Shown here in pieces: positions 1 to 64,000 of a stretch of DNA of 64,000 nucleotides. Positions within the stretch are counted from its first letter, which is position 1. The number at the start of each line of letters is the position of its first letter. A program made the position numbers and the translations under genes. The notes below the pieces were generated by a model. That model was not told the origin of the DNA. It did no database searches and saw only the letters and a list, made by a program, of their open reading frames with translations. This DNA comes from an uncultured Spirochaetota bacterium. GTDB lineage: Bacteria > Spirochaetota > UBA4802 > UBA5550. The stretch covers positions 4,294,874 through 4,358,873 of the forward strand of contig OW818666.1 of the NCBI GenBank assembly GCA_942493035.1, read 5' to 3'.

Positions 1-22
1 AACTGCAAGGTGGTTTTAAAAA

Positions 23-1093
23 TTGTCTAAGTTGATTGAAATAAATTATAATGTATTTAAGGATTTATCGGTGAGAACAGTTTCTGTATTCAAAAGATTT
101 TACGGTGGTTTATTTTCCACAGTATTGCTATCTATTATAACCTTTATTTTAGCAGAGATTCCGGGTAAAGCCGAATTGAACGATGTCGATATGTTAAGCA
201 AAGATCAGGTCATTATCAATAATGTTAATGATGGTTCTGCGGGGAATGACTTTTTTTCTAAAGATCTGACTCGCGGGTATACCTTGGGATTACTCATACC
301 TTCAACACTATTTCTCGGCATTAAATCCTGGGATTGGGGAAAGAGTAACGATCCAAAAGTTGCTGATGAAGGATGGTTTGGCAGAGATACTACTTTCGGC
401 GGTGCGGATAAAGCCGGTCATTTTTTTGCTCATTATGCACTGCAAAGAATAACATATTCTATATTCGATTGGACAGAAAACGGTGAAGACCGCAAATGGG
501 CTTATTCGCTGGGATCATCTTTAGCTGTGGGTCTGTTTATTGAGATTGGAGATTCATTTTCAGATTACGGCTTAAGTGTTGAAGATATTGTGATGGATTG
601 CACTGGTATCTTAACAGGGGCTATGCTCGATTACTCCCCTATTCTCAATGGCCTCCTCGGATTCAGTGTGGAATACATTCCTACAAAAGGATTCATTGCA
701 AAAGCTGATAATAATGATCTGGTTAAATCCTATGTTGACTTTGTGAATGATTATAGCGGTTGGCAGTATATGCTTAATTTTAAAATTGCAGGCATCAGAA
801 ATTTAGGTTTTGATGTTCCTCTTATACTGAGATTACTCAGCGTAGACGTCGGGTGGTATACAAAAGGGTATTCGGTCAATGACGCTGGTAAATATGCAAT
901 ACCGAAGGAGGAGTGGGAAAGAAATCTTTTTGTCGGCATTTCAATCAATTCTGCTCAGGCAGTTGCCGAGATGTGGCCTTCGGAGTACAAAAATAAAGGA
1001 TACACTGTAATACATACATCACTGCAGTATTATCATCTGCCATATGAACATCTTCCCATACCGACAAGATATGTCACGGATCTCAATGAATAA
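23..1093 (+). CDS. hypothetical secreted/membrane-anchored protein
   Basis: 356-aa ORF with an N-terminal hydrophobic anchor; no family recognised; the true start may lie further downstream. Confidence 0.4.
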   Translation: MSKLIEINYNVFKDLSVRTVSVFKRFYGGLFSTVLLSIITFILAEIPGKAELNDVDMLSKDQVIINNVNDGSAGNDFFSKDLTRGYTLGLLIPSTLFLGIKSWDWGKSNDPKVADEGWFGRDTTFGGADKAGHFFAHYALQRITYSIFDWTENGEDRKWAYSLGSSLAVGLFIEIGDSFSDYGLSVEDIVMDCTGILTGAMLDYSPILNGLLGFSVEYIPTKGFIAKADNNDLVKSYVDFVNDYSGWQYMLNFKIAGIRNLGFDVPLILRLLSVDVGWYTKGYSVNDAGKYAIPKEEWERNLFVGISINSAQAVAEMWPSEYKNKGYTVIHTSLQYYHLPYEHLPIPTRYVTDLNE

Positions 1094-1096
1094 GTT

Positions 1097-1768
1097 TTAT
1101 TCAGAATATCCATTCACGCAGCGGGTGCGACCGAATACTATCCCCAGCAGGATAAATATAACTATAGAAACTAATGCATAGCCAATGATGCCAATATTCC
1201 GGACTTGCATATTTGCTAAAGGGACGCCAATCAACCCCACGAGACTCAAAATTCCACTGATAAACATTAAAATCCGAACTGCTGTTTCCAATCTGTTCCC
1301 CTTGAAAACAGGAGCAGCAAAGATCATTGAGAGAGCAAAGAACCAGTCCCATGCCAGGATATCTAATGCATAAATCACTGATGGCCACTTAAAAGAAAAT
1401 AAAAAATGAGCCCCTGCCAATCCTGAAGTTTCAATTTCATGGCTGACCGACAGAATGACAAAATGAACGCTGGATGTAATACCTGTAAGAATAATCATAA
1501 AGACAAGTGCTGTAAGGCTGTATACTTTGACCTCCGAGGATGCGTAGGCATGAACTGCTATCATGCTGAGAGTTAACAGTAGTGCTATTATGATGATTAA
1601 CAGTTCCATAATTGTGAAGTATGGATCACCGATCGGGTCCATAGGTGACTTGAGAGAGAAAAAACCAAGAATCGTAGTTACTGCGTATGCCACCAGAATA
1701 AGGGATACGGAAAAAGTTGAGACCATCCCGATTGCACGATGCTGTGGTGTGAAACTTTCATGGGACAT
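1097..1768 (-). CDS. polytopic inner-membrane protein of unknown function
   Basis: 223 aa with about 6 predicted hydrophobic helices. Confidence 0.5.
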   Translation of the reverse strand: MSHESFTPQHRAIGMVSTFSVSLILVAYAVTTILGFFSLKSPMDPIGDPYFTIMELLIIIIALLLTLSMIAVHAYASSEVKVYSLTALVFMIILTGITSSVHFVILSVSHEIETSGLAGAHFLFSFKWPSVIYALDILAWDWFFALSMIFAAPVFKGNRLETAVRILMFISGILSLVGLIGVPLANMQVRNIGIIGYALVSIVIFILLGIVFGRTRCVNGYSE

Positions 1769-2053
1769 TTTATTACTCCTTTCTTTATTAAATTACATTT
1801 AAAATTTAATTTAAGCAGGGTGTATTAAAAACTTTTTGTCAGGGAAGATATATATTTCAAATTCTGCTAATATTCATTATAATCCTTTAACTCCAGAGAG
1901 TTGAGCTTAAAACTCTCTGGAAGCTATCAAAAAATCCTATATAGAAAATTTCTGGTGTTAATCGTACTTTCCTGTATAGATACGGGTAACTCCATTTATG
2001 CAATAGTTAGTGGTTATTCTTTGCTTTTTGAATGTAGAAAAAGTTTTATCAGA

Positions 2054-2425
2054 TCAATAAGGATTTAATAGTGAATTAATATTTCTTATCCTGATTGTTT
2101 CTGGAGTTACAACTGTGAATGCGTTAAGAAGTTTATCCCCATGTTCCCTCATAACGTGGACAGCAAGAGCTGCTTTTTCGGAATTGGAAATGCCGAAAAC
2201 TCTGAACAGTACAACTCCGGTAGAAATCATTTTTTTTCTGAATACAAGTTCACCAAAATCTTTATCAGCAGTGAGTAAAAGGGCATCATTTGTATTGGCT
2301 AAAGCCAGGACTTTATCATCAGACACTCCACGCTCCATATCATGAATATACCAAATCTTATAACCTTCACCACTTAGGGCATCGGTAATTTGTCTCTCAA
2401 TACTTTCATCAAGTACAAGTTTCAA
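2054..2425 (-). CDS. DUF5615 PIN-like toxin
   Basis: Matches the DUF5615 family pattern (KDFGELVF, TADKDF); abuts a DUF433 ORF. Confidence 0.6.
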   Translation of the reverse strand: MKLVLDESIERQITDALSGEGYKIWYIHDMERGVSDDKVLALANTNDALLLTADKDFGELVFRKKMISTGVVLFRVFGISNSEKAALAVHVMREHGDKLLNAFTVVTPETIRIRNINSLLNPY

Positions 2426-2426
2426 T

Positions 2427-2654
2427 TTAAGCGCTAACCGGGTAAATGATATCTGACTTTAATGCCTTCGCGGCAAAGTTAAGAGCTGCATATATTGCTT
2501 CTTGCGTCAATTGCGGATGCGCTTCAATTATCTGATCAATAGATTCTCCATATGAAAGTTTTTCCAGTATTAATTCTACCGTAATTCTTGTACCAGAGAT
2601 TACAGGCTTCCCCATCATTATTTCCGGGTCTGATGTTATTAAATTTAAATTCAT
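2427..2654 (-). CDS. DUF433 antitoxin-like protein
   Basis: 75-aa DUF433-like sequence immediately upstream of the DUF5615 ORF, 1-bp gap. Confidence 0.6.
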   Translation of the reverse strand: MNLNLITSDPEIMMGKPVISGTRITVELILEKLSYGESIDQIIEAHPQLTQEAIYAALNFAAKALKSDIIYPVSA

Positions 2655-3082
2655 AATAATTACCTTTTTTAATAACTTAATGAACTCAATTTTCGACGCT
2701 ATGTCAACAATATTTATCTGCGCAAAATTGAATTTAAAGCATTGCGTATTGAATACTTTTTGTCAAGAATGATACATTTACAAAAAATAAGAAGGTACCC
2801 AATCTGTTCCGTTAATTTCAGTATACTGGTATAACATTCTCTTAGGTTTAAAGCTTTTTCCAAAAAAAGAAAACAGGTCTTTACTCATAAACTGGTGGTG
2901 AAATTGCTCTCCGCTGCGACTGTGGCGCGGCTGAGATAAAATACCACAGGTTTTTGAGCAGTAACGATAACAGTTACGTTTTATTGTTGAAAATAATATT
3001 TATTAATAAGCTATGGTCTACTATTGAAGTATATATAATTTCAGTAATAATTCCTTAGTTTTCATGATGAATACTTTATTCT

Positions 3083-3108
3083 CCCCGCCGCCGCCGGAGG
3101 CGGCGGGG
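3083..3108. repeat. GC-rich hairpin CCCCGCCGCC-GGA-GGCGGCGGGG
   Basis: Perfect inverted repeat in an AT-rich intergenic region; same stem as at 19011. Confidence 0.6.
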
Positions 3109-3181
3109 AGATATGATTCTTTTTTCATTAAAATATACTACAGGGGATTAACACTGATATAATTTTGAGGTTATTTTAAAA

Positions 3182-4411
3182 ATGGCAAAAATCAGAGCTT
3201 TCAAAGGGGTCAGACCGGTAAAGGATCTAGCGGATAAGATCGCAGAGCTTCCATATGATGTTGTATCTCTTCCTGAGGTTATTGAGATAGCAGGGAACAA
3301 TCCGTATAACTTTTATCATGTTACCAGATCGGAAATGGATCTTGCTCCCGGAACCGATCCTTATTCACCTGAAGTATATAAGAAAGCAAAAGAGACTTTT
3401 GATATGTTCAAGGATAAGGGATTCATGACTGTCGATAATGATCCGATTCTTTATCTCTATTCGCAGGTTATGGACGGACGTACCCAGACAGGTGTTGTTG
3501 CCTGTGCCGATGTTGATGATTACATAAAAGAGATTATCAAAAAGCATGAACTCACAAGAGAGGAAAAAGAACTCGATAGGACCAGACATGTTGATATCGT
3601 CAACGCGAATACAGGTCCTGTTTTTTTAATATACAGGGACAGTGATGAAAAACGAAAACTTATAGAGAAAGCCATGACTGCTCAGCCTGTTTACGATTTC
3701 ACAGCCTCTGACGGGATTAAACACATAGTAAGATTGATCGATGACCAGGCCCTTATTGCTGAGATAAAAAAATCATTCGAAAAGGATGAACTCTACATCG
3801 CTGACGGTCACCATAGAGCTGCCTCGGCAGTACGCGTATGCAAAATGAGAAGAGAAGCAAATCCATCATACACAGGCGATGAGGAGTTCAACGGTTTTCA
3901 GGCTGTTATCTTCCCTCATACTCAGCTGAAGATCCTTGCGTATAACAGGGTAGTGAAGGATCTTAACGGAATGACTACCGATGACTTTATGAAAAAACTT
4001 GCAGAAGATTTCAGAATTGAAAAGAGCGATGTAAAGGTTCCGGTGAAGGTAAATACCTTTGCCATGTACATCGGGAAAGAGTGGTACTCCATGAATCCTA
4101 AGTTCGAAATATCATCAGATCCTATTGAATCGCTCGATGTTACAATAATACAGAAGAGAGTGCTTGCCCCGCTTCTTGGAATTAACGATCCGCGAAAGGA
4201 TAAGCGCATAGATTTTGTCGGAGGGATAAGAGGAACAGCTGAACTTGAAAAGGTTGTTGATTCCGGAGATTTTGCAGTTGCATTCTCAATGTATCCCACT
4301 GAAATCGAACAGCTCATGAACGTTTCCGATGCAGGATTGATAATGCCTCCGAAATCCACATGGTTTGAACCGAAGCTCCGGGATGGACTTCTGGTTCACG
4401 AACTGGACTGA
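3182..4411 (+). CDS. DUF1015 family protein
   Basis: 409 aa with the conserved DUF1015 N-terminus (AFKGVRP...LPYDVVS). Confidence 0.7.
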   Translation: MAKIRAFKGVRPVKDLADKIAELPYDVVSLPEVIEIAGNNPYNFYHVTRSEMDLAPGTDPYSPEVYKKAKETFDMFKDKGFMTVDNDPILYLYSQVMDGRTQTGVVACADVDDYIKEIIKKHELTREEKELDRTRHVDIVNANTGPVFLIYRDSDEKRKLIEKAMTAQPVYDFTASDGIKHIVRLIDDQALIAEIKKSFEKDELYIADGHHRAASAVRVCKMRREANPSYTGDEEFNGFQAVIFPHTQLKILAYNRVVKDLNGMTTDDFMKKLAEDFRIEKSDVKVPVKVNTFAMYIGKEWYSMNPKFEISSDPIESLDVTIIQKRVLAPLLGINDPRKDKRIDFVGGIRGTAELEKVVDSGDFAVAFSMYPTEIEQLMNVSDAGLIMPPKSTWFEPKLRDGLLVHELD

Positions 4412-4415
4412 TCAA

Positions 4416-5357
4416 TCAGAAGGTATAGATCTCTATTTTATTGTCCCCTTTCTCACACGCAGCAGTAGTTGCAAACTCTGATCGTCTGATGAATGATTCA
4501 AGTACAAGATCGTTCATCAGGTGGTCATCCGGTTTGCCGTTCTTTTCAACATCTTCAGGATCGAGTTCCGAAATACCAATTGAAACGCATGGACTTATAT
4601 ATCTATCTTTATATTTGAATTTCTTGCTCTGAAGATTCTTTATTATTCTCTCTGCAACTTTTTCAGCTTCCTCATTTCTTGCATGAGGGAGGAATATTAC
4701 AAAACGGGATACTTCAAATCTTCCGATTTTATCATATGGTCTTATAGATTTTTTTAATCTCCCTGCGAATTCTCCGAGGAAAGCATCGAAAACTTTTGTT
4801 CCGAATTCATTGAGAAGTTCATCATAATTGTGAAGATTTATCATTATTGAACAAGTAAAATCCCCTCTTCGTGACGCCCGCCCCATTTCGCTCATCATCT
4901 CATCAAGGAGTGCTCTTCTGTTGAGGACGGATGTGATCGGATCCTCTTTGGCAAATTTAATCAGTTTCTTTTTGGTCTTAACCAGTGTACTATTCAGATC
5001 TATATTCTTTTTAACTACGCGCAGTTTGAGTTTGAGTTCATCCTTTGTGAACGGGATAGTGATATAATCATCAGCACCTGCTGTAACTCCCTCGGAAAGG
5101 TCTGCTGCTGTATCTTTTGTGCCGATGAGCAGGATAAACGGATGGCTTTTCATCCCTTTTATTTTTTTAATAGCACCGCAGATTTCGGAATTCATACCGT
5201 CAATCCAGTTTATTATAACCAATTCAGGCGTACCTGTATTCAGTACTTCGGCAACCGGCTGATTGTGAAGCTCGGTAATTTCCAGATTGAATTCTGAAGA
5301 TATCTCTTCCAGAGGTTTCAGTATTGTCTTTGTATGATTTGCCAGAGTAACTTTCAT
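4416..5357 (-). CDS. response-regulator receiver plus degenerate GGDEF domain protein
   Basis: REC-like N-terminus (GADDYITIPF) and a GGDEF-fold C-terminus whose signature is replaced by RFEVSRF. Confidence 0.6.
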   Translation of the reverse strand: MKVTLANHTKTILKPLEEISSEFNLEITELHNQPVAEVLNTGTPELVIINWIDGMNSEICGAIKKIKGMKSHPFILLIGTKDTAADLSEGVTAGADDYITIPFTKDELKLKLRVVKKNIDLNSTLVKTKKKLIKFAKEDPITSVLNRRALLDEMMSEMGRASRRGDFTCSIMINLHNYDELLNEFGTKVFDAFLGEFAGRLKKSIRPYDKIGRFEVSRFVIFLPHARNEEAEKVAERIIKNLQSKKFKYKDRYISPCVSIGISELDPEDVEKNGKPDDHLMNDLVLESFIRRSEFATTAACEKGDNKIEIYTF

Positions 5358-5542
5358 ATTAACCTGCCTGATTGCGGTATTCTTAACCCATAATCAGTAA
5401 TAATTCCTGAACATAGGTTTTAGTGTTAAAAAGAAAATATATATCCCGGACGCTTTCAGCGGCGGAGAGAATATAGCTTTTTTATGTATAAATATTACTA
5501 ATATATAATGCAAATTTAAAATTTTGTCAACAAATTTAAAGT

Positions 5543-7978
5543 TTACCTGATTTCGATTGAATATGGCTGAATGTAAAGTGTCTGTTCCTCCAGCATCCTG
5601 TATTTTTCAATATTCTGTACCAGAAATTTAAGGTGATTAATCATTACAGATAAATCACTATTGTTTAATATCCCTCTGAGAAAAGATCCATTCTCGGGAA
5701 GATTAACTATCCGGTATTCTGAATTGAGATCTGCTTTATTTTTTGCATACTCTATTGCTGCAATTAATCCGCCGGTTTCGTTTACCAGTTTATTCCCTTT
5801 TGCAGCAGAACCGGTATGAATTTTTCCCTCGGCAATTTGCGGGATTTCATTTTCAGTAATACCTCTCCCCTCCATTACTTTACCGGTAAATCTGTCGTAG
5901 ATAAAATCTATCTCCTTATGCAGTAAGACTTTATCGTTTTCAGTAAGACTTCGTGATTCCGAAAATATATCTGCAAACTCGCTCATCTTAATTGTCTCTG
6001 TGCTTATCCCGAGTTTAGAATATAACTCTTCCGCAGATATTTTTCCTGCGATAACACCAATGGAACCTGTAATTGTACCTTTACCGGCAAAGACCGGATC
6101 TCCAGTACATGCAATATAGTATCCGCCCGATGCAGCGGTATTTCCGAACGAGAATACTACAGGTTTAGGATTCATCTTTTTTGCAGAGTACAGCGCGTTC
6201 CACATGAAATCTGAAGCTGCAGCAGAACCTCCGCCTGAATCTATTCTTATGACAACAGCCTTAACGGATCGGTCACCGAATGCTTTATCTATGGAGAGTT
6301 TGTATTCATAATCTCCTGTTGAGCTCGACATTGCGGAACCTCCCCCTTTGCCGGAGACGATTGAACCTGTTACGCTGATAACTGCAATTGCCGGGAGTGT
6401 GCTCCATGAACTGACCGATTCCCCGTCACTTATATATTCAGAAAATGAAATTGTTTTTCCGTTCCCCTTGATTGAATCGACAGCTTCATTGGCGTACATT
6501 ACTTCATCAATAAATCCCTTCTCTTTGGCTTCAGCGGGAGTATATAAACCCTTTGTGAAAAGTTCGTCAACTGCATCGCGGGTCAGTTTTCTCTGTTCAA
6601 TTATTCCGCTTATAAACTGATCATTCAAGTCAGTAAGAATTGTTTTAAGATTTTCTCTGGCATGTTCTGACATATCTGATCTTGTATAAGTTTCATTGAA
6701 CGATTTGTATTTACCTTTACTGATAGATTCGAATTTGACTCCCCCTTTATCGAGCAGCCCCTTCAGGAAATATGCCTTAGCGCTGAGTCCGGTTATTTTA
6801 AATGTTGAATTAGGTGTAAAAAATATTTTATCCGATGCGGTTGCGAGATAATACTCCCTGTTCCCTGAATAGCTGAGAATAGTATAAACTTTTTTACCAT
6901 CAGAGCGGAGTCTGTTGAGCAGATCCCTTATCTCCTGAGTCTGAGCCATTCCAAATCCGGAGCTTTCGATTTCAATAATCAATCCGGTTATAGTCGGGTC
7001 ATCTCCTGCTTTTGAAATTCCCTTCAGCAGATCCCTGAATACAGATTTTCTCTTCGAAAATATTCCCGACTCTTCCCGCTCTGCAGTGTAGTCTCCGCTG
7101 ATTTTCAGAGTTACAAAATTTTCTCCGGGAGCTATGTGTATACTTTTTTTCATTCTCTTTGAACTGAATGCGATACCGGCACTTTTAAAATCTGCTGTTT
7201 CAGATTTTTCTGAACCGTATGCATCTATAGTCATCTCCATACCGCTGCCGCTTCTTAAATAAAGAGGCAAAGTCAATCCCGCGGTGATGCTTTTATCTGT
7301 TCCATATTTAAGTGTGAGAGATATATCTTTATATCCTTTAAGTTCCGCAGAGTAGTAGAATTCAGCATCTCTGTCCTTTTGTGTAATACATCCTGCAGAT
7401 AGAGTCAGGTAATCTTTCCATGGCCGCAGCGATAATGAGTAGTCAATAGATGGCGATATATGTTCCCCTCCGATCTCTCCGTTAAGATCTCTGAAGGCAG
7501 TCCCTATTGAAATAAATTTAACCGGCCTGAAGAGTAACCCTGCGCTCCAGCCTGAGTAGCTGTTGTAATATTCATCGCTGCCGCTGCTGAAGGAGTATCC
7601 GGCTCCGAATCCGAATGTATTGCCGAAAAAGAAGCCTCTATTAATACTGTAAAGATTTACTCCGGAATTCAGGATTGAATTACCATCCATGTCCGGAATT
7701 GTATTATAGCGTGAGTATATAAGATCAAATCCGAAAAGATTCAATACTGCGAAGTGGTTAGCATTATCTTCACTGTTATACATCAGATATCGGTATGCTA
7801 TGTTACTGGTGCTGTCCATGTCTGTAAAAACAGGATTCAGCATTGATGAAAATGATCCTCCGGAGTAACTTGATGATAGTGCAGATGGAGGGAGCGGAAA
7901 GGGATTTTCTGCTGAAAACAGTGCAGATACGGCAGTAAAAATTAAAAACACAACGGTAACAGCTTTTTTTCCAGACAT
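5543..7978 (-). CDS. sppA: signal peptide peptidase SppA (long form) with N-terminal beta-rich domain
   Basis: Tandem SppA/ClpP-fold motifs (GNTAASGGYYIA; GSIGVI). Confidence 0.8.
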   Translation of the reverse strand: MSGKKAVTVVFLIFTAVSALFSAENPFPLPPSALSSSYSGGSFSSMLNPVFTDMDSTSNIAYRYLMYNSEDNANHFAVLNLFGFDLIYSRYNTIPDMDGNSILNSGVNLYSINRGFFFGNTFGFGAGYSFSSGSDEYYNSYSGWSAGLLFRPVKFISIGTAFRDLNGEIGGEHISPSIDYSLSLRPWKDYLTLSAGCITQKDRDAEFYYSAELKGYKDISLTLKYGTDKSITAGLTLPLYLRSGSGMEMTIDAYGSEKSETADFKSAGIAFSSKRMKKSIHIAPGENFVTLKISGDYTAEREESGIFSKRKSVFRDLLKGISKAGDDPTITGLIIEIESSGFGMAQTQEIRDLLNRLRSDGKKVYTILSYSGNREYYLATASDKIFFTPNSTFKITGLSAKAYFLKGLLDKGGVKFESISKGKYKSFNETYTRSDMSEHARENLKTILTDLNDQFISGIIEQRKLTRDAVDELFTKGLYTPAEAKEKGFIDEVMYANEAVDSIKGNGKTISFSEYISDGESVSSWSTLPAIAVISVTGSIVSGKGGGSAMSSSTGDYEYKLSIDKAFGDRSVKAVVIRIDSGGGSAAASDFMWNALYSAKKMNPKPVVFSFGNTAASGGYYIACTGDPVFAGKGTITGSIGVIAGKISAEELYSKLGISTETIKMSEFADIFSESRSLTENDKVLLHKEIDFIYDRFTGKVMEGRGITENEIPQIAEGKIHTGSAAKGNKLVNETGGLIAAIEYAKNKADLNSEYRIVNLPENGSFLRGILNNSDLSVMINHLKFLVQNIEKYRMLEEQTLYIQPYSIEIR

Positions 7979-8036
7979 CAGTTTCTCCCTGAAGTATGAG
8001 TAATTTTATTATATAAACCGGTACTTCGAATAATTT

Positions 8037-8648
8037 TTATAGGGTATTTCCAACAAGAAGCAGATAATCATTTTTTATTATCCGGAAAATTTCATCCTCG
8101 TCAAGACTTCCGTCAATTTTAAGAAAATTGGCATCGGCCATTTGCAGAAAGTTTTTTCTTACACCTTCGAGGAAAGCTTTTTTTTCAAAGAGCTCGGTTC
8201 TCCCTGAACCGTTTCTGGCGGTAATTCTCCGTATCGCTTCAGCCGGATCAATATCGATATAGTAGACTTTGTCCGGTACCGGAAAACCTCTATCTATATT
8301 CTTTTTTATTATTTCGGATGGAGATATGAAAGATGATCCCTGGTAGGCGGCGTTTGAATAGAAGTACCTGTCCATGACAATTGTTATACCCTGATCCATA
8401 CACGGTTTTATATTAAGATCAAGGTCCTGCTGGCGGTCTTCAATGAACAGGCGGATCTGCTCATCGACTGAAGCCTGAATTTCACCCTGAAGCATTTTTC
8501 TTATCTTCTGCCCGTATTCACCTGAAGTCGGTTCGGCAAGTTTTTTTACAGCGATATTTTCAGATACAATATAATTGTAAAGCAGTGAACTTTGGGTGGA
8601 TTTGCCCGAGCCGTCGATCCCTTCAAAAACAATAAATTTATTTTTCAC
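8037..8648 (-). CDS. tmk: thymidylate kinase
   Basis: FIVFEGIDGSGKST P-loop and dTMP kinase length. Confidence 0.85.
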   Translation of the reverse strand: MKNKFIVFEGIDGSGKSTQSSLLYNYIVSENIAVKKLAEPTSGEYGQKIRKMLQGEIQASVDEQIRLFIEDRQQDLDLNIKPCMDQGITIVMDRYFYSNAAYQGSSFISPSEIIKKNIDRGFPVPDKVYYIDIDPAEAIRRITARNGSGRTELFEKKAFLEGVRKNFLQMADANFLKIDGSLDEDEIFRIIKNDYLLLVGNTL

Positions 8649-8742
8649 TAAAAAAGTTCTCCCTTTACAGCTGTATCGTTAAGCAAATCCATCCTGAACT
8701 TCATGTGCGGGATGAAAGCCGGATCCGATTTCAGTTAATTTA

Positions 8743-9537
8743 TCATAGATTTAATACAGGTTCTATATCTTCGATATATGTTACAGTCGCTCCGACAGTG
8801 CAGAGATTCAGTCCGAGAAAACCGATTACCGGGATGAATGAAACTATAAAAAAAGCAAGACCTGTACCGAATACAGACCTTTTGAATTTCCATGTTATAC
8901 GGAGTTTATCTTTAAAACTGTATCTGTCCCTTTCCAGAGGGAAATCATAAAACTGAAAACCGTAAAAGAATAGTGCCGAGAGAAAATTTAAAAAAGCATA
9001 TACAAAACTTCCGCCGGGGATCAGGTTGAGAAGCAGCAGAATAATATTTATTAATATAATCAGGACAATAAGACGTATAGAGTTTGAAAGAGCGCGCAAT
9101 ATATCAGAGATAACCTCCCTGAGCGAAAAAGCTTCTTCAGCACTTTTATTCCCGAGAACTTTTTCTGTTTTGAATGAAAGAAGATCAAGAAACGGAGCTG
9201 TAATAATTCCTCCGGCAATTGAATATACGAGTACTGTAAAAATTGACAGCATAACAAATAGTACCGGCGACACAAGAATCCGCAGAAACTGCATGTACCA
9301 CTCTTCCCCTGAAATAAAAGACTGGATAAAAGGGATCAGCGAAGTGTAGGAGTAATAAAAAATTCCGGACAGTATTAATATGTTCAGTACAAATGGAACG
9401 AGAAAATATATAAGCATACTTTTGTTGTTCTGCAGAAGTGGAAATGATCTGAAGGTGTTTATAAAACCTTTATATAGGGAATTCTGAATTTCTGTTTTCC
9501 TGAAAAGTTTATTTCCTGAAGCCATAGTCTCCTCCAT
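8743..9537 (-). CDS. EI24/CysZ-like membrane protein
   Basis: 264 aa, 4-6 TM helices, EI24-family-like loops. Confidence 0.4.
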   Translation of the reverse strand: MEETMASGNKLFRKTEIQNSLYKGFINTFRSFPLLQNNKSMLIYFLVPFVLNILILSGIFYYSYTSLIPFIQSFISGEEWYMQFLRILVSPVLFVMLSIFTVLVYSIAGGIITAPFLDLLSFKTEKVLGNKSAEEAFSLREVISDILRALSNSIRLIVLIILINIILLLLNLIPGGSFVYAFLNFLSALFFYGFQFYDFPLERDRYSFKDKLRITWKFKRSVFGTGLAFFIVSFIPVIGFLGLNLCTVGATVTYIEDIEPVLNL

Positions 9538-9542
9538 TTCAC

Positions 9543-10502
9543 TCAGATATATTTCATTGATGCTTTTTTCAGCCTGTCCATAATTGCAACTCCAAGCCCC
9601 GAGCCTTCAACTCTTTCAACGTATATTTTATCTATATCAAGCATGTCGAGCCGGTGAAGGTGCGAAAAGAGATTGGCAGCTGCCTCCCTGAGATTCCCTT
9701 TTTCGGATAGTATTTCTGATCGGTCCTCCGGGTAGGTGAAGTCCGGCTTCCGGAAAAAAAGATATCCGCTCCGATCTTCTATGTGAGTTATTTTATCTGT
9801 AAGTATTACCTGCTTTTCCGGGGAGTAGTGATATGGAAGCTGCCCCGGCGCTTCAGGTTTATTCACGGAATGACCGATGAGAATAGTCTCTCCTGTAAAA
9901 TCTTCAATATCTTCAGGAGCTGTTCCCCCCGGACGGAGCAGGTATATGCGGTTATTCATAATTTTTACTATTGTCGATTCAATCCCTATACTGCATGGAC
10001 CTCCGTCGAGAATCATATCAATAGAGTCTCCAAGCTGGCTGCTCACATGTTCTGCAGTTGTAGGGCTGAGACATCCGAACCTGTTGGCGCTTGGTGCAGC
10101 GATGGGTGTGCCCGCTGCTCTGATAAGTGCCAGTGCTGCGGGATGTACCGGCATCCGTACTGCTACAGTAGGTATCCCTGATGTAACTATGTCGGGAACT
10201 ATATCTTTTTTTTCTAAAACTATAGTGAGAGGACCCGGCCAGAATTTTTCCATTAATTTTAAAACTTTCGGATCAAGGTTGCGCGAGACCCGCTCAACAT
10301 CTGAAAGATCAGCTATGTGTACAATCAAAGGATCGAAAAAGGGTCTTTTTTTTGCTTCAAATATACCTGCAGCAGCAACGGGATTGAGAGCATCAGCACC
10401 TAGACCGTAAACTGTCTCCGTGGGGAATGCTACAAGTCCGCCGTTTTTTATAATATCAGCGGCTTTTTTTATATTCTCTTCAGTTGCTTTTACTATTTTC
10501 AT
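9543..10502 (-). CDS. tsaC: L-threonylcarbamoyladenylate synthase (Sua5/YwlC/TsaC)
   Basis: YrdC fold motif AFPTETVYGLGADA plus a Sua5 C-terminal domain. Confidence 0.85.
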   Translation of the reverse strand: MKIVKATEENIKKAADIIKNGGLVAFPTETVYGLGADALNPVAAAGIFEAKKRPFFDPLIVHIADLSDVERVSRNLDPKVLKLMEKFWPGPLTIVLEKKDIVPDIVTSGIPTVAVRMPVHPAALALIRAAGTPIAAPSANRFGCLSPTTAEHVSSQLGDSIDMILDGGPCSIGIESTIVKIMNNRIYLLRPGGTAPEDIEDFTGETILIGHSVNKPEAPGQLPYHYSPEKQVILTDKITHIEDRSGYLFFRKPDFTYPEDRSEILSEKGNLREAAANLFSHLHRLDMLDIDKIYVERVEGSGLGVAIMDRLKKASMKYI

Positions 10503-10651
10503 AATGGATATCTGATATTATAGACCCGTTTTTTTCAAGCATTTGGTGATTTTTTATTATTTTATTTCGCAAGTACTTCCGAGTCATTGCCTATAAAAAA
10601 GTCTTGATTCGATTCGGAAGTGATATAATCTGCCTATAATCTTTAATTAAA

Positions 10652-13294
10652 GTGATATCTATGAAAATAACAAAACTGTTTATATTAATAATTCCGGCAT
10701 TTATGCTTTTTGCAATATCAGCTCTCAGGGCTTCACCTGCAGGAAGTGCATTCCTCTCCGGAGGGAGCGCATATTACTCGGGCCGGGCAGGTGCTGGAAT
10801 TTCTGCAACGGGTGGTGATCTTTCACCGTACAATCCGGCCTCAACGGCAAACATTGAAAGATTCAGTATGAGTCTGAATTACGGTTCGCTCGACGGGGAT
10901 TATATCTATCCATATACTGCATTGGCTTTTCCTACTGCATACGGTGTGGTCTCCACGGGGTTCAGCTATTTTACCATCGACGGATTGCCTGTGCAGAAAG
11001 GCTATGCCGGATATCTTGGTATGTCGAAAGAGGTAACTTCAAAATTTTTATTCGGAATAGCAGCTGATGCTGCATATTCGGATTATACCGAGAAGAGTTA
11101 TTACATCGGTTTAAAACCGGGATTTATTTATAAACTGAACGGATCTTCAAGAGTAACCGGATTCGGATTTTTCGATCCTGCAGTCGGTTTTGCCCTTGAT
11201 GCAGGGTACAGTTCGGGAGATGATTCAGATCTTAACTCGGTTACCGGCGGATACAATCTGGATTTCTACAGAGACAGAGCATACAGCCTCGGATTTTATA
11301 ACGACCTCTCTCTAATTGAAGGGTACAGTAAATATGCATTTAAGTGTGGAATAGAAACGGCTGTTTTAAACTCCTTCTATCTTAGACTCGGCGCAGCTCT
11401 CCCCGACAGTTATGAGTTTATGTCATACACTGCCGGTGCCGGATTTAAATTTTCCGGTGAGACCTACAGCACGTCAATTAACTACGCTATAACATACTCC
11501 ACGGAGCAGGGTGTAAATCATACAGCAGGATTAACTCTTGAGTACGGGGCTCTTGACCGTGAACCTCCGGCATTATTGATTACTCCGGATTATACTTTTA
11601 TATCTCCGAATTATGACGGTGTGCAGGACTATCTTATATTTGATATTGGTGTACGCGATCAGAGCAGAATTCGCGGATGGAAGCTGCAGATATCCGATGA
11701 CAAGGATCTGGTTGTGAAAGAATTTAAAATGAGCGATAGGGAGATGGATGAAAGTCTTACTGTTTCTGCATTTTTCAAAAGACTCGTAAGCACAAAAGAT
11801 TCACTGGCCGTTCCGGAAAAAATACTATGGGATGGCTCCGGAATTTCAGGAGTAAAGCTTCCAGACGGAAAGTATAAATATTATTTTTATGCATGGGATT
11901 CCCGGGACAATATCGCTCCTGTGAAATCCGGTGTACTTGCAATTGACAGTACACTCCCTGAAGTCGATATTAAAACAGATTCGATAATATTCTCACCAAA
12001 TGGTGACAGGAATAAAGATACGCTGATAATTCATCAGAAGATTAAATCATCACCAGGCGACACATGGACCGGAGAGATAAAAAATTCTGAAGGTATTAAA
12101 GTGGTTTCGTATAACTGGGACGGTTCAGATGTTCCGGAAAGATTTGTCTGGGATGGCACAGATAAATCCGGTACGATTCTTCCTGACGGATTATACTATT
12201 ATTCGGTTTCATCAGTCGATAAAGCGGGAAACAGGGCATCTGCCGATCTCCGAGAGATAATACTGACCACAAAAATGGAGATTGCCGATGTCAGATTCGA
12301 AACTGAATATTTTTCATACAGCAGGAATGAACAATCAATAATAAAATTTTTTCCCGATCTTTCATCAATAAAAGGGATTGAGAGATGGGAGATACTGATA
12401 ACAGAGGCTGATGAAAAAAGTATTGTTGCATCTTTGAACGGAACGGGTATGGTTCCTGCTGCTGTTGACTGGGACTGCCGCGATATTAAAGGTAAAACAC
12501 TTGATGACGGATTATATAAAGTAAAGTTTTCGGCATGGTATACAAGCGGAAACAATCCAGTGTCGTTTTCAAAAAGTCTTATTTTTGACAGTACCAGACC
12601 GGAGATCAGCATATCGCATGAACCGGATCTTTTTTCCCCCGATGACGACGGAGAGAACGATTACCTGGAGCTGAATATGCAGGGTGATGATAACTCCGGA
12701 TTAGCATGGTGGAATATAAGTATTCTTAACGAGAGCGGTCTGCTGTTTAAAAATTTCAGAGGTAAAGGAAATATTCCAAAGCATCTGAAGTGGGACGGAG
12801 TAGGCGATAACGGTGAGCTCGTTGAGTCTGCTTCAGATTATGATGTTCAGTTTACTGCTGTTGATACTGCCGGGAATATTTCCGAAACAGCATCTGATAA
12901 AATCTCCGTTGATATACTTGTCGTTGTCACAGAGAGAGGGCTCAAAATGAGGGTCAGCAATATTGAATTCGCTTTTGGAAGCTCTACTCTTAGAAAAAGG
13001 GGGACGAAGATTCTCGACCGGGTCTATGAGATTCTTGAAAAATACCGAAGCTATGATGTAGTAGTGGAGGGTCATACTGATGATATCGGTAATGAAGAGT
13101 ATAATCTCAAACTATCGGAAAAGAGGGCGCAGGCTGTAAAAAATTATCTTACCCAAAAAGGGACAGGTGAATCGAGACTCAAGTATGTGGGGATGGGGGA
13201 GAGTCTACCGTTCTATCCTAACACAAGTGATGAAAACAGGAGAAGAAACCGTCGTGTGGAATTTCTTCTTATAAAGGATAAAGCAGTTAAATGA
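10652..13294 (+). CDS. large OmpA-domain outer-membrane/surface protein with repeated Ig-like modules
   Basis: Signal peptide, repeated FlgD-Ig-like modules, C-terminal OmpA domain (VEGHTDDIGNEEYNLKLSEKRAQAV). Confidence 0.75.
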   Translation: MISMKITKLFILIIPAFMLFAISALRASPAGSAFLSGGSAYYSGRAGAGISATGGDLSPYNPASTANIERFSMSLNYGSLDGDYIYPYTALAFPTAYGVVSTGFSYFTIDGLPVQKGYAGYLGMSKEVTSKFLFGIAADAAYSDYTEKSYYIGLKPGFIYKLNGSSRVTGFGFFDPAVGFALDAGYSSGDDSDLNSVTGGYNLDFYRDRAYSLGFYNDLSLIEGYSKYAFKCGIETAVLNSFYLRLGAALPDSYEFMSYTAGAGFKFSGETYSTSINYAITYSTEQGVNHTAGLTLEYGALDREPPALLITPDYTFISPNYDGVQDYLIFDIGVRDQSRIRGWKLQISDDKDLVVKEFKMSDREMDESLTVSAFFKRLVSTKDSLAVPEKILWDGSGISGVKLPDGKYKYYFYAWDSRDNIAPVKSGVLAIDSTLPEVDIKTDSIIFSPNGDRNKDTLIIHQKIKSSPGDTWTGEIKNSEGIKVVSYNWDGSDVPERFVWDGTDKSGTILPDGLYYYSVSSVDKAGNRASADLREIILTTKMEIADVRFETEYFSYSRNEQSIIKFFPDLSSIKGIERWEILITEADEKSIVASLNGTGMVPAAVDWDCRDIKGKTLDDGLYKVKFSAWYTSGNNPVSFSKSLIFDSTRPEISISHEPDLFSPDDDGENDYLELNMQGDDNSGLAWWNISILNESGLLFKNFRGKGNIPKHLKWDGVGDNGELVESASDYDVQFTAVDTAGNISETASDKISVDILVVVTERGLKMRVSNIEFAFGSSTLRKRGTKILDRVYEILEKYRSYDVVVEGHTDDIGNEEYNLKLSEKRAQAVKNYLTQKGTGESRLKYVGMGESLPFYPNTSDENRRRNRRVEFLLIKDKAVK

Positions 13295-14085
13295 AAGCAA
13301 TTTTTTTTACAGATATAGATGGAACATTAATAGATCATAATAATTATTGTCATGACGGATCTATCCCCGGTATGGAATTACTTAAAGAAAAATTTATCCC
13401 GCTGATCGGTGTTTCGAGCAAAACATTTGATGAAATGTCTTTTTTAATGACCAGACTCAATCTGAATTATTCATTTGCCTTTGAAAACGGTTCGGGTATT
13501 GCATACTATTCAGATGAAACCGGTGAGTACAAACTTGAATTAACAGGTCCGGGAATTGAAACTCTTGACTCGTTTATGCCTGAACTCGAAAGACTCTCCG
13601 GGAAAAATCTGAAAACAATTATTTCATTTTCAGATATTGAAATAGCAGATATGACCGGGCTTGATCTGCACTCGGCATCTCTTGCCAGGAAGCGGTTGAC
13701 CACTTTGCCGTTTATTGCAGAGGATAATAATCTTCTTACGGATATTGAAATATCTGAGCTTAATGAAATGCTCGATGAGCATAATTTTCAGGTTACGAAG
13801 GGGGGGAGGTTTAATCACCTTATCCCGTCCGGTTCAGGTAAAGGTGATGCTGTTAAAAAAATAATTGAGTTTTATAAGGATAAATTTAAGGATGAAATTC
13901 TAACCGCTGCTGCGGGGGATAGTTTAAATGATATCCCTATGCTGCATTCCGTGGATTACTCTTATGTTATAAAAAAGCCTGACGGCAGTTCTATCAATTT
14001 TATGTCAGGAAAAATTATGAATAGTTCAGGTCCGGCAGGTTTTACAGAAGCTGTAAGCGATTTTATAAAAATAATAGCAGGTTAA
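13291..14085 (+). CDS. HAD-IIB hydrolase (mannosyl-3-phosphoglycerate phosphatase-like)
   Basis: FTDIDGTL motif I and C-terminal GDSLND motif. Confidence 0.7.
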   Translation: MKAIFFTDIDGTLIDHNNYCHDGSIPGMELLKEKFIPLIGVSSKTFDEMSFLMTRLNLNYSFAFENGSGIAYYSDETGEYKLELTGPGIETLDSFMPELERLSGKNLKTIISFSDIEIADMTGLDLHSASLARKRLTTLPFIAEDNNLLTDIEISELNEMLDEHNFQVTKGGRFNHLIPSGSGKGDAVKKIIEFYKDKFKDEILTAAAGDSLNDIPMLHSVDYSYVIKKPDGSSINFMSGKIMNSSGPAGFTEAVSDFIKIIAG

Positions 14086-14088
14086 TTT

Positions 14089-14532
14089 ATGGAAGCATTG
14101 AAAGAGTTATTATATAATCTTGGTTCATATTGTGCAGGAGTCGTTAGAAAATCAATTGAGTGGTTTATGGGGCTTTCAACACTGAACAAGGTTATTGTTC
14201 TAAACACCTTTACCGCATTTCTGGCCATTATACTCCCTATCGCAAAGTATTTTATATTTGAATCCTGGTCAGATATAAACAATCCGATAGCAGTCTATCT
14301 TATATTGATTGTTATAATAATGTTCGGAACAATTTTTTTCCAAGGACAGCTTGTCCTTGCTCTGAGAGTGGTCTCTAATCTCTGGTATCTGATTTCAGTG
14401 GTAGTTCTTTATGCTACTCATTCTATTTCCCATGCTCCGTATGTTTTGAGTATAGGATTTTTCTTTAACCTGATTGCACCGGCAATTTATATTGGTGCGG
14501 CGGTAATGGCTTATATGGCGGGTGATAACTGA
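14089..14532 (+). CDS. small membrane protein
   Basis: 147 aa with 4 hydrophobic segments. Confidence 0.45.
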   Translation: MEALKELLYNLGSYCAGVVRKSIEWFMGLSTLNKVIVLNTFTAFLAIILPIAKYFIFESWSDINNPIAVYLILIVIIMFGTIFFQGQLVLALRVVSNLWYLISVVVLYATHSISHAPYVLSIGFFFNLIAPAIYIGAAVMAYMAGDN

Positions 14533-14536
14533 TTAC

Positions 14537-14667
14537 ACCCCGCCCCCTCTGGCCGTTGGCCATCTCCCCCATGGTGAGATGGTGGAGAAATATTAGTAAT
14601 CAACTTTATAATCGTTACTTCATTTCATCATGGGGATATGTCGCCTGGCGACAGTGAGGGCGGGGAG
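14537..14667. other. structured inverted-repeat element upstream of htpG
   Basis: Outer stem CCCCGCCCCCTC/GAGGGCGGGGAG encloses inner palindromes GGCCGTTGGCC and TCGCCTGGCGA. Confidence 0.5.
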
Positions 14668-14845
14668 TAAAAATTTTCTTGATTTTTTATCCATATTTTT
14701 TTTGGAATGAAATAAGAAAATGGTAACTGCTCATAAGCTGGTGATACTAAAATTCTGCCGGATTATGAAGACAAAAAATACAACAGCCTCCAATCATCTA
14801 TGATGTGCGGATGTAAATTTAATTTAAAAAAAAGGAGTTTAGTCG

Positions 14846-16717
14846 ATGAGTAAAAAACAGTTTCAGACAGAGGTTCACAGACTTTTACATCTAATTATTC
14901 ATTCACTTTATTCCCATAAGGAAATATTTCTAAGGGAACTTATTTCAAATTCATCAGACGCGCTGGATAAGCTTAAATTCCTTGCGATTACAGATGAGAA
15001 ATATAAGGGGATAAATTTTGAGCCTAGAGTGGATATCTTTTTTGATCACACAGAAAAAACTTTAACTATATCCGATACCGGAATAGGGATGAGCGAGCAG
15101 GAACTTGATGAAAATCTGGGAACTATCGCGCGTTCAGGGACACGGAATTTTGTCCACAGCATGACCGGCGATGAGAAGAAGGATTCAAATCTTATCGGAC
15201 AGTTTGGAGTAGGATTCTATTCAGGATTTATGGTCGCTGATAAAATTGAGGTTATATCGAGAAAGGCCGGTGAAGAGTCGGCAAGCAAGTGGATCAGTGA
15301 CGGTAAAGAGGAGTACAGCATTGAGAGTGCAGAGAGAGAGACTCAGGGTACAACTATTAAACTCTTCCTTAATGACGAGGGTGAGGAGTATGCCAACAGA
15401 TGGTCTATCCAGGGTATAATCAGAAAGTATTCAAATCATGTGCCTTTCCCCATCTATCTCCATTATGAAGATACAAAATCCGAAGGTGAAGGGGACGACA
15501 AGAAAGAGATTAAAGAGGAGAAAACCGAACAGATTAACTCCGCATCCGCCATCTGGAAACGTTCAAAGAACGAGCTTAAAGAAGAGGATTATAATGAGTT
15601 TTACAGACAGATCTCATTCGATATGGAGGACCCTCTTCTTTATATGCATACACAGGCAGAGGGTACACTGGATTATTCGACCCTGTTTTATATCCCTGCA
15701 AAAGCTCCAATTGATCTTTTCCGTGCGGACTATAAAGCCGGTGTGAAACTATATGTAAAACGTGTTTTCATTACCGATGATGATAAAGATCTTATGCCTA
15801 CTTATCTCCGTTTTGTAAGAGGAGTTATCGATTCAGAGGATCTTCCGCTTAATGTCAGCCGTGAGATACTTCAGCAGAACAGGGTAATGGCTAAGATCCG
15901 TTCCTCTTCAGTAAAAAAGATTCTGTCAGAGCTGGAGAGCCTTAAAACCGGCAGCAGAGAGAAGTACAATCAGTTCTGGAAAGAGTTCGGAATTCCTGTG
16001 AAAGAGGGCTTGTATCAGGATTACGAAAACAAGGATAAGCTTGTAGAACTTGTAATGTACAAATCAACTCGCGGTGAGGATTACACAACTCTCTCTGAAT
16101 ATGTTGAGAGAATGGCTCCTGATCAGAATTCTATTTTCTACATAACAGGCGGAAAGGAGGGAGTTCTTCGTAATTCTCCTCTTCTCGAAATGTACCGGAA
16201 CAGAAACATCGAGGTTCTTATACTCTCAGATGAAATTGATGAGATTGTAATTACAACAATTCCAAAATATAAAGATTTTGAACTTAAATCTGTAAACAGA
16301 AGCGATGCTGCAGATGATCTGAAAAGTGATGACGACAAAGAGAGAGAGAAGAAGATCGAACCTCTTGTTAAAAAGATCAGAGAAAAACTTGGTGAGAATG
16401 TAAAAGATGTAATTGCAAGTACACGACTAAGTGATTCTCCATCTTGTATCGTCGCTGATGAGAATGATCCTACAGTTCAGATGCAGCATATACTGAAGGC
16501 TATGGGACAGGATAATCTCCCGGAGTTTAAACCTGTACTTGAAATAAATCCTGACCACGAGATAATCAAGAAACTCGAAGGGACAGAGGATGAAGCTCTT
16601 ATCGAAGATGTAAGTTTTCTTCTCCTTGAACAGGCTATGCTTGTAGAAGGAATGGAGCTTAAAAGTCCCAATGCCTTCGTAGCAAGAATGAATAGAGTTA
16701 TGAATAAAGCGATTTAA
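14846..16717 (+). CDS. htpG: molecular chaperone HtpG (Hsp90)
   Basis: GHKL ATPase motifs (ELISNSSDALDK; IGQFGVGFYS), 623 aa. Confidence 0.9.
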   Translation: MSKKQFQTEVHRLLHLIIHSLYSHKEIFLRELISNSSDALDKLKFLAITDEKYKGINFEPRVDIFFDHTEKTLTISDTGIGMSEQELDENLGTIARSGTRNFVHSMTGDEKKDSNLIGQFGVGFYSGFMVADKIEVISRKAGEESASKWISDGKEEYSIESAERETQGTTIKLFLNDEGEEYANRWSIQGIIRKYSNHVPFPIYLHYEDTKSEGEGDDKKEIKEEKTEQINSASAIWKRSKNELKEEDYNEFYRQISFDMEDPLLYMHTQAEGTLDYSTLFYIPAKAPIDLFRADYKAGVKLYVKRVFITDDDKDLMPTYLRFVRGVIDSEDLPLNVSREILQQNRVMAKIRSSSVKKILSELESLKTGSREKYNQFWKEFGIPVKEGLYQDYENKDKLVELVMYKSTRGEDYTTLSEYVERMAPDQNSIFYITGGKEGVLRNSPLLEMYRNRNIEVLILSDEIDEIVITTIPKYKDFELKSVNRSDAADDLKSDDDKEREKKIEPLVKKIREKLGENVKDVIASTRLSDSPSCIVADENDPTVQMQHILKAMGQDNLPEFKPVLEINPDHEIIKKLEGTEDEALIEDVSFLLLEQAMLVEGMELKSPNAFVARMNRVMNKAI

Positions 16718-16773
16718 ATGAAGTCGGGTGGCGAATTATTTTCGCCGGTGCGTATGTTTTGTATACACCGGTA

Positions 16774-16812
16774 GTTGGGGGTTACGGGGGCTTCGCCCCC
16801 GTAACCCCCAAC
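16774..16812 (+). terminator. long perfect hairpin downstream of htpG
   Basis: GTTGGGGGTTACGGGGG-CTTC-GCCCCCGTAACCCCCAAC, within a run of four hairpins. Confidence 0.6.
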
Positions 16813-16891
16813 TCATTTCACAGCTCGAAGAGCTGTGCCTTCAGAAATAAATTATTACCGGTTTTTCAGCTAAATTGTAATAAATAAGCAT

Positions 16892-16919
16892 TTGACACTT
16901 GTAACTAAAAAAGTATAAT
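16892..16919 (+). promoter_or_regulatory. sigma70-consensus promoter for smpB
   Basis: TTGACA, 16-nt spacer, TATAAT, about 60 bp upstream of smpB. Confidence 0.6.
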
Positions 16920-16982
16920 CATTCAAATAGTATTGTATGCCTGCTCAGCTTATAAGCGGGATAATTTTTGCGGAGAAATTCC

Positions 16983-17441
16983 ATGTCTGATAATATAATT
17001 GAGATTCTTAGAAATAAAAAAGCCAGATTCGAGTATGAGATTCTTGATACTTATGAAGCTGGTGTAGTGCTTAAAGGTACCGAGGTTAAATCTATCCGGC
17101 AGAAGAAAGTCAATATTCAGGAATCGTACGCGTACATTAAAGACGGCGAATTGTATATTATCGGAATGAATATCTCACTATATGAGATGGGAAACTATTT
17201 CAACCACGAACCTCTCCGTGAAAGAAAACTTCTTCTTCATAAATATGAAATCAAAAAACTTGTCGGTAAACTCAAAGAGCGCGGTTACACTTTAGTTCCT
17301 TTGAGAATGTATATAAAAAACGGAAAAGTAAAACTTGAACTGGGACTTGCAAAGGGTAAGGATACTCATGATAAGCGCCGGACAATTCAGGATAGAGATA
17401 TGAAGCGCGATCTGCAGAGGGATATCCGGAAATACGTATAA
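16983..17441 (+). CDS. smpB: SsrA-binding protein SmpB
   Basis: KKARFEYEILDTYEAGVVLKGTEVKS; start placed at MSDNII. Confidence 0.9.
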   Translation: MSDNIIEILRNKKARFEYEILDTYEAGVVLKGTEVKSIRQKKVNIQESYAYIKDGELYIIGMNISLYEMGNYFNHEPLRERKLLLHKYEIKKLVGKLKERGYTLVPLRMYIKNGKVKLELGLAKGKDTHDKRRTIQDRDMKRDLQRDIRKYV

Positions 17442-17470
17442 TTTTTTTTATCAGTTAAAGCCGTAAAAGT

Positions 17471-17500
17471 AAAAAGCCCCCTTCATTAAAGGGGGCTTTT
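17471..17500. terminator. bidirectional rho-independent terminator
   Basis: AAAAGCCCCCTT-CATTAA-AGGGGGCTTTT between convergent smpB and the HDOD gene. Confidence 0.75.
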
Positions 17501-17517
17501 TACTTTTTAAAGTAATT

Positions 17518-18402
17518 TTAAGCAAGATCCCGAAGCTGCTTATCCATTTCAGGAATTTTAGCAAATAACTCTTCAAGTTCAGCGTTTGTTATTTTAAGTA
17601 TTTCAAGTGCATTGCTGCTCAGCTGATGAAATAATCCGTCACTGCCGATACCAATCCCTGCCATAATGCTTATTGTATTTGCAATATGTACTGCTGAGAC
17701 TTCAGCTTTAAACTGCTCAGGCGCATTTTCGGGTTCGGAGTAGAATCTTACAATAGCTTTAAGGACTGGAGGGAAGTTCCATTTTTCAAGGATCTTTTCG
17801 CTGATCTCCTGATGGCTGTATCCCATAATCTCTTTTTCGGCTTCGTTAAAGGTTATATTCTTTGTTTTTACTTCATTTATAATATCATTATATGTGTTCT
17901 GAACGAATATAGCAATAACGGTTTTACCCACATTATGAATGATTCCGCCGGTAAAAACGACATCGGAGATATCTTTACGGTTTTTCATAACAGCAATTTT
18001 TTTTGCAAGATTAGCAACCATCAATCCCTGTTTCCAGAGTTCACCCTTTCCAAGGTCGTAACCGATTACAAACTTATCCAGGATAGGTTTTGCTGCAATA
18101 ACCATTACAATGCTTGTTATCTCTTTAATCCCAAGAGTTACTATTGCTCTATCGATGGAGGTAATCTCTTTCCCTCTGCTGAAGTATGCGGAATTGCAGA
18201 GTTTTAGAATATTTGTAGTCATTGACTGATCTTTGGATATCTCCTCCGCTACATCTTTAAAAGATACATCGGGATTGTTTACCATGTTAAGAATCTTAGA
18301 GGCAATTTCCGGCATTGTCGGAAGTGCGGCTAGATTGTTTATTGTGCTTTCAATTCTCTGTTTTATCTGTGCGTGCATGTAAAATACCCCGGATTTTATC
18401 AA
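17518..18402 (-). CDS. HDOD domain signalling protein
   Basis: HDOD signature (ILKLCNSAYF...IDRAIVTLG). Confidence 0.75.
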   Translation of the reverse strand: MIKSGVFYMHAQIKQRIESTINNLAALPTMPEIASKILNMVNNPDVSFKDVAEEISKDQSMTTNILKLCNSAYFSRGKEITSIDRAIVTLGIKEITSIVMVIAAKPILDKFVIGYDLGKGELWKQGLMVANLAKKIAVMKNRKDISDVVFTGGIIHNVGKTVIAIFVQNTYNDIINEVKTKNITFNEAEKEIMGYSHQEISEKILEKWNFPPVLKAIVRFYSEPENAPEQFKAEVSAVHIANTISIMAGIGIGSDGLFHQLSSNALEILKITNAELEELFAKIPEMDKQLRDLA

Positions 18403-18884
18403 ACCTTATAATAAATTTTTTCCTGACCGGAAGCCTTGACTTTCAAGTGTCCATCCATCAGATAAAAGTCTATGACGCGGCCGGAATTCCCACCCGTATC
18501 CTCTTCAAGAAGCGGAATCTGAAGCTTCGCCAGCATTTTTTTTGTCTCTTCAACATTTCTGTCTCCGATCTGGCCAAGAGTCACGTTGGATTCAAATTTG
18601 AACATTGAAGCGCCACCGGCAATTTTTGCAGATAGAAATTCTTTTTTTGCACCCTCTTTCAGAAGCATCTGAACAAGAAGGGGGATAGCTGTATCCGCAT
18701 ATTTCTCAGGATTAGCTCCATTTGCGGTGTCCAGAGGGAGTAAAATATGAGCAAGCCCTCCGATTTTTTTCATTCTGTCATATATGCAAACGCCGACACA
18801 GCTTCCAAGAATAGTGCGAAGAACCGTTGGCTCTTTTGCTATCCTGACCTGCGCGACTCCTACATTTAAAAGTGTTTCACTCAT
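18399..18884 (-). CDS. cheD: chemoreceptor glutamine deamidase CheD
   Basis: CheD motifs (LAHILLP; KIAGGASMF); 4-bp overlap with the HDOD gene. Confidence 0.85.
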   Translation of the reverse strand: MSETLLNVGVAQVRIAKEPTVLRTILGSCVGVCIYDRMKKIGGLAHILLPLDTANGANPEKYADTAIPLLVQMLLKEGAKKEFLSAKIAGGASMFKFESNVTLGQIGDRNVEETKKMLAKLQIPLLEEDTGGNSGRVIDFYLMDGHLKVKASGQEKIYYKV

Positions 18885-19010
18885 ACTGTAATCTCTATTT
18901 CGGATTTTAATTCAAATATATAGATATACTTCATTCTTCTATTTGTCAATGGTTAATATTATTTTTTCAGTAATAATTCTTAAACTTTTTTTATATTGAA
19001 AAGCTCTATT

Positions 19011-19037
19011 ATTCCCGCCGCCAAAGGCGGCGGGAAT
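19011..19037. repeat. GC-rich hairpin ATTCCCGCCGCC-AAA-GGCGGCGGGAAT
   Basis: Same 9-bp stem CCCGCCGCC/GGCGGCGGG as at 3083. Confidence 0.6.
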
Positions 19038-19205
19038 AATAACCTTCAATTTAACACAAAATATACGTTAAAGGATTTGCATTACTATTTTTTTATTTTT
19101 TGTTTGATTATGATGAAAAGTATTTACAAACACGAGTGAAATAATATATAATATAAGAAGCGGTTTGAGACTTTTAAGTCTTATTGAGATTGTCAGGATA
19201 ATGAA

Positions 19206-20153
19206 ATGAAAATAAATAGCACAGACCAATCCCCGGTATCAATCATCGACCATCTGGTCAGTGAGATAAGTGAGAGCAGGAAAAATATTATATCAGGGAT
19301 TTTTCTTGATGAATCTCTTCTGGATTTTTATTCTCTCAAGGATGCAATTTTTATACCTGCTATACCGGTAGGTGAACTTGATTATAATACAGGAATTGAT
19401 ATAGTAAAAAATCTGACAAAACTGATCCCGGAATTCTTATTGAATCATACTCTTCTTGAAAAAAGAAAACCGTCATCTGAACAGCATTCACTTCAATTTA
19501 TAAAACCTATTCATGGCAAGCTGGTTGATTTTGTACACATTTTAAGATTCGATTTTAAACTTACAGGTGGTTACGGTACTATCGCCGGGAAGGGGGATAA
19601 CAGAACTTTTCCAGGATATCAGACAGATCGAATAAGATATAAATCAAGACTGGTCCCGATTATAAAAGGGAGTAATCCGTTTATGATAGATTCTTTAAGG
19701 CTCAAGTCGCAGCTGGAGGTTGATACAGACGGGAAGAGGTTTACCTCGGTATTTTTTGATGAGTACAGTACAACGGAGATATCAATAGACTTCAGTGTAA
19801 AGTCGGGTAACGATATATATTCCATACCTGCAAAGATTTACCAGTTTATTCCTTATGAATATTTTACCGCGTGTATGAGCATCCCTGATCCGACTGCTGC
19901 GAAGCTGAACCTGGGTGCAGAGTTGTTTGAACCTCTTTTCTTTTATCTTTATTTTCAATATAGAGAGAGGAATCATGAAATAGATGAGAAGCAGCTTTCT
20001 ATCTGGAGTGACTATCTTGAGGTGACCGAAACCGGCGTTACACAGAAGCAGTTTCTGCAGGAGAGACTTCGGGATTTTTTCTCTCAATATAAAATATACA
20101 GGGATGATGATATGATGCTTAACGGATTGCGCCAGATTGTCATCAATAAATGA
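19206..20153 (+). CDS. hypothetical protein
   Basis: 315-aa ORF with no recognisable family. Confidence 0.4.
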   Translation: MKINSTDQSPVSIIDHLVSEISESRKNIISGIFLDESLLDFYSLKDAIFIPAIPVGELDYNTGIDIVKNLTKLIPEFLLNHTLLEKRKPSSEQHSLQFIKPIHGKLVDFVHILRFDFKLTGGYGTIAGKGDNRTFPGYQTDRIRYKSRLVPIIKGSNPFMIDSLRLKSQLEVDTDGKRFTSVFFDEYSTTEISIDFSVKSGNDIYSIPAKIYQFIPYEYFTACMSIPDPTAAKLNLGAELFEPLFFYLYFQYRERNHEIDEKQLSIWSDYLEVTETGVTQKQFLQERLRDFFSQYKIYRDDDMMLNGLRQIVINK

Positions 20154-20162
20154 GGTCGTAAA

Positions 20163-20918
20163 ATGTTGATGGATACATCGGAAGTAAAAGTAGTAAAATA
20201 TAAAGATGGAAGTGCCGGGGATGTCTCTGACCGGATAGTGAGTGAAGATCCTTTTGAAATTTTTATCAACGGCGAAAAGAAATATTTCTGCATGAGAATG
20301 CCGGGAATGGATTATGAACTGGCAATCGGTCTTTTATTCAATGAAGGTATTATAAATTCGTTGAGTGACGTTCAGGATTTTAAACTGGATGAAAGCCGGA
20401 TCTCTCTGAATATTAAAGGCACAATTGTTCCCGGATTTAAAAAAGTTTATGCCTCATCGGGGAGTATGATTTCAGATGAACTCGTAGTTCCGGTTTCGCA
20501 GAGTGAGGGGGAGTTCCAGGCTGTAAAACTTTTTACTTTGCAGAATGAATTTTTTAAAATGCAGAAGGTATTCGATAAAACCGGAGGAGTTCATGCCTGT
20601 GCTTTTTATTCATCAGGCGGAGAGCTTATCTCTTTTGCAGAAGATGTTGGGAGGCACAATGCACTTGATAAATGCATGGGGAGTGCTCTGGCATCGGGAA
20701 AATCCGGAAGTATTTTTCTAATATTGCTCTCTTCAAGACTTAGTTTTGAAATGATCCGTAAAAGTTACAGAACCGGCGCTGTTGTCGTTGCAGGTGTATC
20801 TGCCCCCACCAGTGCAGCTGTAAGTGCCGCCGAACAGGGGGGCATGACTCTTGTAGGATTTTTGAGAGGTGAGAGGTTCAATGCTTATACTCATGCTGAG
20901 CGGGTACTGAATCTTTAG
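20163..20918 (+). CDS. fdhD: FdhD-like sulfurtransferase family protein
   Basis: FdhD-like motifs (GGVHACAF; GRHNALDK). Confidence 0.65.
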   Translation: MLMDTSEVKVVKYKDGSAGDVSDRIVSEDPFEIFINGEKKYFCMRMPGMDYELAIGLLFNEGIINSLSDVQDFKLDESRISLNIKGTIVPGFKKVYASSGSMISDELVVPVSQSEGEFQAVKLFTLQNEFFKMQKVFDKTGGVHACAFYSSGGELISFAEDVGRHNALDKCMGSALASGKSGSIFLILLSSRLSFEMIRKSYRTGAVVVAGVSAPTSAAVSAAEQGGMTLVGFLRGERFNAYTHAERVLNL

Positions 20919-21050
20919 AACAGCCTGTAATTTAATAAAAAATCCTTATCCTTCGACTCCGCTCAGTGAGCCGTTAGTACGCTGGCTGAGCGGAGACGAA
21001 GCCTGAAGGTTTACCTATTCCATTAGGGCAGTTTTATTAACTTAATCTTT

Positions 21051-21131
21051 ACAGGGTCAAAGGGGCGGTAGCCCCTTTATTAGCCCCGCAGGGCTCCCTG
21101 CGGTCCCGGAAACGGAGTTTTTGGGACCGCC
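21051..21131. repeat. about 85-bp structured intergenic repeat, copy A
   Basis: ACAGGGTCAAAGGGG...CCCGCAGGGCTCCCTGCGG...GGAAACGGAGTTTTTGGGACCGC; second copy at 23948-24052. Confidence 0.65.
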
Positions 21132-21137
21132 AATTAG

Positions 21138-23303
21138 TTAAAATTTTTCAAACCCGTCGTCATTCATAAAGTCATCAATACTTGATGACTTTTCTTTTTT
21201 AGGAGAAGTCTCTGTTCTTTTCTCTGAAGCAATGATTTCAGGTTTTTTTTCAGCAGCCTGCGGATTATATTTATGGGCTGTATCCTCTTTCTTTATTTCA
21301 GATATTTTCTTTATAGCAGTTTTTGCAGGAGTCTTCTTTGTAGATTCTATTGCAGATTCTATTACAGGTTTTGATTTGCTGTTTTTATTTCTGATTGTGA
21401 ATCTGCTCATGAGTGCAAGCATCTCCTGCGCCTGATTTGCCATCTCTTCGCTGGCTGAGGCTGTCTCTTCAACAAGTGCTGCATTCTGCTGTGTTGCAGA
21501 GTCGAGTTCAACAATGGCACGGTTGATCTGATCCATCCCCTGTCTCTGCTCATCACTTGCTGCCGCAATTTCAGATATGATATGAGCAGTTGTTTTTGCA
21601 GCATTTGCGATTTCTTTCAGGAATTCTCCCGATTGGACTACCACCTGTGTCCCTTTTTCCACTTTTTCAACAGATTCTTTAATTAAAAGTTCAATCTCTT
21701 TTGCCGCACCCCCTGAGCGCTGTGCAAGATTTCTTACCTCTCCGGCAACAACGGCAAAACCTTTACCCTGATCACCAGCCCGTGCTGCTTCAACAGCCGC
21801 ATTCAGTGCAAGCAGGTTTGTCTGGAAGGCTATTTCATTTATAACAGTAATAATTTCAGAGATTTTTTTACTGGAGTCATTGATCTCGTTTATAGACTGG
21901 ATTGCAACTACAGCCTGATCGCTTCCCAGTGCTGATTTCCGGGCACCTTCATTGGTGAGATCCTGAGCACTTTTTGAGTTCTCCGCATTGCGGTCCACTG
22001 TTGCGGTATTCTCCTCTATGGTTGCAGCAATCTCTTCAAGTGCTGAAGCCTGTTGTGTCGTCCTTTGAGAGAGATTCATATTCCCTTTACTGATCTGGTC
22101 AACAGCGGAAGTGAGATTTTCCGCAGACAATATAATATTAGTAATTAAATCTTCAAGGTTGTCGGCAGAAGAGTTTAAAGCTCTTGCCAGATCGCCTATT
22201 TCGTCCCTTTGTTCAATTTTTACTCTGTCGGTAAAATCACCCTCAGCAAGTTTATTGGCAAATTCGCTCATCGCTTTTACAGGGTTGGAAATTTTTCCTG
22301 AAATATAAAAGCTCGCAAAAAGACTTATAGCAATTGCTATTATTGCTATAAGAAGAGTAGCAAATACCATTCTGTAGAGTGGTGCATACAGTTTGCTTTC
22401 CGATACAGTGATACAGAGTATCCATCCTGTCTCTTTAACTTCACGGAAATAGACCCATTTGTCATCTCCATCGATTGTAATTTTTGCATTGCCGTTTTTC
22501 TGTTTAATAATATCTTTTCCCAGTGAGGCAAAATCTTTATCGGAGTGTTCTACAATCTTTTTTTTCATAATAAGTTCTTTATTCTGAAATGCAATGAAAG
22601 TTCCATCTGCATCAAGAAGGAATGCCTGAAGACCGGTTTTATCATCTTTAATAGATTGTACTATATTCTGCAGTTCAGCTATATCAAAATCTCCGCTTGC
22701 TATTCCCATGAAATTTTTACCGGCATCATAAAAAGGGGATACTGCTGAGATCATTGTAACGCCAGTAGCTTCATCGAAAAAAGGTACTGACCATGATATG
22801 CTGTTTTCAGGTTTTCCTACTCCCGTTTTATACCAGTCCTGATTGTGAAAATTATATTCGGCTGTTTCATAATCTGTTGTAACAATAATGTTCTCTTTAT
22901 CGCGATAAGCATATGGGCCGAAGAATCTCACCGCAGGGCTATATCTGAAGGGTTCAAACCATATGCCGAATCCGAAACTTGCCTTATTGTCTCCTGCAAG
23001 ATCTTTAAGCATATTGATGTAATTATCTCTGGGAATCGCACTCCGGTTACTCTGTGCAAGCGAGGCCAGTGAGCGTACAATTGAAGAGTGCATATTCATC
23101 TTAATATTCATCTCGCTGATTATCGCATCCATCTTTAAAGGCATCTTGCTGTTTATCTCTTCATTTATCGCATAATAAGTCATAGCAAGTGTAATGATCT
23201 GAATTGTAACTATAGCTACAATTACAATAGAAGTTATGTAGGCCATTAGTTTAAATTTAAATGAATGAATGTTCATATTTATCTCCCAATACTTAAGCTT
23301 CAT
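21138..23303 (-). CDS. methyl-accepting chemotaxis protein with dCache-like periplasmic sensor
   Basis: HAMP plus MCP signalling domain ([30 protein letters not shown]). Confidence 0.85.
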
Positions 23304-23790
23304 TTATATCTGCAAGAACTTCGAGATCTTTAACTGTGAGCATAATATCGGCATTAAGAATTATAATCAGGTTGCTGTCTTTATTGAACACGCCTTTGAT
23401 TACTTCTTTATCTATGCTTACATGAAAATTAGGTACTTCCTGAAGCTGACCAGGAGCAGTAATTACATCGGAAACGGAGTCTACTATTACACCCACAAGA
23501 AAATCTCTCATTTCAATAATGAGAATTACAGTAAAAGCATCGTACTCTTTCTCGGGAATATTAAATTTCATTCTTAAATCAATTACGGGTACAACTATAC
23601 CCCGCAGATTCATTACACCTTTCAGATATTTTTCACTATTTGGTACTGATGTAATTGTAGTCATCCCCACTATCTCTTTTACACGCAGGACTTCAATGCC
23701 GTAAGTTTCATTATTTATAAGAAAGGTAACATACTGTTCAGTAGTTGTTGTTCTGGATTCATTCATGCTGAGATCCGCCTGCATCGCCAT
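23293..23790 (-). CDS. cheW: chemotaxis coupling protein CheW
   Basis: CheW fold ([22 protein letters not shown]). Confidence 0.85.
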
Positions 23791-23947
23791 TTAAGCCCTC
23801 CGGTGAATCATTTTAAGTATCTGATTAAAGTTTTATATCTTTTAATAGATCTTATAAATATACATTATCTGATAAAAAAAGCAATATATTTCCGGTATTT
23901 ATTCTTAAACTTTTTTAAAGTAAAAAAGCTCTATTAACTCAATCATT

Positions 23948-24052
23948 ACAAGGTCAAAGGGAGGTCGGTTGGTGAGCATAGTCGAACCATAGCCCCTTTA
24001 TAAGTCCCGCAGGGCTCCTTGCGGTTCCGGAAACGGAGTTTTTGGGACCGCA
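23948..24052. repeat. about 85-bp structured intergenic repeat, copy B (with 25-bp insertion)
   Basis: Direct repeat of 21051-21131; the two copies bracket the mcp-cheW unit. Confidence 0.65.
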
Positions 24053-24119
24053 CAATATAAAATCATTGCATGGATTTTCTTAATTGTATTATATTAAAAT
24101 ATGCGTGGAGGATTATTTT

Positions 24120-25022
24120 ATGAAAATAGCTGTTGCAGGCGGACTCGGTTTTTTAGGGAGACACATTATATCGGTACTTCTTGAAGGAGGTCATGATGTA
24201 ACTCTTTTTGCAAGAAGAGAGGAAAATCTGCATGAAGGGGTGTTATTCGTAAAAGCAGATCTTATGCTTCCAGGAGAGTGGCAGGCGAGGCTTGCAGAAA
24301 ATGATATTGTCATAAATCTTGTAGGAGTTAATCTTTTTCAGAGATGGAATAAAAAGATTAAGAAATTAATATACGACAGCCGTATAATATCCACAGCCAA
24401 TATTCTTGATTCTTTCAGGTCGGGAAAGGGTGCAGGGAAGACTTTAATTAATGCTTCTGCTGTTGGATTTTACGGATTAAGCGATGATGAAGTTATTACA
24501 GAGTCACACGGAGCTGGAACGGATTTTCTTGCCAGGATATGCAGTGACTGGGAGAAAGAAGCTTTAAAGGGGGAGGCGAAAAATATGCGTGTAGTTCTTC
24601 TCCGTTTTGGTTCTGTATTCGGATCAGACGGAGGGGCTTTCCCTCTTCTTAAAAAGAATTATAGATTGATGCTCGGCGGTAAGCTCGGTAATGGCAAACA
24701 GTGGTTTCCATGGATACATATAGATGATGTTGCAGCAATAGTGTTAAGATCTGTCACTGATGAAAAAATGTCCGGAGCATATAACTGTACCGCACCTGGA
24801 ATTGTAACAAATGGGGAATTTACGAAAACAATGGCTAAAGCTGTGAATAGGCCGGTACTCATTCCTTTTGTACCCGGTTTTATTTTAAGGATTGTTCTCG
24901 GAGAGTTCGGGGCTTTTCTTACAAAGGGACAGAGGGCAGTTCCCGAAAGACTTACAAAGGAGGGATTTATTTTTAATTTCCCGGTACTGAAAGAGGCACT
25001 GGATAATCTTATAAAAAAATAA
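24120..25022 (+). CDS. TIGR01777/YfcH-like NAD-dependent epimerase family protein
   Basis: Rossmann motif MKIAVAGGLGFLGRH and DUF1731-like C-terminus. Confidence 0.7.
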   Translation: MKIAVAGGLGFLGRHIISVLLEGGHDVTLFARREENLHEGVLFVKADLMLPGEWQARLAENDIVINLVGVNLFQRWNKKIKKLIYDSRIISTANILDSFRSGKGAGKTLINASAVGFYGLSDDEVITESHGAGTDFLARICSDWEKEALKGEAKNMRVVLLRFGSVFGSDGGAFPLLKKNYRLMLGGKLGNGKQWFPWIHIDDVAAIVLRSVTDEKMSGAYNCTAPGIVTNGEFTKTMAKAVNRPVLIPFVPGFILRIVLGEFGAFLTKGQRAVPERLTKEGFIFNFPVLKEALDNLIKK

Positions 25023-25057
25023 TTCTCATGGCAGACTGTCGGGGATACTTTTTGTTT

Positions 25058-26617
25058 TCAGGCAATAATTCCTCCGGCAAGACTTTTGAGCCTTTCTGTA
25101 AGTTCATTCAATATACGTGTTGATTCATTTATTCTTCGTGAAATATTTACTATTTCACCGGCCTGATCTGCAATATCGGATGTTGTTTTACTCGATTCGC
25201 GTGTGGAAATTTTCTGTTCGTTAGTCGATTTTTCAATTGTTCTGCTGAAGTTGTGTACTCTGTCATTTAGATTCCGGATGGTTTTTATCGTTACATCTAT
25301 GTCTCCGATTTTATTTACTGCTTCATCTATCTGACTTTTTATTCCAGATACGGCTTCGTGCAGTTTCTCAGTCAGTATGGCTGATTCGCTTATGAGAGAG
25401 TTGCTCTCGTCAATTATTTTTGAATTCTCACGGACTATCCGTTCAATCTCCTTTGAGTTTGTGGAAGTTTCATCTGCAAGTTTTGATATCTGTTCTGCGA
25501 CTACGGCGAATCCTCTACCTGCATCTCCGGCACGCGCAGCTTCTATTGACGCGTTGAGCGACAGGAGGTTTACATGGTCGGCGATGTCGTTGATAATATT
25601 GATAAAGTTTGTCATCTCGTTACTCTTGTTGAGTACTGTGTTGAATCTGTCCCGTGTCATATCTATATGGGTTAATGATTCCTTTGAATGGACAAGCAGT
25701 GATCCGAGAGTCTCCTGTACATGAATTGAATCACTCTGCAGTGAATCGTTTACATCTTTAAGATCATTTATCTCTTCGAGCGTTATACTCATCTCGCTGT
25801 AAAGATTCTGGGATGTTTCTGTGACCGACTCGGCATTTACAGCAAGAGTTTCAAGTGAACTTGTTATCTCATTCAGTGCGCTTGCCTGATTTTCAGAGAT
25901 ACAGTTCATGCTGTCGGAGATCTCCTCCTGTTCGGAAATATGGTCTTTTAGAACCATTATTGAATTAAGCACAGATTTTGCAACATCTCTAAGAGATGAT
26001 AGTGACGACATAGATTCATTATGTTTTGCTACTGTAAGTTTCAGAAGCTGTCGCGCGGCCGAGGCACCCGTAGCCGCTCCAAGTCCAACCATGAGATAGA
26101 CAATATAACGTACAATAAAATTTGCAGCTGGACCTGTAGGGATAAGCTGAGGTCTAAGATAAAAAAGCGTACTCTGTGATATCAGTATAAGTATAAGACT
26201 GTATATGCTGAGCCATGGATTAAAATAAAATATACTTAGTGCAAGTGTAATATAGTTTGCAGCAAAGAGTTCCGATGAGCCATAGAAAGAGAACTGGAAA
26301 ATCCATAGACATAAGACAATTGAGGTTATCGTAACATAGCCGGAAAAAATAGTCCCTGTCCGTTTACGTATGAGAAGTTCGGTAAATGTCAGTATTGCCG
26401 CAATAGAGATAATCTGAATTACTATACTCTGGTAGGTCAGATAGGCGGAACCCTTTCCCGTATACTTAATAGCGGTAACTGCGAAGTTGGCAATGATGAG
26501 TATCAGAAGAAAAGATTTAAGCATACGTCGGTTGTTCCTGTGCATTATATCATTAAAAATGGCAGATTTTACTAATTGACCCTCTTCGCGACGTTCTATG
26601 CTAATTTTAGTATTCAC
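25058..26617 (-). CDS. methyl-accepting chemotaxis protein with multi-TM N-terminus
   Basis: MCP signalling domain ([30 protein letters not shown]) after a membrane domain. Confidence 0.8.
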
Positions 26618-26698
26618 ATTGAGCCTCCGGTAGCCTATCCATCAGAAAATTTTTTAGACCTGATGATTTAGTAACTGCTTAAAACCAGTGGTATTTTT

Positions 26699-26725
26699 CT
26701 CCGCAGCGCCACAGGCGCTGCGGAG
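26699..26725. repeat. GC-rich hairpin CTCCGCAGCGCC-ACA-GGCGCTGCGGAG
   Basis: Perfect inverted repeat in the intergenic region. Confidence 0.55.
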
Positions 26726-26969
26726 AGCAATTTTACCACCAGTTTATGAGCAGATACATGAATTATGTTATGCGGGGAATTTAATACAGGGTTATATTTT
26801 TTCAAAATAAAATGCGGGAAATTAGAGTTTTTTTTGAGCGTTTAGTTCAGGTAGTAAGTTTTTAGTCATTCCGGAATATACAAAGGATAAAAATGTAAAC
26901 CGGAATGACTGTTATTGGAATTATTAATTATCAGCAGTTATATTAGAATCGGATATTTCTTGAGTGATC

Positions 26970-28466
26970 TTAATAGTCTTCATCAGCCCAGCCAACATCA
27001 GCAAGGAATTCATCGTATGTACCGGGGTAGATGCTTATTTTATCATTATCAAAAACAACCAGTTTTGTGGCTACGCTTCGCAGGTGCATTTCATTGTGAG
27101 TTACCATTATAACTGATCCGTCAAAGTCATCTATCGCTTCTATGAGAGAGTCGCATGACTGCATGTCCAGGTGATTTGTGGGCTCATCGAGAAATAGAAG
27201 GTGACATGGAGTTACAAGGATTTTACCCAGGAGTACACGGCTCTTCTCCCCTCCGGATAAAACTTTGATTTTCTTCAGTGCATTGTCGCCGGGGAACATC
27301 AATCCCCCTGCGATGCTTCTAGCTTTGAATTCGTTGCACGATTTGTCCGCACTCTTTATCTCTTCGAAAACGGCTCTGTTTTCATTCAGATCCAGTTTAT
27401 TAGTCTGCCCGAAATAACCCTCAAGCAGTGAAGGATGTTTTTTAACACTACCGGATGTGGGCTGCAGTTCACCTGCGAGAAGTTTGATGAGAGTAGATTT
27501 TCCTTTACCATTTTTTCCGATGATACATATCCTGTCCCGTTTACCAACAGATAATGAAAAGTCTTCTATCAGGAATGGTTCTTTTCCATTGTACGAAAAA
27601 GATATATTCTCGGCGGACATCATCTGGCCAGCTGCAAAGTGTGCGCTGTTGAAGTAGAGGTCCAGGTCTTCAATGGCTTCCAGTGCTTTCATTTCACCCT
27701 GCTTTTCCAGCTTCTTTACGCGGGATTGTGTACGGCTTGCGAAACTCGCCTTGGCTTTAAACTTGGCGATGAAGATCTCCTCCTGCTTACGCTTCTTTGC
27801 TTCATTCAGACGCGTTTTTTCGTAGATCTCCTCTTCCTGATTTATCATGTTGTAGAGCTTGTCTGAATCACCTTCAACTTTTTTTGCTTTGGTCCGGTGT
27901 ATGGCTACAATGTGAGTACAGACACTATCCATAAAACTTCTATCGTGTGTAATGAGGATGAATTCACCATCCCATGATTTGAGGAAATCCTCCAGCCATC
28001 TGATTGCAACAATGTCGAGGTAGTTGTTCGGTTCATCGAGCATAAGCATGTCGGGATTTGAAACAAGAAGTTTCGCCAGATTCATACGTATCTGGTATCC
28101 TCCGGAAAATTCGTTTGGATCTCTCTCGAAATCCGTCTCCGAAAATCCAAGACCGGATAGTATTTTTTCAACTTTCCATGTCTCGTACTCCTCTCCGGCA
28201 GGGAGACCCAGTGAGCACTCTTCGAGAACTGTCGGCTTAGTAAAATGCAGGTGCTGCTCAAGATGTCCAATGGTGTAATTCTTCGGAACGATAATGCTCC
28301 CGGAATTTTTTTCTACATTACCGATAATCATCTGGAAAAGGGTCGTTTTGCCGTGGCCGTTTCTTCCGACTAAACCGATTCGCTCCCCTTTGTTTACATT
28401 AAGGTTAAGATCGTCAAAGAGAACCTGGCCACCGAAAGTCTTGTTTAATCCTGAAATCTTTATCAT
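26970..28466 (-). CDS. ABC-F family ATPase (tandem ABC domains, no TMD)
   Basis: Two Walker A motifs (GRNGHGKTT; GKNGKGKST) and two LSGG signatures. Confidence 0.85.
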
Positions 28467-28947
28467 TTGCTATTTCCTTTTCATTTTGCTGAACCGGAAT
28501 AATTAATTTCCGGTATATGCCAAAATGTTTCACAGAGAAAAAAGATCAAGCATTTTAAAGGAGAGGACAATTTCATCACAAGTTTATGAGTAGATGCTGT
28601 ATTGCTACTGTGCAAAAAACTGAAACTTTAAATTAAAAAGGTGAGTTGATAACTCTGAAAAATGAATTGACAAAATTATATCAAATTGATATATAACCAT
28701 AAGAATATCTATTTCATGATGGATGTGCTGGTGATTTTTCAGGTATCAAAATTCAGAGTCCGTAATAATCAAAATAAAATATTAATTCATATGGTGAGAA
28801 ATATTTAAAACGTGGTATCCAGGAATAGTTTTACACATATATCAGAATAATTCAGATCTAAAAAATGATGAAGATGGAAAGGCTGCAGGCGGGAAACTGC
28901 AATACTATCATGTAATATAGATACAAATTTACAGGGGGAGCTGAAAT

Positions 28948-30495
28948 ATGAGCAGATACGACACAATAATAATCGGAGCAGGTCTGGCCGGATTGACACT
29001 TGCTTCAATTTTATCATCAAGAGAGAAACAGAAAGTGCTTGTTCTTGAAAAAGAGGATTATACCGGAGGAAGGGTTGTCTCATTTACCGGTACTAATGAA
29101 GGATTTAATCTTCAAGGTAAAACAATTGATGAAGAAAGTTATAAACTTGCGTTAGGTGCTGCACACTCGCAGTTTTTTGAAAGCTCACCTGCTCTCTCTA
29201 AAATTATTGATCAGGAATTATTAAACGGATACTCCTTTGAAGCAGGTATCCATATAACTTTCTGGGGAAATAAGGGTAAACTCGCGGCATTTTTTGATTA
29301 TATGGGGAGACATGTGGATTTTCCCGGAAACGAAGGTTTCGCAGTTATTGATGCTGACACTGATACGGTCCATGAACTTGCTTCAGGATCAAAATACAGC
29401 TGGATGAATGATGAATCGATCAGGATTACCAAATCCCTTTTGAAGGAGATGGCCACTGCAAGTCAGGAACAGATTGATGAATGGCGTACAATTTCTTTTG
29501 GTGAATGGTTGCGGCAGCGGACTGGCGATCAGAAGTCCTGGGAATTCCTTGCGGCAGTTGCATCTCCGCATATGGCAATGGGGGATCCCGACATGATGAA
29601 TGCCGGAGAATTTATTCAATTCATGAGTGATGCCGGAAAGATTGGAATGAATTTTGTTTCGGGATCAACCGGAATTGTTTCTAAACCGGGTTTCATTCAT
29701 CTGGCAGATATACTCACTGAAATTATAAAAGATAATGGTGGCGAGATCAGACTCAATTCCCGGGTGAAAGAAGTGATCATTTCAGGTGGAAAAGTTTCCG
29801 GCGTAAAGTATCTGGGTCAGGATGGGGAAAATCTGGCCGAAGCAGATAATGTAGTATGCACTCTTCCACCGAGGAGAATTTTTGCTGTTCTTCCTGAAAG
29901 CGTTTTTCCTGATGAATTTGTCAGTCACATAAAAGAAGATTTCTGGAGTCCGGGTATTGTCACTTCATACACCGGTCTCAAAAATAATATATTCCAATCA
30001 GCGGGACTTAATCCTAAAAGCTGGGTAATAATTCCGGCTTATATAAAATCATCTGAAGGCTTTAAGGGGGATGTGGACTGCAGCTGCATAATTCAGTCAT
30101 CATATTCGTCATCACTCTCACCTGAAGGAAAATCTCTTCTTACAATGGGGATATGTTTAACTGAAGATGAGATATCTGATCCGGAAAAAGTAAAATATGT
30201 TTTTTCTGAGGCAGAGAAGCATTTTACTAAATGCTTTCCTTCATTTGAGAATGAGAGGGATTGGACTATTTATACAGCCGGACCCGGATGTTATGGTGAC
30301 TGGCCGCCGGTTGATTGCAAGAGACCACCGAACAGATCACCATGGATAAAAGGACTATATTTCGCCGGGGATTCATATGGAGAAAAAGTAAAAGGGAGCG
30401 GCATGGATTCGGCTCTGCATTCAGCAATTGACTGTGCTGATGAAATGACGGGCGGGAATTATCTGACAGAGATATTCCCGGAATATTTAAGATAA
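28948..30495 (+). CDS. FAD-dependent oxidoreductase (phytoene-dehydrogenase-related family)
   Basis: N-terminal DTIIIGAGLAGL FAD-binding motif, 515 aa. Confidence 0.65.
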   Translation: MSRYDTIIIGAGLAGLTLASILSSREKQKVLVLEKEDYTGGRVVSFTGTNEGFNLQGKTIDEESYKLALGAAHSQFFESSPALSKIIDQELLNGYSFEAGIHITFWGNKGKLAAFFDYMGRHVDFPGNEGFAVIDADTDTVHELASGSKYSWMNDESIRITKSLLKEMATASQEQIDEWRTISFGEWLRQRTGDQKSWEFLAAVASPHMAMGDPDMMNAGEFIQFMSDAGKIGMNFVSGSTGIVSKPGFIHLADILTEIIKDNGGEIRLNSRVKEVIISGGKVSGVKYLGQDGENLAEADNVVCTLPPRRIFAVLPESVFPDEFVSHIKEDFWSPGIVTSYTGLKNNIFQSAGLNPKSWVIIPAYIKSSEGFKGDVDCSCIIQSSYSSSLSPEGKSLLTMGICLTEDEISDPEKVKYVFSEAEKHFTKCFPSFENERDWTIYTAGPGCYGDWPPVDCKRPPNRSPWIKGLYFAGDSYGEKVKGSGMDSALHSAIDCADEMTGGNYLTEIFPEYLR

Positions 30496-30519
30496 AAATT
30501 AATTTCAAGGGGGCATGGT

Positions 30520-31308
30520 ATGTCACATGGGGACTGGCTGGTTTTTAAAAAAGAGAATAATATAGGAATCATTATCCTCAATCATCCTGAAACATTTAAT
30601 CTCGTAAATTGGGATCTGATGAGAGAGATGGAGGAGATCCAGGCTGAGATAGAAAATGATCATTCGCTTCGATGTATTGTGATACATTCACATGGTGAAC
30701 ACTTTTCAGCCGGAATTGACCTGAATTGTCTACAGGGATGTTCTTCTGAGGTAATGCTTAAGAATTTCACATGGCTGCACCGGGCTATGGGGCGCTGGCA
30801 GGATATTACAATCCCTGTAATAATTGCAGTTCATGGATATACCTTCGGCATGGCAGTGGAGCTGATGCTTTCATGCGATATCCGAATTGCGGCTAAGAAC
30901 ACACGACTGGCTTTGCCTGAATTGAAGTTCGGGCTTTCTCCTGATCAGGGGGGCACCACCAGACTTACACAGCTGGTCGGTTCCGGACAGGCTAAACGGA
31001 TAATTCTTGGAGCGGAAGAGATCGGCGCAGATGAAGCTTTCAGCATTGGTCTTGTTGAGATAGTAGTTGAAGATGATAAACTCTTAGAGAGAGCAATGAA
31101 GCTTGCTTTAAAAATTGCATCATTCCCGCCATCGGGAGTGCGATTTGCGAAAGCAGGGATTAATGTTGCAAGAGAGAGCAGTACAACTGCAAGCCTTCTT
31201 TTTGAACAGGCACAATCTGCTTACTGCTGCGGTACTTCAGATCAGGCAGAGGCAATCGTCGCTTTCCTTGAAAAGCGTAAACCGGAGCGTGCTTATACCG
31301 GATTATGA
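30520..31308 (+). CDS. enoyl-CoA hydratase/isomerase family protein
   Basis: Crotonase fold (AVHGYTFGMAVELMLSCDIRIAA). Confidence 0.8.
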   Translation: MSHGDWLVFKKENNIGIIILNHPETFNLVNWDLMREMEEIQAEIENDHSLRCIVIHSHGEHFSAGIDLNCLQGCSSEVMLKNFTWLHRAMGRWQDITIPVIIAVHGYTFGMAVELMLSCDIRIAAKNTRLALPELKFGLSPDQGGTTRLTQLVGSGQAKRIILGAEEIGADEAFSIGLVEIVVEDDKLLERAMKLALKIASFPPSGVRFAKAGINVARESSTTASLLFEQAQSAYCCGTSDQAEAIVAFLEKRKPERAYTGL

Positions 31309-31417
31309 AAAATTATCTCTTATAATATAAAATGATACTGCTGCAAATATTAAATAAATTTTCGTTTTGTAAAAAACCATTGAGATTACAATTCTAATAC
31401 TGATATCGGAGTGTAGT

Positions 31418-31864
31418 ATGAAGTTTGAAGAGCTCGCCGGACTTGAACATATAAAATGCATGATTGACGGAAGAGTGCCTCATGCTTCAATTGCAGATAC
31501 AATTCCCATGAGAATTGTATCTGCAGGCGATGGATATGCATTGATTGAAGCGCGTGCTGATAAAAGCCATCTTAATCCGCTCGGAGGAGTTCATGGGGGA
31601 TTTGCTGCCACAGTACTTGATGGAGTAACTGCAAGCGCTGTCCACACCATGATGGCTCCCGGTGAAGGTTATGCAACACTTGAAATAAGCATAAAAATGT
31701 TCAGGCCGGTACCTCTTGATGAAAAACTCTTTGCCGAAGGAAAAATAATGAATATTTCCAGGTCTGTGGCATGTTCAGAAGGATGGTTGAGAAATGGTGA
31801 AGGTAAAATCCTCGCATACGCCAATGCAACCTTTTCTATTTCAAGAAAACAGACTGCATTTTAA
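31418..31864 (+). CDS. PaaI-family hotdog thioesterase
   Basis: HotDog motif (NPLGGVHGGFAATVLD). Confidence 0.8.
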   Translation: MKFEELAGLEHIKCMIDGRVPHASIADTIPMRIVSAGDGYALIEARADKSHLNPLGGVHGGFAATVLDGVTASAVHTMMAPGEGYATLEISIKMFRPVPLDEKLFAEGKIMNISRSVACSEGWLRNGEGKILAYANATFSISRKQTAF

Positions 31865-31950
31865 ATCCTTCGCCAGCAGAATATCTCCTTGACGGATTAA
31901 TTTTAATATGTGATATATCTTTATGATATAAGAAAAAATAAGAGGTATTC

Positions 31951-32463
31951 ATGTTTGACAAGATTGTTCTCGGTTTCCTCATGGAAACAAAAATGAACGG
32001 TTATGAAATAAAGAAAACTATGGAGAAAAGTACAAACTTTTTCTTCAATACAAGTTATGGTAATATATATCCGACACTTAAAAAGCTTGAAGAGGCTGGA
32101 CATCTTACATCCGAAGAAGAGATCAAGAACGGCAAGCTGAACAAGTCATACTCGATAACCAAAAGTGGAGAGCAGGTGTTTAAACAATGGCTTGGAGAAC
32201 ATTCAGATATTGCAATGATACGTGATGAAGCACTCTGCCGTTTATTTTTTTACTCACATCTGGAAAAAGATAAAATTATAGATGAATTGCATTCATATAT
32301 CGACAGACTTGAGGCCCAGGCTGATACTATGACGAAATTAAGAAAGAAATTTCAGAATTATAAAATAGATTCCTGGAAAATGAAGTCACTCGATTTCGGA
32401 ATTGACTACTATACGTATATGCGTAAAAGCTTTCTGAAGATACTTAAAGAGATCATTGAGTAG
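31951..32463 (+). CDS. PadR family transcriptional regulator
   Basis: PadR winged HTH (GYEIKK...GNIYPTLKKLEEAGHL). Confidence 0.8.
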   Translation: MFDKIVLGFLMETKMNGYEIKKTMEKSTNFFFNTSYGNIYPTLKKLEEAGHLTSEEEIKNGKLNKSYSITKSGEQVFKQWLGEHSDIAMIRDEALCRLFFYSHLEKDKIIDELHSYIDRLEAQADTMTKLRKKFQNYKIDSWKMKSLDFGIDYYTYMRKSFLKILKEIIE

Positions 32464-32471
32464 ATATTAAT

Positions 32472-32502
32472 AATTTCCCCACCCTTGACAGGAGGGGAAA
32501 TT
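32472..32502 (+). terminator. terminator hairpin after the PadR gene
   Basis: TTTCCCCACCCTTGACAGGAGGGGAAA. Confidence 0.6.
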
Positions 32503-32628
32503 ATTAAGTTATAAAAACCATTATAATAAGCTGCTGATTTTTTATATCTTGTCAGTCTCTGCTATAGCATCTTTTTATAATCATCGTTCTGGCCTCTATC
32601 TTTAGCTCTTAACTCCATCCATTCACGT

Positions 32629-33060
32629 TCATTTTTCGGCACATAAAGAGTATCTTCGTTGTCCCGTATCCTTCATCTCTCTTATAAAAGATGCTATAGT
32701 AGTAAAATCGGGCATGCTGTCTGCTGATAAAGCTCTGAATATTATATTCTCATGGCAGGCTTTCATTATCATTCGTGATGAAATAATTCCGCGGGAATAT
32801 GCCAGCAGAATTATTTTTAATAATATTGCCGGATCGTAAGCTGGGGCGCCTGTAAAATCATTTTTGTATTTCTTTGATAATCCTGAAAGATCAATCCTGT
32901 TATCCACCATCCAGTTTATGGTATGCTCGATGGTTCCAGGAAGAATCTGTGTACTGAAATTCACAGGTATCATTACTCCCTGCTCGTATGAATAGTATTT
33001 ATATCGGGCCATTGTTCCCTCCAATGACCGACATGTAGCATAACGGTTGTTATTTTGCAA
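32629..33060 (-). pseudogene. IS1182-family transposase, N-terminal fragment (3'-truncated)
   Basis: Residues 20-140 identical to the N-terminal part of the 490-aa transposase at 40643; diverges after REMKD; terminal IR GAGCCTGTAGAAAAAG at 33061-33076. Confidence 0.8.
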
Positions 33061-33102
33061 TCATTTCATACTTTTTCTACAGGCTCGTTGTGCGCAGTAT
33101 TT

Positions 33103-33888
33103 TTATTCTATCTCAAAAGATTTTTCTGAAATCAACATAGTTGAAATCAATAATCTTCCTAATTTTGTCGGCTTATAATTATTTGTATTGCTAAAATCAT
33201 TTAATACTTTTTCTAAAGACCTAAATTTATCATTGATAAGTTCTATTTCTTTTGAGCTAGATGATTCTAAACCGTAGCGTAAAGATGTTGGTATTTTAAA
33301 TTCTTTAATAATTAATCCAGATTTACTTAGCTTTGAAACATTTAATCTGTCTTTATTTAATAGAATTTCATGTTTCTCTAAATCTTTTGATTGAAATTTA
33401 TGTATTTGAAATAACTCAGGATAATATGTATTAAACTGTTCAGCTTGGGATGCTGTCATTTTATCATGATTACAATAATGATAAAGTATTAGAATTTGTT
33501 CATAATTTAACTCATCAACAATTTGAATAATTTCATCGGCAATATGAATATCAACTTTCTCATCTAAACCATTATTTACTATATTTCCAATCCATTCACA
33601 TTTAGCTTCGAAGTTTGAATTTGTTGATGCCTTTAAACCAGTTTCAATTAATCGGATTTTATTTTGATCTTCAATAATAATTTTAGATAATTCGTTAACC
33701 TTGCTATCAATTGCTTTGAGAAATTTAACAGCTCTATCAAGTCTTTGGTTTGGTATAACGGCACAGATTATCTCACTAAGGACAGGTCCCGCGTAAGGTA
33801 TGATCCCAATAATAGCTCTATTCAAAGCAGCAAGTTTATCGGATAGATTATTATCTAATATTTTTGAATTATCCATCAGAATCCTCAA
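33103..33888 (-). CDS. hypothetical cassette protein (261 aa)
   Basis: ORF bounded by the attC at 33933-34029 and an attC R' box disrupted by the IS1182 end. Confidence 0.5.
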   Translation of the reverse strand: MRILMDNSKILDNNLSDKLAALNRAIIGIIPYAGPVLSEIICAVIPNQRLDRAVKFLKAIDSKVNELSKIIIEDQNKIRLIETGLKASTNSNFEAKCEWIGNIVNNGLDEKVDIHIADEIIQIVDELNYEQILILYHYCNHDKMTASQAEQFNTYYPELFQIHKFQSKDLEKHEILLNKDRLNVSKLSKSGLIIKEFKIPTSLRYGLESSSSKEIELINDKFRSLEKVLNDFSNTNNYKPTKLGRLLISTMLISEKSFEIE

Positions 33889-33932
33889 GAGTATTAATTT
33901 AATGAATCACAGAAATTTTTAAAAATATTGCG

Positions 33933-34029
33933 CACAACGTCTTGCTTACCCGACGTTGCGCGGTCTTTTGCGCAATGTGGCGAAGCCCAAGTGAGGTACT
34001 CCGAACGCCGCGGGTAAGCTTTGTTATCG
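33933..34029 (-). repeat. integron attC-like site (type GCTTACCCG)
   Basis: ACAAC...CTTGCTTACCCGACG...GCCACAT...CGCGGGTAAGC...GTTAT; imperfect inverted repeat with a conserved centre. Confidence 0.7.
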
Positions 34030-34039
34030 GCTGTTGCAT

Positions 34040-34444
34040 TTATTTCACGGTCCAGTTTTCAATTTTTAAATTATGAACTTTTTTGAATTCTTTTGTATTA
34101 TTTGTTACAAGAATTGCATTCTTTGCTAATACTGTCGCAGCAATTATATAATCATTAGGGCCAATAATAGTTCCTTTCAATTCCATTGATGCTCTGATTT
34201 TCGAATAAGCAATTGAGCAATCATCATCAAATGAAATAATTTCGAAGGGTTCAAGAAACCTATTTATATTAACTAAATTTTTAGTTTTATGCTGACTTTT
34301 CTCAGCACCATATAGAAGCTCGGCTTTAACAATGGATGGAATTTTTATATTATTTGGGTTTGTATTATGAATATTATCTACAATCGATTGATATAATCCT
34401 TTAAGAAAATATACGCAAATATTTGTATCTAAAAAATAAATCAT
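34040..34444 (-). CDS. vapC: PIN-domain toxin VapC
   Basis: PIN motifs (FLDTNICVY; TNNTKEF); 4-bp overlap with the antitoxin. Confidence 0.8.
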   Translation of the reverse strand: MIYFLDTNICVYFLKGLYQSIVDNIHNTNPNNIKIPSIVKAELLYGAEKSQHKTKNLVNINRFLEPFEIISFDDDCSIAYSKIRASMELKGTIIGPNDYIIAATVLAKNAILVTNNTKEFKKVHNLKIENWTVK

Positions 34445-34668
34445 AAACTTTCTCTTTTAGAATCATGCTTAAAAGATAATTGATCAATTTTAAAAGATTC
34501 GTCTGCGATAGAACCAAATAAGTCAAAGAATCCTTGTGGATAATCTTCTTTTATTACTTTTTTAATGTTTTTACCAACCCATTTAGAAATCGAAATTTTT
34601 TCTTTATTCGCAGCTTTCTCTATTTTGGTTAATGTATCTTTGTCAATGTATAATGATATTTGTGGCAT
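34441..34668 (-). CDS. vapB: VapB-like antitoxin
   Basis: 75-aa ORF translationally coupled upstream of the PIN gene. Confidence 0.65.
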   Translation of the reverse strand: MPQISLYIDKDTLTKIEKAANKEKISISKWVGKNIKKVIKEDYPQGFFDLFGSIADESFKIDQLSFKHDSKRESL

Positions 34669-34745
34669 AGGAAACCTCCTATGTAAAAGATAATAAATTG
34701 TGTGAAAATGTCAAGTATATTAACAAGTATAGTTTAAATGCAATT

Positions 34746-35843
34746 CCTGAATTCAAGTTTGAAATGCAAAAGGAAATTAAAATAGTAGCCTCATGAGAAA
34801 TCTCCATAAAGGATTGAGTCGACCAAAACCAAATCCGAGAGAGATACCCATGAGGCATTTTAAACAAGTACAGTTTGAAGAAAGATTTGTCATGCAAAAA
34901 ATGATTTATTCAGATAAGCCTGTGAAAGAAACTGCTGAATTATTAAATCGTGATAAATCAACAATTTATCGCGAAATTGATAGGAATAAAACAAAAGGCT
35001 ATCATGCACAAGAAGCTCAAGCGGAATATTTAAAGAGGAAAAATTTAAAAAAAAGAAAGCTTGATGTCAATGGCTTACTGCGTTTGATAGTTATAACCTT
35101 TTTAAGGAACGGCGATTCACCCGAATTAATTTCTCAATACCTAAAGACAATGTTTCTGGAAGATGCATCAATGCACTTATCACACGAATCTATATATCAG
35201 TGGTTGTATGCTCAAAAAAATGAAAAGGGTGAATATCGTTTTACTCAATTTTTATTTATAAAACGGAAGAAACGCCAAAATCGCTCAAATACCTATAAAA
35301 ACAGGGCAAAAGATCCTTCGAAAAAGAATATAAGGGAACGCCCTGAAGAAGCAAATGATAAAAGCGAAATAGGCCATCTTGAGGGGGATCTGATTGTAAG
35401 CTCTGGAAATGATGCATATCTTCTTACTCTTGTGGAAAGAAAAGCAGCATTTACATGGGGTATTAAATTGCCTTCAAAAGATGCGGAAACTGTTACACGA
35501 GGAATTACAGAGGCTTTGGGTTCATTACCTGATGGATTTGTTAAATCAATTACATTTGATAATGGTTCAGAATTTTGCATGCATAAGACAATTGAAAATG
35601 CTCTTAACTGTAATGTATATTTTGCTGATCCTTATTCCTCATGGCAACGAGGTCTTAATGAACATATAAATGGGCGTATCAGATATTATCTTCCAAAGAA
35701 AAAAAGTTTCGCACACTTGACAGATGAATTTATTGATGATAGTATTTTTTCTATAAACGCAAGGCCGAGAAAATCCCGTGGTTGGAAATCTCCTGCTGAT
35801 ATTTTAAACTCCCATCTTGTCGCATTTCAAACTTGAATTCAGG
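34746..35843 (+). mobile_element. IS30-family insertion sequence, copy 1 (1098 bp)
   Basis: Perfect 22-bp terminal IRs CCTGAATTCAAGTTTGAAATGC; second copy at 43766-44863. Confidence 0.85.
34793..35836 (+). CDS. IS30-family transposase
   Basis: 347 aa, HTH N-terminus and DDE core (GHLEGDLIV; FDNGSEF). Confidence 0.85.
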   Translation: MRNLHKGLSRPKPNPREIPMRHFKQVQFEERFVMQKMIYSDKPVKETAELLNRDKSTIYREIDRNKTKGYHAQEAQAEYLKRKNLKKRKLDVNGLLRLIVITFLRNGDSPELISQYLKTMFLEDASMHLSHESIYQWLYAQKNEKGEYRFTQFLFIKRKKRQNRSNTYKNRAKDPSKKNIRERPEEANDKSEIGHLEGDLIVSSGNDAYLLTLVERKAAFTWGIKLPSKDAETVTRGITEALGSLPDGFVKSITFDNGSEFCMHKTIENALNCNVYFADPYSSWQRGLNEHINGRIRYYLPKKKSFAHLTDEFIDDSIFSINARPRKSRGWKSPADILNSHLVAFQT

Positions 35844-36498
35844 TTCTACTCATACTTTGAATACATTCCCATGGTTTTAATAAATCTTTAAAATAACTAC
35901 TGGCATATTGAATGCCTCTATCTGAATGAAATATAAAACCTTTACCTGGATTTCTTCTCATGCAGGCCATATTAAAGGCATCCCCAACAAGTTCAGCCCG
36001 CATATGATTAGCCATTGACCATCCGATAATCATTCTGGAATACAAATCCATTACGATACAAAGATATAACCATCCTTCCGAAGTTCCGATATATGTTATA
36101 TCCGAAACCCAGACTCGATCTTTTTCCTCTACAATAAAATTCCGGTCCACTATATTATCAGCCACAGGAAGAGTATGGGATGAATTAGTTGTGGCCTTAA
36201 ACTTTTTAACTGTTTTTGCCTTAATTTCGTTCACATGCATCAGCCTTTCTACTCTGTTAAGGCTACAGGTGATACCTTCCTCTATTAAATCCTGATGAAT
36301 TCTGGGACTGCCATATCTCTTATCGCTTGCAATATGTGATGAAATTATTCTCTCAAGAATAATTTCATCATCAAATGATCTTTTACTTCTTGGGCATTTA
36401 AGCCATGAATAATATCCGCTTTTACTCACTTCTAATGTCTGGCATATTCTTGATACTGAAAATTCACCACTATGCGTTTTGATGAAGTCATATTTCAT
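35839..36498 (-). pseudogene. IS3-family transposase OrfB, C-terminally truncated by IS30
   Basis: Integrase-core motifs (WVSDITYI; FHSDRGIQY); the ORF ends at the IS30 junction. Confidence 0.8.
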
Positions 36499-36785
36499 TC
36501 TTGTGGTTTCGAGAATATGCCCAGAGCCTTTTTTAGAATGTCACGCTCCTGCTTCAGGATTGCCATCTCTTTCTTTAGTCGCTTTATCTCATCAATATCT
36601 TCGGGATTTATAGTGACTGTCCCGGTTTTTCTTTCTTCATATTCAAGTTCTCTATTCCGGCGTAGTAAATTATCTCTGTTAATCCCGAGATCCTTCGCTA
36701 TTTCTAGTGAGGTCTTACCGCTACTTCTTAATAATTCTACTGCTTCTTTTTTAAACTCCTGGGTAAAATTGCTTCTTCTTGACAT
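36495..36785 (-). CDS. IS3-family transposase OrfA (HTH)
   Basis: 96 aa with HTH and leucine zipper, overlapping orfB as in IS3 frameshift units; IS3 terminal IR ends near 36851. Confidence 0.8.
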   Translation of the reverse strand: MSRRSNFTQEFKKEAVELLRSSGKTSLEIAKDLGINRDNLLRRNRELEYEERKTGTVTINPEDIDEIKRLKKEMAILKQERDILKKALGIFSKPQE

Positions 36786-36851
36786 TATAAGCCTCCAATA
36801 TTATTATATTTTCGGCTTAACTTGGTGTCCGCAATATCGGGGGAAGTTCAC

Positions 36852-36905
36852 AGTACAAAATTTTTAGTAAACTTGGCAAACGTCGTTTAGCCAAGACGTT
36901 ATCCG
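36852..36905 (+). repeat. attC 3' half (R' side) interrupted by the IS3 end
   Basis: AAAATTTTTAGTAAACTTGGCAAACGTCGTTTAGCCAAGACGTTAT matches the 3' half of the attC at 63413-63568. Confidence 0.7.
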
Positions 36906-36976
36906 AAATTTCGCCCCCCTTCCTGTTTTAAAATTTATCGCTTGACATTTAATTATTATGTAATTAAATTATAATT

Positions 36977-37264
36977 ATGAAACACATTACTTTTACATGG
37001 GATACAAAAAAGAATTCCGTTAACACACAGAAACACGGAGTATCTTTTGACGAAGCTAAATCAGTATTTTATGATGATAATGCGCGATTGATGCATGATC
37101 CGGATCACTCTGAAGATGAAGAAAGATTTCTTATACTTGGATTAAGTGAACGATTAAACATTCTTATTGTTTGCCATTGTTACCGTGAAGAAAATGAAAA
37201 TATAAGAATTATTTCTGCACGAAAAGCAACTAAGAATGAAAAAAAGCAATATCAGGAGTTTTGA
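36977..37264 (+). CDS. brnT: BrnT-family (DUF497) toxin
   Basis: DUF497 pattern (FTWDTKKNSVNTQKHGVSFDEA). Confidence 0.7.
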   Translation: MKHITFTWDTKKNSVNTQKHGVSFDEAKSVFYDDNARLMHDPDHSEDEERFLILGLSERLNILIVCHCYREENENIRIISARKATKNEKKQYQEF

Positions 37265-37476
37265 AAATGAGAAAAGAATATAATTTTTCAGAATCAATAA
37301 AAAATCCATACTCCGCGAAACTTAAAAAGCAGATTACCATAAGAATCGACGAAGATACGATTGATTACTTTAAAACACTAGCTGTCGAAATAGGAATTCC
37401 TTATCAAAAGTTAATGAATCTATATCTTGCTGAATGCGCAAAGAGTCATAAAAAGTTGAAACTTAATTGGAAGTAA
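37261..37476 (+). CDS. brnA: BrnA-family antitoxin
   Basis: 71-aa ORF overlapping the brnT stop. Confidence 0.65.
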   Translation: MKMRKEYNFSESIKNPYSAKLKKQITIRIDEDTIDYFKTLAVEIGIPYQKLMNLYLAECAKSHKKLKLNWK

Positions 37477-37549
37477 AACGGGGGGGCAAAACATCGGATA
37501 ACAAAGGCTAAACGCAGCGCCGGAGTACCGGCTTGGGCTGCGCCACATT

Positions 37550-39383
37550 GTGTGTCACGCAAGGAGTATAGAAGATGAAGGAGGGCCCTTCGGAGCCGGT
37601 ATACAGGTACAGGCTTCAAACCGCCTTAAGCTGCATTGGTAAAGAGCTATTGTGGTGAGCGTTAAGGAAAAGGCGTGATAAACACGTCAGGTGCGTTACA
37701 CGGAGACAAACGCAAGTGAATCATTGATGAGGTGTCGAAAGAGCCTACAGTTGAAGTCAAAACCGGGGTACAATGTGGATTTCGGGATAAATCTGAGAGA
37801 AACCTGTCTACTGCTCAGGTGGCTTCCGGCATAAAGATGGTGTGACTGTGTAACAGGCTTTTATATTCAACGTGAGAACCTGTCGTTTTGATGTTAAGGG
37901 AGAACTTCAAGCGGAGGCCCCGCGAGAAAGAGAGTACCGAAGCAAAGCACAGGGGCGGAGTGGTTCGTAGTAGTGAAGAAGTCTCTGTAATGGAGATGGA
38001 GCGAAGGAATCACGTTGTTCAGCTTTAAAGATTGATCAACCGGAAAACGGGAGGAGTTGATTGGATAAAGCAAAACCGTATTATATTTCCAAACATAATG
38101 TCTGGGAAAGCTACAAACAGGTAAAAGCAAACAGGGGTGCTCCCGGCGTTGATGGCGTAAATCTGGCAGATTTTGAGGCAGAATTGAAAAATAATCTGTA
38201 TAAAATCTGGAACCGGATGTCATCTGGAAGTTATGTACCTTCTCCTGTGCGTCGGGTTGAGATACCGAAAAGCGATGGGAAAACCCGGACACTCGGGATT
38301 CCCACAGTGTCTGACCGGATAGCGCAGATGGTAGTCAAACGTGAGCTCGAACCGGTATTGGAAAAAGTATTTCATCACAGCTCTTACGGATATCGCCCGA
38401 TGCGGTCTGCAAAAGATGCTGTTGCAAGTGCCCGTAAAAACTGCTGGAAATACGACTGGGTGTTAGACATCGACATTAAAGGATTTTTCGATAATATCGA
38501 TCATGACCTCATGATGAAAGCAGTACGTCGGCATACAGAAAGCGGATGGGTTAGACTGTACATAGAGCGATGGCTGAAAGCACCCGTTATGACAACTGAA
38601 GAAGGCCTTCAGCAACGAACACAGGGAACACCTCAGGGCGGAGTGATAAGCCCGCTTCTTGCAAATCTGTTTCTTCATTATGCATTTGATGTCTGGATGG
38701 GGAAAAATTATCCGTCAGTATCTTTTGAAAGATATGCGGATGACTGTATCTGTCACTGCCGCACTGAAGATGAGGCAGTCAGGCTGAAGGAAGCGCTGGA
38801 AAAGAGAATGGCTGAATGCAGGCTCGAACTCCATCCGGAAAAGACAAAGATAGTATATTGTAGAGATGACGCAAGAAAGGGCAGCTACCCGGTAGAATGC
38901 TTTGATTTTCTGGGTTTTACATTTAAAGCACGAAGGTCAAAGACGAAGCATGGGAAATATTTTATCAACTTCAGTCCAGCGGCGAGTGATAAGGCATTGA
39001 AGAACATGAGAATAACCATGAAAGCGTGGAATGTTCATCAGCGAAGCAGAGAATCACTTGAGGAATTATCCTGTAGGTTCAATGCGAAAATCAGAGGATG
39101 GATCAACTATTATGGGAGTTTTTACAGATCAGCGATGTACCCGACTTTACGTAATTTTGATTTAATTCTTTCGAGATGGGCAATGAAGAAATATAAACGT
39201 TTAAGAAATCACAAACGGAGAGCCAGGCACTGGATAGAACGTATTGCGATGAAAGAGCCGTGTTTATTTTCGCATTGGAGAATTCTTTACGGTAACGGTT
39301 GAACAACAAGAGCCGGATGAATCGAGAGATTCACGTCCGGTTCCGTGAGAGCGTAGAGGGGAGGTTCCTCTGCGCCACTCGAC
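37550..39383 (+). mobile_element. group II intron (class-C-like), copy 1, 1834 bp
   Basis: Starts GTGTG; domain V GAGCCGGATGAATCGAGAGATTCACGTCCGGTTC after the ORF; ends ...CGAC; identical to copies at 51095 and 53925. Confidence 0.85.
38061..39302 (+). CDS. group II intron reverse transcriptase/maturase (no endonuclease domain)
   Basis: 413 aa, RT domains 0-7 with YADD, plus maturase X domain. Confidence 0.9.
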   Translation: MDKAKPYYISKHNVWESYKQVKANRGAPGVDGVNLADFEAELKNNLYKIWNRMSSGSYVPSPVRRVEIPKSDGKTRTLGIPTVSDRIAQMVVKRELEPVLEKVFHHSSYGYRPMRSAKDAVASARKNCWKYDWVLDIDIKGFFDNIDHDLMMKAVRRHTESGWVRLYIERWLKAPVMTTEEGLQQRTQGTPQGGVISPLLANLFLHYAFDVWMGKNYPSVSFERYADDCICHCRTEDEAVRLKEALEKRMAECRLELHPEKTKIVYCRDDARKGSYPVECFDFLGFTFKARRSKTKHGKYFINFSPAASDKALKNMRITMKAWNVHQRSRESLEELSCRFNAKIRGWINYYGSFYRSAMYPTLRNFDLILSRWAMKKYKRLRNHKRRARHWIERIAMKEPCLFSHWRILYGNG

Positions 39384-39497
39384 AGCAACCTAATGTGGCT
39401 GAATACTTTTAGAACCTGGCAAAAAGATTTTAAAAGAAAATGAATTGAAAAACTCGCTAACGTCAGTTAGCGTGAACGTTATGCGAAAGAGCGGGGG

Positions 39498-40160
39498 CTA
39501 AAACCGCACGTCCTGTGCGGTTTTAGAAAGAAAAAATTTACACTTTTTATTCAATACACATTTATAACATAAAGGATTTCTATTACAAATCAATCTAGTA
39601 ACATCTAATAGACCATAATTATAATCTCTGAATTTTCTCAGTGGTGTTAAACTATCTGATAAATCAGCAAACCATTTTTTTCTTATTGTTTCACCATCCG
39701 TATTAAACCCAAAAAATCTACCATACAAGCGAACTATGTTGCTATCAATTATATATTCACGCTTGTTTAAATGTAGTGATAAAAAAGCTGAAGCAACGTA
39801 CTCTCCTACACATGGTAATTTTAAAAGTTCTATTTTTGAATCGGGTATTTCTTTTAAAGTATTTAATTGTTCGCATAACTTTAAAAATCGTTCATACCTC
39901 CAATTTAGGCCAAGAGTAAGGAAAATATTTTTAGGTGAATCAATAAATTGTTGTGAGGCATTATATTTTTTTATAAAATCAATGTATACTGGTAAAACCT
40001 GATCAGCATTAGTTCGTTGTAATAGAATCTCTGCAGTAAGTGCATGAAACTTATTTTTTGTATTTCTCCATTCAAACGAAGTATAAAATTTTTTTCCTGC
40101 AAGTATTATTTTATTTTGAAAATACAGAATATCTTTCTTGTCCAATTTAAAATCTGTCAT
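39498..40160 (-). CDS. HhH-GPD superfamily DNA glycosylase-like protein with C-terminal 4-Cys cluster
   Basis: HhH motif LLKLPCVGEYVASAFL and cluster CX6CX2CX5C (Nth/MutY-like [4Fe-4S]). Confidence 0.6.
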   Translation of the reverse strand: MTDFKLDKKDILYFQNKIILAGKKFYTSFEWRNTKNKFHALTAEILLQRTNADQVLPVYIDFIKKYNASQQFIDSPKNIFLTLGLNWRYERFLKLCEQLNTLKEIPDSKIELLKLPCVGEYVASAFLSLHLNKREYIIDSNIVRLYGRFFGFNTDGETIRKKWFADLSDSLTPLRKFRDYNYGLLDVTRLICNRNPLCYKCVLNKKCKFFLSKTAQDVRF

Positions 40161-40696
40161 AAATGTTTTTGTTTAAGAAACTCAATATATTTTTGTAAAT
40201 TCATGATTTTAGGTATATAATCTTTGGGGAAATCTTTCCTATATTTTTCAGGGACAACAAGTCTCACATTATACTTATACATCTCATCTAATTGTGTTTT
40301 TGAAATTCCTTGTTGAAGAGTAAATAAATATTTAACTTCGATTTTATCAGCTTCGTTTAAAATTTGTCGCCATCTATCTTTACAGGTAGTTTTGACAGCA
40401 AGAAATGTCATTTCATTGCCTGGAAATAGAATTTTTTTGTATAATTCAATATTTGGAAAAATAAAATCAGGTTTTTTATTCTGTTCTGTTACTGCTTGTG
40501 CAGAAAAAGGTATATGGTTTTCATCAAACATATATGATAAATGATTCTCTAGAGAATGACCGGCCCTTGATTTTCTCCTATTTAAAATGGAGTTTGCGAC
40601 CATTACTAAATTTTCAACTGAATCAAAAGTCTTACTAATGTATTGTTTATATCTATCATTTTCAGTACACAGATTCTTCCTGGAACCATCGAGCAT
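40157..40696 (-). CDS. small nuclease-like protein, possibly PD-(D/E)XK; N-terminus fused to IS1182-derived sequence
   Basis: 179 aa, 4-bp overlap with the glycosylase gene; the first 12 codons or so lie in the IS1182 fragment. Confidence 0.35.
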   Translation of the reverse strand: MLDGSRKNLCTENDRYKQYISKTFDSVENLVMVANSILNRRKSRAGHSLENHLSYMFDENHIPFSAQAVTEQNKKPDFIFPNIELYKKILFPGNEMTFLAVKTTCKDRWRQILNEADKIEVKYLFTLQQGISKTQLDEMYKYNVRLVVPEKYRKDFPKDYIPKIMNLQKYIEFLKQKHL

Positions 40697-42115
40697 ACCA
40701 TAAACTGGATGGTGGATAACAGGATTGATCTTTCAGGATTATCAAAGAAATACAAAAATGATTTTACAGGCGCCCCAGCTTACGATCCGGCAATATTATT
40801 AAAAATAATTCTGCTGGCATATTCCCGCGGAATTATTTCATCACGAATGATAATGAAAGCCTGCCATGAGAATATAATATTCAGAGCTTTATCAGCAGAC
40901 AGCATGCCCGATTTCACTACTATAGCATCTTTTATAAGAGAGATGAAGGATGATGTAAAAACAATATTCACAAACGTGCTACTTGTATGTAATGAGATGA
41001 ATTTATTAGGCGGAACCGAGTTTGCTCTTGACGGATGCAAGATGAGTTCAAACGCAGCTAAAGAGAACAGCGGAACATTTTCTGATTTGAAGAAAAAAAA
41101 GGATAAACTTGAATCTACTGTGAGTTTTCTTTTGAAAAAGCAGATTGAAAACGACTCTGACGATTTTAACGGGAAAGAGAATAATACCGTAAATATTGAG
41201 CAGAGAGTTGAACGTCTTGTGAAAAAGGCAGACAAGATAGAAAAGTTTCTTAAAGAAAAAACACCAAAGTTAAAAACCCGAAGCGGTGAGTGCCAGAGCA
41301 ATATCACTGATAACGAGAGCGCGAAAATGAAAACATCGCATGGAGTAATTCAGGGATATAACGGTTTGGCACTGGTTGATGCAAAACATCAGGTTGTTGT
41401 TAATGCCGAAGCCTTTGGCTCGGGTCATGAGCATGATCTCCTTGTACCAATGATCGAAGGAGCAAAGAAAAATTCAGAAGCTATTGGTCTTGGCTCTAAT
41501 TATTATAAAGGGAAAAGGATTATAGCAGATACAGGTTCATTCAAGGAGGAGAATCTTGAATATCTGTCCTCGGAGGAAATAGACGCATACATTCCGGACC
41601 AGCAATTCCGCAAACGTGATCCGAGGTTTTTAACAATGAGCAGACATAAAAACCATGGTGATAAACCATACACAAAAGATGATTTTAAATATGACAAGGC
41701 ATGCGACAGTTTCACATGTCCTGCCGGTAAATTACTGAAATACTCAGTTAACCAGAAACTTGCTAACACCGAAGGGAGAAGATATATTTCATCAAGAAGC
41801 AACTGTAATGAATGCATTTTAAGGAATAAATGTCTCCGCTCTGAGAAGACACGATATAGAACTCTTTATGTAGTTGATAAATATTTTGACCGCAACTATT
41901 CCGAAGAGATGAAATTAACAATTGATACAATTGAAGGCCGTGAAATTTACAGCAGGAGGATGGGTATTGTTGAGCCTGTATTTGGCAATATCAGAAGTTG
42001 TAAAAATATCTGCAGATTTACTTTAAGGACAAAGAACAAAGTGAATATCCAATGGATTTTATATACGATTGTTCATAACATAGAAAAGATAAGCAGATAC
42101 GGAACTACTGTGTGA
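40643..42115 (+). CDS. IS1182-family DDE transposase (N-terminus replaced)
   Basis: 490 aa; shares 120 identical residues with the 32629-33060 fragment. Confidence 0.8.
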   Translation: MFISIIFSTQILPGTIEHTINWMVDNRIDLSGLSKKYKNDFTGAPAYDPAILLKIILLAYSRGIISSRMIMKACHENIIFRALSADSMPDFTTIASFIREMKDDVKTIFTNVLLVCNEMNLLGGTEFALDGCKMSSNAAKENSGTFSDLKKKKDKLESTVSFLLKKQIENDSDDFNGKENNTVNIEQRVERLVKKADKIEKFLKEKTPKLKTRSGECQSNITDNESAKMKTSHGVIQGYNGLALVDAKHQVVVNAEAFGSGHEHDLLVPMIEGAKKNSEAIGLGSNYYKGKRIIADTGSFKEENLEYLSSEEIDAYIPDQQFRKRDPRFLTMSRHKNHGDKPYTKDDFKYDKACDSFTCPAGKLLKYSVNQKLANTEGRRYISSRSNCNECILRNKCLRSEKTRYRTLYVVDKYFDRNYSEEMKLTIDTIEGREIYSRRMGIVEPVFGNIRSCKNICRFTLRTKNKVNIQWILYTIVHNIEKISRYGTTV

Positions 42116-42228
42116 TTCAGGGATAATAAGTGAAATATATACTTCCCGGATAAGAAATGTTATATAAAAATTAAGTTGATTTTTCAGAATAACAGTAGTT
42201 TAATAATTAATGCTTTTTCTACAGGCTC
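40660..42228 (+). mobile_element. IS1182-family element, 5'-truncated copy
   Basis: Right terminal IR CTTTTTCTACAGGCTC at 42213-42228; homology to the other partial copy begins near 40660. Confidence 0.75.
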
Positions 42229-42273
42229 AACAAAGGCTAAACGCGGCGCTCGGAGTACCTCGCTTGGCCTTCG
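42229..42273 (+). repeat. attC 5' half (R'' side) between IS1182 and IS110
   Basis: AACAAAGGCTAAACGCGGCGCTCGGAGTACCTCGCTTGGCC. Confidence 0.7.
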
Positions 42274-43760
42274 GTCTTACTATGTCAAGTTTTCTAAAAA
42301 AATAATCATGCAATTTTTCTTTTTTTAAGAAAAATCTCTTTATCATATACAGTTTTATCTTTCCACATTCTAAATATTATCTTAACCCATTTATTCGAAA
42401 GAGCACGAATAGCAGAAGAATGGTTACATCCTTTTTTACGTAATAGATCATAATATTCGCGAGTCCACGCTTCAAGGCTCAAACTGCAAAATGAGAATTG
42501 ATATAATGTATCCCTAAATGATTTATTACAACCTCTTCGCATTTTAATGACATGTAAATATTTCCCACTCTGAATTGTTACTGGACATGTACCGGCATAA
42601 CATTGAACAGTTTGATACGATTCAAAACGCTTTTGTACATCCCCAAAATGCATTAAAAGTCTTGGAGCTAGTCGATCAGCAGCACCCGGCAATGAAGAAA
42701 ATATTGTTGAATATTCATTCGCAGCGTACAACATTAATATTTTTTCTTCTACCTGTTTTATCGATTTCATAAGGAACAGTAATTGATCAACAATAATCAA
42801 CACTCTCAAGGAATAACATTCCTGTATAGTTTTATTAGGAGATATTGTTTGATCCTTTAATAAACAATAAAATTCTGACTTCCTTTTTTTAGTCATATAT
42901 TTAACATCTTTAATCAACTCAAGATAGTCTTCGAAAGTTGCATTTATTATCTGTTCCGGTTTATTTAAAACTTTCAATAAATTCAGTGGAACGCTCGTAA
43001 AACCGTCAAAAAAGTCTGTAAATATAGGGAAATACTGATGCAAGTCGTTCTTCAACCTGTTTTCAAAACGCGTTTTTTCTTGTAAAAGCATTTCAAGTGT
43101 TTTGCCGTGCATTTTTAACGCTTCACAATTGTTACTAGATTTTATTATCGGGGTAAAGCGATTAAAATCCTTAAAAAGTATTAGTGCAATATTGTACGCA
43201 TCAAAGTTATCATCTTTTTTTGAGGACACCGAATATCGGTCTTTAAATCTATTAACACAAAAAGGATTCAATCCATAAACCTGATAACCTAAAGCAAGAA
43301 GATAATCCGCAAGAATATTTTTATCTGTTTCAATACCGATGAAAATTTCCTCCTTTGCAGAATGTATATTTTCAATTGCATCAATCAATTTCTTAAAGCC
43401 CTGTTTCGTTACATCAAAACGAAACTTGTTGACAACTTCCTCCTTTTCATTTAAAATACATACATCATCATGTGTTGACGACCAATCAATACCAATGTAA
43501 GTTTTCATAAGTCGCTCCTTTTATAGATATTGTGGAAACCTTTTATTCCATTTCGCCTATATATCAGGAGCTCTCGATGGAGCATACTTACTATAAATGG
43601 TATTGAAAGGTTATATAATTCGGGAGAACAGAACCGCAGGAAGTCTTTGTTAGGCAGGCACATTGAGTTCTTCCCGAATTATCCAGTATAAAAAGAATAA
43701 GTATCAATTCAGATGACACAAAGAATAAAAATCTGAATTAATACAAACATAACATATAGG
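42274..43760 (-). mobile_element. IS110-family element, copy 1 (about 1487 bp), inserted in an attC centre
   Basis: Identical to 45820-47306; no terminal IRs; flanks are attC halves. Confidence 0.8.
42306..43508 (-). CDS. IS110-family (DEDD) transposase
   Basis: 400 aa; N-terminal YIGIDWS motif and C-terminal transposase_20-like domain. Confidence 0.85.
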   Translation of the reverse strand: MKTYIGIDWSSTHDDVCILNEKEEVVNKFRFDVTKQGFKKLIDAIENIHSAKEEIFIGIETDKNILADYLLALGYQVYGLNPFCVNRFKDRYSVSSKKDDNFDAYNIALILFKDFNRFTPIIKSSNNCEALKMHGKTLEMLLQEKTRFENRLKNDLHQYFPIFTDFFDGFTSVPLNLLKVLNKPEQIINATFEDYLELIKDVKYMTKKRKSEFYCLLKDQTISPNKTIQECYSLRVLIIVDQLLFLMKSIKQVEEKILMLYAANEYSTIFSSLPGAADRLAPRLLMHFGDVQKRFESYQTVQCYAGTCPVTIQSGKYLHVIKMRRGCNKSFRDTLYQFSFCSLSLEAWTREYYDLLRKKGCNHSSAIRALSNKWVKIIFRMWKDKTVYDKEIFLKKRKIA

Positions 43761-43765
43761 CACAC

Positions 43766-44863
43766 CCTGAATTCAAGTTTGAAATGCGACAAGATGGGAG
43801 TTTAAAATATCAGCAGGAGATTTCCAACCACGGGATTTTCTCGGCCTTGCGTTTATAGAAAAAATACTATCATCAATAAATTCATCTGTCAAGTGTGCGA
43901 AACTTTTTTTCTTTGGAAGATAATATCTGATACGCCCATTTATATGTTCATTAAGACCTCGTTGCCATGAGGAATAAGGATCAGCAAAATATACATTACA
44001 GTTAAGAGCATTTTCAATTGTCTTATGCATGCAAAATTCTGAACCATTATCAAATGTAATTGATTTAATAAATCCATCAGGTAATGAACCCAAAGCCTCT
44101 GTAATTCCTCGTGTAACAGTTTCCGCATCTTTTGAAGGCAATTTAATACCCCATGTAAATGCTGCTTTTCTTTCCACAAGAGTAAGAAGATATGCATCAT
44201 TTCCAGAGCTTACAATCAGATCCCCCTCAAGATGGCCTATTTCGCTTTTATCATTTGCTTCTTCAGGGCGTTCCCTTATATTCTTTTTCGAAGGATCTTT
44301 TGCCCTGTTTTTATAGGTATTTGAGCGATTTTGGCGTTTCTTCCGTTTTATAAATAAAAATTGAGTAAAACGATATTCACCCTTTTCATTTTTTTGAGCA
44401 TACAACCACTGATATATAGATTCGTGTGATAAGTGCATTGATGCATCTTCCAGAAACATTGTCTTTAGGTATTGAGAAATTAATTCGGGTGAATCGCCGT
44501 TCCTTAAAAAGGTTATAACTATCAAACGCAGTAAGCCATTGACATCAAGCTTTCTTTTTTTTAAATTTTTCCTCTTTAAATATTCCGCTTGAGCTTCTTG
44601 TGCATGATAGCCTTTTGTTTTATTCCTATCAATTTCGCGATAAACTGTTGATTTATCACGATTTAATAATTCAGCAGTTTCTTTCACAGGCTTATCTGAA
44701 TAAATCATTTTTTGCATGACAAATCTTTCTTCAAACTGTACTTGTTTAAAATGCCTCATGGGTATCTCTCTCGGATTTGGTTTTGGTCGACTCAATCCTT
44801 TATGGAGATTTCTCATGAGGCTACTATTTTAATTTCCTTTTGCATTTCAAACTTGAATTCAGG
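43766..44863 (-). mobile_element. IS30-family insertion sequence, copy 2
   Basis: Same 22-bp IRs; 2 amino-acid differences from copy 1; inserted 5 bp from the IS110 copy 1 end. Confidence 0.85.
43773..44816 (-). CDS. IS30-family transposase
   Basis: 347 aa, near-identical to 34793-35836. Confidence 0.85.
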   Translation of the reverse strand: MRNLHKGLSRPKPNPREIPMRHFKQVQFEERFVMQKMIYSDKPVKETAELLNRDKSTVYREIDRNKTKGYHAQEAQAEYLKRKNLKKRKLDVNGLLRLIVITFLRNGDSPELISQYLKTMFLEDASMHLSHESIYQWLYAQKNEKGEYRFTQFLFIKRKKRQNRSNTYKNRAKDPSKKNIRERPEEANDKSEIGHLEGDLIVSSGNDAYLLTLVERKAAFTWGIKLPSKDAETVTRGITEALGSLPDGFIKSITFDNGSEFCMHKTIENALNCNVYFADPYSSWQRGLNEHINGRIRYYLPKKKSFAHLTDEFIDDSIFSINARPRKSRGWKSPADILNSHLVAFQT

Positions 44864-44870
44864 AATTGCC

Positions 44871-45007
44871 GATAACGTCTTGGCTAACTGACGTTAGCGA
44901 GTTTTTCAACCTATTTTTTTAAAAATCTTTTTGCCAGGTACTAAAAGTATTCAGCCACATTATGTTGCTAATGTGGCCCTTAAGGCCCAAGCCGGTACTC
45001 CGGCGCC
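44871..45007 (-). repeat. attC-like site (type GGCTAAC)
   Basis: GATAACGTCTTGGCTAACTGACGTTAGCGAG...GCCACATTATGTTGCTAATGTGGC...GGTACTCCGGCGCCGCTGTTAGCCTTTGTTATGC. Confidence 0.75.
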
Positions 45008-45054
45008 GCTGTTAGCCTTTGTTATGCGAAGGTCTGCCCCCGGTTTTCAATAAT

Positions 45055-45387
45055 TTAAGTTCTCAATAATCTCCTTAAGATTATATCTTCAAAATTTCTT
45101 CTTGAGTCAATCATTGAAAGAATATATACTTTTTGTTCTTCTATTCTATAAACTATTCGCCATGGAGTTATAATCAATTCCCGATAATTAGAAATGTTAT
45201 GGAAATCAAGTTCAGGAACAGTTCTTCCTCGTTCAGGAAAATTTTCTAATTTGATTGTTTGCTTTTTAATTATTTCAAATATTTCTTCAGCCGTATTCAG
45301 GCTGTCTAATGAAATGTATTCAATTATTTCAATAAGATCATCTTGTGCAATTTTTGTCCAATATACTGTATATTTTTTTGATGTCAT
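45055..45387 (-). CDS. parE: ParE/RelE-family toxin
   Basis: 110 aa with a RelE/ParE-fold pattern; downstream of and coupled to a Phd/YefM gene. Confidence 0.7.
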   Translation of the reverse strand: MTSKKYTVYWTKIAQDDLIEIIEYISLDSLNTAEEIFEIIKKQTIKLENFPERGRTVPELDFHNISNYRELIITPWRIVYRIEEQKVYILSMIDSRRNFEDIILRRLLRT

Positions 45388-45391
45388 GTTC

Positions 45392-45670
45392 TTATCTTTT
45401 TTTTAGAATTTTATCTTCGATAGCAGAAAAGAATGAATTCTGTTCCGTGAATTTGCTATTTTTTACATCTTTTTCTCCCATGGAGATCAGTTTTAAAATT
45501 CCTATTGCGTTTTGCATTGAATCATAACTTTCTGTATCCATTAATACAGCTTTTGCTTCACCATTTTGAGTTATGATAATTGGACGATGAGTTTCGTTAA
45601 CTTGATCAAGCATGTTCGCAGCATTAGCTTTTACGAAAGAAATGGGGCGTATATCTTGTTTAGTATTCAT
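45392..45670 (-). CDS. Phd/YefM-family antitoxin
   Basis: 92 aa (PISFVKANAANMLDQV...IIITQNGEAKAVLM). Confidence 0.7.
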   Translation of the reverse strand: MNTKQDIRPISFVKANAANMLDQVNETHRPIIITQNGEAKAVLMDTESYDSMQNAIGILKLISMGEKDVKNSKFTEQNSFFSAIEDKILKKR

Positions 45671-45770
45671 TTTTTTTCCTCAAATGTGTTTGTATTGGTC
45701 TAAATATGGTACTAAATTAAGTTTTAAAGGTCAAGAATAATTTTCAAAAAACGACGGGGGCAGACTTTTG

Positions 45771-45819
45771 CATAACGCCTTGCTTACACGACGTTGCGGC
45801 GGCCGTTTGCCGCAATGTG
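45771..45819 (-). repeat. attC 3' half (R' side) abutting IS110 copy 2
   Basis: CATAACGCCTTGCTTACACGACGTTGCGGCGGCCGTTTGCCGCAATGTG. Confidence 0.7.
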
Positions 45820-47306
45820 CCTATATGTTATGTTTGTATTAATTCAGATTTTTATTCTTTGTGTCATCTGAATTGATACTTATTCTTTTTATACTGGATA
45901 ATTCGGGAAGAACTCAATGTGCCTGCCTAACAAAGACTTCCTGCGGTTCTGTTCTCCCGAATTATATAACCTTTCAATACCATTTATAGTAAGTATGCTC
46001 CATCGAGAGCTCCTGATATATAGGCGAAATGGAATAAAAGGTTTCCACAATATCTATAAAAGGAGCGACTTATGAAAACTTACATTGGTATTGATTGGTC
46101 GTCAACACATGATGATGTATGTATTTTAAATGAAAAGGAGGAAGTTGTCAACAAGTTTCGTTTTGATGTAACGAAACAGGGCTTTAAGAAATTGATTGAT
46201 GCAATTGAAAATATACATTCTGCAAAGGAGGAAATTTTCATCGGTATTGAAACAGATAAAAATATTCTTGCGGATTATCTTCTTGCTTTAGGTTATCAGG
46301 TTTATGGATTGAATCCTTTTTGTGTTAATAGATTTAAAGACCGATATTCGGTGTCCTCAAAAAAAGATGATAACTTTGATGCGTACAATATTGCACTAAT
46401 ACTTTTTAAGGATTTTAATCGCTTTACCCCGATAATAAAATCTAGTAACAATTGTGAAGCGTTAAAAATGCACGGCAAAACACTTGAAATGCTTTTACAA
46501 GAAAAAACGCGTTTTGAAAACAGGTTGAAGAACGACTTGCATCAGTATTTCCCTATATTTACAGACTTTTTTGACGGTTTTACGAGCGTTCCACTGAATT
46601 TATTGAAAGTTTTAAATAAACCGGAACAGATAATAAATGCAACTTTCGAAGACTATCTTGAGTTGATTAAAGATGTTAAATATATGACTAAAAAAAGGAA
46701 GTCAGAATTTTATTGTTTATTAAAGGATCAAACAATATCTCCTAATAAAACTATACAGGAATGTTATTCCTTGAGAGTGTTGATTATTGTTGATCAATTA
46801 CTGTTCCTTATGAAATCGATAAAACAGGTAGAAGAAAAAATATTAATGTTGTACGCTGCGAATGAATATTCAACAATATTTTCTTCATTGCCGGGTGCTG
46901 CTGATCGACTAGCTCCAAGACTTTTAATGCATTTTGGGGATGTACAAAAGCGTTTTGAATCGTATCAAACTGTTCAATGTTATGCCGGTACATGTCCAGT
47001 AACAATTCAGAGTGGGAAATATTTACATGTCATTAAAATGCGAAGAGGTTGTAATAAATCATTTAGGGATACATTATATCAATTCTCATTTTGCAGTTTG
47101 AGCCTTGAAGCGTGGACTCGCGAATATTATGATCTATTACGTAAAAAAGGATGTAACCATTCTTCTGCTATTCGTGCTCTTTCGAATAAATGGGTTAAGA
47201 TAATATTTAGAATGTGGAAAGATAAAACTGTATATGATAAAGAGATTTTTCTTAAAAAAAGAAAAATTGCATGATTATTTTTTTAGAAAACTTGACATAG
47301 TAAGAC
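45820..47306 (+). mobile_element. IS110-family element, copy 2
   Basis: Identical to copy 1; inserted between ATGTG and GCGAAG of an attC centre. Confidence 0.8.
46072..47274 (+). CDS. IS110-family (DEDD) transposase
   Basis: 400 aa, identical to 42306-43508. Confidence 0.85.
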   Translation: MKTYIGIDWSSTHDDVCILNEKEEVVNKFRFDVTKQGFKKLIDAIENIHSAKEEIFIGIETDKNILADYLLALGYQVYGLNPFCVNRFKDRYSVSSKKDDNFDAYNIALILFKDFNRFTPIIKSSNNCEALKMHGKTLEMLLQEKTRFENRLKNDLHQYFPIFTDFFDGFTSVPLNLLKVLNKPEQIINATFEDYLELIKDVKYMTKKRKSEFYCLLKDQTISPNKTIQECYSLRVLIIVDQLLFLMKSIKQVEEKILMLYAANEYSTIFSSLPGAADRLAPRLLMHFGDVQKRFESYQTVQCYAGTCPVTIQSGKYLHVIKMRRGCNKSFRDTLYQFSFCSLSLEAWTREYYDLLRKKGCNHSSAIRALSNKWVKIIFRMWKDKTVYDKEIFLKKRKIA

Positions 47307-47355
47307 CGAAGGCCAAGCGAGGTACTCCGAGCGAAGCGTATAAGCTTTGTTATAT
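47307..47355 (-). repeat. attC 5' half (R'' side) after IS110 copy 2
   Basis: CGAAGGCCAAGCGAGGTACTCCGAGCGAAGCGTATAAGCTTTGTTATAT. Confidence 0.7.
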
Positions 47356-47422
47356 GACGTTGGGCAATGCACTTAAAGTTTGTCCCTGTTGAGTCAAGGA
47401 CGACGAAACAGGTTGTAAAAGT

Positions 47423-47758
47423 TTAACCTACTAATTTATACTTTTTTAAAGATGACTTATCTTTTTTAAGTATAGAAAGCATTCTTTGCGCTGGCCCTGC
47501 AGGATGATTCTTTCCTGATTCCCACGCCTCTACAGTTTTTTTTGAAACACCTAAAACGTATGCAAAGATTGATTGTGTTAAACCTAATTCATTTCGTATT
47601 TCCTTTATTTCTTTTCCTTTATAATCTGGAAGCGGGGCAACGGTCATAGTATGAGATTTTAGTCCTTTTACTTTTTCACCCTTTTCATATTTTATAGCTT
47701 CTTCTAATGAATTGATTAAATTTTCACCAATGGTTAAATCTTTATAAGTTTTTTTCAT
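47423..47758 (-). CDS. higA: HigA-like XRE-family HTH antitoxin
   Basis: HTH (IFAYVLGVSKKTVEAWESGK). Confidence 0.65.
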   Translation of the reverse strand: MKKTYKDLTIGENLINSLEEAIKYEKGEKVKGLKSHTMTVAPLPDYKGKEIKEIRNELGLTQSIFAYVLGVSKKTVEAWESGKNHPAGPAQRMLSILKKDKSSLKKYKLVG

Positions 47759-48101
47759 CTTTTTTTCTCCTTAATTCATTTTTAAGGTCTGTAACAAGTT
47801 GTTTTATTATTTTCTTTTCTTTATCACTGATATTGTCTTTCTGATTTTTAGAGTAAGCCATCAAGAGATATATTTTTTCATACACGATAAAGTCTATGTA
47901 TAGTACCCTTATACCGCCGCTTTTGCCTCTATTTTTTAGAGCCCACCTAATTTTTCTAACTCCTCCAGTGCCTTGTATCACCGAACCAGTTTCGGGGTTG
48001 ATGATTAAATATTCTTGGAGATCTTTCAAATCATCATCTGATAATCCAAGATCGTCCCAGGTTTTATTGAAAACATCAAAACTTACAAATTCAATTTTCA
48101 T
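47742..48101 (-). CDS. higB: HigB/RelE-like toxin
   Basis: GGIRVLY...YLL pattern of HigB/RelE toxins; start placed at MKIEFVSF. Confidence 0.6.
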   Translation of the reverse strand: MKIEFVSFDVFNKTWDDLGLSDDDLKDLQEYLIINPETGSVIQGTGGVRKIRWALKNRGKSGGIRVLYIDFIVYEKIYLLMAYSKNQKDNISDKEKKIIKQLVTDLKNELRRKKDEKNL

Positions 48102-48195
48102 ATTGCAAATATATGTCCTATTAGATAGGGTGTCAAGCAAAAAGTTTCATTAAAAAACCGGGCAGGACGCCCGGCCTTAATTTTTTGCCCAATGT

Positions 48196-48301
48196 CATAT
48201 AACGTCTTGCTTAAACGACGTTTGCCAGTTTCACGGTAAATTTTGTATTGAACGAGTTTACCCAACACAAAAAATATTTGCCACTGAAAGTTGGCAAATG
48301 T
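48196..48301 (-). repeat. attC 3' half split by IS21 copy A
   Basis: CATATAACGTCTTGCTTAAACGACGTTTGCC...GCCACTGAAAGTTGGCAAATGTG; the other half lies at 56511-56567. Confidence 0.7.
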
Positions 48302-48476
48302 GCGTATTCCGGCCCAAACCTGCCACTCATTCCGGAAAATGCCTGCCACCTGTTCCGGTGCAAAGTTGCCACCCATTCCGGTTGAAACCTGCCACTTTTA
48401 GGATTTTACCGGAATAAAAAACAAACCATTTCCTTTTAAAACAGAGCCTGATTAATCTGATAAAAAATCAAATCAG

Positions 48477-50054
48477 ATGGAGTTACCGGGCATGTCACAA
48501 AGGAGAATATCGATGAAAAAAATCAGAGAAATCATGCGTCTTCACGAGCAGTCAAAACTTAGTCAGAGACAGATATCCCAAGCCCTTGGAATGTCTCGTC
48601 CGGTCGTCAGCGATTATATTAACAAGGTTAAAACATTCGGATTAACTTTTATTGATATAGAAAATATGCCGGATGAAACGCTTCTAAATATTCTACAGGG
48701 AAATAAAACAGCAGACAATAAACGACATGAAATACTTCAAAAACAATTCCTTCATTTCACGCAGGAGCTAAAACGTCTCGGAGTGACTCGCCAAACTTTG
48801 TGGGAAGAATACATAGAGGAAAATCCAGACGGATACAGTTACTCGCAGTTTTGTTATCATTTTCAGATCTGGCAGAATATGTCAGAGATTACAATGCACA
48901 TTGAACATAAAGCGGGCGACAAACTCTTTGTGGATTTTGCCGGTAAGAAACTTGCCATAACAGACCGGACGACAGGAGAGATAAGAGAGGTTGAAGTTTT
49001 TGTAGCAATCCTGGGAGCAAGCCAGCTTGTCTATGTAGAAGCTTCAATGAGCCAGAAGAAGGAGGAATGGATAAGACTAAATGAAAATGCATTAAGATAC
49101 ATCGATGGTGTTCCACTGGCTATTGTGCCAGACTGCTTAAAATCGGCAGTAACAAAAACAGACAGATACGAACCGGATATCAATCCGGAGTATCTTGATT
49201 TTGCCAGACATTACGGCACAACAATACTTCCTGCACGACCTGCAAAACCGAAAGACAAAGCTCTGGTTGAAGGAGCTGTACGAATTTCATATTCATGGAT
49301 TTACGCCAAGCTTCGTGACCGTGTATTCTTTTCACTTGAAGAACTCAACGCTGCGATCATGGAGTTGCTTGAATCATTCAATTCCCGGACAATGCAGCGA
49401 CCTGGTGTAAGTCGACGGGAACTTTTTGACAGCATTGAAAAGAGTGAACTGCAGCCTCTTCCAGAGGATCTTTATGAAATCAAGAAGTTTAAAATCCTCA
49501 CAGTTCAATTTAACTATCATATCTATCTGAGTGATGACAGTCATTACTACAGTGTGCCATATCGCTATAAAGGGCGGAAAGTAGAAGTACTTTTCACAGA
49601 AAGAGCCGTAGAAGTCTATTGTGGCAACGTAAGAGTCGCCTCACATTTTAGAAACAGGAGAAAAAACGGATACACAACACAAAGGAATCATATGCCGGAA
49701 TCACACAAATGGGAGGATAATTGGAACCCGGAAAAACTGACCAATATTGCAAAACTAAAAGGCGATGCTGTGGTAACTGTAATTGAAATAGTTCTCTCCT
49801 CCCGGCAGCATCCTGAGCAGAGTTATAAAACATGCCTCGGAATATTTGCCCTAACTAAAACATATGGAGAAATCCGACTTAACCGTGCTTGTGAATTGGC
49901 TCTCTACTATGAAAACTGCACATACAAGATGATTAAAAATATTCTAAGCAACAACATGGATCAAGCAGGTGAAGAAGATAAAGACTCGGAATTCACCCTA
50001 CCTGAACATGATAACATAAGAGGCAATCAATATTACATGGAGGAATTACAATGA
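48477..50054 (+). CDS. istA: IS21-family transposase IstA
   Basis: 525 aa; HTH N-terminus, integrase core. Confidence 0.85.
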   Translation: MELPGMSQRRISMKKIREIMRLHEQSKLSQRQISQALGMSRPVVSDYINKVKTFGLTFIDIENMPDETLLNILQGNKTADNKRHEILQKQFLHFTQELKRLGVTRQTLWEEYIEENPDGYSYSQFCYHFQIWQNMSEITMHIEHKAGDKLFVDFAGKKLAITDRTTGEIREVEVFVAILGASQLVYVEASMSQKKEEWIRLNENALRYIDGVPLAIVPDCLKSAVTKTDRYEPDINPEYLDFARHYGTTILPARPAKPKDKALVEGAVRISYSWIYAKLRDRVFFSLEELNAAIMELLESFNSRTMQRPGVSRRELFDSIEKSELQPLPEDLYEIKKFKILTVQFNYHIYLSDDSHYYSVPYRYKGRKVEVLFTERAVEVYCGNVRVASHFRNRRKNGYTTQRNHMPESHKWEDNWNPEKLTNIAKLKGDAVVTVIEIVLSSRQHPEQSYKTCLGIFALTKTYGEIRLNRACELALYYENCTYKMIKNILSNNMDQAGEEDKDSEFTLPEHDNIRGNQYYMEELQ

Positions 50055-50809
50055 ACAATCAGGGAACGATTGAAAAGATGCAGGAAATGCGTCTTCACGG
50101 AATGCTCAGTTCATTCCGTGAAACATTCTCTACAGATATGAAAAACAAGTTTACGGTTGATGAAATGGTCGCTCATCTCATCGATGCTGAATGGGATGAA
50201 AGGTATAACAGGAAATTTAAAACTCTGCTTAAAAATGCAGCCTTTAGATATAAGGCAAGTGTTGAAGAGATAGATTTCAAACCATCACGAAAAATTGACA
50301 GAAATCTGATACTCAGATTCTCGACATGTGACTGGATCAAAAAAGGAGAGAGCATTATCATCACCGGTTCTACAGGTGCAGGTAAAAGTTTTATGGCCTG
50401 CGCACTTGGTCATAAAGCATGTATTCTTCGTTATCAGGTTGGATACTACAACTGCTTGAAATTGTTTTCACATCTGAAGTACTGTAAAGTTGATGGATCA
50501 TATTTTAAAGAGATGAATAAAATTAAAAAACTGGATTTGATAATTCTTGATGACTTCGGATTAAAGCCTTTTGATTCAGACTCGCGGTTAATGTTACTTG
50601 AGATGCTTGAAGATCGCCACGGCAGCAGATCGATAATTATTAGTTCTCAAATTCCTACAGATAAGTGGTTTGATCTTATTGGGGATGCGACTATTGCGGA
50701 TGCAATCTGTGATAGACTTCTTCATACTTCACATAAAATAGACATTAAAGGAGATTCTATGAGAAAGGAAAAATCAAAAAATTCTGGACGAAACCTGCCA
50801 CTTGAGTAA
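50051..50809 (+). CDS. istB: IS21-family helper ATPase IstB
   Basis: Walker A motif GSTGAGKSF, 252 aa. Confidence 0.85.
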   Translation: MNNQGTIEKMQEMRLHGMLSSFRETFSTDMKNKFTVDEMVAHLIDAEWDERYNRKFKTLLKNAAFRYKASVEEIDFKPSRKIDRNLILRFSTCDWIKKGESIIITGSTGAGKSFMACALGHKACILRYQVGYYNCLKLFSHLKYCKVDGSYFKEMNKIKKLDLIILDDFGLKPFDSDSRLMLLEMLEDRHGSRSIIISSQIPTDKWFDLIGDATIADAICDRLLHTSHKIDIKGDSMRKEKSKNSGRNLPLE

Positions 50810-51094
50810 TGGTTAGTTCGAAAATGGAAATGGATTAAAAGTGGTAAACTTAAAACCGGAATAGGTGGCAGGTTTCACCGGAATACGTAATTTTACCAGA
50901 TAATTTAATAAAACGTCGCGATGAATTGTTAAATTTAAAAAAAACATTATTAGGTGAATCGACTCAGAAAAATAAAACCACAGATTAAAAGTACATCCGT
51001 GTACTTTTAAAAATTTATAGTAATAAACGCCAAAAACATCGTACAACAAAGGCTAACAGCAGCGCCGGAGTACCGGCTTGGGCTTCGCCACATT

Positions 51095-52928
51095 GTGTGT
51101 CACGCAAGGAGTATAGAAGATGAAGGAGGGCCCTTCGGAGCCGGTATACAGGTACAGGCTTCAAACCGCCTTAAGCTGCATTGGTAAAGAGCTATTGTGG
51201 TGAGCGTTAAGGAAAAGGCGTGATAAACACGTCAGGTGCGTTACACGGAGACAAACGCAAGTGAATCATTGATGAGGTGTCGAAAGAGCCTACAGTTGAA
51301 GTCAAAACCGGGGTACAATGTGGATTTCGGGATAAATCTGAGAGAAACCTGTCTACTGCTCAGGTGGCTTCCGGCATAAAGATGGTGTGACTGTGTAACA
51401 GGCTTTTATATTCAACGTGAGAACCTGTCGTTTTGATGTTAAGGGAGAACTTCAAGCGGAGGCCCCGCGAGAAAGAGAGTACCGAAGCAAAGCACAGGGG
51501 CGGAGTGGTTCGTAGTAGTGAAGAAGTCTCTGTAATGGAGATGGAGCGAAGGAATCACGTTGTTCAGCTTTAAAGATTGATCAACCGGAAAACGGGAGGA
51601 GTTGATTGGATAAAGCAAAACCGTATTATATTTCCAAACATAATGTCTGGGAAAGCTACAAACAGGTAAAAGCAAACAGGGGTGCTCCCGGCGTTGATGG
51701 CGTAAATCTGGCAGATTTTGAGGCAGAATTGAAAAATAATCTGTATAAAATCTGGAACCGGATGTCATCTGGAAGTTATGTACCTTCTCCTGTGCGTCGG
51801 GTTGAGATACCGAAAAGCGATGGGAAAACCCGGACACTCGGGATTCCCACAGTGTCTGACCGGATAGCGCAGATGGTAGTCAAACGTGAGCTCGAACCGG
51901 TATTGGAAAAAGTATTTCATCACAGCTCTTACGGATATCGCCCGATGCGGTCTGCAAAAGATGCTGTTGCAAGTGCCCGTAAAAACTGCTGGAAATACGA
52001 CTGGGTGTTAGACATCGACATTAAAGGATTTTTCGATAATATCGATCATGACCTCATGATGAAAGCAGTACGTCGGCATACAGAAAGCGGATGGGTTAGA
52101 CTGTACATAGAGCGATGGCTGAAAGCACCCGTTATGACAACTGAAGAAGGCCTTCAGCAACGAACACAGGGAACACCTCAGGGCGGAGTGATAAGCCCGC
52201 TTCTTGCAAATCTGTTTCTTCATTATGCATTTGATGTCTGGATGGGGAAAAATTATCCGTCAGTATCTTTTGAAAGATATGCGGATGACTGTATCTGTCA
52301 CTGCCGCACTGAAGATGAGGCAGTCAGGCTGAAGGAAGCGCTGGAAAAGAGAATGGCTGAATGCAGGCTCGAACTCCATCCGGAAAAGACAAAGATAGTA
52401 TATTGTAGAGATGACGCAAGAAAGGGCAGCTACCCGGTAGAATGCTTTGATTTTCTGGGTTTTACATTTAAAGCACGAAGGTCAAAGACGAAGCATGGGA
52501 AATATTTTATCAACTTCAGTCCAGCGGCGAGTGATAAGGCATTGAAGAACATGAGAATAACCATGAAAGCGTGGAATGTTCATCAGCGAAGCAGAGAATC
52601 ACTTGAGGAATTATCCTGTAGGTTCAATGCGAAAATCAGAGGATGGATCAACTATTATGGGAGTTTTTACAGATCAGCGATGTACCCGACTTTACGTAAT
52701 TTTGATTTAATTCTTTCGAGATGGGCAATGAAGAAATATAAACGTTTAAGAAATCACAAACGGAGAGCCAGGCACTGGATAGAACGTATTGCGATGAAAG
52801 AGCCGTGTTTATTTTCGCATTGGAGAATTCTTTACGGTAACGGTTGAACAACAAGAGCCGGATGAATCGAGAGATTCACGTCCGGTTCCGTGAGAGCGTA
52901 GAGGGGAGGTTCCTCTGCGCCACTCGAC
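51095..52928 (+). mobile_element. group II intron, copy 2
   Basis: Identical to copy 1. Confidence 0.85.
51606..52847 (+). CDS. group II intron RT/maturase
   Basis: Identical 413-aa ORF. Confidence 0.9.
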   Translation: MDKAKPYYISKHNVWESYKQVKANRGAPGVDGVNLADFEAELKNNLYKIWNRMSSGSYVPSPVRRVEIPKSDGKTRTLGIPTVSDRIAQMVVKRELEPVLEKVFHHSSYGYRPMRSAKDAVASARKNCWKYDWVLDIDIKGFFDNIDHDLMMKAVRRHTESGWVRLYIERWLKAPVMTTEEGLQQRTQGTPQGGVISPLLANLFLHYAFDVWMGKNYPSVSFERYADDCICHCRTEDEAVRLKEALEKRMAECRLELHPEKTKIVYCRDDARKGSYPVECFDFLGFTFKARRSKTKHGKYFINFSPAASDKALKNMRITMKAWNVHQRSRESLEELSCRFNAKIRGWINYYGSFYRSAMYPTLRNFDLILSRWAMKKYKRLRNHKRRARHWIERIAMKEPCLFSHWRILYGNG

Positions 52929-53092
52929 AGCAACCTAATGTGGCTGAATACTTTTTGTTTTGGGCAAACTGATTTTTAAAAAAAATGAGTTGTTAAACTC
53001 GCTAACGTCAGTTAGCCAAGACGTTATATGTAATGGCAACAAAATTTAAGACCGGGCGTCCATGCCCGGAGAGAAAAGAGGAAATTAATCCT

Positions 53093-53806
53093 ATGAATAA
53101 AATTATAACAGTCGCATTTATTCTATTATTCTTTTCAAAAAGCTATTCTGCAGATAAACACTTATTGATATTTAAACCAATTGAAAACTTGAAATATAAA
53201 ATACAGATTCAGCCTGCTCCAGAATCAGTAATATTAAATAAACTTTTTGGTGCGTATTCTTCCAATAGCATTTTTAAGATGTCTATCAAGGAAAATGATA
53301 AAAATACTTACAAAGTAACATCTTCCTTGATAATATTTAATAAATCAAGCTGTTGTAATCCACTAACTTATCCTGGTTATTTTATTACAACAGATAGAGA
53401 AATTGAAAATATCATAAGCCCTACCGGAGAATTTATTGATAATAGTAATGACTATCTATCAATGGGATGCATATTTGGCTTTAACATTTTAAAACTCAAT
53501 AATAAAGAGAAAAACATTAAACCAGTGATAATTCCTTTTTATTTCCCTGATAAAGAAATTTCAATTGGTGAATCATGGACCTGTAAATTTGAATTTGATG
53601 ATAATGTAAATGCTAACCCATTGTTCATTGATTATACAATAAAAAAAGTATCTGATAATATTGCATATATAGATGGTTACAGTTTAGATAGATTACATAT
53701 CACTGCACAATTTAATATTACAAAAGGTTGTTGGACTAACTATAAGATGTTCGTCAAAAAAGATTCAGAAGAATATTTATTTAAAAGTTTTGAGTTAATA
53801 GAATAG
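53093..53806 (+). CDS. secreted/lipoprotein-like cassette protein
   Basis: Signal peptide MNKIITVAFILLFFSKSYSA; identical to 60970-61683 on the opposite strand; the ORF-track N-terminal extension is translation of the upstream hairpin. Confidence 0.6.
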   Translation: MNKIITVAFILLFFSKSYSADKHLLIFKPIENLKYKIQIQPAPESVILNKLFGAYSSNSIFKMSIKENDKNTYKVTSSLIIFNKSSCCNPLTYPGYFITTDREIENIISPTGEFIDNSNDYLSMGCIFGFNILKLNNKEKNIKPVIIPFYFPDKEISIGESWTCKFEFDDNVNANPLFIDYTIKKVSDNIAYIDGYSLDRLHITAQFNITKGCWTNYKMFVKKDSEEYLFKSFELIE

Positions 53807-53924
53807 GCACAATGCCTTCGCCCATCCGTGGGCTACGGCAGACCGAACTTTGTGTAAATGTTGCCACTACATATAACAAAGGCTAACAGCGGCGCCGGAG
53901 TACCGGCTTGGGCTTCGCCACATT

Positions 53925-55758
53925 GTGTGTCACGCAAGGAGTATAGAAGATGAAGGAGGGCCCTTCGGAGCCGGTATACAGGTACAGGCTTCAAACCGCC
54001 TTAAGCTGCATTGGTAAAGAGCTATTGTGGTGAGCGTTAAGGAAAAGGCGTGATAAACACGTCAGGTGCGTTACACGGAGACAAACGCAAGTGAATCATT
54101 GATGAGGTGTCGAAAGAGCCTACAGTTGAAGTCAAAACCGGGGTACAATGTGGATTTCGGGATAAATCTGAGAGAAACCTGTCTACTGCTCAGGTGGCTT
54201 CCGGCATAAAGATGGTGTGACTGTGTAACAGGCTTTTATATTCAACGTGAGAACCTGTCGTTTTGATGTTAAGGGAGAACTTCAAGCGGAGGCCCCGCGA
54301 GAAAGAGAGTACCGAAGCAAAGCACAGGGGCGGAGTGGTTCGTAGTAGTGAAGAAGTCTCTGTAATGGAGATGGAGCGAAGGAATCACGTTGTTCAGCTT
54401 TAAAGATTGATCAACCGGAAAACGGGAGGAGTTGATTGGATAAAGCAAAACCGTATTATATTTCCAAACATAATGTCTGGGAAAGCTACAAACAGGTAAA
54501 AGCAAACAGGGGTGCTCCCGGCGTTGATGGCGTAAATCTGGCAGATTTTGAGGCAGAATTGAAAAATAATCTGTATAAAATCTGGAACCGGATGTCATCT
54601 GGAAGTTATGTACCTTCTCCTGTGCGTCGGGTTGAGATACCGAAAAGCGATGGGAAAACCCGGACACTCGGGATTCCCACAGTGTCTGACCGGATAGCGC
54701 AGATGGTAGTCAAACGTGAGCTCGAACCGGTATTGGAAAAAGTATTTCATCACAGCTCTTACGGATATCGCCCGATGCGGTCTGCAAAAGATGCTGTTGC
54801 AAGTGCCCGTAAAAACTGCTGGAAATACGACTGGGTGTTAGACATCGACATTAAAGGATTTTTCGATAATATCGATCATGACCTCATGATGAAAGCAGTA
54901 CGTCGGCATACAGAAAGCGGATGGGTTAGACTGTACATAGAGCGATGGCTGAAAGCACCCGTTATGACAACTGAAGAAGGCCTTCAGCAACGAACACAGG
55001 GAACACCTCAGGGCGGAGTGATAAGCCCGCTTCTTGCAAATCTGTTTCTTCATTATGCATTTGATGTCTGGATGGGGAAAAATTATCCGTCAGTATCTTT
55101 TGAAAGATATGCGGATGACTGTATCTGTCACTGCCGCACTGAAGATGAGGCAGTCAGGCTGAAGGAAGCGCTGGAAAAGAGAATGGCTGAATGCAGGCTC
55201 GAACTCCATCCGGAAAAGACAAAGATAGTATATTGTAGAGATGACGCAAGAAAGGGCAGCTACCCGGTAGAATGCTTTGATCTTCTGGGTTTTACATTTA
55301 AAGCACGAAGGTCAAAGACGAAGCATGGGAAATATTTTATCAACTTCAGTCCAGCGGCGAGTGATAAGGCATTGAAGAACATGAGAATAACCATGAAAGC
55401 GTGGAATGTTCATCAGCGAAGCAGAGAATCACTTGAGGAATTATCCTGTAGGTTCAATGCGAAAATCAGAGGATGGATCAACTATTATGGGAGTTTTTAC
55501 AGATCAGCGATGTACCCGACTTTACGTAATTTTGATTTAATTCTTTCGAGATGGGCAATGAAGAAATATAAACGTTTAAGAAATCACAAACGGAGAGCCA
55601 GGCACTGGATAGAACGTATTGCGATGAAAGAGCCGTGTTTATTTTCGCATTGGAGAATTCTTTACGGTAACGGTTGAACAACAAGAGCCGGATGAATCGA
55701 GAGATTCACGTCCGGTTCCGTGAGAGCGTAGAGGGGAGGTTCCTCTGCGCCACTCGAC
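53925..55758 (+). mobile_element. group II intron, copy 3
   Basis: Identical except for one substitution (F to L in the RT). Confidence 0.85.
54436..55677 (+). CDS. group II intron RT/maturase
   Basis: 413 aa. Confidence 0.9.
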   Translation: MDKAKPYYISKHNVWESYKQVKANRGAPGVDGVNLADFEAELKNNLYKIWNRMSSGSYVPSPVRRVEIPKSDGKTRTLGIPTVSDRIAQMVVKRELEPVLEKVFHHSSYGYRPMRSAKDAVASARKNCWKYDWVLDIDIKGFFDNIDHDLMMKAVRRHTESGWVRLYIERWLKAPVMTTEEGLQQRTQGTPQGGVISPLLANLFLHYAFDVWMGKNYPSVSFERYADDCICHCRTEDEAVRLKEALEKRMAECRLELHPEKTKIVYCRDDARKGSYPVECFDLLGFTFKARRSKTKHGKYFINFSPAASDKALKNMRITMKAWNVHQRSRESLEELSCRFNAKIRGWINYYGSFYRSAMYPTLRNFDLILSRWAMKKYKRLRNHKRRARHWIERIAMKEPCLFSHWRILYGNG

Positions 55759-55861
55759 GCGCAAAAGGCCGCGCAACGTCGGGTAAGCAAGACGTTATGT
55801 GCCATTTTTTTTCTTGACTTTACACATAGAATTGTGTAAATTATTCAGAGAGGTTATTTAT

Positions 55862-56059
55862 ATGGCTACTAATTTAAATATCGATATGAAACTGTTAGAT
55901 GAAGTTTATCAAATAGGAAATTTCAAAACAAAAAAAGAAGCAGTAAACGTCGCGCTTAAGGAATATATTCAGAAACATAGACAAAAAGACATTTTGAAAT
56001 ATCTAAATGCTGTTGATTTTGATAAAGACTATGATTACAAAAAAGCTCGAAATAGATGA
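55862..56059 (+). CDS. VapB-like antitoxin
   Basis: Small ORF (MATNLNIDMKLLDEV...) with stop/start overlap with the PIN gene. Confidence 0.55.
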   Translation: MATNLNIDMKLLDEVYQIGNFKTKKEAVNVALKEYIQKHRQKDILKYLNAVDFDKDYDYKKARNR

Positions 56060-56493
56060 CAAGATTCATTATAGATACATCCGTATGGTCAGAAGCACTT
56101 CGACGAAAGAAGAAAACTGTAAATTCGTCAGATACTATTGTTAGAAAGATTATAGAAAATGATGATGAAATTGTTGTTGTAGGCATTATCCTTCAAGAAA
56201 TTCTAACTAGCATTGCAGATGAAAAACTGTTTAGAGAAATTAAAGATATCCTGGATGATTTTTTATATTTAGATATTACAAAAAATGATTTCATTTACGC
56301 TTCCGAGTTAAATAATAAATGCAGATCTAAAGGAATTAATGCTGGATCAATTGATTTTTTAATTGCAAGCGTTGCCATCAGAAACGAACTAGAATTGGTC
56401 ACTTTCGACAAAGACTTTTTTAATATTAGCAAGTATACAGATTTAAAAATTTTAGACGTAGGCCGTTTCCTTGATAATAAAACTGAAAATTAA
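56056..56493 (+). CDS. vapC: PIN-domain toxin VapC
   Basis: IIDTSVW...TFDKDF PIN motifs. Confidence 0.75.
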   Translation: MTRFIIDTSVWSEALRRKKKTVNSSDTIVRKIIENDDEIVVVGIILQEILTSIADEKLFREIKDILDDFLYLDITKNDFIYASELNNKCRSKGINAGSIDFLIASVAIRNELELVTFDKDFFNISKYTDLKILDVGRFLDNKTEN

Positions 56494-56510
56494 ACCGAAA
56501 AAAAACGGCA

Positions 56511-56567
56511 CATAACAAAGCTTAAACGCAGCGCTCGGAGTACCTCGCTTGGTCTGCGCCACATTTA
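56511..56567 (+). repeat. attC 5' half split by IS21 copy B
   Basis: CATAACAAAGCTTAAACGCAGCGCTCGGAGTACCTCGCTTGGTCTGCGCCACATTTA. Confidence 0.7.
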
Positions 56568-56645
56568 CGTATTCCGGTGAAACCTGCCACCTATTCCGGT
56601 TTTAAGTTTACCACTTTTAATCCATTTCCATTTTCGAACTAACCA

Positions 56646-57404
56646 TTACTCAAGTGGCAGGTTTCGTCCAGAATTTTTTGATTTTTCCTTTCTCATAGAA
56701 TCTCCTTTAATGTCTATTTTATGTGAAGTATGAAGAAGTCTATCACAGATTGCATCCGCAATAGTCGCATCCCCAATAAGATCAAACCACTTATCTGTAG
56801 GAATTTGAGAACTAATAATTATCGATCTGCTGCCGTGGCGATCTTCAAGCATCTCAAGTAACATTAACCGCGAGTCTGAATCAAAAGGCTTTAATCCGAA
56901 GTCATCAAGAATTATCAAATCCAGTTTTTTAATTTTATTCATCTCTTTAAAATATGATCCATCAACTTTACAGTACTTCAGATGTGAAAACAATTTCAAG
57001 CAGTTGTAGTATCCAACCTGATAACGAAGAATACATGCTTTATGACCAAGTGCGCAGGCCATAAAACTTTTACCTGCACCTGTAGAACCGGTGATGATAA
57101 TGCTCTCTCCTTTTTTGATCCAGTCACATGTCGAGAATCTGAGTATCAGATTTCTGTCAATTTTTCGTGATGGTTTGAAATCTATCTCTTCAACACTTGC
57201 CTTATATCTAAAGGCTGCATTTTTAAGCAGAGTTTTAAATTTCCTGTTATACCTTTCATCCCATTCAGCATCGATGAGATGAGCGACCATTTCATCAACC
57301 GTAAACTTGTTTTTCATATCTGTAGAGAATGTTTCACGGAATGAACTGAGCATTCCGTGAAGACGCATTTCCTGCATCTTTTCAATCGTTCCCTGATTGT
57401 TCAT
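56646..57404 (-). CDS. istB: IstB ATPase
   Basis: Identical to 50051-50809. Confidence 0.85.
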   Translation of the reverse strand: MNNQGTIEKMQEMRLHGMLSSFRETFSTDMKNKFTVDEMVAHLIDAEWDERYNRKFKTLLKNAAFRYKASVEEIDFKPSRKIDRNLILRFSTCDWIKKGESIIITGSTGAGKSFMACALGHKACILRYQVGYYNCLKLFSHLKYCKVDGSYFKEMNKIKKLDLIILDDFGLKPFDSDSRLMLLEMLEDRHGSRSIIISSQIPTDKWFDLIGDATIADAICDRLLHTSHKIDIKGDSMRKEKSKNSGRNLPLE

Positions 57405-58978
57405 TGTAATTCCTCCATGTAATATTGATTGCCTCTTATGTTATCATGTTCAGGTAGGGTGAATTCCGAGTCTTTATCTTCTTCACCTGCTTGATCCATG
57501 TTGTTGCTTAGAATATTTTTAATCATCTTGTATGTGCAGTTTTCATAGTAGAGAGCCAATTCACAAGCACGGTTAAGTCGGATTTCTCCATATGTTTTAG
57601 TTAGGGCAAATATTCCGAGGCATGTTTTATAACTCTGCTCAGGATGCTGCCGGGAGGAGAGAACTATTTCAATTACAGTTACCACAGCATCGCCTTTTAG
57701 TTTTGCAATATTGGTCAGTTTTTCCGGGTTCCAATTATCCTCCCATTTGTGTGATTCCGGCATATGATTCCTTTGTGTTGTGTATCCGTTTTTTCTCCTG
57801 TTTCTAAAATGTGAGGCGACTCTTACGTTGCCACAATAGACTTCTACGGCTCTTTCTGTGAAAAGTACTTCTACTTTCCGCCCTTTATAGCGATATGGCA
57901 CACTGTAGTAATGACTGTCATCACTCAGATAGATATGATAGTTAAATTGAACTGTGAGGATTTTAAACTTCTTGATTTCATAAAGATCCTCTGGAAGAGG
58001 CTGCAGTTCACTCTTTTCAATGCTGTCAAAAAGTTCCCGTCGACTTACACCAGGTCGCTGCATTGTCCGGGAATTGAATGATTCAAGCAACTCCATGATC
58101 GCAGCGTTGAGTTCTTCAAGTGAAAAGAATACACGGTCACGAAGCTTGGCGTAAATCCATGAATATGAAATTCGTACAGCTCCTTCAACCAGAGCTTTGT
58201 CTTTCGGTTTTGCAGGTCGTGCAGGAAGTATTGTTGTGCCGTAATGTCTGGCAAAATCAAGATACTCCGGATTGATATCCGGTTCGTATCTGTCTGTTTT
58301 TGTTACTGCCGATTTTAAGCAGTCTGGCACAATAGCCAGTGGAACACCATCGATGTATCTTAATGCATTTTCATTTAGTCTTATCCATTCCTCCTTCTTC
58401 TGGCTCATTGAAGCTTCTACATAGACAAGCTGGCTTGCTCCCAGGATTGCTACAAAAACTTCAACCTCTCTTATCTCTCCTGTCGTCCGGTCTGTTATGG
58501 CAAGTTTCTTACCGGCAAAATCCACAAAGAGTTTGTCGCCCGCTTTATGTTCAATGTGCATTGTAATCTCTGACATATTCTGCCAGATCTGAAAATGATA
58601 ACAAAACTGCGAGTAACTGTATCCGTCTGGATTTTCCTCTATGTATTCTTCCCACAAAGTTTGGCGAGTCACTCCGAGACGTTTTAGCTCCTGCGTGAAA
58701 TGAAGGAATTGTTTTTGAAGTATTTCATGTCGTTTATTGTCTGCTGTTTTATTTCCCTGTAGAATATTTAGAAGCGTTTCATCCGGCATATTTTCTATAT
58801 CAATAAAAGTTAATCCGAATGTTTTAACCTTGTTAATATAATCGCTGACGACCGGACGAGACATTCCAAGGGCTTGGGATATCTGTCTCTGACTAAGTTT
58901 TGACTGCTCGTGAAGACGCATGATTTCTCTGATTTTTTTCATCGATATTCTCCTTTGTGACATGCCCGGTAACTCCAT
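57401..58978 (-). CDS. istA: IstA transposase
   Basis: Identical to 48477-50054. Confidence 0.85.
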   Translation of the reverse strand: MELPGMSQRRISMKKIREIMRLHEQSKLSQRQISQALGMSRPVVSDYINKVKTFGLTFIDIENMPDETLLNILQGNKTADNKRHEILQKQFLHFTQELKRLGVTRQTLWEEYIEENPDGYSYSQFCYHFQIWQNMSEITMHIEHKAGDKLFVDFAGKKLAITDRTTGEIREVEVFVAILGASQLVYVEASMSQKKEEWIRLNENALRYIDGVPLAIVPDCLKSAVTKTDRYEPDINPEYLDFARHYGTTILPARPAKPKDKALVEGAVRISYSWIYAKLRDRVFFSLEELNAAIMELLESFNSRTMQRPGVSRRELFDSIEKSELQPLPEDLYEIKKFKILTVQFNYHIYLSDDSHYYSVPYRYKGRKVEVLFTERAVEVYCGNVRVASHFRNRRKNGYTTQRNHMPESHKWEDNWNPEKLTNIAKLKGDAVVTVIEIVLSSRQHPEQSYKTCLGIFALTKTYGEIRLNRACELALYYENCTYKMIKNILSNNMDQAGEEDKDSEFTLPEHDNIRGNQYYMEELQ

Positions 58979-59069
58979 CTGATTTGATTTTTTATCAGAT
59001 TAATCAGGCTCTGTTTTAAAAGGAAATGGTTTGTTTTTTATTCCGGTAAAATCCTAAAAGTGGCAGGTT

Positions 59070-59435
59070 TCAACCGGAATGGGTGGCAACTTTGCACCGG
59101 AACAGGTGGCAGGCATTTTCCGGAATGAGTGGCAGGTTTGGGCCGGAATACGCAAAAATATAGATTTGGAATAAAACTTCAGCTATTGAGGCTAACATTA
59201 TTCTTATGTGTTTACTTTCCCATTTATCATAAGAATTTTCATGAACTTTCGAACTTGTTAATTCTTGAATGGTAATGAGTGTATCAAAATACAATGGATC
59301 AACATTGGAGAATATTTTTTTTAAAGCTTTTATTCTTGCATTATAGTCAGAACCATCAGCATTATGTTTATGTGCGAGTTCATATATTATTTTCCTGATA
59401 CAAACAGAGCTACCTGTTAAAAAATTATTTTTCAA
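59070..59435 (-). pseudogene. cassette ORF with its 3' end fused to or interrupted by the IS21 copy B terminus
   Basis: The last 25 codons or so are read from the IS21 end sequence. Confidence 0.5.
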
Positions 59436-59504
59436 ACAGCCTTCGGCTTCAAAAAATAATTCTCTTAATGATTTCGGAATGTTTTCATCTAAGACAAAGC
59501 TTGA

Positions 59505-59816
59505 TTATGGGATTGATAAAAAAATATATTTATCTAAGTCTGAAATAACCTCGTGATGTTTAGCTAATTGTGTCGCTGTAAATTTTCCATTTATATTAAA
59601 TGGTATAATCTTATCTGAAAAATGGATTGAAATTTTATTACATGAATCACATTGAATCTGATATAAATGACATTCTTTTTCATTAGTCCAATCAAATGTA
59701 AATTCATCAAGAAAAGAAAATTGAACATGCCTTCTTTTACAAAAAGGACAATTGTAGGTATGAGAATCAATAAAATACTTATTATCCAAGTTACTTTGAT
59801 CATATGTTTTTTTCAT
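59505..59816 (-). CDS. Cys-rich (CxxC...CxxC) small cassette protein
   Basis: 103 aa with CPFC...CDSC; in the same cassette as 59070-59435, with no attC between them. Confidence 0.5.
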   Translation of the reverse strand: MKKTYDQSNLDNKYFIDSHTYNCPFCKRRHVQFSFLDEFTFDWTNEKECHLYQIQCDSCNKISIHFSDKIIPFNINGKFTATQLAKHHEVISDLDKYIFLSIP

Positions 59817-59882
59817 AGTAATAATTCCTTATATTGAGCCATGGATGGCGAATCTTTTTTTAAAAGTTAAGCCAAAAATGTC

Positions 59883-59981
59883 GTACAACGTCTTGCTTAC
59901 CCGACGTCGCGCGGCCTTTTGCGCGATGTGGCGAAGCCCAAGTGAGGTACTCCGAACGCCGCGGGTAAGCTTTGTTATATG
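59883..59981 (-). repeat. attC-like site (type GCTTACCCG)
   Basis: GTACAACGTCTTGCTTACCCGACGTCGCGCGGCCTTTTGCGCGATGTGGCGAAGCCCAAGTGAGGTACTCCGAACGCCGCGGGTAAGCTTTGTTATAT. Confidence 0.75.
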
Positions 59982-60066
59982 ATGCGACGTGCGTTGATAA
60001 AAAAAGGAATTAAAAAAAAGGCATAGTTTACCTACTATGCCTTCAGAAATAGTTCAATGGGTAAGG

Positions 60067-60639
60067 TTATTTTAATTTTATAGCAATTTTCTTTTCAATT
60101 TGAGCATCAGTATATTTAGGGAATGATTTTTTAAAATTTGATATATCCACTATGGAATTGTCTGCAATATCGATTCTAGTTAAATACACCCTCGTCCCCT
60201 TATCAACTTTCTGATTAGTAAGATATGCAGTGAGCTGACCTATGTAATTTATTTTATTTTCATCTATGGTAAACTTATAGCCGTACATTGCTTTGTTGAT
60301 ATCACTTAAATTTGAAAAGTAAACTGGACCAGCTCCACTATGTAATTGTACTGAATCAAGAATGTATTCACCTTTTGGTAAATATAAGTATTGGGTATTA
60401 CCTGATAAACTGTTCCGATAATAATATGATATATTAGTTTCAGTATTTTTAATCCAAATAGTCATAGGTACTTTTGAAAAACTATTATCCCAAGAGTTTG
60501 AAAATTGGAACACTAAAATTCCAATTCCATTATTATCCTGAAGTGTGTCACTGCTTTTTAAAACATGCGGTGCAGAGCTACAGCCTATTAAAAACAAAAG
60601 CATAAGTATTGAAATAAAATAAATTTGAATTTTTTTCAC
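60067..60639 (-). CDS. lipoprotein (GTG start)
   Basis: Signal peptide with lipobox LIGCSS. Confidence 0.6.
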   Translation of the reverse strand: MKKIQIYFISILMLLFLIGCSSAPHVLKSSDTLQDNNGIGILVFQFSNSWDNSFSKVPMTIWIKNTETNISYYYRNSLSGNTQYLYLPKGEYILDSVQLHSGAGPVYFSNLSDINKAMYGYKFTIDENKINYIGQLTAYLTNQKVDKGTRVYLTRIDIADNSIVDISNFKKSFPKYTDAQIEKKIAIKLK

Positions 60640-60750
60640 GAATAGACCTCTTTTTTAAATTTTTCATAAGTATTCATTTTTTCGTATATGTCAATTACTA
60701 TTTTATAGCGTACTGTTTTTTATGGATATAGAAAGTTAAGCACGTCGTTT

Positions 60751-60906
60751 CATATAACGTCTTGGCTAACTGACGATAGCGAGTTTTACAACTAATTTTT
60801 TTTAAAATCAGTTTGCCAGGTACTAAAAGTATTCAGCCACATTAGGTTGCTAATGTGGCGAAGCCCAAGCCGGTACTCCGGCGCCGCTGTTAGCCTTTGT
60901 TATATG
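60751..60906 (-). repeat. attC-like site (type GGCTAAC)
   Basis: CATATAACGTCTTGGCTAACTGACGATAGCGAG...GCCACATTAGGTTGCTAATGTGGCGAAGCCCAAGCCGGTACTCCGGCGCCGCTGTTAGCCTTTGTTATAT. Confidence 0.75.
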
Positions 60907-60969
60907 TAGTGGCAACATTTACACAAAGTTCGGTCTGCCGTAGCCCACGGATGGGCGAAGGCATTGTGC

Positions 60970-61683
60970 CTATTCTATTAACTCAAAACTTTTAAATAAA
61001 TATTCTTCTGAATCTTTTTTGACGAACATCTTATAGTTAGTCCAACAACCTTTTGTAATATTAAATTGTGCAGTGATATGTAATCTATCTAAACTGTAAC
61101 CATCTATATATGCAATATTATCAGATACTTTTTTTATTGTATAATCAATGAACAATGGGTTAGCATTTACATTATCATCAAATTCAAATTTACAGGTCCA
61201 TGATTCACCAATTGAAATTTCTTTATCAGGGAAATAAAAAGGAATTATCACTGGTTTAATGTTTTTCTCTTTATTATTGAGTTTTAAAATGTTAAAGCCA
61301 AATATGCATCCCATTGATAGATAGTCATTACTATTATCAATAAATTCTCCGGTAGGGCTTATGATATTTTCAATTTCTCTATCTGTTGTAATAAAATAAC
61401 CAGGATAAGTTAGTGGATTACAACAGCTTGATTTATTAAATATTATCAAGGAAGATGTTACTTTGTAAGTATTTTTATCATTTTCCTTGATAGACATCTT
61501 AAAAATGCTATTGGAAGAATACGCACCAAAAAGTTTATTTAATATTACTGATTCTGGAGCAGGCTGAATCTGTATTTTATATTTCAAGTTTTCAATTGGT
61601 TTAAATATCAATAAGTGTTTATCTGCAGAATAGCTTTTTGAAAAGAATAATAGAATAAATGCGACTGTTATAATTTTATTCAT
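60970..61683 (-). CDS. secreted/lipoprotein-like cassette protein (duplicate of 53093-53806)
   Basis: Identical amino-acid sequence; start placed at MNKII after the RBS. Confidence 0.6.
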   Translation of the reverse strand: MNKIITVAFILLFFSKSYSADKHLLIFKPIENLKYKIQIQPAPESVILNKLFGAYSSNSIFKMSIKENDKNTYKVTSSLIIFNKSSCCNPLTYPGYFITTDREIENIISPTGEFIDNSNDYLSMGCIFGFNILKLNNKEKNIKPVIIPFYFPDKEISIGESWTCKFEFDDNVNANPLFIDYTIKKVSDNIAYIDGYSLDRLHITAQFNITKGCWTNYKMFVKKDSEEYLFKSFELIE

Positions 61684-61745
61684 AGGATTAATTTCCTCTT
61701 TTCTCTCCGGGCATGGACGCCCGGTCTTAAATTTTGTTGCCATTA

Positions 61746-61903
61746 CATATAACGTCTTGCTTATACGACGCTTGCCAAGTTTACTGGAAATTTTATATTC
61801 TATAAGTTTATACAAATCAAGTAGTTTTTTGCCACGACAAGTGGCAAGTGTGGCGAAGCCCAAGCGAGGTACTCCGAGCGCAGCGTATAAGCTTTGTTAT
61901 ATG
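61746..61903 (-). repeat. attC-like site (type GCTTATACG)
   Basis: CATATAACGTCTTGCTTATACGACGCTTGCC...GTGGCGAAGCCCAAGCGAGGTACTCCGAGCGCAGCGTATAAGCTTTGTTATAT. Confidence 0.75.
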
Positions 61904-61940
61904 GCGTAGCAAAAAATTGCAGAATCAATTTTCAATAAAA

Positions 61941-62315
61941 CTATAAGTATTTTTCTTCTTTACTTAAAAGCGAATTTAATTTTTTATCAAGTGACCAAAT
62001 CGGAGCATTTATTTTTCTTGCAGTAACAATTATAAAACTATCAATTATTCCAACACCAATAGAAGTGAGTTTATTTATCGAAGAATATTTACCTGCTTCA
62101 ATCCATCCATTTTCAATAATTGCTTTTGGAAGATTTTCCCAGTATAGTGAAATAATTTCTATTTCACGTTTGCTTTTTGCTCCTTGAAGTAATTCTCCAA
62201 AAATGCACTCGATAGCTAATACTTTTCGATTTTCCAACAAATCTTTAACTTTAGAATAGTATTCTGGTTTATTTTTCAAGAATTCAATCCAGATTGAGGT
62301 ATCAAGAATTATCAT
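61941..62315 (-). CDS. vapC: PIN-domain toxin VapC
   Basis: MIILDTSIWIEF...; overlaps the antitoxin gene by 4 bp. Confidence 0.75.
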   Translation of the reverse strand: MIILDTSIWIEFLKNKPEYYSKVKDLLENRKVLAIECIFGELLQGAKSKREIEIISLYWENLPKAIIENGWIEAGKYSSINKLTSIGVGIIDSFIIVTARKINAPIWSLDKKLNSLLSKEEKYL

Positions 62316-62527
62316 CTTTTCCTATTAACTTCACGTACTTTAGCAGCAGAGAAATCTTTTGAAAACTGCAATGGTTTCTTTGATATTTCATCGTTTAAGG
62401 CATGAACTTTTTTTAAAGAAAGCCATTCTTCTAGTGCAGTCACGAGACTTTCGGTAAGGTTTTTCCCACCTGCGAAATGTTTTACATCATTGACTAGTTC
62501 ATCTGGTATAAGTGCTGTTACTTTCAT
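62312..62527 (-). CDS. VapB-like antitoxin
   Basis: 71-aa ORF upstream of and coupled to the PIN gene. Confidence 0.6.
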   Translation of the reverse strand: MKVTALIPDELVNDVKHFAGGKNLTESLVTALEEWLSLKKVHALNDEISKKPLQFSKDFSAAKVREVNRKR

Positions 62528-62604
62528 GATGTAAATATACGATATTTTATCGTATATGTCAAGAGGAAATTTAAGTTTTATGGCAGATTGTTTTTTTTGC
62601 TATG

Positions 62605-62763
62605 CCATATAACGTCTTGGCTAACTGACGTTAGCGAGTTTTACAACCTATTTTTTTTAAAATCTTTTTGCCACGTACTAAAAGTGTTCAGCCACATTAG
62701 GTTGCTAATGTGGCCTCTGGCCCAAGCCGGTACTCCGGCGCCGCTGTTAGCCTTTGTTATATG
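62605..62763 (-). repeat. attC-like site (type GGCTAAC)
   Basis: R''/R' pair CATATAAC...GTTATATG flanking GGCTAAC...GTTAGCC. Confidence 0.75.
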
Positions 62764-62832
62764 ATGCGACGTGCCTTCACGCAAAGTTTTGATGGGTTAA
62801 TACACGGATGTATTAACCCAATACAAATAATT

Positions 62833-63363
62833 TTATCTTACTAAATAACCTTTATCAAACTGCTCTTTACATAAATCATCAATAAATAGTTGAGCTTGAG
62901 ACTTAAATTTATTTAATTGAATCGTATTTATATAAAAATTATAAGTATTGATTTCATTGAATGATATATCAACATCAGTAGAATTAATTTTTACTTTAAA
63001 ATTAAAATAAGTCTTAATTGGTGCAAATGAATATCTCACGTAAATAAAACTAAAAGCTGATATTTCATATAATTCTTCATCTATAATAATTTTATCAATC
63101 ATGTTTTCGGATGGATTTTTATACTTTTTATTGAAATATGATTCCATTGAATCATCAAATGATGATATTTCATAAGAAAAATTATGCTTCTTCAGTAAAA
63201 CTGGAATTTGATTTTTTAATTCTAAAAATACAGCTTCATTATTCTTAGCAATATTAATTTTATATGAAACACTGTAATTTGCTTCATCTTTTGTTAAAGA
63301 AATACATGATGTAAAAAAGAATGCAAAAATAATCACTAAATATTTTCTCATATATAAATTCAT
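62833..63363 (-). CDS. lipoprotein-like cassette protein
   Basis: Start placed at MNLYMRKYLVIIFAFFFTSC; the upstream part of the listed ORF is hairpin translation. Confidence 0.55.
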   Translation of the reverse strand: MNLYMRKYLVIIFAFFFTSCISLTKDEANYSVSYKINIAKNNEAVFLELKNQIPVLLKKHNFSYEISSFDDSMESYFNKKYKNPSENMIDKIIIDEELYEISAFSFIYVRYSFAPIKTYFNFKVKINSTDVDISFNEINTYNFYINTIQLNKFKSQAQLFIDDLCKEQFDKGYLVR

Positions 63364-63412
63364 CCTCTCCGCGCACGGACGCGCGGTCTTTAAAAGTTTG
63401 GGCACGTCGTTT

Positions 63413-63568
63413 CATATAACGTCTTGGCTAAACGACGTTTGCCAAGTTTACTAAAAATTTTATACTGAATGAGTTTATACAAATCAAGAAGTTTTTGCCA
63501 CGATTAAGTGGCAAATGTGGCGAAGCCCAAGCCGGTACTCCGGCGCCGCGTTTAGCCTTTGTTATATG
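63413..63568 (-). repeat. attC-like site
   Basis: CATATAACGTCTTGGCTAAACGACGTTTGCCAAG...GTGGCGAAGCCCAAGCCGGTACTCCGGCGCCGCGTTTAGCCTTTGTTATAT. Confidence 0.75.
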
Positions 63569-63632
63569 AAGTGACGTGCCTTACATATAAAGTTTGTCGA
63601 GTACACGGACGTACGAGACTGCTGATAATCGG

Positions 63633-63953
63633 TTATTCATACTTTCCGTAAGGTAAATTATGAAGTTCATCCCAAAAACTATTTGGGTAAATAATTCCAG
63701 TTTTTAAAAATTCTTTATAATCATTGATTCCATTTTTTAATAATGTACTATTATTATCATTAACGGATGTATGGAAACCAAGAATGTTTGCAATAACTTC
63801 AAGATCGTCAGGCGTATATGGGTGATTAAAAGTACCATCATTTTTGATTTTTTCTTTGATATCTTGTTGATAACCAATTGTCATTAAACCAAATTTATTT
63901 ATTAAACCCCAGAGAGTTGATGAATAATCATATTTAGTAAAATTGAAATACAA
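63633..63953 (-). CDS. hypothetical cassette protein
   Basis: 106-aa ORF at the window edge. Confidence 0.45.
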   Translation of the reverse strand: MYFNFTKYDYSSTLWGLINKFGLMTIGYQQDIKEKIKNDGTFNHPYTPDDLEVIANILGFHTSVNDNNSTLLKNGINDYKEFLKTGIIYPNSFWDELHNLPYGKYE

Positions 63954-64000
63954 TTCAGTTATTTTTTTAATTTCATTCTTATCAAATCCTATTTCTTCGA

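Follow-up and report, generated by a model that had tools for sequence, protein, structure and literature searches.

Among the closest described systems are the 'reverse' chromosomal integrons of Treponema denticola and T. succinifaciens (Coleman 2004; Wu et al. 2013, PMC3607928), which come from the same host phylum as the locus analyzed here. Wu et al. named Treponema as the sole spirochaete clade known to have integrons (PMC3607928). Classical integron integrases carry an IntI-specific insertion, described as a domain dedicated to attC recombination (PMC4792948; Messier and Roy 2001, in the account of that work given in PMC4889954). Known group IIC-attC introns occupy the bottom strand, against the direction of cassette transcription, and sit between a gene and its attC (PMC3001079).

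The window, i.e., the whole stretch that we analyzed, comprises 64,000 nt from an uncultured Spirochaetota bacterium (GCA_942493035.1, contig OW818666.1, positions 4,294,874-4,358,873 of the forward strand). Its left 32 kb is housekeeping DNA, an ordinary chromosomal setting, and its right half carries the repeat array described in the original prediction. The array was confirmed as a single repeat family, well beyond what chance would give: 33.9-63.6 kb holds 13 occurrences of GGTACTCCG (0.11 expected), and all 17 family matches obtained with nhmmer and all 15 obtained with a family covariance model fell within 33.9-63.6 kb, with none in 1-33 kb. Every listed motif was present, namely the inverse cores ATATAAC/GTTATAT, the dyads GGCTAAC..GTTAGCC and GCTTACCCG..CGGGTAAGC, and the central block CGGAGTACC..CTTGGGC..CGCCACAT. 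The best joint explanation, to which we assign a probability of roughly 0.85, is that 33.9-64.0 kb represents the integrase-distal part of a chromosomal integron-type array, served by a non-classical integrase as its relatives suggest. The integron-type array, its chromosomal context and the attC-like sites of the first interpretation were retained. The attC family cannot be called 'private', as scanning with an exact pattern gave 62 loci, mostly in Spirochaetota MAGs, and the hosts include Spirochaetia, Leptospirales and Brevinematales MAGs.

The features of the array are collected in Table 1. Once fragments were collapsed, the 'about 20' predicted sites came to 14 distinct ones (7 intact; 3 interrupted by introns, 1 by IS110 and 1 by IS21; and 2 lone halves), and a recount gave about 13-14 cassettes instead of at least 15. 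The intact sites measure 98-156 nt, against a predicted 100-160 bp. Genes at 59-64 kb are indeed all on the minus strand, but the sites of the whole region lie in both orientations, because IS pairs inverted segments. The array runs on past 64,000, as predicted. The cargo is rich in toxin-antitoxin pairs, as had been held, although Pfam confirmed 6 pairs rather than 7; lipoproteins, restriction-enzyme fragments and unknowns make up the rest. Toxin-antitoxin cassettes recur in other MAGs at 83-93% identity, at other array positions. The DUF6263 lipoprotein ORF at 60970-61863 probably has an internal real start.

Table 1. Features in and beside the array, in window coordinates
Feature	Position	Strand	Remark
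Housekeeping genes begin (PadR)	31951-32463		left of array
Unknown 261-aa ORF without own attC, together with IS5-like fragment of next row	32629-33888	-	distal array end
Truncated IS5-like transposase fragment	32629-33060	-	distal end
attC, intact, short type	33932-34029	-	last, integrase-distal
VapBC (PIN) cassette	34040-34668	-
IS30-like copy 1	34740-35843	+	with copy 2, brackets probably inverted block 35.8-43.8 kb
attC 3' half, lone	36851-36906	+	beside IS3 remnant (35839-36785)
BrnT/BrnA cassette	36977-37476	+
attC split by group II intron copy 1	37495-39486	+	intron 37550-39383
Reversed cassette, type II restriction endonuclease fragments (REase_II, EcoRII-C)	39498-40696	-
IS1182/IS5-like transposase, 490 aa	40643-42115	+	truncates restriction-enzyme cassette
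attC 5' half, then IS110 copy A	42222-43760	+	half 42222-42274; IS110 42275-43760, - strand
IS30-like copy 2	43766-44869	-
attC, intact, long type	44870-45027	-
Phd/ParE cassette	45055-45670	-
attC split by IS110 copy B	45770-47361	-	IS 45820-47305, + strand, antisense to cassettes
RelE-like toxin + HTH antitoxin cassette	47423-48140	-
attC 3' (top-strand) half, IS21-split	48196-48300	-	partner half at 56.5 kb
IS21 copy 1	48301-50890	+
Segment inverted between two IS21 copies	50891-56564	.	swapped flanks of the copies
attC split by group II intron copy 2	51039-53031	+	intron 51095-52928; R'' CGTACAAC
DUF6263 lipoprotein cassette	53033-53806	+	within inverted segment
attC split by group II intron copy 3	53869-55807	+	intron 53925-55758
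VapB/VapC cassette	55799-56493	+	within inverted segment
attC 5' (top-strand) half, IS21-split	56503-56564	+	partner half 48196-48300
IS21 copy 2	56565-59154	-	IstA 525 aa, IstB 252 aa
Cassette, two unknown ORFs (103 and 121 aa)	59070-59816	-	cut by IS21 copy 2
attC, intact, short type, L'' GCTTACCCG	59883-59980	-	site of lipoprotein cassette 60067-60639
attC, intact, long type	60752-60905	-	site of DUF6263 lipoprotein cassette, ORF 60970-61863
attC, intact, long type, L'' GCTTATACG	61747-61902	-	site of VapBC cassette 61941-62527
attC, intact, long type, L'' GGCTAAC	62607-62762	-	site of lipoprotein cassette 62833-63405
attC, intact, long type, L'' GGCTAAACG	63414-63567	-	site of cassette with ORF 63633-63953

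The attC sites are ordered as R'' (nnnnAAC), AAA, L'' (7-9 nt), a conserved/variable middle, ACGTC, L', AAGAC and R' (G|TTnnnn), so that 3 nt separate R'' from L'' and 5 nt separate L' from R'. Folding yielded attC-like structures on both strands, in which a 3x5 internal loop lies between R stem and L stem. None of the 7 intact window sites carried the canonical extrahelical base of the L stem on its '' side; in the family, 16 of 68 sites did. The repeats fall between genes and are palindromic, and their inner hairpins are rich in GC. Base pairs of the L boxes and of the inner hairpins covary, those of the L stems strongly (93.9% of cells paired, compared with 24-44% in slid controls; covariation score 0.291, compared with at most 0.052), and the central attC block is kept at the sequence level across species, which is unusual for attC sites.

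As the decisive test, the junctions between units were analyzed in 27 consecutive site pairs drawn from the window and from the arrays of relatives. The distal 4 nt of R' were complementary to the R'' of the next site at 3.63 of 4 positions, and to their own R'' at 2.63 of 4; the next-site score was higher than the own score in 16 of the 27 pairs and lower in none. Because the 4 nt that follow GTT pair with the R'' of the next site and not with the R'' of their own, the units are cassettes in circular permutation, with G|TT as the point of recombination. Where copies of a given attC type were compared, in the window and in relatives, sequence identity ends exactly at ...AAGACGTT. Two matches link sites of the window: R' GTTGTACG of the site at 59883-59980 matches R'' CGTACAAC of the site at 51039, and R' GTTATCGGC of the site at 44870-45027 matches R'' GCCGATAAC of the site at 34029. 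Each unit consists of one gene or toxin-antitoxin pair followed by an attC on the sense strand. A tyrosine-recombinase crossover between the G and the TT of R' would exchange cassettes, and hence a cassette would begin with TTnnnn and finish with ...G. All units of the ancestral array would be read on the minus strand, which would place the platform (integrase and attI) to the right of 64,000; the array orientation supports the same location in the original prediction.

Mobile DNA makes up about 60% of the region, as calculated from the summed coordinates of introns and IS elements. The introns, the IS110, IS21, IS30, IS3 and IS1182 elements and the inversions were absent from the earlier description. 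Three identical compact group II introns (1,834 nt each), whose encoded protein has RT and maturase domains only, lie in attC sites on the sense strand, each immediately after ..CGCCACATT (3 of 3 copies). The two IS110 copies, with DEDD_Tnp_IS110 and Transposase_20 domains, lie ~8 nt from the intron point, antisense to the cassettes, and copies A and B occupy the same insertion nucleotide in the same relative orientation in two different attC sites. From their domains and fixed attC position, we take them to resemble the IS1111-attC elements of the IS110 family, which differ in host and in attC family. Boundaries were mapped for the intron, IS110, IS21 and IS30. The flanks of the IS21 copies are swapped: the plus-strand GCTTAAACG box of the half at 48196-48300 pairs with the CGTTTAAGC box of the half at 56.5 kb, and the target duplication at the split attC is AAATGTG. 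Two intron-split sites are chimeric, the one at 37495-39486 because its L'' and L' boxes are not complementary, and the one at 53869-55807, whose halves come from different attC types. As later damage, three intron copies invaded the array; recombination between inverted IS21 copies flipped 50.9-56.6 kb, and inverted IS30 copies probably recombined to flip about 35.8-43.8 kb. Because it is heavily disrupted (chimeric attCs, inversions and the high content of mobile DNA), the array may be inactive.

No tyrosine recombinase was detectable across the window, in agreement with the predicted lack of an integrase there, and no attI was found in it. In three loci of the same attC family (L001, L059 and L063), housekeeping genes are followed by a recombinase, an attI-like GTTAT.. 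junction and a cassette with its attC. With 9 of the 12 distinct recombinases looked up (these three loci and 6 others), the gene is co-directional with the array and directly upstream of its start, between the housekeeping genes and the first cassette. The attI of the relatives consists of two imperfect palindromes, 5-8 nt and then AG|TT, and the two-palindrome form is conserved. In L070 and L071, from two samples, recombinase and attI are common up to ..AACCAAGTT and the first cassettes differ; the attC R'' of each is complementary to the first 8 nt of the same cassette, and identity returns at GTT|ATACGCC.

Among PDB entries, the relatives' recombinase matches VchIntIA best and Pyrococcus XerA next best. 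It shares 32% identity with IntI1 over the full core and keeps the IntI1 motifs KGxKDR, HxLRHSFATHLL, LLGH, IYTHV and the C-terminal SPLD. For the IntI-specific domain, the TIGR02249 match is split and under the cut-off, residues 183-238 of VchIntIA (2a3v) correspond to 14 residues only, and none of the family members in the alignment carries the IntI1 insertion. An extra HARP-like domain of ~70 residues is present at the N-terminus. Short recombinases with close kinship to this enzyme are accessory genes of IS91, so membership of this recombinase family is in itself no proof of integrase function; one member (P0091) has no adjacent array. We infer that the cognate integrase of this array is probably a HARP-type recombinase, as in the relatives. 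It would be an IntI/XerA-like tyrosine recombinase of ~350 aa, transcribed towards attI and the cassettes ('reverse integron' layout), with a HARP-like N-terminal domain in place of the IntI-specific I2/additional domain; the HARP-like domain is proposed to recognise folded or branched att sites. Since the array-head recombinase of the relatives lacks the IntI-specific domain, a canonical intI at the head of this array may be the wrong expectation. Arrays of the same kind in relatives would be headed by an integrase without the domain thought to define integron integrases.

It is unlikely that the locus is a classical integron, with a canonical IntI bearing the additional domain beyond 64,000 or elsewhere and with the HARP-type recombinases as unrelated, Xer-like or mobile-element, neighbours. 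Such a reading suits the canonical attC architecture and the canonical G|TT crossover, reverse-orientation canonical IntIs have been reported in Spirochaetota (PMC9668308, PMC3607928), Cury et al. rated recombinases without intI_Cterm near attC as non-IntI (PMC4889954), and the kinship with IS91 accessory genes and the family member without an array also favor it. However, no canonical IntI was found in any of the 62 loci with this attC family, nor in 13 others, the 9 co-directional recombinases sit at the boundary between housekeeping genes and first cassette beside a conserved attI ending in AG|TT, and the cassettes of L070 and L071 are swapped at exactly this AG|TT junction. Possible, if not favored, is a decaying relic (CALIN), built once by an integrase, now immobile and reshaped only by IS, introns and homologous recombination. 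The share of mobile DNA, the interruption or halving of 7 of the 14 sites, the two chimeric intron-flanking sites, the IS21 and IS30 inversions and the lack of an integrase within 30 kb speak for such decay, whereas the five sites and cassettes furthest to the right (59.9-63.6 kb) are intact, share one orientation and follow a regular spacing, and the array leaves the window towards the expected platform. A relic concerns present activity, not identity, and is compatible with the main explanation.

We regard it as highly improbable that the repeats are REP/BIME- or MITE-type palindromes or intergenic transcription terminators rather than recombination sites. Their intergenic, palindromic nature, the GC-rich inner hairpins and the cross-species conservation of the central block would suit such elements, but this reading is contradicted by the pairing of the outer 4 nt of one end with the other end of the next repeat, not their own, and by the L070/L071 swap, where the difference between the two samples is one entire unit with G|TT junctions at its ends. 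In addition, identity between copies ends exactly at GTT, cassettes shared with relatives are found elsewhere in their arrays, and no T-run follows the hairpins.

Taken as an integron-type array with a non-classical integrase, the locus resembles the Treponema 'reverse' integrons in its chromosomal array, its many toxin-antitoxin cassettes and the R and L boxes of its attCs, and the T. succinifaciens array is likewise interrupted by transposases. Most Treponema attCs measure 63-68 nt and have a protruding G, whereas those of the window, at 98-156 nt, have a 3x5 spacer and a conserved inner module, usually without the canonical extrahelical base. Unlike the Treponema-only statement of Wu et al., the attC family described here spans Spirochaetia, Leptospirales and Brevinematales MAGs. 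Like the window introns, group IIC-attC introns (Léon and Roy; PMC3001079) are compact, encode a protein with RT and maturase only, are site-specific in attC just after a hairpin and occur in several copies per array; the window introns, likened to them by these features alone, differ in lying on the sense (top) strand in 3 of 3 cases, mid-attC after ..CGCCACATT. Vibrio-type VCR arrays and CALINs (PMC4889954) are likewise long, with near-identical attCs within one genome, R''=..TAAC, R'=GTTA.., a G|TT crossover, and a cargo of toxin-antitoxin pairs and unknowns; by itself, the window falls within the CALIN definition (Cury et al. 2016, PMC4889954). In contrast to Vibrio-type arrays, the integrase gene of the relatives is co-directional rather than divergent, the inner part of attC is conserved across host families, and the asymmetry of the sites resides in the spacer (3 vs 5 nt), not in L-box bulges. 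The Treponema IntI is classical and has the additional domain, according to its description in the literature (PMC4889954, PMC9668308). Relative to classical IntI (IntI1; VchIntIA, 2a3v), the relatives' recombinase lacks the ~40-residue IntI-specific insertion (I2 helix), a difference that also separates it from the Vibrio-type integrases, and relative to both classical IntI and archaeal XerA it carries the extra HARP-like N-terminal domain.

The distribution of the repeat family in the window was analyzed by motif counting and with two profiles. From 33,995 to 63,542 the motif GGTACTCCG was counted 13 times, with copies in both orientations, when 0.11 occurrences were expected, and every motif quoted in the original prediction was found. 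A sequence profile derived from the intact copies gave 17 matches, and a covariance model derived from 21 family members gave 15, all of them at 33.9-63.6 kb; no family match was observed with either in the first 33 kb. This covariance model is home-made and distinct from the attC model of IntegronFinder, and Rfam, in which no attC family exists, matched only intron families in the window. Fourteen distinct sites were counted: seven are intact, three are split by an intron, one by IS110 and one by IS21, and two are lone halves. The left 32 kb carries ordinary chromosomal genes (HtpG, Sua5, SppA, MCPs, ABC-F, enoyl-CoA hydratase and PadR), and the G+C content falls from ~0.40 to 0.30-0.35 in the cassette stretches.

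The cargo identified with Pfam comprises three VapBC pairs, BrnTA, Phd/ParE and one RelE/HTH pair, together with two DUF6263 lipoproteins, two other lipoproteins, unknowns, and fragments of type II restriction enzymes, beside which (39498-40696) no methyltransferase was seen. An integrase had been predicted to be absent, and a tblastn search with IntI1 indeed returned no tyrosine recombinase in the window, nor was an attI found there. With 14 sites in a recombinase-free 64-kb window, the stretch corresponds to a CALIN (two or more attC sites, integron integrase absent nearby), although this label is purely descriptive and hinges on the DNA beyond 64,000.

Coordinates of features in the array and in related loci (window positions unless a locus is named)
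Feature	Coordinates	Strand	Remarks
Intact attC sites (7)	33932-34029, 44870-45027, 59883-59980, 60752-60905, 61747-61902, 62607-62762, 63414-63567		
Group II introns (3)	37550-39383, 51095-52928, 53925-55758	cassette sense strand	directly after ..CGCCACATT in attC
attC halves flanking intron 1	37495-37549 / 39384-39486		mismatched
attC halves flanking intron 3	53869-53924 / 55759-55807		mismatched
IS110, copy 1	42275-43760	-	Pfam PF01548, PF02371
IS110, copy 2	45820-47305	+	identical to copy 1
IS21, copy 1	48301-50890	+	flanks swapped with copy 2
IS21, copy 2	56565-59154	-	
Segment between IS21 copies	50891-56564		inverted
Insertions of IS21, IS110 and intron in CGCCACATT	48290-48300, 45816-45820, 47305-47310, 37541-37549		
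Reversed cassette	39498-40696		two type II REase fragments (REase_II, EcoRII-C), truncated by IS1182-like element
Extra inverted repeats outside R boxes	63380-63420 + 63560-63600; also 60720-60750, 59985-60000, 62765-62790		
ABC-F gene	27043-28566		
ABC-F gene, L037	6476-8000		JBBRFT01, Spirochaetota MAG
IS91-type elements, L008 and L032	L008 2793-4838; L032 1-1429		
Recombinase, array head and adjoining gene cluster, L063	1-11077		Leptospirales MAG
Stretches with differing first cassettes, L070 and L071	L070 11409-16200; L071 11409-14980		R-M/defence

Core sites were defined on the sense strand by an R'' of the form RYYYAAC, with which the site opens (5'), and an R' of the form GTTRRRY, with which it closes (3'). 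Such ..AAC / GTT.. cores are present in all seven intact window sites and in 68 family sites, ATATAAC / GTTATAT being the typical pair. On the gene strand, the 5' part of a site reads cATATAAC - AAA - L'' (GGCTAAC, GCTTACCCG, GCTTATACG and others) - GCgGCGcCGGAGTACCGGCTTGGGCTTCGCCACATT, and the 3' part consists of a short hairpin or ~58 extra nt followed by aACGTC - L' - AAGAC - GTTATatg. Either strand folds into an R stem of 8-9 bp, a 3x5 internal loop, an L stem of 7-11 bp and a branched tip, with similar folding energies for the two strands. The L''/L' dyad is a structure-conserved stem, in which four of the eight L-helix pairs vary on both sides and 96.4% of cells are paired, values that collapse in slid controls. 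Across 21 diverse sites of the short type, the four-helix structure has 93.9% of its cells paired (24-44% with slid partners), a covariation score of 0.291 (at most 0.052 in slid controls) and 11 pairs that vary on both sides; the L stem and the inner hairpin were confirmed by RNAalifold. No common helix of the GGAGTACC block suits both of its variants, CCGGAGTACCGG and CTCGGAGTACCTCG; this block is conserved in sequence and not in structure. In some cassettes an extra inverted repeat lies outside the R boxes (..AAAGTTTGGGCACGTCGTTTC|ATATAAC and GTTATAT|GAAGTGACGTGCC..AAAGTTTG).

In canonical attC sites, extrahelical bases lie on the '' side of the L stem, that is, in the 3' half of the bottom strand, and determine strand choice. 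The original prediction was to be checked by folding the bottom strands and looking for such bases: the attC-like hairpins were recovered, on both strands, but a canonical '' side extrahelical base was found in none of the seven intact window sites and in 16 of 68 family sites. A lone extra T on the ' side, beside an invariant ACGTC, was present in 24 of the 68, including four of the seven intact window sites. The unpaired spacers, AAA (3 nt) versus AAGAC (5 nt), were seen in the folds of both strands in essentially all sites, and this asymmetry and the ACGTC ahead of L' are nearly invariant. The 3x5 spacer, ACGTC and CGCCACAT may act as recognition or strand-choice elements.

Dyads of this kind could also belong to self-contained repeats of the REP/BIME or MITE-like type. 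In a self-contained palindrome the outer bases of R' should pair with the R'' of the same site, and units should not be permuted together with their flanking genes, whereas in a cassette they should pair with the next downstream R''. Over 27 pairs of consecutive sites, taken both from the window and from related loci, the distal 4 nt of R' matched the next site's R'' at 3.63 of 4 positions, versus 2.63 of 4 for their own; the match to the next site was higher in 16 pairs and lower in none (examples are GTTAGAC/GTCTAAC, GTTAAAC/GTTTAAC and GTTATCG/CGATAAC). The correspondence was also seen across mobile elements in the window, where the R' of the site at 59883 (GTTGTACG) matches the R'' at 51039 (CGTACAAC), and the R' of the site at 44870 (GTTATCGGC) matches the R'' at 34029 (GCCGATAAC). 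Self-contained repeats are therefore contradicted, since the distal bases of R' pair with the R'' of the next unit and not with their own. Furthermore, copies of the same attC type in different genomes are identical through ...AAGACGTT and diverge directly after. Together, the pairing rule and the end of identity at the junction indicate mobile, circularly permuted units with a G|TT crossover on the sense strand, which establishes, at the level of sequence, that the units behave as integron cassettes. The extra bases and the intron orientation had suggested that the recombining 'top' strand is antisense to the genes; this reading was dropped in view of the same pairing rule and of the relatives, in which the putative integrase is found upstream.

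Mobile DNA accounts for ~19 of 31.5 kb, as summed from the element coordinates. Rfam detected three identical group II introns of 1,834 nt, which the original prediction did not mention. Each encodes a 413-aa protein with reverse transcriptase and maturase domains only (Pfam RVT_1, GIIM; Rfam D1-D4-2, domain V/VI). Published IIC-attC introns are bottom-strand insertions that run against the cassettes (PMC3001079), whereas all three introns of the window are on the strand of the adjacent cassette genes and of the attC top strand, so that the mode of targeting differs. At introns 1 and 3 the flanking attC halves are mismatched; their L'' and L' are not complementary, and the halves hence come from different attC types. 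As judged from these sequences, homologous recombination between identical intron copies, with deletions or rearrangements, is the likely cause. No relative of the intron or of IS110 was found in the related loci by nucleotide BLAST, and protein BLAST gave one distant reverse transcriptase.

In two different attCs, an IS110 copy separates ..AATGTG from CGAAGG.. and runs antisense to the cassettes. An IS110-type DEDD transposase at one fixed attC position and in one orientation, as found here, characterizes attC-targeting IS110 elements (IS1111-attC-like). The two IS21 copies, with a target duplication AAATGTG, share one attC between their left flanks, the L boxes of which (GCTTAAACG and CGTTTAAGC) match; the swapped flanks and the divided attC show that the segment between the copies was inverted. 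Two inverted IS30-like copies flank 35.8-43.8 kb, and the sites inside are also reversed, hence a second, IS30-bracketed flip is probable from site orientation. When the IS21 inversion and the probable IS30 inversion are undone, the array is on the minus strand throughout, which would place the platform (integrase and attI) to the right of 64,000. The remaining elements are an IS3 remnant, an IS1182-like element and an IS5-like fragment. IS21, IS110 and the intron are inserted within ~10 nt of each other in CGCCACATT, which is an insertion hot spot common to three unrelated elements; the DNA there may be exposed or single-stranded, or it may be a landmark bound by a protein.

The attC family had been described as private, a claim that the relatives contradict. 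When one genome per species was scanned for the exact pattern, it was located in 62 loci, mostly in Spirochaetota MAGs (Spirochaetia, Leptospirales and Brevinematales) and in a few bins labelled otherwise, with up to 8 sites per 8 kb. Four of the window's toxin-antitoxin cassettes were found again in other MAGs, at different positions and with 83-93% identity. The ABC-F gene to the left of the array is 85% identical to one in L037, which lies ~1 kb from the distal end of that locus' array; a related species thus has its array at the syntenic place in the chromosome.

The tblastn search with IntI1 identified six recombinases in the related loci. In L001 and L059 the protein is 350-355 aa long with an extra N-terminal region, and its gene separates a cassette, toward which it is transcribed, from housekeeping genes, and is followed by the GTTATGTG junction. 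The short IntI-like recombinases of L002 and L007 lack the N-terminal domain and are divergent to the arrays. Those of L008 and L032 (265-287 aa) were rejected as array integrases, since IS91 Y2 transposases follow them; both are IS91 accessory genes. The IS91-type elements in question, which lie within arrays of the same attC family, carry the Y2 transposase and a short IntI-like recombinase, which has no N-terminal domain and is ~44% identical to the recombinases of the array heads.

A profile search showed that the array-head family has at least 7,700 proteins at E < 1e-30, and the genomic context was read for 12 distinct members. Nine present the full layout: the recombinase gene is followed by two imperfect palindromes, an interval of 5-8 nt, AG|TT, and then a cassette with its attC, and in these nine the R'' of the attC complements the first bases of the cassette. 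The palindromes and AG|TT form a conserved, attI-like junction in these loci. One of the nine contigs, L063, comes from Leptospirales and has attC sites of the window's family. Two further contigs end within 0.8 kb, with palindromes in both and a cassette-like start in one (L066), and no array was found downstream of the last member, P0091. In L063 the recombinase and array head adjoin rpmH-rnpA-yidD-yidC-jag-mnmE, the usual origin-proximal gene cluster. The same layout was seen outside Spirochaetota in L069 (a Methanotrichaceae MAG in an archaeal-labelled bin) and L068 (Wallbacteria), where binning errors are possible.

A natural cassette replacement was observed between L070 and L071, from two metagenome samples. 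The recombinase and its flank are identical through ..ATATAACCAAGTT, the first cassettes then differ, and identity resumes at GTT|ATACGCC, with the downstream cassettes common to both; GTT thus bounds the replacement. The R'' of each first attC is complementary to the first 8 nt of its own cassette (CGCACAAC with GTTGTGCG, and CGCCTAAC with GTTAGGCG). One first cassette carries an EcoRI-type MTase, GmrSD/HNH and AAA_13, and the other an AlwI-type R-M system; defence systems are exchanged at this attI-like junction.

A complete integron would call for a tyrosine recombinase with the IntI-specific additional domain (intI_Cterm / I2) beside the array. Recombinases were scored on the integron-integrase model TIGR02249, for which the NCBIfam cut-off is 265 bits. 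All six recombinases scored below it, the adjacent ones with 165-215 bits, and the match omits profile positions ~180-240, which form the IntI-specific domain. The best PDB match was VchIntIA (2a3v), in two pieces, followed by archaeal XerA; residues 183-238 of 2a3v, which include the I2 helix, have just 14 counterparts in the array-head recombinase, and the IntI1 insertion was found in none of the 11 aligned family members. AlphaFold gave a model of high confidence (mean pLDDT 86.6) in which residues 1-70 fold into five strands plus two helices, an arrangement that corresponds to the published description of the HARP fold (PMC4666394). Pfam HARP (PF07443) matched the N-terminal region in nine of ten members, in three above the gathering cut-off. 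An N-terminal domain profile gave 4,585 matches among 1.84 billion representatives, the top ones being multi-copy HARP-like proteins with little bearing on integrases. In the literature searched, no integrase without the IntI domain and with a HARP-like domain was described; a small number of intermediate recombinases close to attC sites were mentioned, and set aside, by Cury et al. (PMC4889954).

By analogy with the relatives, the HARP-type recombinase would be the integrase of the attC family, and hence that of the window's array too, its N-terminal domain presumably replacing I2 in the reading of folded or branched att DNA. We propose, with a probability that we put at about 0.45, a little short of even, that the array represents an integron class of its own, which is widespread, occurs in Spirochaetota, in further bacterial phyla and in some MAGs of archaea, and whose integrase lacks the I2/additional domain and carries an N-terminal HARP-like, junction-specific DNA-binding domain that recognizes folded attC and palindromic attI. 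If so, searches of the IntegronFinder type would call such elements CALINs, and complete integrons of this second class would account for some of the CALINs whose abundance is unexplained; the class would represent a second structural solution for single-strand hairpin recombination by tyrosine recombinases. Were the HARP-type recombinase the integrase, the additional domain would not be universally needed for cassette recombination, pipelines that demand it would undercount integrons and overcount CALINs, and the HARP-type junction-binding domain would be a testable alternative reader of folded att sites.

The window alone reveals a large, badly damaged chromosomal array in a phylum whose integrons had long been considered a feature of Treponema alone, and a mid-attC, sense-strand intron targeting that is the reverse of the IIC-attC rule. 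The arrays of the relatives pass all sequence tests for integron cassettes (inverse cores, covarying stems, G|TT crossover, a swap of cassettes at attI, and an R'' that matches the start of its own cassette), yet the head recombinase fails the defining IntI test. Treponema has a 'reverse' integron layout (PMC3607928), and so does the array. Set against the known kind as described, it differs in that the array-head recombinase of its relatives fails the IntI test and bears a HARP-like domain. Further differences are attC sites without the canonical extrahelical bases and with a conserved inner module, an attC-targeting intron on the sense strand, and a family that extends across several spirochaete orders.

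Follow-up and report, generated by a model that had tools for sequence, protein, structure and literature searches.

Probable homing of a class D group II intron lineage to the conserved core of attC-like sites in a Spirochaetota cassette array

In a 64-kb stretch of an uncultured Spirochaetota genome (hereafter the window), three nearly identical group II introns interrupt three attC-like repeats of a gene cassette array. The introns known for attC targeting belong to class C, and a first-pass annotation had taken the three copies for class-C-like elements at an unusual attC position. What kind of intron is this, and how does it find its site? The evidence set out below makes it probable that it is an autonomous bacterial class D intron, homing to the conserved centre of attC-like sites that form one family. 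Features are listed in Table 1.

Table 1. Positions of introns, target sites and insertion sequences in the window
Feature	Position	Strand	Remarks
IS30-like element	34740..35854	+	Inverted twin at 43755-44869; the pair brackets the copy A segment
attC A, 5′ half	37498..37549	+	R'' ATAAC, L'' GGCTAAAC, conserved core ending GGGCTGCGCCACATT
Intron copy A	37550..39383	+	Full class D group II intron; alignment, Rfam D1D4-2 and DV/DVI matches, empty-site paralogues for both junctions
EBS2 GAGCC (intron nt 192-196)	37741..37745	+	3′ of conserved GUCGAAA; pairs with IBS2 GGCTT, -14 to -10, one G.U
EBS1 AATGTGG (intron nt 223-229)	37772..37778	+	Pairs with IBS1 CCACATT, exon -7 to -1
Predicted EBS3, A (intron nt 285)	37834	+	Column complements exon +1 in 77% of 40 relatives
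RT/maturase ORF, copy A	38061..39302	+	413 aa, TTG start, GGAGG 7 nt upstream, YADD at aa 225, class D C-terminal motif, En-less
Domain V	39310-39343	+	AGC triad, GAGA loop, 2-nt bulge
Domain VI	39351-39383	+	Bulged A 7 nt from intron 3′ end
attC A, 3′ half	39384-39482	+	Ends in R' GTTAT
IS21-family element (istA/istB)	48301..50890	+	Pfam matches; inverted twin at 56565-59154
attC B, halves	5′ 51043..51094; 3′ 52929-53027	+	attC architecture around copy B
Intron copy B	51095..52928	+	100% identity with copy A
RT/maturase ORF, copies B and C	51606-52847 and 54436-55677	+	Same ORF as copy A
Type-1 attC 5′ half at copy C	53873..53924	+	Also the end of the 933-bp duplication
Intron copy C	53925..55758	+	One SNP (intron nt 1358 T>C, F283L); host site is a chimeric attC
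Type-2 attC 3′ half at copy C	55759..55798	+	L' GGGTAAGC, noncomplementary to type-1 L'' GGCTAAC
Intact unoccupied type-1 attC	60750..60915	-	Empty-site paralogue of copies B and C
Other unoccupied CCACATT sites	33936-34035, 44872-45032, 62606-62768, 63412-63573	all -	Intron-free

Alignment and Rfam searches reproduce exactly the coordinates first proposed for the three copies, their length of 1,834 bp and their common GTGTG start. The copies had also been called identical, which is true of A and B; copy C departs from them by a single nucleotide, the sole difference in the alignment, which alters the FDFLGF motif of the RT. An Rfam group-II-D1D4-2 match (117 bits) lies near the intron 5′ end, and a DV/DVI match (56 bits) finishes precisely at the last nucleotide of each copy; the two domains fold to expectation (z = -5.1), in keeping with the proposed boundaries and domains. 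The 413-aa ORF contains RVT_1 and GIIM only, a domain search for an En domain within it being negative, as the annotation had it. These features mark the elements as complete group II introns, autonomous and En-less.

Each copy lies directly 3′ of ...GGGCT(T/G)CGCCACATT on the cassette-sense (top) strand, at the centre of an attC-like repeat, with GCCACATT immediately preceding the junction. Paralogous repeats in the window are intron-free, and in these GCCACATT runs straight into AGCAACC (60750-60915 and others) or into GCGCAAAAG (33936-34035); the intron boundaries are therefore fixed to the single nucleotide. As had been proposed, all three insertions occupy one position in the conserved attC centre and are in sense orientation to the cassette ORFs. 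Removal of the intron was likewise expected to restore a contiguous attC: it does so for copies A and B, but not for copy C, which leaves a chimera with unpaired L boxes. With R''/L'' parted from L'/R' by the 1.8-kb insertion, a split attC should be unable to form a compact hairpin.

Whether the repeats are attC sites at all bears directly on this reading. R'' (...YAAC) and R' (GTT...) boxes flank them on the ORF strand, and L''/L' pairs covary among repeats (GGCTAAC/GTTAGCC, GCTTACCCG/CGGGTAAGC, GCGTGTATATG/CATATACACGC) with asymmetric spacers. The array consists of one ORF or ORF pair per repeat, all in the same orientation, with typical cassette cargo (restriction-modification genes, PIN, Gp49, DUFs), and some members carry the canonical R' boxes GTTAGAC and GTTAGAT. 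An integron integrase (IntI) was not found in the 64-kb window, so the label 'integron' derives solely from the attC architecture. The repeats could instead be a structured intergenic family of another kind – Xer-like recombinase sites, or REP/MITE-like elements – to which the intron homes merely as an abundant repeat. Such a family would account for the missing IntI, for a core conserved to an unusual degree in over 100 metagenomic contigs (the centre of an attC ordinarily varies), for R' boxes that are frequently GTTAT or GTTGT rather than strict GTTRRRY, and for the fact that tyrosine recombinases adjoining such repeats in metagenomic loci are without the IntI-specific domain (170–210 bits on TIGR02249, cutoff 265, with the match in two stretches). 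It would not predict the terminal boxes on the ORF strand, the covarying L pairs with their asymmetric spacers, the co-oriented cassette layout or the canonical R' members; moreover, integrase-less arrays (CALINs) are common (PMC7923331). We regard this alternative as unlikely, while granting it some weight.

If the repeats are taken as attC sites, the next issue is how three of them came to be occupied. Copies A and B are identical throughout, yet the attC sequence on either side of them differs at several positions, they neighbour unrelated cassettes, and identity begins and ends precisely at the intron termini; A and B are therefore separate insertions rather than products of segmental duplication. 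Introns of about 80% identity, furthermore, fill this attC position in two further sources derived from metagenomes: one (L083-085), carried by a related Spirochaetota on a contig of 4.27 Mb, has 80% nucleotide identity and an RT 77% identical; the RT of the other (L086/L205/L206) is 76% identical. These sister introns therefore define what is, on sequence comparison, a small attC-homing lineage. Instead of retrohoming, the copies might have multiplied as DNA, through duplicated cassettes, attC × attC recombination or gene conversion; this alternative has in its favour a cassette duplication adjoining copy C, recombination at the intron in that copy, and an array much rearranged by IS elements. 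It is nonetheless very improbable given the differing flanks, the exact limits of identity, an RT (YADD) and a ribozyme that are both intact, and the recurrence of the junction in other genomes. The recent mobility first suggested by the near-identity of the copies is borne out, and the comparisons indicate that three separate attCs of this genome were invaded recently.

At copy C, a 933-bp duplication (52992-53924), which repeats the minus-strand cassette at 60852-61784, terminates precisely at the intron's 5′ junction, and excision of the intron in silico joins a type-1 5′ half to a type-2 3′ half. These chimeric halves, together with the duplication that ends at the junction, make recombination between a pair of intron copies the best explanation for copy C. 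Identical introns may in this way serve as portable homology, a consequence that is partly shown here.

The RT and the ribozyme place the intron in class D. The C-terminal part of the RT carries (I)X3AX3PXLF(S)HW, which is the class D signature (published as LX3AX3PXLF[V/A]HW). Over its full length it is 59.3% identical to Pa.de.I1, a class D member in Table S1 of Toro & Martinez-Abarca 2013, and identity is 53% to an RmInt1-family RT as against 36% to the IIC RT of PDB 7uim; IIC RTs in the PDB score only ∼185 bits. In a rapid NJ analysis, whose few outside references include no authentic IIC-attC RT, the window RT groups with L083 and L086 as a clade within the class D group, and the IIC RT stands apart as a distant outgroup. 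The domain V triad is AGC, versus CGC in IIC. On account of the C-terminal motif, the identities, the tree position, the triad and a covarying EBS2, the intron is assigned from its sequence to class D (RmInt1-type, with an IIB-like ribozyme) and not to class C; the earlier 'class-C-like' has to be abandoned.

EBS1 and EBS2 were located by covariation with their own exons in an alignment of 41 related introns. At the EBS1 column, 37 introns pair with their own 5′ exon (at least 5/6 bp), versus 14% of cross-pairings; at the EBS2 column, 32 of the 41 pair with their own exon (at least 4/5 bp), versus 28%. At copy A, IBS2 is GGCTG and makes four of the five pairs. The location of both elements by alignment therefore indicates that the target is read through IIB-type base pairing, not IIC hairpin recognition. 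EBS1 forms 7 bp with CCACATT. The predicted EBS3, an A, is unpaired at the three window sites (+1 = A, A, G), as at every one of the five insertion sites known (A, A, G, G, G), although T stands at +1 in 55 of 132 empty metagenomic sites. In single-stranded type-1 attC DNA, IBS1 is predicted to fall within a strong local hairpin (GCCACATTAG/CTAATGTGGC), which would compete with EBS1. A variant class C (IIC-attC) intron that reads a DNA stem-loop and a short IBS1, shifted to a new attC position and strand, might be argued from the small En-less RT, from IIC RTs as top solved-structure matches (uninformative, because the PDB holds no class D structure), from hairpins upstream of the site (GCCGG-AGTA-CCGGC; a short GGC-loop-GCC stem) and from one sense IIC intron reported on the top strand of an Enterobacter cloacae attC (cited in PMC7923331), but the RT signature and identities, the AGC triad and a 7-bp EBS1 with covarying EBS2, where IIC introns have 3–4 bp and no EBS2, leave class C identity essentially refuted.

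For the class D intron, the RmInt1 paradigm suggests how homing may proceed. Cassette transcripts would include the intron, whose RT/maturase would aid its splicing, and the RNP would reverse-splice into single-stranded target DNA; because the RT has no endonuclease, priming would come from a nascent strand at the replication fork, with a preference for the lagging-strand template. Occupancy in the window is strand-asymmetric: all three plus-oriented targets are filled and none of the five minus-oriented targets with perfect IBS1 is (n = 8 sites, Fisher p about 0.02, or about 0.05 with perfect-IBS2 sites only). The orientation of some of the targets has itself been changed by insertion sequences. 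Complementarity between the arms of the IS21 pair is 100% along 2,590 nt, and split attC halves together with a CACATT target duplication at 48302 and 56565 prove, at the level of sequence, that the pair inverted segment 50891-56564, the carrier of copies B and C. On the plus strand the chromosomal flanks have a GC skew of +0.052, and it is solely from this weak skew, over 32 kb, that replication direction is deduced. Class D introns show a lagging-strand-template bias (PMC8914252, PMC4615759), which the occupancy pattern fits but does not prove; such a preference would explain why occupancy is limited to attCs in IS-inverted segments, where the top strand is the window plus strand.

Among known systems the closest are the class D (IIB3) introns RmInt1, RmInt2, Sr.md.I1 and Pa.de.I1, which share an RT-X protein of about 413–419 aa without D/En, the C-terminal motif, 53–64% RT identity, the same D1 plan (EBS1; EBS2 after GUCGAAA; EBS3 in the coordination-loop position), homing by base pairing and, likely, the lagging-strand-template bias; a 2-nt IBS2–IBS1 linker is shared with RmInt2. 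They home, however, to an IS element or RT gene and not to an attC-like core. The window intron also lacks the first D1 hairpin of most relatives (27 nt versus about 50 nt before the conserved AGAUGA), and its EBS3, unlike theirs, mismatches the +1 base. A class D intron, Vi.vu.I1, has been listed in a chromosomal-integron array of Vibrio vulnificus (Toro & Martinez-Abarca 2013, Table S1); by that listing it differs in having a 439-aa RT and in residing in a 'hypothetical' gene of a cassette rather than an attC, its target specificity not being reported there.

Halophile IIB introns in integrons and CALINs (UHB.I2 and CL1, with H.ha.F1/F2 of class E; Sonbol & Siam 2021) are also non-IIC, En-less and within arrays. 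UHB.I2 is even cassette-sense and adjoins an attC, but it lies after the site, not within it, and its exons are unconserved. All belong to RT classes other than class D, H.ha.F1/F2 are fragments, and the group shows neither multiple copies nor cross-genome recurrence of a junction nor EBS–IBS evidence for attC homing.

The IIC-attC introns (S.ma.I2, E.c.I7, Kl.pn.I1, G.s.I1, N.e.I1) are alike in being En-less, attC-specific (including in integrase-less arrays) and able to reshape cassette arrays; homologous recombination between such introns has been proposed as a route of cassette formation. They are class C, however, and insert antisense into the bottom strand at TTGT/T in R'' (PMC3001079, PMC7923331), so that the difference in site noted at the outset is real: the window intron takes the top strand, centrally and in sense. 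They read a folded attC stem-loop plus a 3–4 bp IBS1 where the window intron uses EBS1 and EBS2, and their insertion leaves an almost whole attC and adds outward promoters, whereas the window intron splits the site in two. The Enterobacter cloacae intron (Rodriguez-Martinez et al. 2012, as cited in PMC7923331) resembles ours in strand and sense, but in the citing paper's account it belongs to class C and is a solitary case, described without a conserved-site lineage. The family described here thus differs from the introns known for attC targeting: it is class D, finds its site by base pairing and enters it in the opposite orientation.

Alignment of the three intron regions, together with 100 nt of flanking sequence, shows that copies A, B and C are each 1,834 bp long, with identity that runs from GTGTG to ...CCACTCGAC. 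Group II introns are recognised by a 5′ GUGYG, a 34-nt domain V (DV) hairpin with a catalytic triad and a 2-nt bulge, a domain VI (DVI) with a bulged A, a 3′ AY and an ORF in domain IV. The general hallmarks are present: the introns start with GTGTG, finish with ...CCACTCGAC, fold into DV/DVI and carry an ORF with RVT_1 and GIIM. At the Rfam gathering threshold the window returns six matches, all in the introns and none to another RNA family: three to RF01999 (group-II-D1D4-2; 117 bits each, intron nt 28–143) and three to RF00029 (DV/DVI; 56 bits each), the latter with 3′ ends at exactly 39383, 52928 and 55758. The DV/DVI fold (z = −5.1) consists of a 34-nt DV with a GAGA loop and a 2-nt bulge, and a DVI whose bulged A lies 7 nt from the end; DV opens with GAGCCGG and the catalytic triad is AGC.

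The junctions are exact, because intron-free paralogues of the flanking repeat occur in the window for both of its variants (type 1 and type 2, which differ in the L boxes and the 3′ half): ...GCCACATT/AGCAACCTAATGTGGC... for type 1 and ...GCCACATT/GCGCAAAAGACCGCGC... for type 2, the slash marking the empty junction. Alignment, Rfam ends and intron-free paralogues thus agree with the first-pass annotation that three introns occupy one attC position. The description of the copies as identical holds for length, boundaries and sequence with one exception: a T>C at intron nt 1358 of copy C, the sole difference among the copies, which turns F283 of the FDFLGF motif into L. Segmental duplication as the origin of the copies was considered and rejected. 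In the window intron (37550–37576 in copy A) and its two sisters the first domain I hairpin of most relatives is absent: GUGUG is separated from the conserved AGAUGA by 27 nt, as opposed to ∼50 nt in most relatives. Coordinates of the features are collected in the table.

Table. Locations of introns, attC-like sites, mobile elements and other features in the window and in metagenomic loci carrying the same attC family
Feature	Sequence	Coordinates	Strand	Remark
Intron copy A	window	37550–39383	+	within attC-like repeat
Intron copy B	window	51095–52928	+	within attC-like repeat
Intron copy C	window	53925–55758	+	within attC-like repeat
Type-1 empty paralogue	window	60750–60915	−	example
Type-2 empty paralogue	window	33936–34035	−	
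Cassette duplicated beside copy C	window	60852–61784		
IS21, copy 1	window	48301–50890		target duplication CACATT, in attC core
IS21, copy 2	window	56565–59154		target duplication CACATT, in attC core
IS110 family	window	42229–43764		
IS110 family	window	45816–47351		
EcoRII-ORF / IS1182/IS5-like region	window	40157–40696	−	
EcoRII-ORF / IS1182/IS5-like region	window	39498–40160	−	
EcoRII-ORF / IS1182/IS5-like region	window	40643–42115	+	
EcoRII-ORF / IS1182/IS5-like region	window	32629–33060	−	
IS1182/IS5-like fragment	window	32668–32970		303 nt, inverted
Direct repeat, 62 nt	window	21069–21130		
Direct repeat, 62 nt	window	23990–24051		
ORFs between direct repeats	window	21138–23790		
Tyrosine recombinase	L118	2007–3077		by array of the attC family
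Tyrosine recombinase	L172	375–1028		by array of the attC family
Tyrosine recombinase	L191	5425–6246		by array of the attC family
Tyrosine recombinase	L203	5387–6301		by array of the attC family
Tyrosine recombinase	L173	254–1141		by array of the attC family

The intron ORF (413 aa) is located in domain IV, between D1–D3 and DV, and has a TTG start with GGAGG 7 nt upstream. Its YADD motif is intact and it matches only RVT_1 (aa 68–288) and GIIM (aa 313–391) in Pfam, which bears out the earlier description of an RT/maturase with no En domain. Class D IEPs consist of RT-X only, without a DNA-binding or endonuclease region, and this is the layout of the window RT. Its C-terminus, ...HWIERIAMKEPCLFSHWRILYGNG, agrees with the class D signature LX3AX3PXLF[V/A]HW (PMC4615759): the window RT reads IERIAMKEPCLFSHW, with all fixed positions in agreement except L>I and [V/A]>S, while the sister RTs have LFTHW, LFSHW or LFAHW. 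A tblastn search of plasmids returned a match of 59.3% identity over 100% of the RT length (NC_008688, 19602–20840), contained in Pa.de.I1 (CP000491, 19065–20924), an intron assigned to class D (Toro & Martinez-Abarca 2013). Identity is 64% to another S. meliloti IEP (419 aa) and 53% to an RmInt1-family IEP in an IS66 context.

Identity to the IIC RT of PDB 7uim, by which class C rather than IIC-attC is represented in the comparison, is 36% as against 53–64% to class D RTs. A quick NJ tree, built with few outside references, places the window RT inside the class D group and the IIC RT on a long outgroup branch. IIC introns have a short IBS1 of 3–4 bp, no EBS2 and a stem-loop directly upstream of the site. 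The window intron departs from this: EBS1 is 7 bp long, a covarying EBS2 is present and the DV triad is AGC, not the CGC of IIC introns (PMC7923331). The top matches in PDB are IIC RTs, but class C is not to be read from them because, to our knowledge, no class D RT structure exists to be matched. Class C membership of the IEP is all but ruled out by the contrast in identities and by the class D motif; with the relationship to Pa.de.I1, the NJ tree and the AGC triad pointing the same way, the label "class-C-like" falls. The first-pass observation was sound, its class assignment wrong.

Judged by their boxes and predicted folds, the repeats that harbor the introns show attC architecture. An attC is bounded by R″ (RYYYAAC) and R′ (GTTRRRY) boxes in inverse orientation and is an imperfect palindrome, in which L″/L′ pairing is kept in structure rather than in sequence and asymmetric spacers leave extrahelical bases. 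The repeats read (A/T)(T/C)AAC-AAA-(L″) at their start and (L′)-AAGAC-GTT(A/G)T at their close. Both end boxes are thus present, R″ as ...(A/T)(T/C)AAC at the 5′-end and R′ as GTTAT, GTTGT or GTTAG at the 3′-end, with the canonical R′ (GTTAGAC, GTTAGAT) in some members of the family and a slight departure, GTTATRY, in many of the window copies. L″ and L′ are complementary in type 1 (GGCTAAC/GTTAGCC) and type 2 (GCTTACCCG/CGGGTAAGC), single-strand folds close on these boxes, and the spacers are asymmetric (R″–L″ 3 nt, L′–R′ 5 nt). A core scan of metagenome contigs recovered 132 sites with the conserved core on 116 contigs, among which the L boxes vary in sequence and retain complementarity (e.g., GCGTGTATATG/CATATACACGC). 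Unusually for attC, the central core (GGCTTNNCCACATT) is conserved in sequence, with the pattern GAGTACC-N3-4-TTGGGCTTYGCCACATT.

A strict regular-expression attC finder gave zero matches; with an nhmmer profile built on 5′ halves instead, 13 attC 5′ halves were located between 33.9 and 63.6 kb. Every attC-like site comes after one ORF or ORF pair on the same strand, ORFs and attCs are co-oriented in both native and inverted segments, and the array continues past the right-hand end of the window. It is likely that the repeats are attC sites of an integron or CALIN. No IntI is encoded in the 64-kb window, which is unusual for an attC array, and when the window and 116 metagenomic loci were scanned for tyrosine-recombinase motifs, none of the recombinases found had the IntI-specific additional domain (AD). 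Those adjoining some of the metagenomic arrays match the integron-integrase model TIGR02249 only below cutoff; they are mostly divergent from the arrays and, while lacking the IntI-specific domain, end in ...SPLD as in IntI. These recombinases may serve the arrays as a non-canonical integrase, or be neighbours without relation to them. The host is an uncultured member of the Spirochaetota: a flanking OmpA-like protein of 880 aa is 81% identical to its homologue in 'Spirochaetae bacterium HGW-Spirochaetae-5'.

The intron shares its strand, which reads R″(ATAAC)...R′(GTTAT), with the cassette ORFs: insertion is in the top strand, in sense and central to the site, 52 nt downstream from where R″ starts. 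Both the cassette-sense orientation and the distance from the R″-proximal site had been noted from the sequence and are borne out. In contrast, canonical IIC-attC introns are antisense to the cassettes, being inserted at TTGT/T in R″ of the attC bottom strand (PMC3001079, PMC7923331); the first-pass annotation had their site and orientation right.

Target recognition of the IIB type involves three pairings, EBS1–IBS1, EBS2–IBS2 and EBS3–IBS3. For their prediction 41 related introns were delimited from 80 genomic loci and the first 340 nt aligned. In 37 of the 41, the EBS1 position pairs with the intron's own last six exon bases (at least 5 of 6 bp), compared to 14% of cross-pairings; in the window it is AATGTGG (intron nt 223–229), complementary over 7 bp to the exon stretch CCACATT (IBS1, −7 to −1). 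The EBS2 position, directly after a conserved GUCGAAA, pairs (at least 4 of 5 bp) with exon bases ∼−13 to −9, and does so with its own exon in 32 of 41 introns versus 28% of cross-pairings; window EBS2, GAGCC, pairs over 5 bp with GGCTT (IBS2, −14 to −10). The 2-nt IBS2–IBS1 linker is the same as that of RmInt2 (PMC4615759). Given that EBS1 and EBS2 both pair with the exons, recognition is predicted to be of the IIB homing type and not of the IIC stem-loop type.

EBS3 behaves differently. The position defined by covariation complements exon +1 in 77% of relatives; in the window it is A (37834, intron nt 285), which does not pair with the A, A and G found at +1 of the copies. All five known insertion sites of the lineage (those in the window and at L083 and L086, two related loci) have an unpaired purine at +1, no alternative EBS3 position was found in the intron, and a matching T occurs at +1 of 55 of the 132 empty metagenomic core sites. 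Of the two elements singled out in the first-pass annotation for modelling against the target, EBS1 therefore pairs, with support from covariation, whereas the predicted EBS3 is mismatched to +1.

The window intron is a member of a lineage, not a one-off. A protein search returned only three RT clusters above 70% identity, namely the window RT itself, P0002 (77%) and P0003 (76%), and these form one clade in the NJ tree. P0002 corresponds to L083, a locus in a related Spirochaetota (4.27-Mb contig), where an 80% identical intron sits in a type-2-like attC, in sense to the upstream cassettes, with junctions ...CTTGGGCTTTGCCACATT/GTGTG...CTCGAC/GCGCAAAAGACC...; the P0003 cluster (three JGI samples: L086, L205 and L206) has this junction too, in a different attC. 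The closest relatives of the clade (L001, L003, P0004 and P0008) lie mostly in other group II RT genes, at the codons for R-Y-A-D-D. An RT scan of genome contigs found 80 relatives of 52–67% identity, none of them at the attC core target. Since 0 of the 132 metagenomic core sites are occupied by an intron, the lineage is rare. The first 24 nt of the intron have no exact match in the metagenome contigs; in an exact-protein look-up the window RT is on record solely on a 1.4-kb Logan contig, and three other window proteins have no exact record.

Nesting within the R-Y-A-D-D of another group II intron's RT gene was observed for the class D relatives at L001, L003, L005, L011, L013, L017, L040–L046, L062, L064, L070–L072 and L081; the intron that hosts the last has an Rfam D1D4-6 match upstream.

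The attCs of the window are mostly in minus orientation; the three that are occupied are in plus orientation, within two segments bracketed by inverted IS pairs. Inversion between the IS21 pair is proven, because the halves of one attC split by IS21 abut opposite copies of the element (the 3′ half adjoins copy 1 at 48302, the 5′ half copy 2 at 56565), with the CACATT target duplication. An IS30-like pair brackets the copy A segment. IS110-family elements are inserted between ...CTCGCTTGG and CACATT. The intron's ∼10-nt attC core has thus also received both IS21 and the IS110-family elements, and resembles a landing pad that mobile elements share.

All three plus-oriented sites with a perfect IBS1 are occupied, and none of the five in minus orientation (Fisher p ∼0.02). 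The GC skew of the flanking chromosomal DNA (+0.052, plus strand) points to the plus strand as lagging-strand template, the template favoured by RmInt1 and other class D introns (PMC8914252). In sedentary chromosomal integrons attC bottom strands belong to the leading-strand template for 25 of 30 cases (PMC5371416); the lagging-strand template therefore carries the top strands. Given the template preference and this arrangement, we infer that a top-strand, sense class D lineage would make mechanistic sense.

Two further features of the window were observed. A cassette-borne ORF with an EcoRII C-terminal domain is apparently truncated by an IS1182/IS5-like transposase gene, and an inverted fragment of the same IS is also present. 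Outside the cassette array a 94% identical direct repeat, which holds a GC-rich hairpin (GGGACCGC/GCGGTCCC), flanks a set of ORFs.

Copy C differs from its companions in its surroundings. On its 5′ side lies the end of a 933-bp duplicate, 99% identical to a cassette that has an intact, empty attC of its own; the duplicated stretch ends precisely at the intron's 5′ junction, and the 3′ flank consists of a type-2 attC 3′ half. Removal of the intron had been said to restore a contiguous attC; at copy C it leaves non-complementary L boxes and no attC fold. Wrongly drawn intron boundaries were rejected as the cause of the odd 3′ flank, as type-2 empty sites show the same junction. The simplest account would be homologous recombination between intron copies residing in a type-1 and a type-2 attC. 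L086, L205 and L206 share the upstream cassette, the attC 5′ half and the intron, and differ in their 3′ exons and downstream cassettes, with at least 12 nt of the attC 3′ half absent from L205: L086 versus L205/L206 is a second case of rearrangement at an intron border. The copy C chimera and L086 versus L205 suggest that identical intron copies drive integrase-independent rearrangement of the array.

Taken together, the above analyses can be read, tentatively, as the work of a dedicated class D lineage that homes to attC by base pairing and has converged with IIC-attC introns. Such a lineage would exploit attC top strands exposed on the lagging-strand template, so that only suitably oriented segments of an array would be colonised. 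Insertion would split the attC, fusing and immobilising the adjacent cassettes; the intron copies could then recombine and remodel the array without integrase, and the attC core would serve as a landing pad common to three unrelated mobile elements (intron, IS21 and IS110). The array offers a natural system for finding out which strand of attC is exposed in single-stranded form in vivo, what an insertion that halves an attC does to cassette mobility, and whether identical intron copies rearrange arrays independently of integrase. It also carries a caution: an attC-borne, En-less intron is not classifiable as IIC from context alone.

Besides IIC-attC introns, other group II introns are known from integrons. 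One IIC intron in the attC top strand of E. cloacae is cited in PMC7923331, and the same paper notes a CL1 intron adjoining attC, as well as a CALIN with class E fragments; Vi.vu.I1, a class D intron, is catalogued in a cassette gene of V. vulnificus (Toro & Martinez-Abarca 2013). In the incomplete literature searched, no class D lineage is reported to home by EBS/IBS into a conserved attC core. The recognised target specificities of bacterial group II introns are homing sites, terminator motifs and attC sites, with attC specificity so far linked to a single sub-lineage of class C, which reads the structure of bottom-strand DNA (PMC4424553). The introns described here belong to a different class and would reach attC through EBS/IBS homing of the ordinary kind, in sense, on the opposite strand and at a different position: a putative case of convergence on attC.

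Follow-up and report, generated by a model that had tools for sequence, protein, structure and literature searches.

Two genes that overlap by 4 bp (ATGA) lie on the minus strand of a 64-kb stretch of DNA (hereafter the window) from an uncultured Spirochaetota bacterium, inside an integron cassette that they share with a truncated IS1182-family element (Table 1). The downstream gene (G) codes for a glycosylase, and the upstream ORF codes for a protein carrying the C-terminal part of an EcoRII-family endonuclease (R). Homologues of SppA placed the host no more narrowly than in the Spirochaetota, and an exact-match search of contigs for the glycosylase gave no hit. The original prediction had recognized this two-gene operon and its overlap, both of which we confirmed, and had taken the pair for an undescribed defence cassette.

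Table 1. Coordinates of the features at the locus, counted from the first nucleotide of the window.
Feature	Position	Strand	Remark
Group II intron in the central hairpin of the preceding cassette's attC	37550..39383	+	Rfam RF01999, RF00029; context, not part of the R-M module
3' half of the same attC	39384..39478	+	Ends in R' (G/TTATGC, 39478-39484), the 5' boundary of the R-M-remnant cassette
Glycosylase gene (G, candidate 'V' gene of the R-M operon)	39498..40160	-	220 aa, full-length, Mig.MthI-type HhH-GPD / [4Fe-4S]
G+C-rich hairpin AAACCGCAC-AGGAC-GTGCGGTTT, then T's	39501..39523	-	Last 8 codons and stop of G; read from the sequence
Endonuclease-remnant ORF	40157..40696	-	179 aa
3' remnant of EcoRII-family endonuclease gene, 168 codons	40160..40663	-	Residues 210-377 of the intact 377-aa homologue (L001)
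Deletion junction, 4-nt microhomology TTTC	40660..40663		Common to the endonuclease gene and IS1182
11 N-terminal codons gained by chance (MLDGSRKNLCT), with ATG	40664..40696	-	Antisense strand of IS1182, not endonuclease
5'-truncated IS1182-family element	40660..42228	+	Pfam DDE_Tnp_1_6 / DUF772 / DDE_Tnp_1

G belongs to a well-conserved family; its homologues of comparable size number about 130, most of them being 206-263 aa long. In Pfam it gives only weak HhH and HhH-GPD matches, and in NCBIfam its similarity to mutY (3e-27) is below the cutoff, as is that to Nth. A family profile built from 30 members hit, among PDB entries, 1KEA (Mig.MthI, "possible G-T mismatches repair enzyme") at 3e-57, followed by MutY catalytic domains (3e-41) and endonuclease III (1e-21), and the AF2 model of G (pLDDT 95.2) had the same entry as its top PDB match in Foldseek (TM 0.85, rmsd 1.9 Å). 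Thus the Nth/MutY/Mig-like assignment of the original prediction was correct, with Mig.MthI first by profile and by fold. The predicted HhH motif, the catalytic Asp and the four C-terminal Cys are also there, but the cluster reads C192-X5-C198-X2-C201-X5-C207, and its first spacing thus falls one residue short of the canonical CX6C that had been claimed. When conservation was counted in the same 30 members, C192, C201 and C207 were present in all and C198 in 28, and the catalytic E44 and D139 (E42 and D144 in Mig.MthI) were invariant.

Residues separating Mig.MthI from MutY in a mutagenesis study include A50 (V45 in MutY), Y126 (S120 in EcMutY), R47 and F27 (PMC2714593). In G, the equivalents of Mig F27/E42/R47/A50/Y126/D144 are F29/E44/R49/A52/Y121/D139, which is a Mig-type pocket; A52, Y121 and R49 are found in 30/30 members of the family, and the position of F29 is F or Y in 29/30. 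The 220 residues align to residues 3-219 of the 221-aa Mig.MthI, and the C-terminal 8-oxoG-recognition domain of MutY is absent. On the other hand, position 182 is Tyr in 29/30 members, where Mig.MthI has Leu187 and MutY has Gln182. Being hydrophobic or aromatic, this residue is not MutY-like, yet it is not identical to Mig.MthI either, and thus the substrate preference of G may differ from that of Mig.MthI. G also matched the PADLOC R-M model PDLC03398 'Type II nicking endonuclease' (221 positions) at 1.6e-27, i.e. as an accessory R-M component; we take this name to be the class under which REBASE lists V proteins. By analogy with Mig.MthI, G would be a T:G / U:G glycosylase. The excision of modified phage bases that had been proposed for it is not supported, as G is a Mig.MthI-type enzyme with mismatch-pocket residues.

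The 179-aa protein is an EcoRII-C domain of the PD-(D/E)XK type (Pfam PF09019, 8e-58, model positions 5-165 of 165). The original prediction had called it a small nuclease with PD..ExK-like patches; the nuclease part holds, whereas it is not small in its own right but a truncated version of an EcoRII homologue of 377-387 aa. Full-length R homologues are 260-390 aa long. The R protein of L001 (377 aa) matched the window only with its residues 210-377, at 40663..40160 (77% identity, tblastn), and the N-terminal ~209 residues are missing. In a phmmer comparison with 3HQG/1NA6, residues 18-172 of the ORF matched EcoRII 239-394 (2e-45), and the whole remnant corresponds to about EcoRII residues 233-394. 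The catalytic tetrad is kept (E50/D77/K102/E115, equivalent to EcoRII E271/D299/K324/E337), and K106-D107-R108 conserves the CC:GG readout of EcoRII K328-D329-R330 (roles of the residues according to PMC2770665). What is absent is everything before about EcoRII residue 233, namely the EcoRII-N effector domain, the linker and helix H10. No PF09217 match to the B3-like EcoRII-N domain was found in the 179-aa protein, and no tblastn match to it in the 64-kb window. Likewise, the H10 residues R222/E225/Y226/F229 are not in the remnant. In the EcoRII-C/DNA structure these residues on H10 are four of the six that form the pocket for the flipped central base, and H10 together with H11 forms the larger part of the dimer interface (1600 of 2400 Å2) (PMC2770665).

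The closest homologue of R (P0002, 87% identical) is on the JGI contig L009, where an N-gap of the assembly splits the gene. Read through this gap, L009 encodes the C-terminus of a C5-methyltransferase, an endonuclease with EcoRII-N and EcoRII-C, and the glycosylase. EcoRII-N is present in both L001 and L009, and R of L010 is full length as a 387-aa ORF. The intact R is most likely specific for CCWGG, as predicted from the E-Y-x-x-F pocket motif conserved in L001 and L009. A natural EcoRII-C-only enzyme of ~178 aa was also considered as a candidate form and rejected: of the short homologues checked, P0071 belongs to a split gene and follows directly on EcoRII-N and a methyltransferase, and P0096 lies ~420 nt from a contig end with no called upstream neighbour.

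The junction was mapped base by base using the R gene DNA of L009 and the other IS1182 copy in the window as references. Homology to the endonuclease stops at 40663 and homology to IS1182 begins at 40660; the N-terminus is thus fused to an IS1182 fragment and damaged, as the original prediction had suspected. The peptide MLDGSRKNLCT showed no homology to intact endonucleases. Self-comparison of the window revealed that 40660-40951 is 99.7% identical to an inverted IS1182 fragment at 32959-32668, which runs on to the true 5' end of the element. With the left end set from 33086, the copy next to R lacks ~127 nt, and with them its left inverted repeat and the start of the transposase gene (~17 codons). 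The right inverted repeat of this copy, at 42228, is followed by AACAAAGGCTAAAC, and this right end abuts the R'' box of attC, the sequence beyond 42228 (AAC-AAA-GGCTAAAC) being R''-L'' of an attC site. At the joint, neither of the two sequences stops at an end of the IS, so that it arose from a deletion through illegitimate recombination and not from transposition. Moreover, the two partial IS1182 copies share a 292-bp overlap, and thus one deletion does not account for the whole history of rearrangement.

About a dozen attC-like sites with R''/L''/L'/R' boxes are distributed over 33.9-63.6 kb, and the array extends from ~33.9 kb on. Among the window ORFs scanned for an integrase gene (intI), none was of the Phage_integrase family, and the array is either a CALIN or extends past the window. 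The cassette boundary (between 39478 and 39479) is ~20 nt past the stop codon of G. The R-G pair is opposite in orientation, relative to attC, to all 8 other cassette ORFs. A Leptospirales MAG (L010) holds the same cassette intact, with an attC of the window type, M for a C5-methyltransferase, R, G, the same hairpin and then GCCCCCGCTCTTTCGGACAAC. On the side of G, the similarity between the window and L010 runs as far as the R-box AAC that closes TTTCG[C/G]A[T/C]AAC, and directly after it the two are unrelated. The placement of the operon within a cassette, antisense to its attC, is well founded in view of the 8 opposite ORFs and of this divergence exactly at the R box. Since the boundary is beside the stop codon of G, the operon lies inverted in the cassette. 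Its transcription must therefore have depended on a promoter of its own ahead of M, and this promoter has been lost in the deletion. The hairpin at the end of G is probably the terminator of the operon; it was not listed by our terminator scan because its T-run is short.

The opposite assignment of the attC strands was rejected. With ATAAC-GTCTT-GGCTAAC...GTTAGCC-TTT-GTTAT as the top strand, the operon would be sense to attC, and all 8 other cassette ORFs would become antisense; the point of divergence from L010 also rules it out. That assignment seemed to agree with the published rule that group IIC-attC introns are located in the bottom strand (PMC3001079). DNA folding of the attC strands did not tell them apart.

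To place the pair in a wider context, gene linkage was surveyed at 80 loci with relatives of G, taking one genome per species from bacteria and archaea; genes were detected with home-made HMMs on six-frame ORFs, and the matches were then confirmed with Pfam. A C5-methyltransferase, PF00145 in every case, was found within 2 kb of G in 74 loci (92%) and within 200 nt in 58. The R HMM matched in 38 loci, 33 of which were confirmed as PF09019. The commonest gene orders were M>G> (25 loci), M>G>R> (20), M>R>G> (5) and R>M>G> (5), and among the contigs that carry homologues of G the arrangements M-R(EcoRII-N+C)-G, M-G and R(EcoRII-C)-M-G occur. The nearest relatives, L009 (R 87% identical), L010 (R 82%, G 71%) and L001, are M-R-G with overlapping genes. 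Thus the original prediction was right that the pair is restriction-related, in that an EcoRII-C nuclease fold is present and the pair recurs elsewhere, but it recurs as part of a methylase-containing R-M system. A stand-alone glycosylase defence would have no methyltransferase in its conserved neighbourhood, and that is not what 92% of the relatives show. This linkage indicates that G is a V-type component of an m5C R-M system. In the window, as had been stated before, no methyltransferase coding sequence is present anywhere in the 64 kb (tblastn). Because a methyltransferase accompanies 74 of the 80 relatives as well as the L010 cassette, the window carries a remnant and not a complete system, and the absence of the methyltransferase is due to deletion and is not a feature of design. 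A literature search found no paper that joins Vsr, an HhH-GPD mismatch glycosylase and a cytosine methyltransferase.

We are highly confident that the locus is the downstream two-thirds of a type II R-M operon (M, EcoRII-like R and Mig-type G), which resides in an integron cassette in inverted orientation and was decapitated by a deletion. It is a known type of system in a broken state, and a new defence mechanism is without support. We propose that a three-gene M-R-G operon was captured inverted as a cassette in the chromosome of this bacterium. When complete, this system would rely on M for the formation of 5-methylcytosine, most likely in CCWGG, and on R for the cleavage of sites without this mark. 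The part of G would be to excise T (or U) from the T:G (or U:G) mismatches that arise after deamination of 5-methylcytosine, and from its sequence and gene context it is predicted to be a Vsr-like "V" component. Vsr carries out T:G mismatch correction beside Dcm. A role in T:G repair has also been proposed for Mig.MthI (PMC2714593, PMC3260424). The deletion at the 4-nt microhomology joined nucleotide ~128 of IS1182 to codon ~210 of R. Lost with it were M, the promoter region of the operon and, from R itself, both the EcoRII-N effector domain and H10, a helix of the catalytic domain. What was left is a probably restriction-dead fragment of R, for whose translation, if there is any, a chance ATG in antisense IS1182 would serve, and an intact orphan G. 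Provided that G is transcribed, it may still function in T/U:G repair.

To get insights into the present state of the remnant, changes in the window lineage were compared with those in the L009 lineage, using L010 and L001 as outgroups. The R remnant has 9 non-synonymous and 16 synonymous changes in the window lineage (8/8 in the L009 lineage), and G has 18/21 (17/12 in the L009 lineage). Neither shows accelerated decay, and the decapitation is thus probably recent. The 168 codons of the R remnant contain no frameshift and no stop. G has a unique substitution, R159I, at a position that is Arg in 28 of the 30 family members. Promoter-like signals upstream of the pair were not above chance (11 sites against 9.4 expected).

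It is conceivable, though rather unlikely, that both genes are dead relics, with G untranscribed and orphaned too recently to have acquired disabling mutations. The deletion of the promoter region upstream of M, the antisense position of the genes to the array direction and the cassette promoter, the recent event suggested by the relative-rate test, and R159I at a near-invariant site all agree with this, while the catalytic and cluster residues of G are all intact, and read-through from IS1182 or weak internal promoters may serve for its transcription. This alternative departs from the decapitated-operon explanation solely in whether G is still expressed.

Much less probable, and in our opinion very unlikely, is that the truncated R works as a minimal CCWGG endonuclease of a type IIP-like EcoRII-C form, protected by an unlinked Dcm-like methylase and partnered by G for mismatch repair. 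The isolated EcoRII-C domain (residues ~183-404) is catalytically active, and this favours such an enzyme, as do the intact tetrad and KDR motif, the open reading frame with no sign of relaxed selection, the available ATG start, and an overlap with G like that in intact operons. However, the remnant starts at about EcoRII 233, and thus lacks H10 with its pocket residues R222/E225/Y226/F229 and with its share of the 1600-Å2 interface. In addition, the native promoter and ribosome-binding context are gone, the upstream promoter signals are at chance level, and there is no methylase in the 64 kb. A protecting Dcm-like methylase could be located beyond the window, elsewhere on the 4.95-Mb contig. 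CCWGG is not avoided in the window (48 sites against 57.6 +/- 7.9 expected); with so many targets, an active CCWGG enzyme without a partner would be toxic.

There is also only a slim chance that the orphan G has been kept for a function of its own, either general T/U:G repair of the host or excision of a thymine-like modified base (e.g. a 5-substituted uracil) from invading DNA, or, in a related manner, that the G protein of the widespread M-(R)-G family aids restriction and does not serve repair only. Finally, we give hardly any credence to a new two-gene defence that is methyltransferase-free by design, with the glycosylase taking out modified phage bases and the small nuclease cleaving abasic or foreign DNA: the overlap and recurrence of the two genes, the enrichment of integron cassettes for defence systems (bioRxiv 10.1101/2024.07.02.601686) and the lack of a methyltransferase in the window speak for it, but the relatives carry a C5-methyltransferase beside the pair in 74/80 loci, the 'small nuclease' is the truncated form of an EcoRII and begins with 11 codons of IS origin, G has Mig-type mismatch-pocket residues, and those short homologues with EcoRII-C alone that we inspected come from split genes or lie close to contig ends.

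Compared with known systems, G is most similar to Mig.MthI in its length (220 against 221 aa), end-to-end alignment, fold (TM 0.85), catalytic Glu and Asp, [4Fe-4S] cysteines, equivalents of F27/R47/A50/Y126 and lack of the MutY C-terminal domain, and also in genomic logic, as relatives of G adjoin a C5-methyltransferase and a restriction enzyme. Mig.MthI of Methanobacterium thermoautotrophicum THF is reportedly encoded on the plasmid pFV1 beside the MthTI GGCC m5C R-M system. The differences are 31% identity, Tyr in place of Leu187, X5 instead of X6 as the first Cys spacing, mostly bacterial and probably mesophilic hosts of the G family, and a partner of the EcoRII type and not of the MthTI type, with the partner methylase deleted in the window. 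R resembles EcoRII (1NA6, 3HQG; type IIE, CCWGG) in that EcoRII-N and EcoRII-C domains are found in L001 and L009 and that R of L010 is full length, whereas the copy in the window lacks the equivalent of EcoRII 1-232 and starts with 11 foreign codons, and CCWGG specificity is a prediction for this family. The Dcm-Vsr pair of E. coli (CCWGG) is similar in having a T:G-correcting enzyme beside, and often overlapping, the C5-methyltransferase that causes the mismatches. However, Vsr acts as an endonuclease of the PD-(D/E)XK-like type and makes its nick 5' of the T, while G, as an HhH-GPD glycosylase, would take out the base itself, so that the two would be analogous and not homologous solutions. 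With the type II R-M systems of integron cassettes the locus shares a compact system inside an attC-bounded cassette, but the one described here is inverted, has three genes including a V gene, and is truncated in association with an IS.

The locus is of little importance as a discovery. Type II systems in integron cassettes have already been reported, and for sedentary chromosomal integrons a prevalence of type II and IV restriction systems has been described (bioRxiv 10.1101/2024.07.02.601686); what is mildly new is the tight and wide tie between G and C5-methyltransferases. The Mig-like G family should be a reliable marker of m5C R-M systems, being linked to a C5-methyltransferase in 74 of 80 genomes, often with an EcoRII-type enzyme as well, and it may represent a glycosylase analogue of Vsr far beyond the lone archaeal plasmid example that is usually cited. 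Moreover, caution is needed with a pattern such as "glycosylase plus small nuclease, no methylase", which can be an artefact of truncation.

The locus is also a worked example of the decay of an R-M cassette inside an IS-ridden integron array. Besides the two IS1182 fragments, the array contains two IS110-family copies, two IS30, two IS21 and a fragment of the IS3 family. The group II intron is present in three copies in the window, which are 99.1-99.8% identical to each other; the copy in the attC that precedes the R-M remnant encodes an RT/maturase ORF (38061-39302; Pfam RVT_1 and GIIM), and its 5' end, GTGTG, comes directly after GCCACATT.

The cassette array occupies positions 32500-64000 of the window with about a dozen attC sites, and starts directly after core genes, where a PadR-like regulator is encoded at 31951-32463. 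Of the window ORFs that were scanned, none encodes an integron integrase, which leaves two readings of the array: a CALIN, or a large chromosomal integron of which it forms the far end. The host, an uncultured member of the Spirochaetota, was placed through its SppA homologues. The intact counterpart of its cassette for the methyltransferase, endonuclease and glycosylase (M-R-G) was found in a Leptospirales MAG (locus L010, 470-3745, on CAYTNW010000003.1), flanked by the same type of attC as in the window. This cassette and its attC type indicate that distant Spirochaetota lineages share integron cassettes. With regard to the window glycosylase, 39498-40160(-), residue 159 is Ile, while 28 of the 30 family members carry Arg in the motif ETRRKKW; this is the sole deviation that we saw at a near-invariant position of the protein.

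Several kinds of mobile elements lie within or next to attC sites of the array (see table). The three copies of a small group II intron, 99.1-99.8% identical to one another and encoding an RT/maturase without the En domain, were inserted at the identical point in the central hairpin of attC, between GCCACATT and AGCAACC. By the strand assignment reached here, all three copies occupy the top strand of attC and share the orientation of the cassette ORFs. The published group IIC-attC introns insert into the bottom strand, against the direction of cassette transcription (PMC3001079).

Both mapped termini of IS1182 (33086 and 42228) adjoin the AAC in the R box of an attC site, with GCGCACAAC immediately before one end of the IS and AACAAAGGCTAAAC immediately after the other, as if the attC recombination point were the target of this element. 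The two partial copies are not halves of one element, because they overlap by 292 bp. The two IS110-family elements are 99.7% identical to each other. Copy 2 interrupts an attC site centrally, between AATGTG and CGAAGG, and copy 1 lies between the corresponding 3' half of attC and IS30 DNA. In this arrangement they may resemble the IS1111 group, which targets attC.

Mobile elements and other cassette features of the array
Feature	Position	Strand	Remark
Partial IS1182 copy	32668-33086		
Partial IS1182 copy	40660-42228		
IS110-family copy 1	~42274-43760	-	DEDD transposase
IS110-family copy 2	~45820-47306	+	DEDD transposase
Group II intron copy 1	37550-39383	+	1834 nt
Group II intron copy 2	51095-52928	+	1834 nt
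Group II intron copy 3	53925-55758	+	1834 nt
IS30-family pair	34740-35843 / 43766-44869		inverted
IS21-family pair	48301-50890 / 56565-59154		inverted; 100% identical
Toxin cassettes (3 PIN-domain, 1 RelE-like)	34040-34444, 56056-56493, 61941-62315, 47742-48140	-, +, -, -	
Duplicated cassette segment	53017-53924 and 60852-61759		908 bp; inverted orientation

In the segments between the paired IS30-family copies and between the paired IS21-family copies, the attC sites point the opposite way from those elsewhere in the array, and the attC half at 48158-48302 resumes at 56505-56566 on the opposite strand. These inverted pairs bracketing flipped attC segments suggest IS-mediated inversions in the array. 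All four toxin cassettes are in sense orientation relative to their own attC sites. The copies of the duplicated segment are 100% identical, with a weak match to DUF6263.

Follow-up and report, generated by a model that had tools for sequence, protein, structure and literature searches.

The bridge-RNA elements of the IS110 group proper include IS621 (Durrant et al. 2024, PMC11208160) and ISEc21 (Siddiquee et al. 2024, PMC11187229). These elements have a transposase with DEDD and Transposase_20 domains, lack terminal inverted repeats, and carry at the left end a long non-coding region with an RNA of two internal loops. In each loop, the 5' strand repeats the top-strand sequence of left arm and core, and the 3' strand is complementary to core and right arm; a 2-nt core is found at both junctions, and the right end holds a -35 box for a would-be junction promoter. 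Elements of the IS1111 group have subterminal inverted repeats (7-17 bp long, in most cases 11-13 bp), and their long non-coding region lies downstream of tnp (ISMtsp17, with this region upstream, is one exception in that literature); in their guide RNA the top-strand complement comes first (PMC11208160, PMC11187229). The IS1111-attC group (ISPa21, ISPst6, ISKpn4, ISPa25; Tetu & Holmes 2008 and Post & Hall 2009, in PMC11187229 and PMC3001079) belongs to proteobacterial integrons and is inserted near one end of attC, antisense to the array (PMC3001079, PMC11187229). In the present study, we analysed a 64-kb window of an uncultured Spirochaetota genome, in which two element copies with the IS621/ISEc21 features listed above interrupt attC-like repeats. 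The element is very probably a previously unnamed IS of the IS110 group proper, with a bridge RNA programmed for one allele of these attC-like sites, namely its central hairpin.

The two copies are 100% identical, 1486 bp each and mutually inverted (Table 1), so the exact identity in the initial annotation was confirmed. The identical run is longer than the element (1518 nt; 45816-47333 on the plus strand equals 42247-43764 on the minus strand), because 4 nt of the left flank and 28 nt of the right attC flank also match. Both copies join the attC-like repeat at one identical point, AATGTG-CC-...-CC-GAAGGCCAAG; the junctions of copy 2 read AATGTG-CC-TATATG and GTAAGA-CC-GAAGG, and exactly two nucleotides (CC) are common to both. 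Since the ends are ambiguous by this 2-nt CC, the bounds first proposed (45820-47306 and 42274-43760) were right to within 1 nt. Terminal inverted repeats had been described as lacking, and neither terminal nor subterminal ones were found here: when the first 80 nt were compared with the last 80 nt, the best inverted match was 9/11, a value reached by 89 of 200 shuffles.

Table 1. Positions in the window of the two element copies, their flanks and their predicted functional parts
Feature	Position	Strand	Remarks
Element copy 2, assigned to the IS110 group	45820..47305	+	1486 bp with one CC core included; 100% identical to copy 1
CC core of copy 2, at each junction	45820-45821 and 47306-47307	+	
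Element copy 1, assigned to the IS110 group	42275..43760	-	inverted relative to copy 2
Core copies of copy 1	43759-43760 and 42273-42274		GG on the plus strand
Left (R''-L'') attC half at copy 2	45772..45819	+	ends ...CATAACGCCTTGCTTACACGACGTTGCGGCGGCCGTTTGCCGCAATGTG / ...GCCGCAATGTG; pairs with the beginning of its own cassette
Right (L'-R') attC half at copy 2	47306..47353	+	CCGAAGGCCAAGCGAGGTACTCCGAGCGAAGCGTATAAGCTTTGTTAT
Right attC half at copy 1	42229..42274	-	CCGAAGGCCAAGCGAGGTACTCCGAGCGCCGCGTTTAGCCTTTGTT; end of an IS1182-like element abuts at GTT
Left-target remnant of copy 1	43761..43765	-	GTGTG only; IS30-family element from about 43766
Transposase / bridge recombinase gene, copy 2	46072..47274	+	400 aa; Pfam and NCBIfam matches
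tnp ORF, copy 1	42306-43508	-	400 aa
Predicted bridge RNA, copy 2	45895..46050	+	covariance model R1, 138.6 bits, E = 7e-32
Predicted bridge RNA equivalent, copy 1	43530-43685	-	
Left target guide CAAUGUGCC	45915..45923	+	5' strand of first internal loop; equals left-target top strand plus core
Right target guide CCUGCGG	45940..45946	+	3' strand of first internal loop; complements core plus right target, CC-GCAGG
Left donor guide AUAGUAAG	45986..45993	+	5' strand of second internal loop; equals subterminal right end, ATAGTAAG-A-CC
Right donor guide AUAUAGG	46018..46024	+	3' strand of second internal loop; complements core plus left end, CC-TATAT
TTGACA, putative -35 box	47292..47297	+	within the 31-nt right end; read from sequence
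TTGATA-18-GATAAT, promoter-like	45873..45902	+	just upstream of the bridge RNA stems; 10/12 matches

Copy 2 lies inside a complete short attC with both halves present, and as the L'' and L' arms match one another (GCTTACACG and CGTATAAGC), the halves derive from one site. At copy 1 only the right attC half is left, because an IS30-family element (about 43766-44863) lies 5 bp from its other end. The claim that attC halves flank both copies was thus three-quarters true: it holds for both sides of copy 2 and the right side of copy 1, not for the left side of copy 1. The break had been placed between ATGTG and GCGAAGCCCAAG, which we correct to the variant ATGTG-CC-GAAGGCCAAG. This variant is absent from the remaining 11 right halves of attC in the window, which have GC, not CC, at the core, are unoccupied by the present element, and read GTG-GC-G(A/C)AG-(C/A)CC or have longer stems. 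All of them carry at least 2 mismatches to the 14-nt predicted target, core position 1 always among these. The group II introns and an IS21-family element had been said to use the same conserved block, and this is approximately so: IS21-family ends abut AAATGTG, and the three introns sit in the opposite strand at GCT^AATGTGGCG, 6 nt from the IS110 core.

At least 13 of the attC-like sites were found in 30 kb, 0.7-0.9 kb apart; the units between them hold one or two genes each, in most cases a toxin-antitoxin pair. The layout of the sites is R''-spacer-L''...L'-spacer-R', the ends are ATAAC...GTTAT, and the centre varies, being 94 or 150 nt long. The two ends of a cassette are complementary to each other at 18-22 of 26 nt, against 9-18 with the physically adjacent half-site; the sites therefore behave as cassette boundaries. 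No integron integrase gene or tyrosine-recombinase motif was detected in the 64-kb window, so the name attC is used here on the basis of structure and array organisation, and not of an IntI or IntegronFinder call. From this missing intI it could be argued that our description of the IS110 element is right but that the repeats belong to another family of structured intergenic repeats, REP/BIME-like or MITE-like, and that the element resembles ISPpu9 or ISPa11. In favour of this, the match of the R boxes to RYYYAAC/GTTRRRY is loose, the complementarity of 18-22 nt between cassette ends exceeds that of classical cassettes, and relatives of the element in Leptospira and in metagenomes have other palindromic sequences as their targets. 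We consider this reading improbable, since the number, spacing and layout of the sites speak against it, and since cassette-specific pairing of the ends is the expected trace of circular-cassette recombination between the G and TT of GTT. Moreover, the group II introns occupy the bottom strand, the one opposite to ATAAC->GTTAT, in agreement with what has been published on group IIC-attC introns (PMC3001079), and integrons are known in Spirochaetota (PMC4889954, PMC3607928). The REP-targeting elements ISPpu9 and ISPa11 do share with the present one a target that is a short, structured, multi-copy chromosomal repeat; their target is REP and not a cassette recombination site, and ISPa11 is of the IS1111 type. 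Group IIC-attC introns likewise enter attC by RNA-DNA pairing, but they are retroelements that use reverse splicing, an unrelated mechanism, and the opposite strand.

The transposase matched the Pfam domains DEDD_Tnp_IS110 (PF01548, 9.5e-29) and Transposase_20 (PF02371, 1.3e-14) and the NCBIfam model NF033542 for IS110 family RNA-guided transposases (143.1 bits; cut-off 140 bits), in agreement with the family first assigned. The solved IS621 and ISCro4 structures in the PDB were matched weakly and in the C-terminal third only (E about 1e-6 to 1e-7), and the protein is longer than those of IS621 and ISEc21 (400 aa versus about 326-341 aa). IS4321 of the IS1111 group aligned over only 147 aa at 22% identity, and in sequence distance it is about as far as IS621/ISCro4. 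Architecture and RNA, and not a tree, are therefore the grounds for the assignment to the IS110 group. The best annotated protein relative is ISEsa2-like (30% identity over 98% of the length); such elements of enterobacterial plasmids are about 1510 bp long with 235 nt of non-coding sequence upstream and 36 nt downstream, against 250 nt upstream (45822-46071 in copy 2) and 31 nt downstream here. Unlike our element, the ISEsa2-like elements had no R1 match and were not in attC sites among the records seen.

Judged from its sequence, the upstream region encodes a bridge RNA of IS110-group layout. The RNAalifold consensus structure of alignment A3 had compensatory changes in 17 of 31 pairs. In alignment A4, 93.8% of the cells were paired, while shuffles gave 70.8% and sliding of the partners no more than 50%; 25 of 27 pairs were altered on both sides. 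A covariance model built from the consensus structure gave 40 matches in the fetched loci, all on the transposase strand except the copy 1 match of the window, and nearly all just upstream of the gene; the same model, R1, found nothing on the R751 (IS4321), ISEsa2-like or Streptomyces loci, and the RNA matched no Rfam family. The left target guide fits the flank of copy 2, CAATGTG-CC, at 9/9 positions. The right target guide fits 7/7 the flanks (CCGCAGG) of metagenome copies L001, L083-L089 and L094, and 6/7 those of both window copies (CCGAAGG), with one A/G mismatch. When the guides of six non-redundant relatives (35-61% protein identity) were compared with their own flanks in the same alignment columns, 56 of 78 positions matched, while 265 derangements gave a mean of 26.2 and a maximum of 33. 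In the donor loop, relatives show covariation between position 6 of the left guide and their right end (A, T or C, and GGG in one more subgroup), and in relative L010 AUAUUAGGG of the right guide pairs with the left end CCCTAATAT. The left donor guide matches ATAGTAAG and ends 1 nt before the core, whereas that of IS621 is described as extending over the core; the register of the donor loop is thus only partly understood. The core itself is CC, compared with CT in IS621, and the natural target, a structured attC centre, also differs from those of IS621 and ISEc21.

The initial annotation had placed the element in the IS1111 subgroup; it would then belong with ISPa21, ISPst6 and ISKpn4 and use a downstream seekRNA and subterminal inverted repeats. 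Such a placement would agree with the broad family, with the two Pfam domains and with the niche, as the published attC-targeting elements of the IS110 family are all of the IS1111 type; like them, the present element appears RNA-guided and keeps one fixed attC position and orientation. It is nevertheless very unlikely, because the subterminal repeat (11-13 bp in the IS1111-attC group) is absent, the long non-coding region with its covarying RNA lies upstream of tnp and not downstream, and the guide order, with the bottom-strand complement first, is the IS110 type and not the reverse. In addition, the insertion is central in attC and in the R''-to-R' direction (sense), not end-proximal and antisense, the host is not a proteobacterial integron, IS4321 is only distantly alignable, and the ISEsa2-like relative has the IS110 layout.

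Further copies, for which a search had been suggested, were found in metagenomes at the same attC position. With proteins 88-99% identical, they interrupt about five other attCs at the identical position and in one and the same orientation throughout, and toxin-antitoxin cassettes flank them. About eight junction sets were examined, those of both copies in the window and of contigs from at least six metagenomes; all lie at one nucleotide position of one repeat family, with about 4 distinct left and 5 distinct right attC halves. The insertion in attC centres by an IS110-family element, as originally proposed, thus holds and is site- and orientation-specific across these sets. An empty site was found on contig L083 (288-307), one cassette from a filled attC, where the uninterrupted attC GCCGCAATGTGCCGCAGGCCAAGG equals the predicted target; comparison of this site with the filled one leaves an end ambiguity of exactly 2 nt. 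The least probable reading is that homologous recombination among the many repeated elements duplicated or inverted a segment and so produced both window copies with the flanks they share, in place of independent targeted insertion. In favour of this, the array shows heavy rearrangement (inverted attC blocks, identical inverted attC-plus-flank duplicates, and IS30-, IS21- and IS1182-like elements in inverted pairs), and the right flanks are identical over 28 nt; against it, these 28 nt are the conserved attC core, beyond them the flanks are two attC subtypes (...GTATAAGCTTTGTTAT and ...GTTTAGCCTTTGTT), the predicted duplicated sequence outside the attC halves is absent, and the metagenome copies have the same junction in other attCs, with an empty site.

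By analogy with IS621 and ISEc21, the IS110-group element would leave the chromosome in circular form, with its right end joined to its left end through the CC core. This joining would put TTGACA 17 nt from TATGTT (45827-45832) and may create a junction promoter from which the bridge RNA and transposase gene would be read; in relatives, a -35-like hexamer stands at an unchanged distance from the element end. For the integrated copy, TTGATA-18-GATAAT is a candidate promoter, weak as evidence because such sites are no commoner in the region than in shuffles. The second of the bridge RNA's two internal loops (AUAGUAAG and AUAUAGG) would pair with the element's own joined ends, and the DEDD/serine recombinase would, as in IS621 and ISEc21, exchange strands at the CC dinucleotide. 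Such a cycle would give entry in one orientation (tnp R''-to-R') and no duplication except the shared CC. Only attCs with the central stem GCC-GNA-GGC would be hit, and not those of the common GGC-GNA-GCC form. The function of the attC is likely lost while the element is inserted. Targeting of attC is common to this element and the IS1111-attC elements, while their construction is different.

By its architecture and RNA, the element found in the attC centres of this array is an IS110-group bridge-RNA element (IS621-like), with a target loop programmed for the centre of one spirochaete attC allele; the observation is genuine and far above what chance would give. The two copies are exactly identical over 1518 nt (45816-47333 on the plus strand and 42247-43764 on the minus strand). 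The transposase carries the N-terminal DEDD (RuvC-like) domain (PF01548, 9.5e-29) and the C-terminal Transposase_20 domain (PF02371, 1.3e-14), and it scored 143.1 bits against the NCBI model NF033542, 'IS110 family RNA-guided transposase', with a cut-off of 140. These domains, the lack of terminal inverted repeats and the site-specific insertion are those of the broad IS110 family. When the first and last 80 nt were compared, the best inverted repeat was 9/11, made of low-complexity T-runs and attained by 89/200 shuffles. Conventional target duplication is absent in the copies, whose junctions share just a 2-nt CC, the core. The initial annotation had proposed an IS110-family element targeting attC and was right in this; both domains are present and all copies lie at one attC position. 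Broken transposase genes (proteins P0124, P0125 and P0127-P0129) lie on the same NCBI contig as the window; two of them share the foreign tail YNEPKK, as if the same other element had interrupted both. The element is new and, with two identical copies in the window and further truncated ones in the genome, apparently active.

Coordinates of the features discussed (positions in the window)
Feature	Position	Strand	Remarks
IS110-family element, copy 1	42275-43760	-	transposase ORF (400 aa, one per copy) 42306-43508
IS110-family element, copy 2	45820-47305	+	transposase ORF (400 aa, one per copy) 46072-47274
Bridge RNA, copy 2	45895-46050	+	
Left target guide	45915-45923	+	CAAUGUGCC; in the upstream region, equals CAATGTG+CC
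Right target guide	45940-45946	+	CCUGCGG; complement of CC+GCAGG
Second loop, first strand	45986-45993	+	AUAGUAAG; equals the subterminal right end of the element
Second loop, second strand	46018-46024	+	AUAUAGG; complementary to CC+TATAT, left end
Group II introns, three identical	37540-39400, 51090-52945, 53920-55775	+	Rfam D1-D4, domain V/VI; RT/maturase ORF e.g. 38061-39302
IS21-family left end (CGTATTCCGG...)	48303 onward		transposase 48477-50054 (+)
IS21-family left end (CGTATTCCGG...)	56565 onward		transposase 57401-58978 (-)
IS1182-like element (DDE_Tnp_1_6)	~40500-42228		transposase 40643-42115 (+)
IS1182-like fragment	32668-33086		
IS30-family element, two inverted copies	34740-35843 (+), ~43766-44863 (-)		99.8% identical
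Cassettes tested for end complementarity	45021-45776, 47349-48203, 59974-60758, 60899-61753, 61896-62613, 62756-63420		

The guides were read by the published rule for IS110-group RNAs (PMC11208160). Both target guides share one internal loop, with a long outer stem on one side and a small hairpin on the other, and a second loop holds the donor strands; the element thus has at its left end the structured RNA with target and donor loops that is typical of the IS110 group, with the left donor guide not covering the core. In contrast to IS621 as published, this left donor guide ends 1 nt before the core. The stems covary, with compensatory changes in 17/31 pairs (RNAalifold). In the alignment to R1, our covariance model of the bridge RNA, 93.8% of cells were paired (shuffles, 70.8%; slid partners, at most 50%), and 25/27 pairs changed on both sides; since this alignment was fitted to the model, these pairing counts are biased towards structure. 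R1 gave 40 matches, all on the transposase strand except that of window copy 1 and nearly all directly upstream of the gene. No R1 match was present on R751 (IS4321), on the ISEsa2-like loci or on the Streptomyces loci, and no Rfam family matched the bridge RNA. At two metagenome loci an R1 match lies downstream of the matched transposase gene (L026 3706-3852, L028 3440-3585), which could represent a second tandem element or a 3'-located RNA.

The placement in the IS1111 subgroup, also suggested by the initial annotation, did not hold, given the missing subterminal repeat, the upstream RNA with guides in IS110-type order and the central, sense insertion. The subterminal inverted repeats of IS1111 elements (7-17 bp, usually 11-13 bp) were not found, the ends being at shuffle level. 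IS1111 elements have a downstream non-coding region with the guide RNA; here, the transposase gene has 250 nt of non-coding DNA upstream and 31 nt downstream, which is the layout of the IS110 group proper, and the R1 match is upstream only. The same long upstream and short right end is seen in relatives L001-L009 and L064-L077. The bottom-strand-pairing target guide precedes the top-strand-pairing one, and it is this order that marks the IS110 group (PMC11187229, PMC11208160). IS1111-attC elements insert near one end of the attC, antisense to the array, and this element inserts centrally in the R''-to-R' direction; they share its target class and differ in build. Pairwise similarity of the transposase to the solved IS621/ISCro4 and to IS4321 is equally weak and so of no use for classification. 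Among annotated proteins the best relatives are ISEsa2-like, 30% identical over the full length; they belong to 1510-bp elements with 235 nt of upstream and 36 nt of downstream non-coding DNA, again the IS110 layout.

The junctions of copy 2 read ...GCCGCAATGTG|CC|TATATGTT...CTTGACATAGTAAGA|CC|GAAGGCCAAGCGAGGTACTCCG..., and the attC halves at 45772-45819 and 47306-47353 are parts of one site, as the pairing of their L arms GCTTACACG/CGTATAAGC shows. The right junction of copy 1 is identical and lies in another attC subtype (...GCGTTTAGCCTTTGTT, 42229-42274); to the left of this copy just GTGTG is preserved, followed by the IS30-family element. The insertion point is in the central hairpin, between the L'' and L' arms, with the transposase gene in the R''-to-R' direction. 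Metagenome copies from groundwater and other sources, with proteins 88-99% identical and identical guides, share the insertion nucleotide and the orientation with the window copies, within the same attC family, in short and long forms with about four distinct left and five distinct right halves, flanked by toxin-antitoxin cassettes. In all of them the right target is CC-GCAGG and matches the guide perfectly, against one mismatch (CC-GAAGG) in the window copies. The metagenome locus L083 has an empty site, an intact attC GCCGCAATGTGCCGCAGGCCAAGG at 288-307, one cassette upstream of the filled one, which means that the CC...GG variant is a natural allele and that insertion adds the element and one CC only. 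A GT core (AAT-GT-G...ATA-GT-AAG) was ruled out, since the relatives and the empty site fix CC as the shared dinucleotide, and the 28-34 nt identical right flank is not part of the element, as it shows attC-like variation in the metagenome copies. At another metagenome locus (L085, 2375-2519) a second copy begins one cassette further downstream, in the attC next to that of the first copy; neighbouring attCs can thus both be occupied.

Eleven other attC right halves in the window (GTG-GC-G(A/C)AG-(C/A)CC or longer stems) hold no copy of this element. All have at least two mismatches to the 14-nt predicted target, the first core base always among them. A single mismatch is tolerated, and which attC alleles are targeted seems to depend on the CC core. 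Between the occupied allele (GCC-GNA-GGC) and the common one (GGC-GNA-GCC) a base pair is flipped without loss of the small hairpin; the common allele thereby lacks the CC core and one position of the right target. A further-reaching reading, which we consider rather unlikely, is that the element discriminates between attC alleles and hits only those with a 3-bp central stem GCC/GGC (core CC), that the base-pair flip is an escape variant, and that mobile elements rather than the needs of the integrase shape attC centres in this spirochaete lineage. If true, the attC centre would be a battleground: this RNA-guided element, an IS21-family element and, on the opposite strand, group IIC introns each make independent use of the 10-bp block AATGTG(G/C)C.

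To test this reading in relatives, 82 loci were gathered by a protein search and two alignment-based scans of the collection; a scan with single-sequence peptide patterns found none. Elements 35-61% identical (L002, L003, L005-L009 and the Leptospira loci L064, L076 and L077) have the matching layout, with a left end beginning CC-TATAT and a right end closing CATAGTNAG(A)-CC. Their loop strands fit their own, differing flanks at the same alignment columns, as in L005 (guide AACCACGG, flank CCGTGGTT), L008 (guide UUCGACCUCC, flank GCCGACCTCC), L007 (guide CACGCGG, flank CCGCGTG) and L003 (guide CCGAGG, flank CCTCGG). Across six non-redundant elements, 56/78 positions matched the own flank, while 265 derangements gave a mean of 26.2 and a maximum of 33. 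The donor strands likewise covary with the element ends, one position being A, T or C; in L010, AUAUUAGGG goes with CCCTAATAT. No cassette-like repeat arrays were seen in the flanks of the three Leptospira loci. The contig end at L077 (1-64; Leptospira vanthielii NZ_AOGY02000046.1) contains ATGTGCCGAAGGCCAAGCGAG, identical to the attC core flanking the element in the window; it lies 45 nt from the 37%-identical relative, which has the opposite orientation and is inserted at another sequence (..GCCAAT|CC|CTGGCGC..). Judging from this match, the attC repeat family of the window may be present in Leptospira too.

The array starts near 33.1 kb, continues to the window's end and consists of one- or two-gene units, mostly toxin-antitoxin pairs, parted by a conserved imperfect palindrome. 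The seven intact copies aligned, in 94- and 150-nt forms, start with (C/T)ATAAC-GTCTT-GGCTAAC, followed by a variable centre, and end with AATGTG-GCGAAGCC-CAAG-C(GA)GGTACTCCG...GTTAGCC-TTT-GTTAT. This is the R''/R' and L''/L' palindrome of attC, with a loose fit to the RYYYAAC...GTTRRRY consensus; the single-strand folds have the attC shape of R-box, spacer, L-box and variable centre, and the sites are spaced 665-855 bp apart with one- or two-gene cassettes between them. In 6/6 co-linear units, the 18-22 nt that directly follow GTT can pair with the same unit's last nucleotides before AAC (26 nt compared), against only 9-18/26 nt with the physically adjacent half-site. This own-end pairing is cassette-specific, carries one or two mismatches fixed around position 10-11, and is the trace expected from recombination of circular cassettes at G|TT; it implies that the circular cassette form would have an unusually long R-box stem. 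No integrase gene, tyrosine-recombinase motif or domain was found within the 64-kb window. Integrons are known in Spirochaetota (PMC4889954, PMC3607928), and the host, with an HtpG 96% identical to that of HGW-Spirochaetae-5, is an uncultured member of this phylum. We are highly confident that the sites are of attC type, in a cassette cluster without a nearby integrase, on the basis of the layout, the folds, the cassette-end pairing and the strand used by the introns, in a window without an integrase.

Other mobile elements use the same sites. The group II introns lie in the bottom strand of short and long attCs (opposite to ATAAC->GTTAT) at GCT^AATGTGGCG, 6 nt 5' of the IS110 core position, and the same strand placement has been published for group IIC-attC introns (PMC3001079). 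The IS21-family left ends adjoin AAATGTG^ and ^TAAATGTG of attCs in opposite orientations, which points to a single insertion that duplicated 7-8 bp in the same conserved block and was afterwards split by an inversion. The stretch 48306-48396 has four 23-nt repeats that resemble the multiple terminal repeats of an IS21-family element. The IS1182-like end ...CTTTTTCTACAGGCTC adjoins GTT of the R' box of the copy 1 attC at 42228/42229, and the same terminal sequence (33071-33086) adjoins GTTGTGCGC, the start of cassette 33087-33938. These junctions suggest insertion at the integrase crossover triplet followed by inversion; the fragment at 32.6-33.1 kb matches the full copy only partly. The second IS30-family copy is separated by 5 bp from the left end of IS110 copy 1 on one side, and on the other it immediately precedes an intact attC (44872-45025); it shows no target duplication and so marks a rearrangement breakpoint. 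An attempt to restore the left half of copy 1 by reverting an inversion between the IS30-family pair failed, as the flanks give no attC and no target duplication was seen. Identical attC right halves with the next cassette start (GTTATATGTAGTGGCAACATTTACACAAAGTTCGGT) occur in inverted orientation at 53873-53925 (-) and 60853-60935 (+), and minus-oriented attC blocks lie at 36.8-37.6 and 51.0-56.6 kb; the array has therefore undergone several inversions.

By analogy with IS621 and ISEc21, the element would circularise, and the joined ends ...TTGACATAGTAAGA-CC-TATATGTTATG... would form the donor. Joining would bring TTGACA (47292-47297) to 17 nt from TATGTT (45827-45832), a candidate junction promoter, and a -35-like hexamer lies at the same distance from the end in the relatives. 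The RNA would then bridge the circle junction and the attC centre, with strand exchange at CC; the circle, the promoter activity and the chemistry are all inferred from the related systems. For the integrated copy, a weaker promoter-like site is a candidate, TTGATA-18-GATAAT (45873-45902); since the scan found promoter-like sites no more often than in shuffles, an internal promoter is a suggestion. The model predicts insertion into GTGCCGCAGGCC, less into GTGCCGAAGGCC and none into GTGGCGAAGCCC.

In the IS110 family, attC targeting has so far been described only for the IS1111-attC lineage, in proteobacterial integrons, and our full-text searches turned up no attC-targeting member of the IS110 group proper. 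As the mechanism was already published, the advance is incremental. The other branch of the family, with upstream bridge RNAs, has reached attC on its own, in another phylum, at another position in the site and in the opposite orientation, and it offers a natural study case in which guide, donor, and filled and empty sites are legible in the sequence. Elements of this kind interrupt attC sites, and the inverted repeats they bring in scramble cassette arrays, as in the window; this bears on how attC clusters become parted from their integrase.
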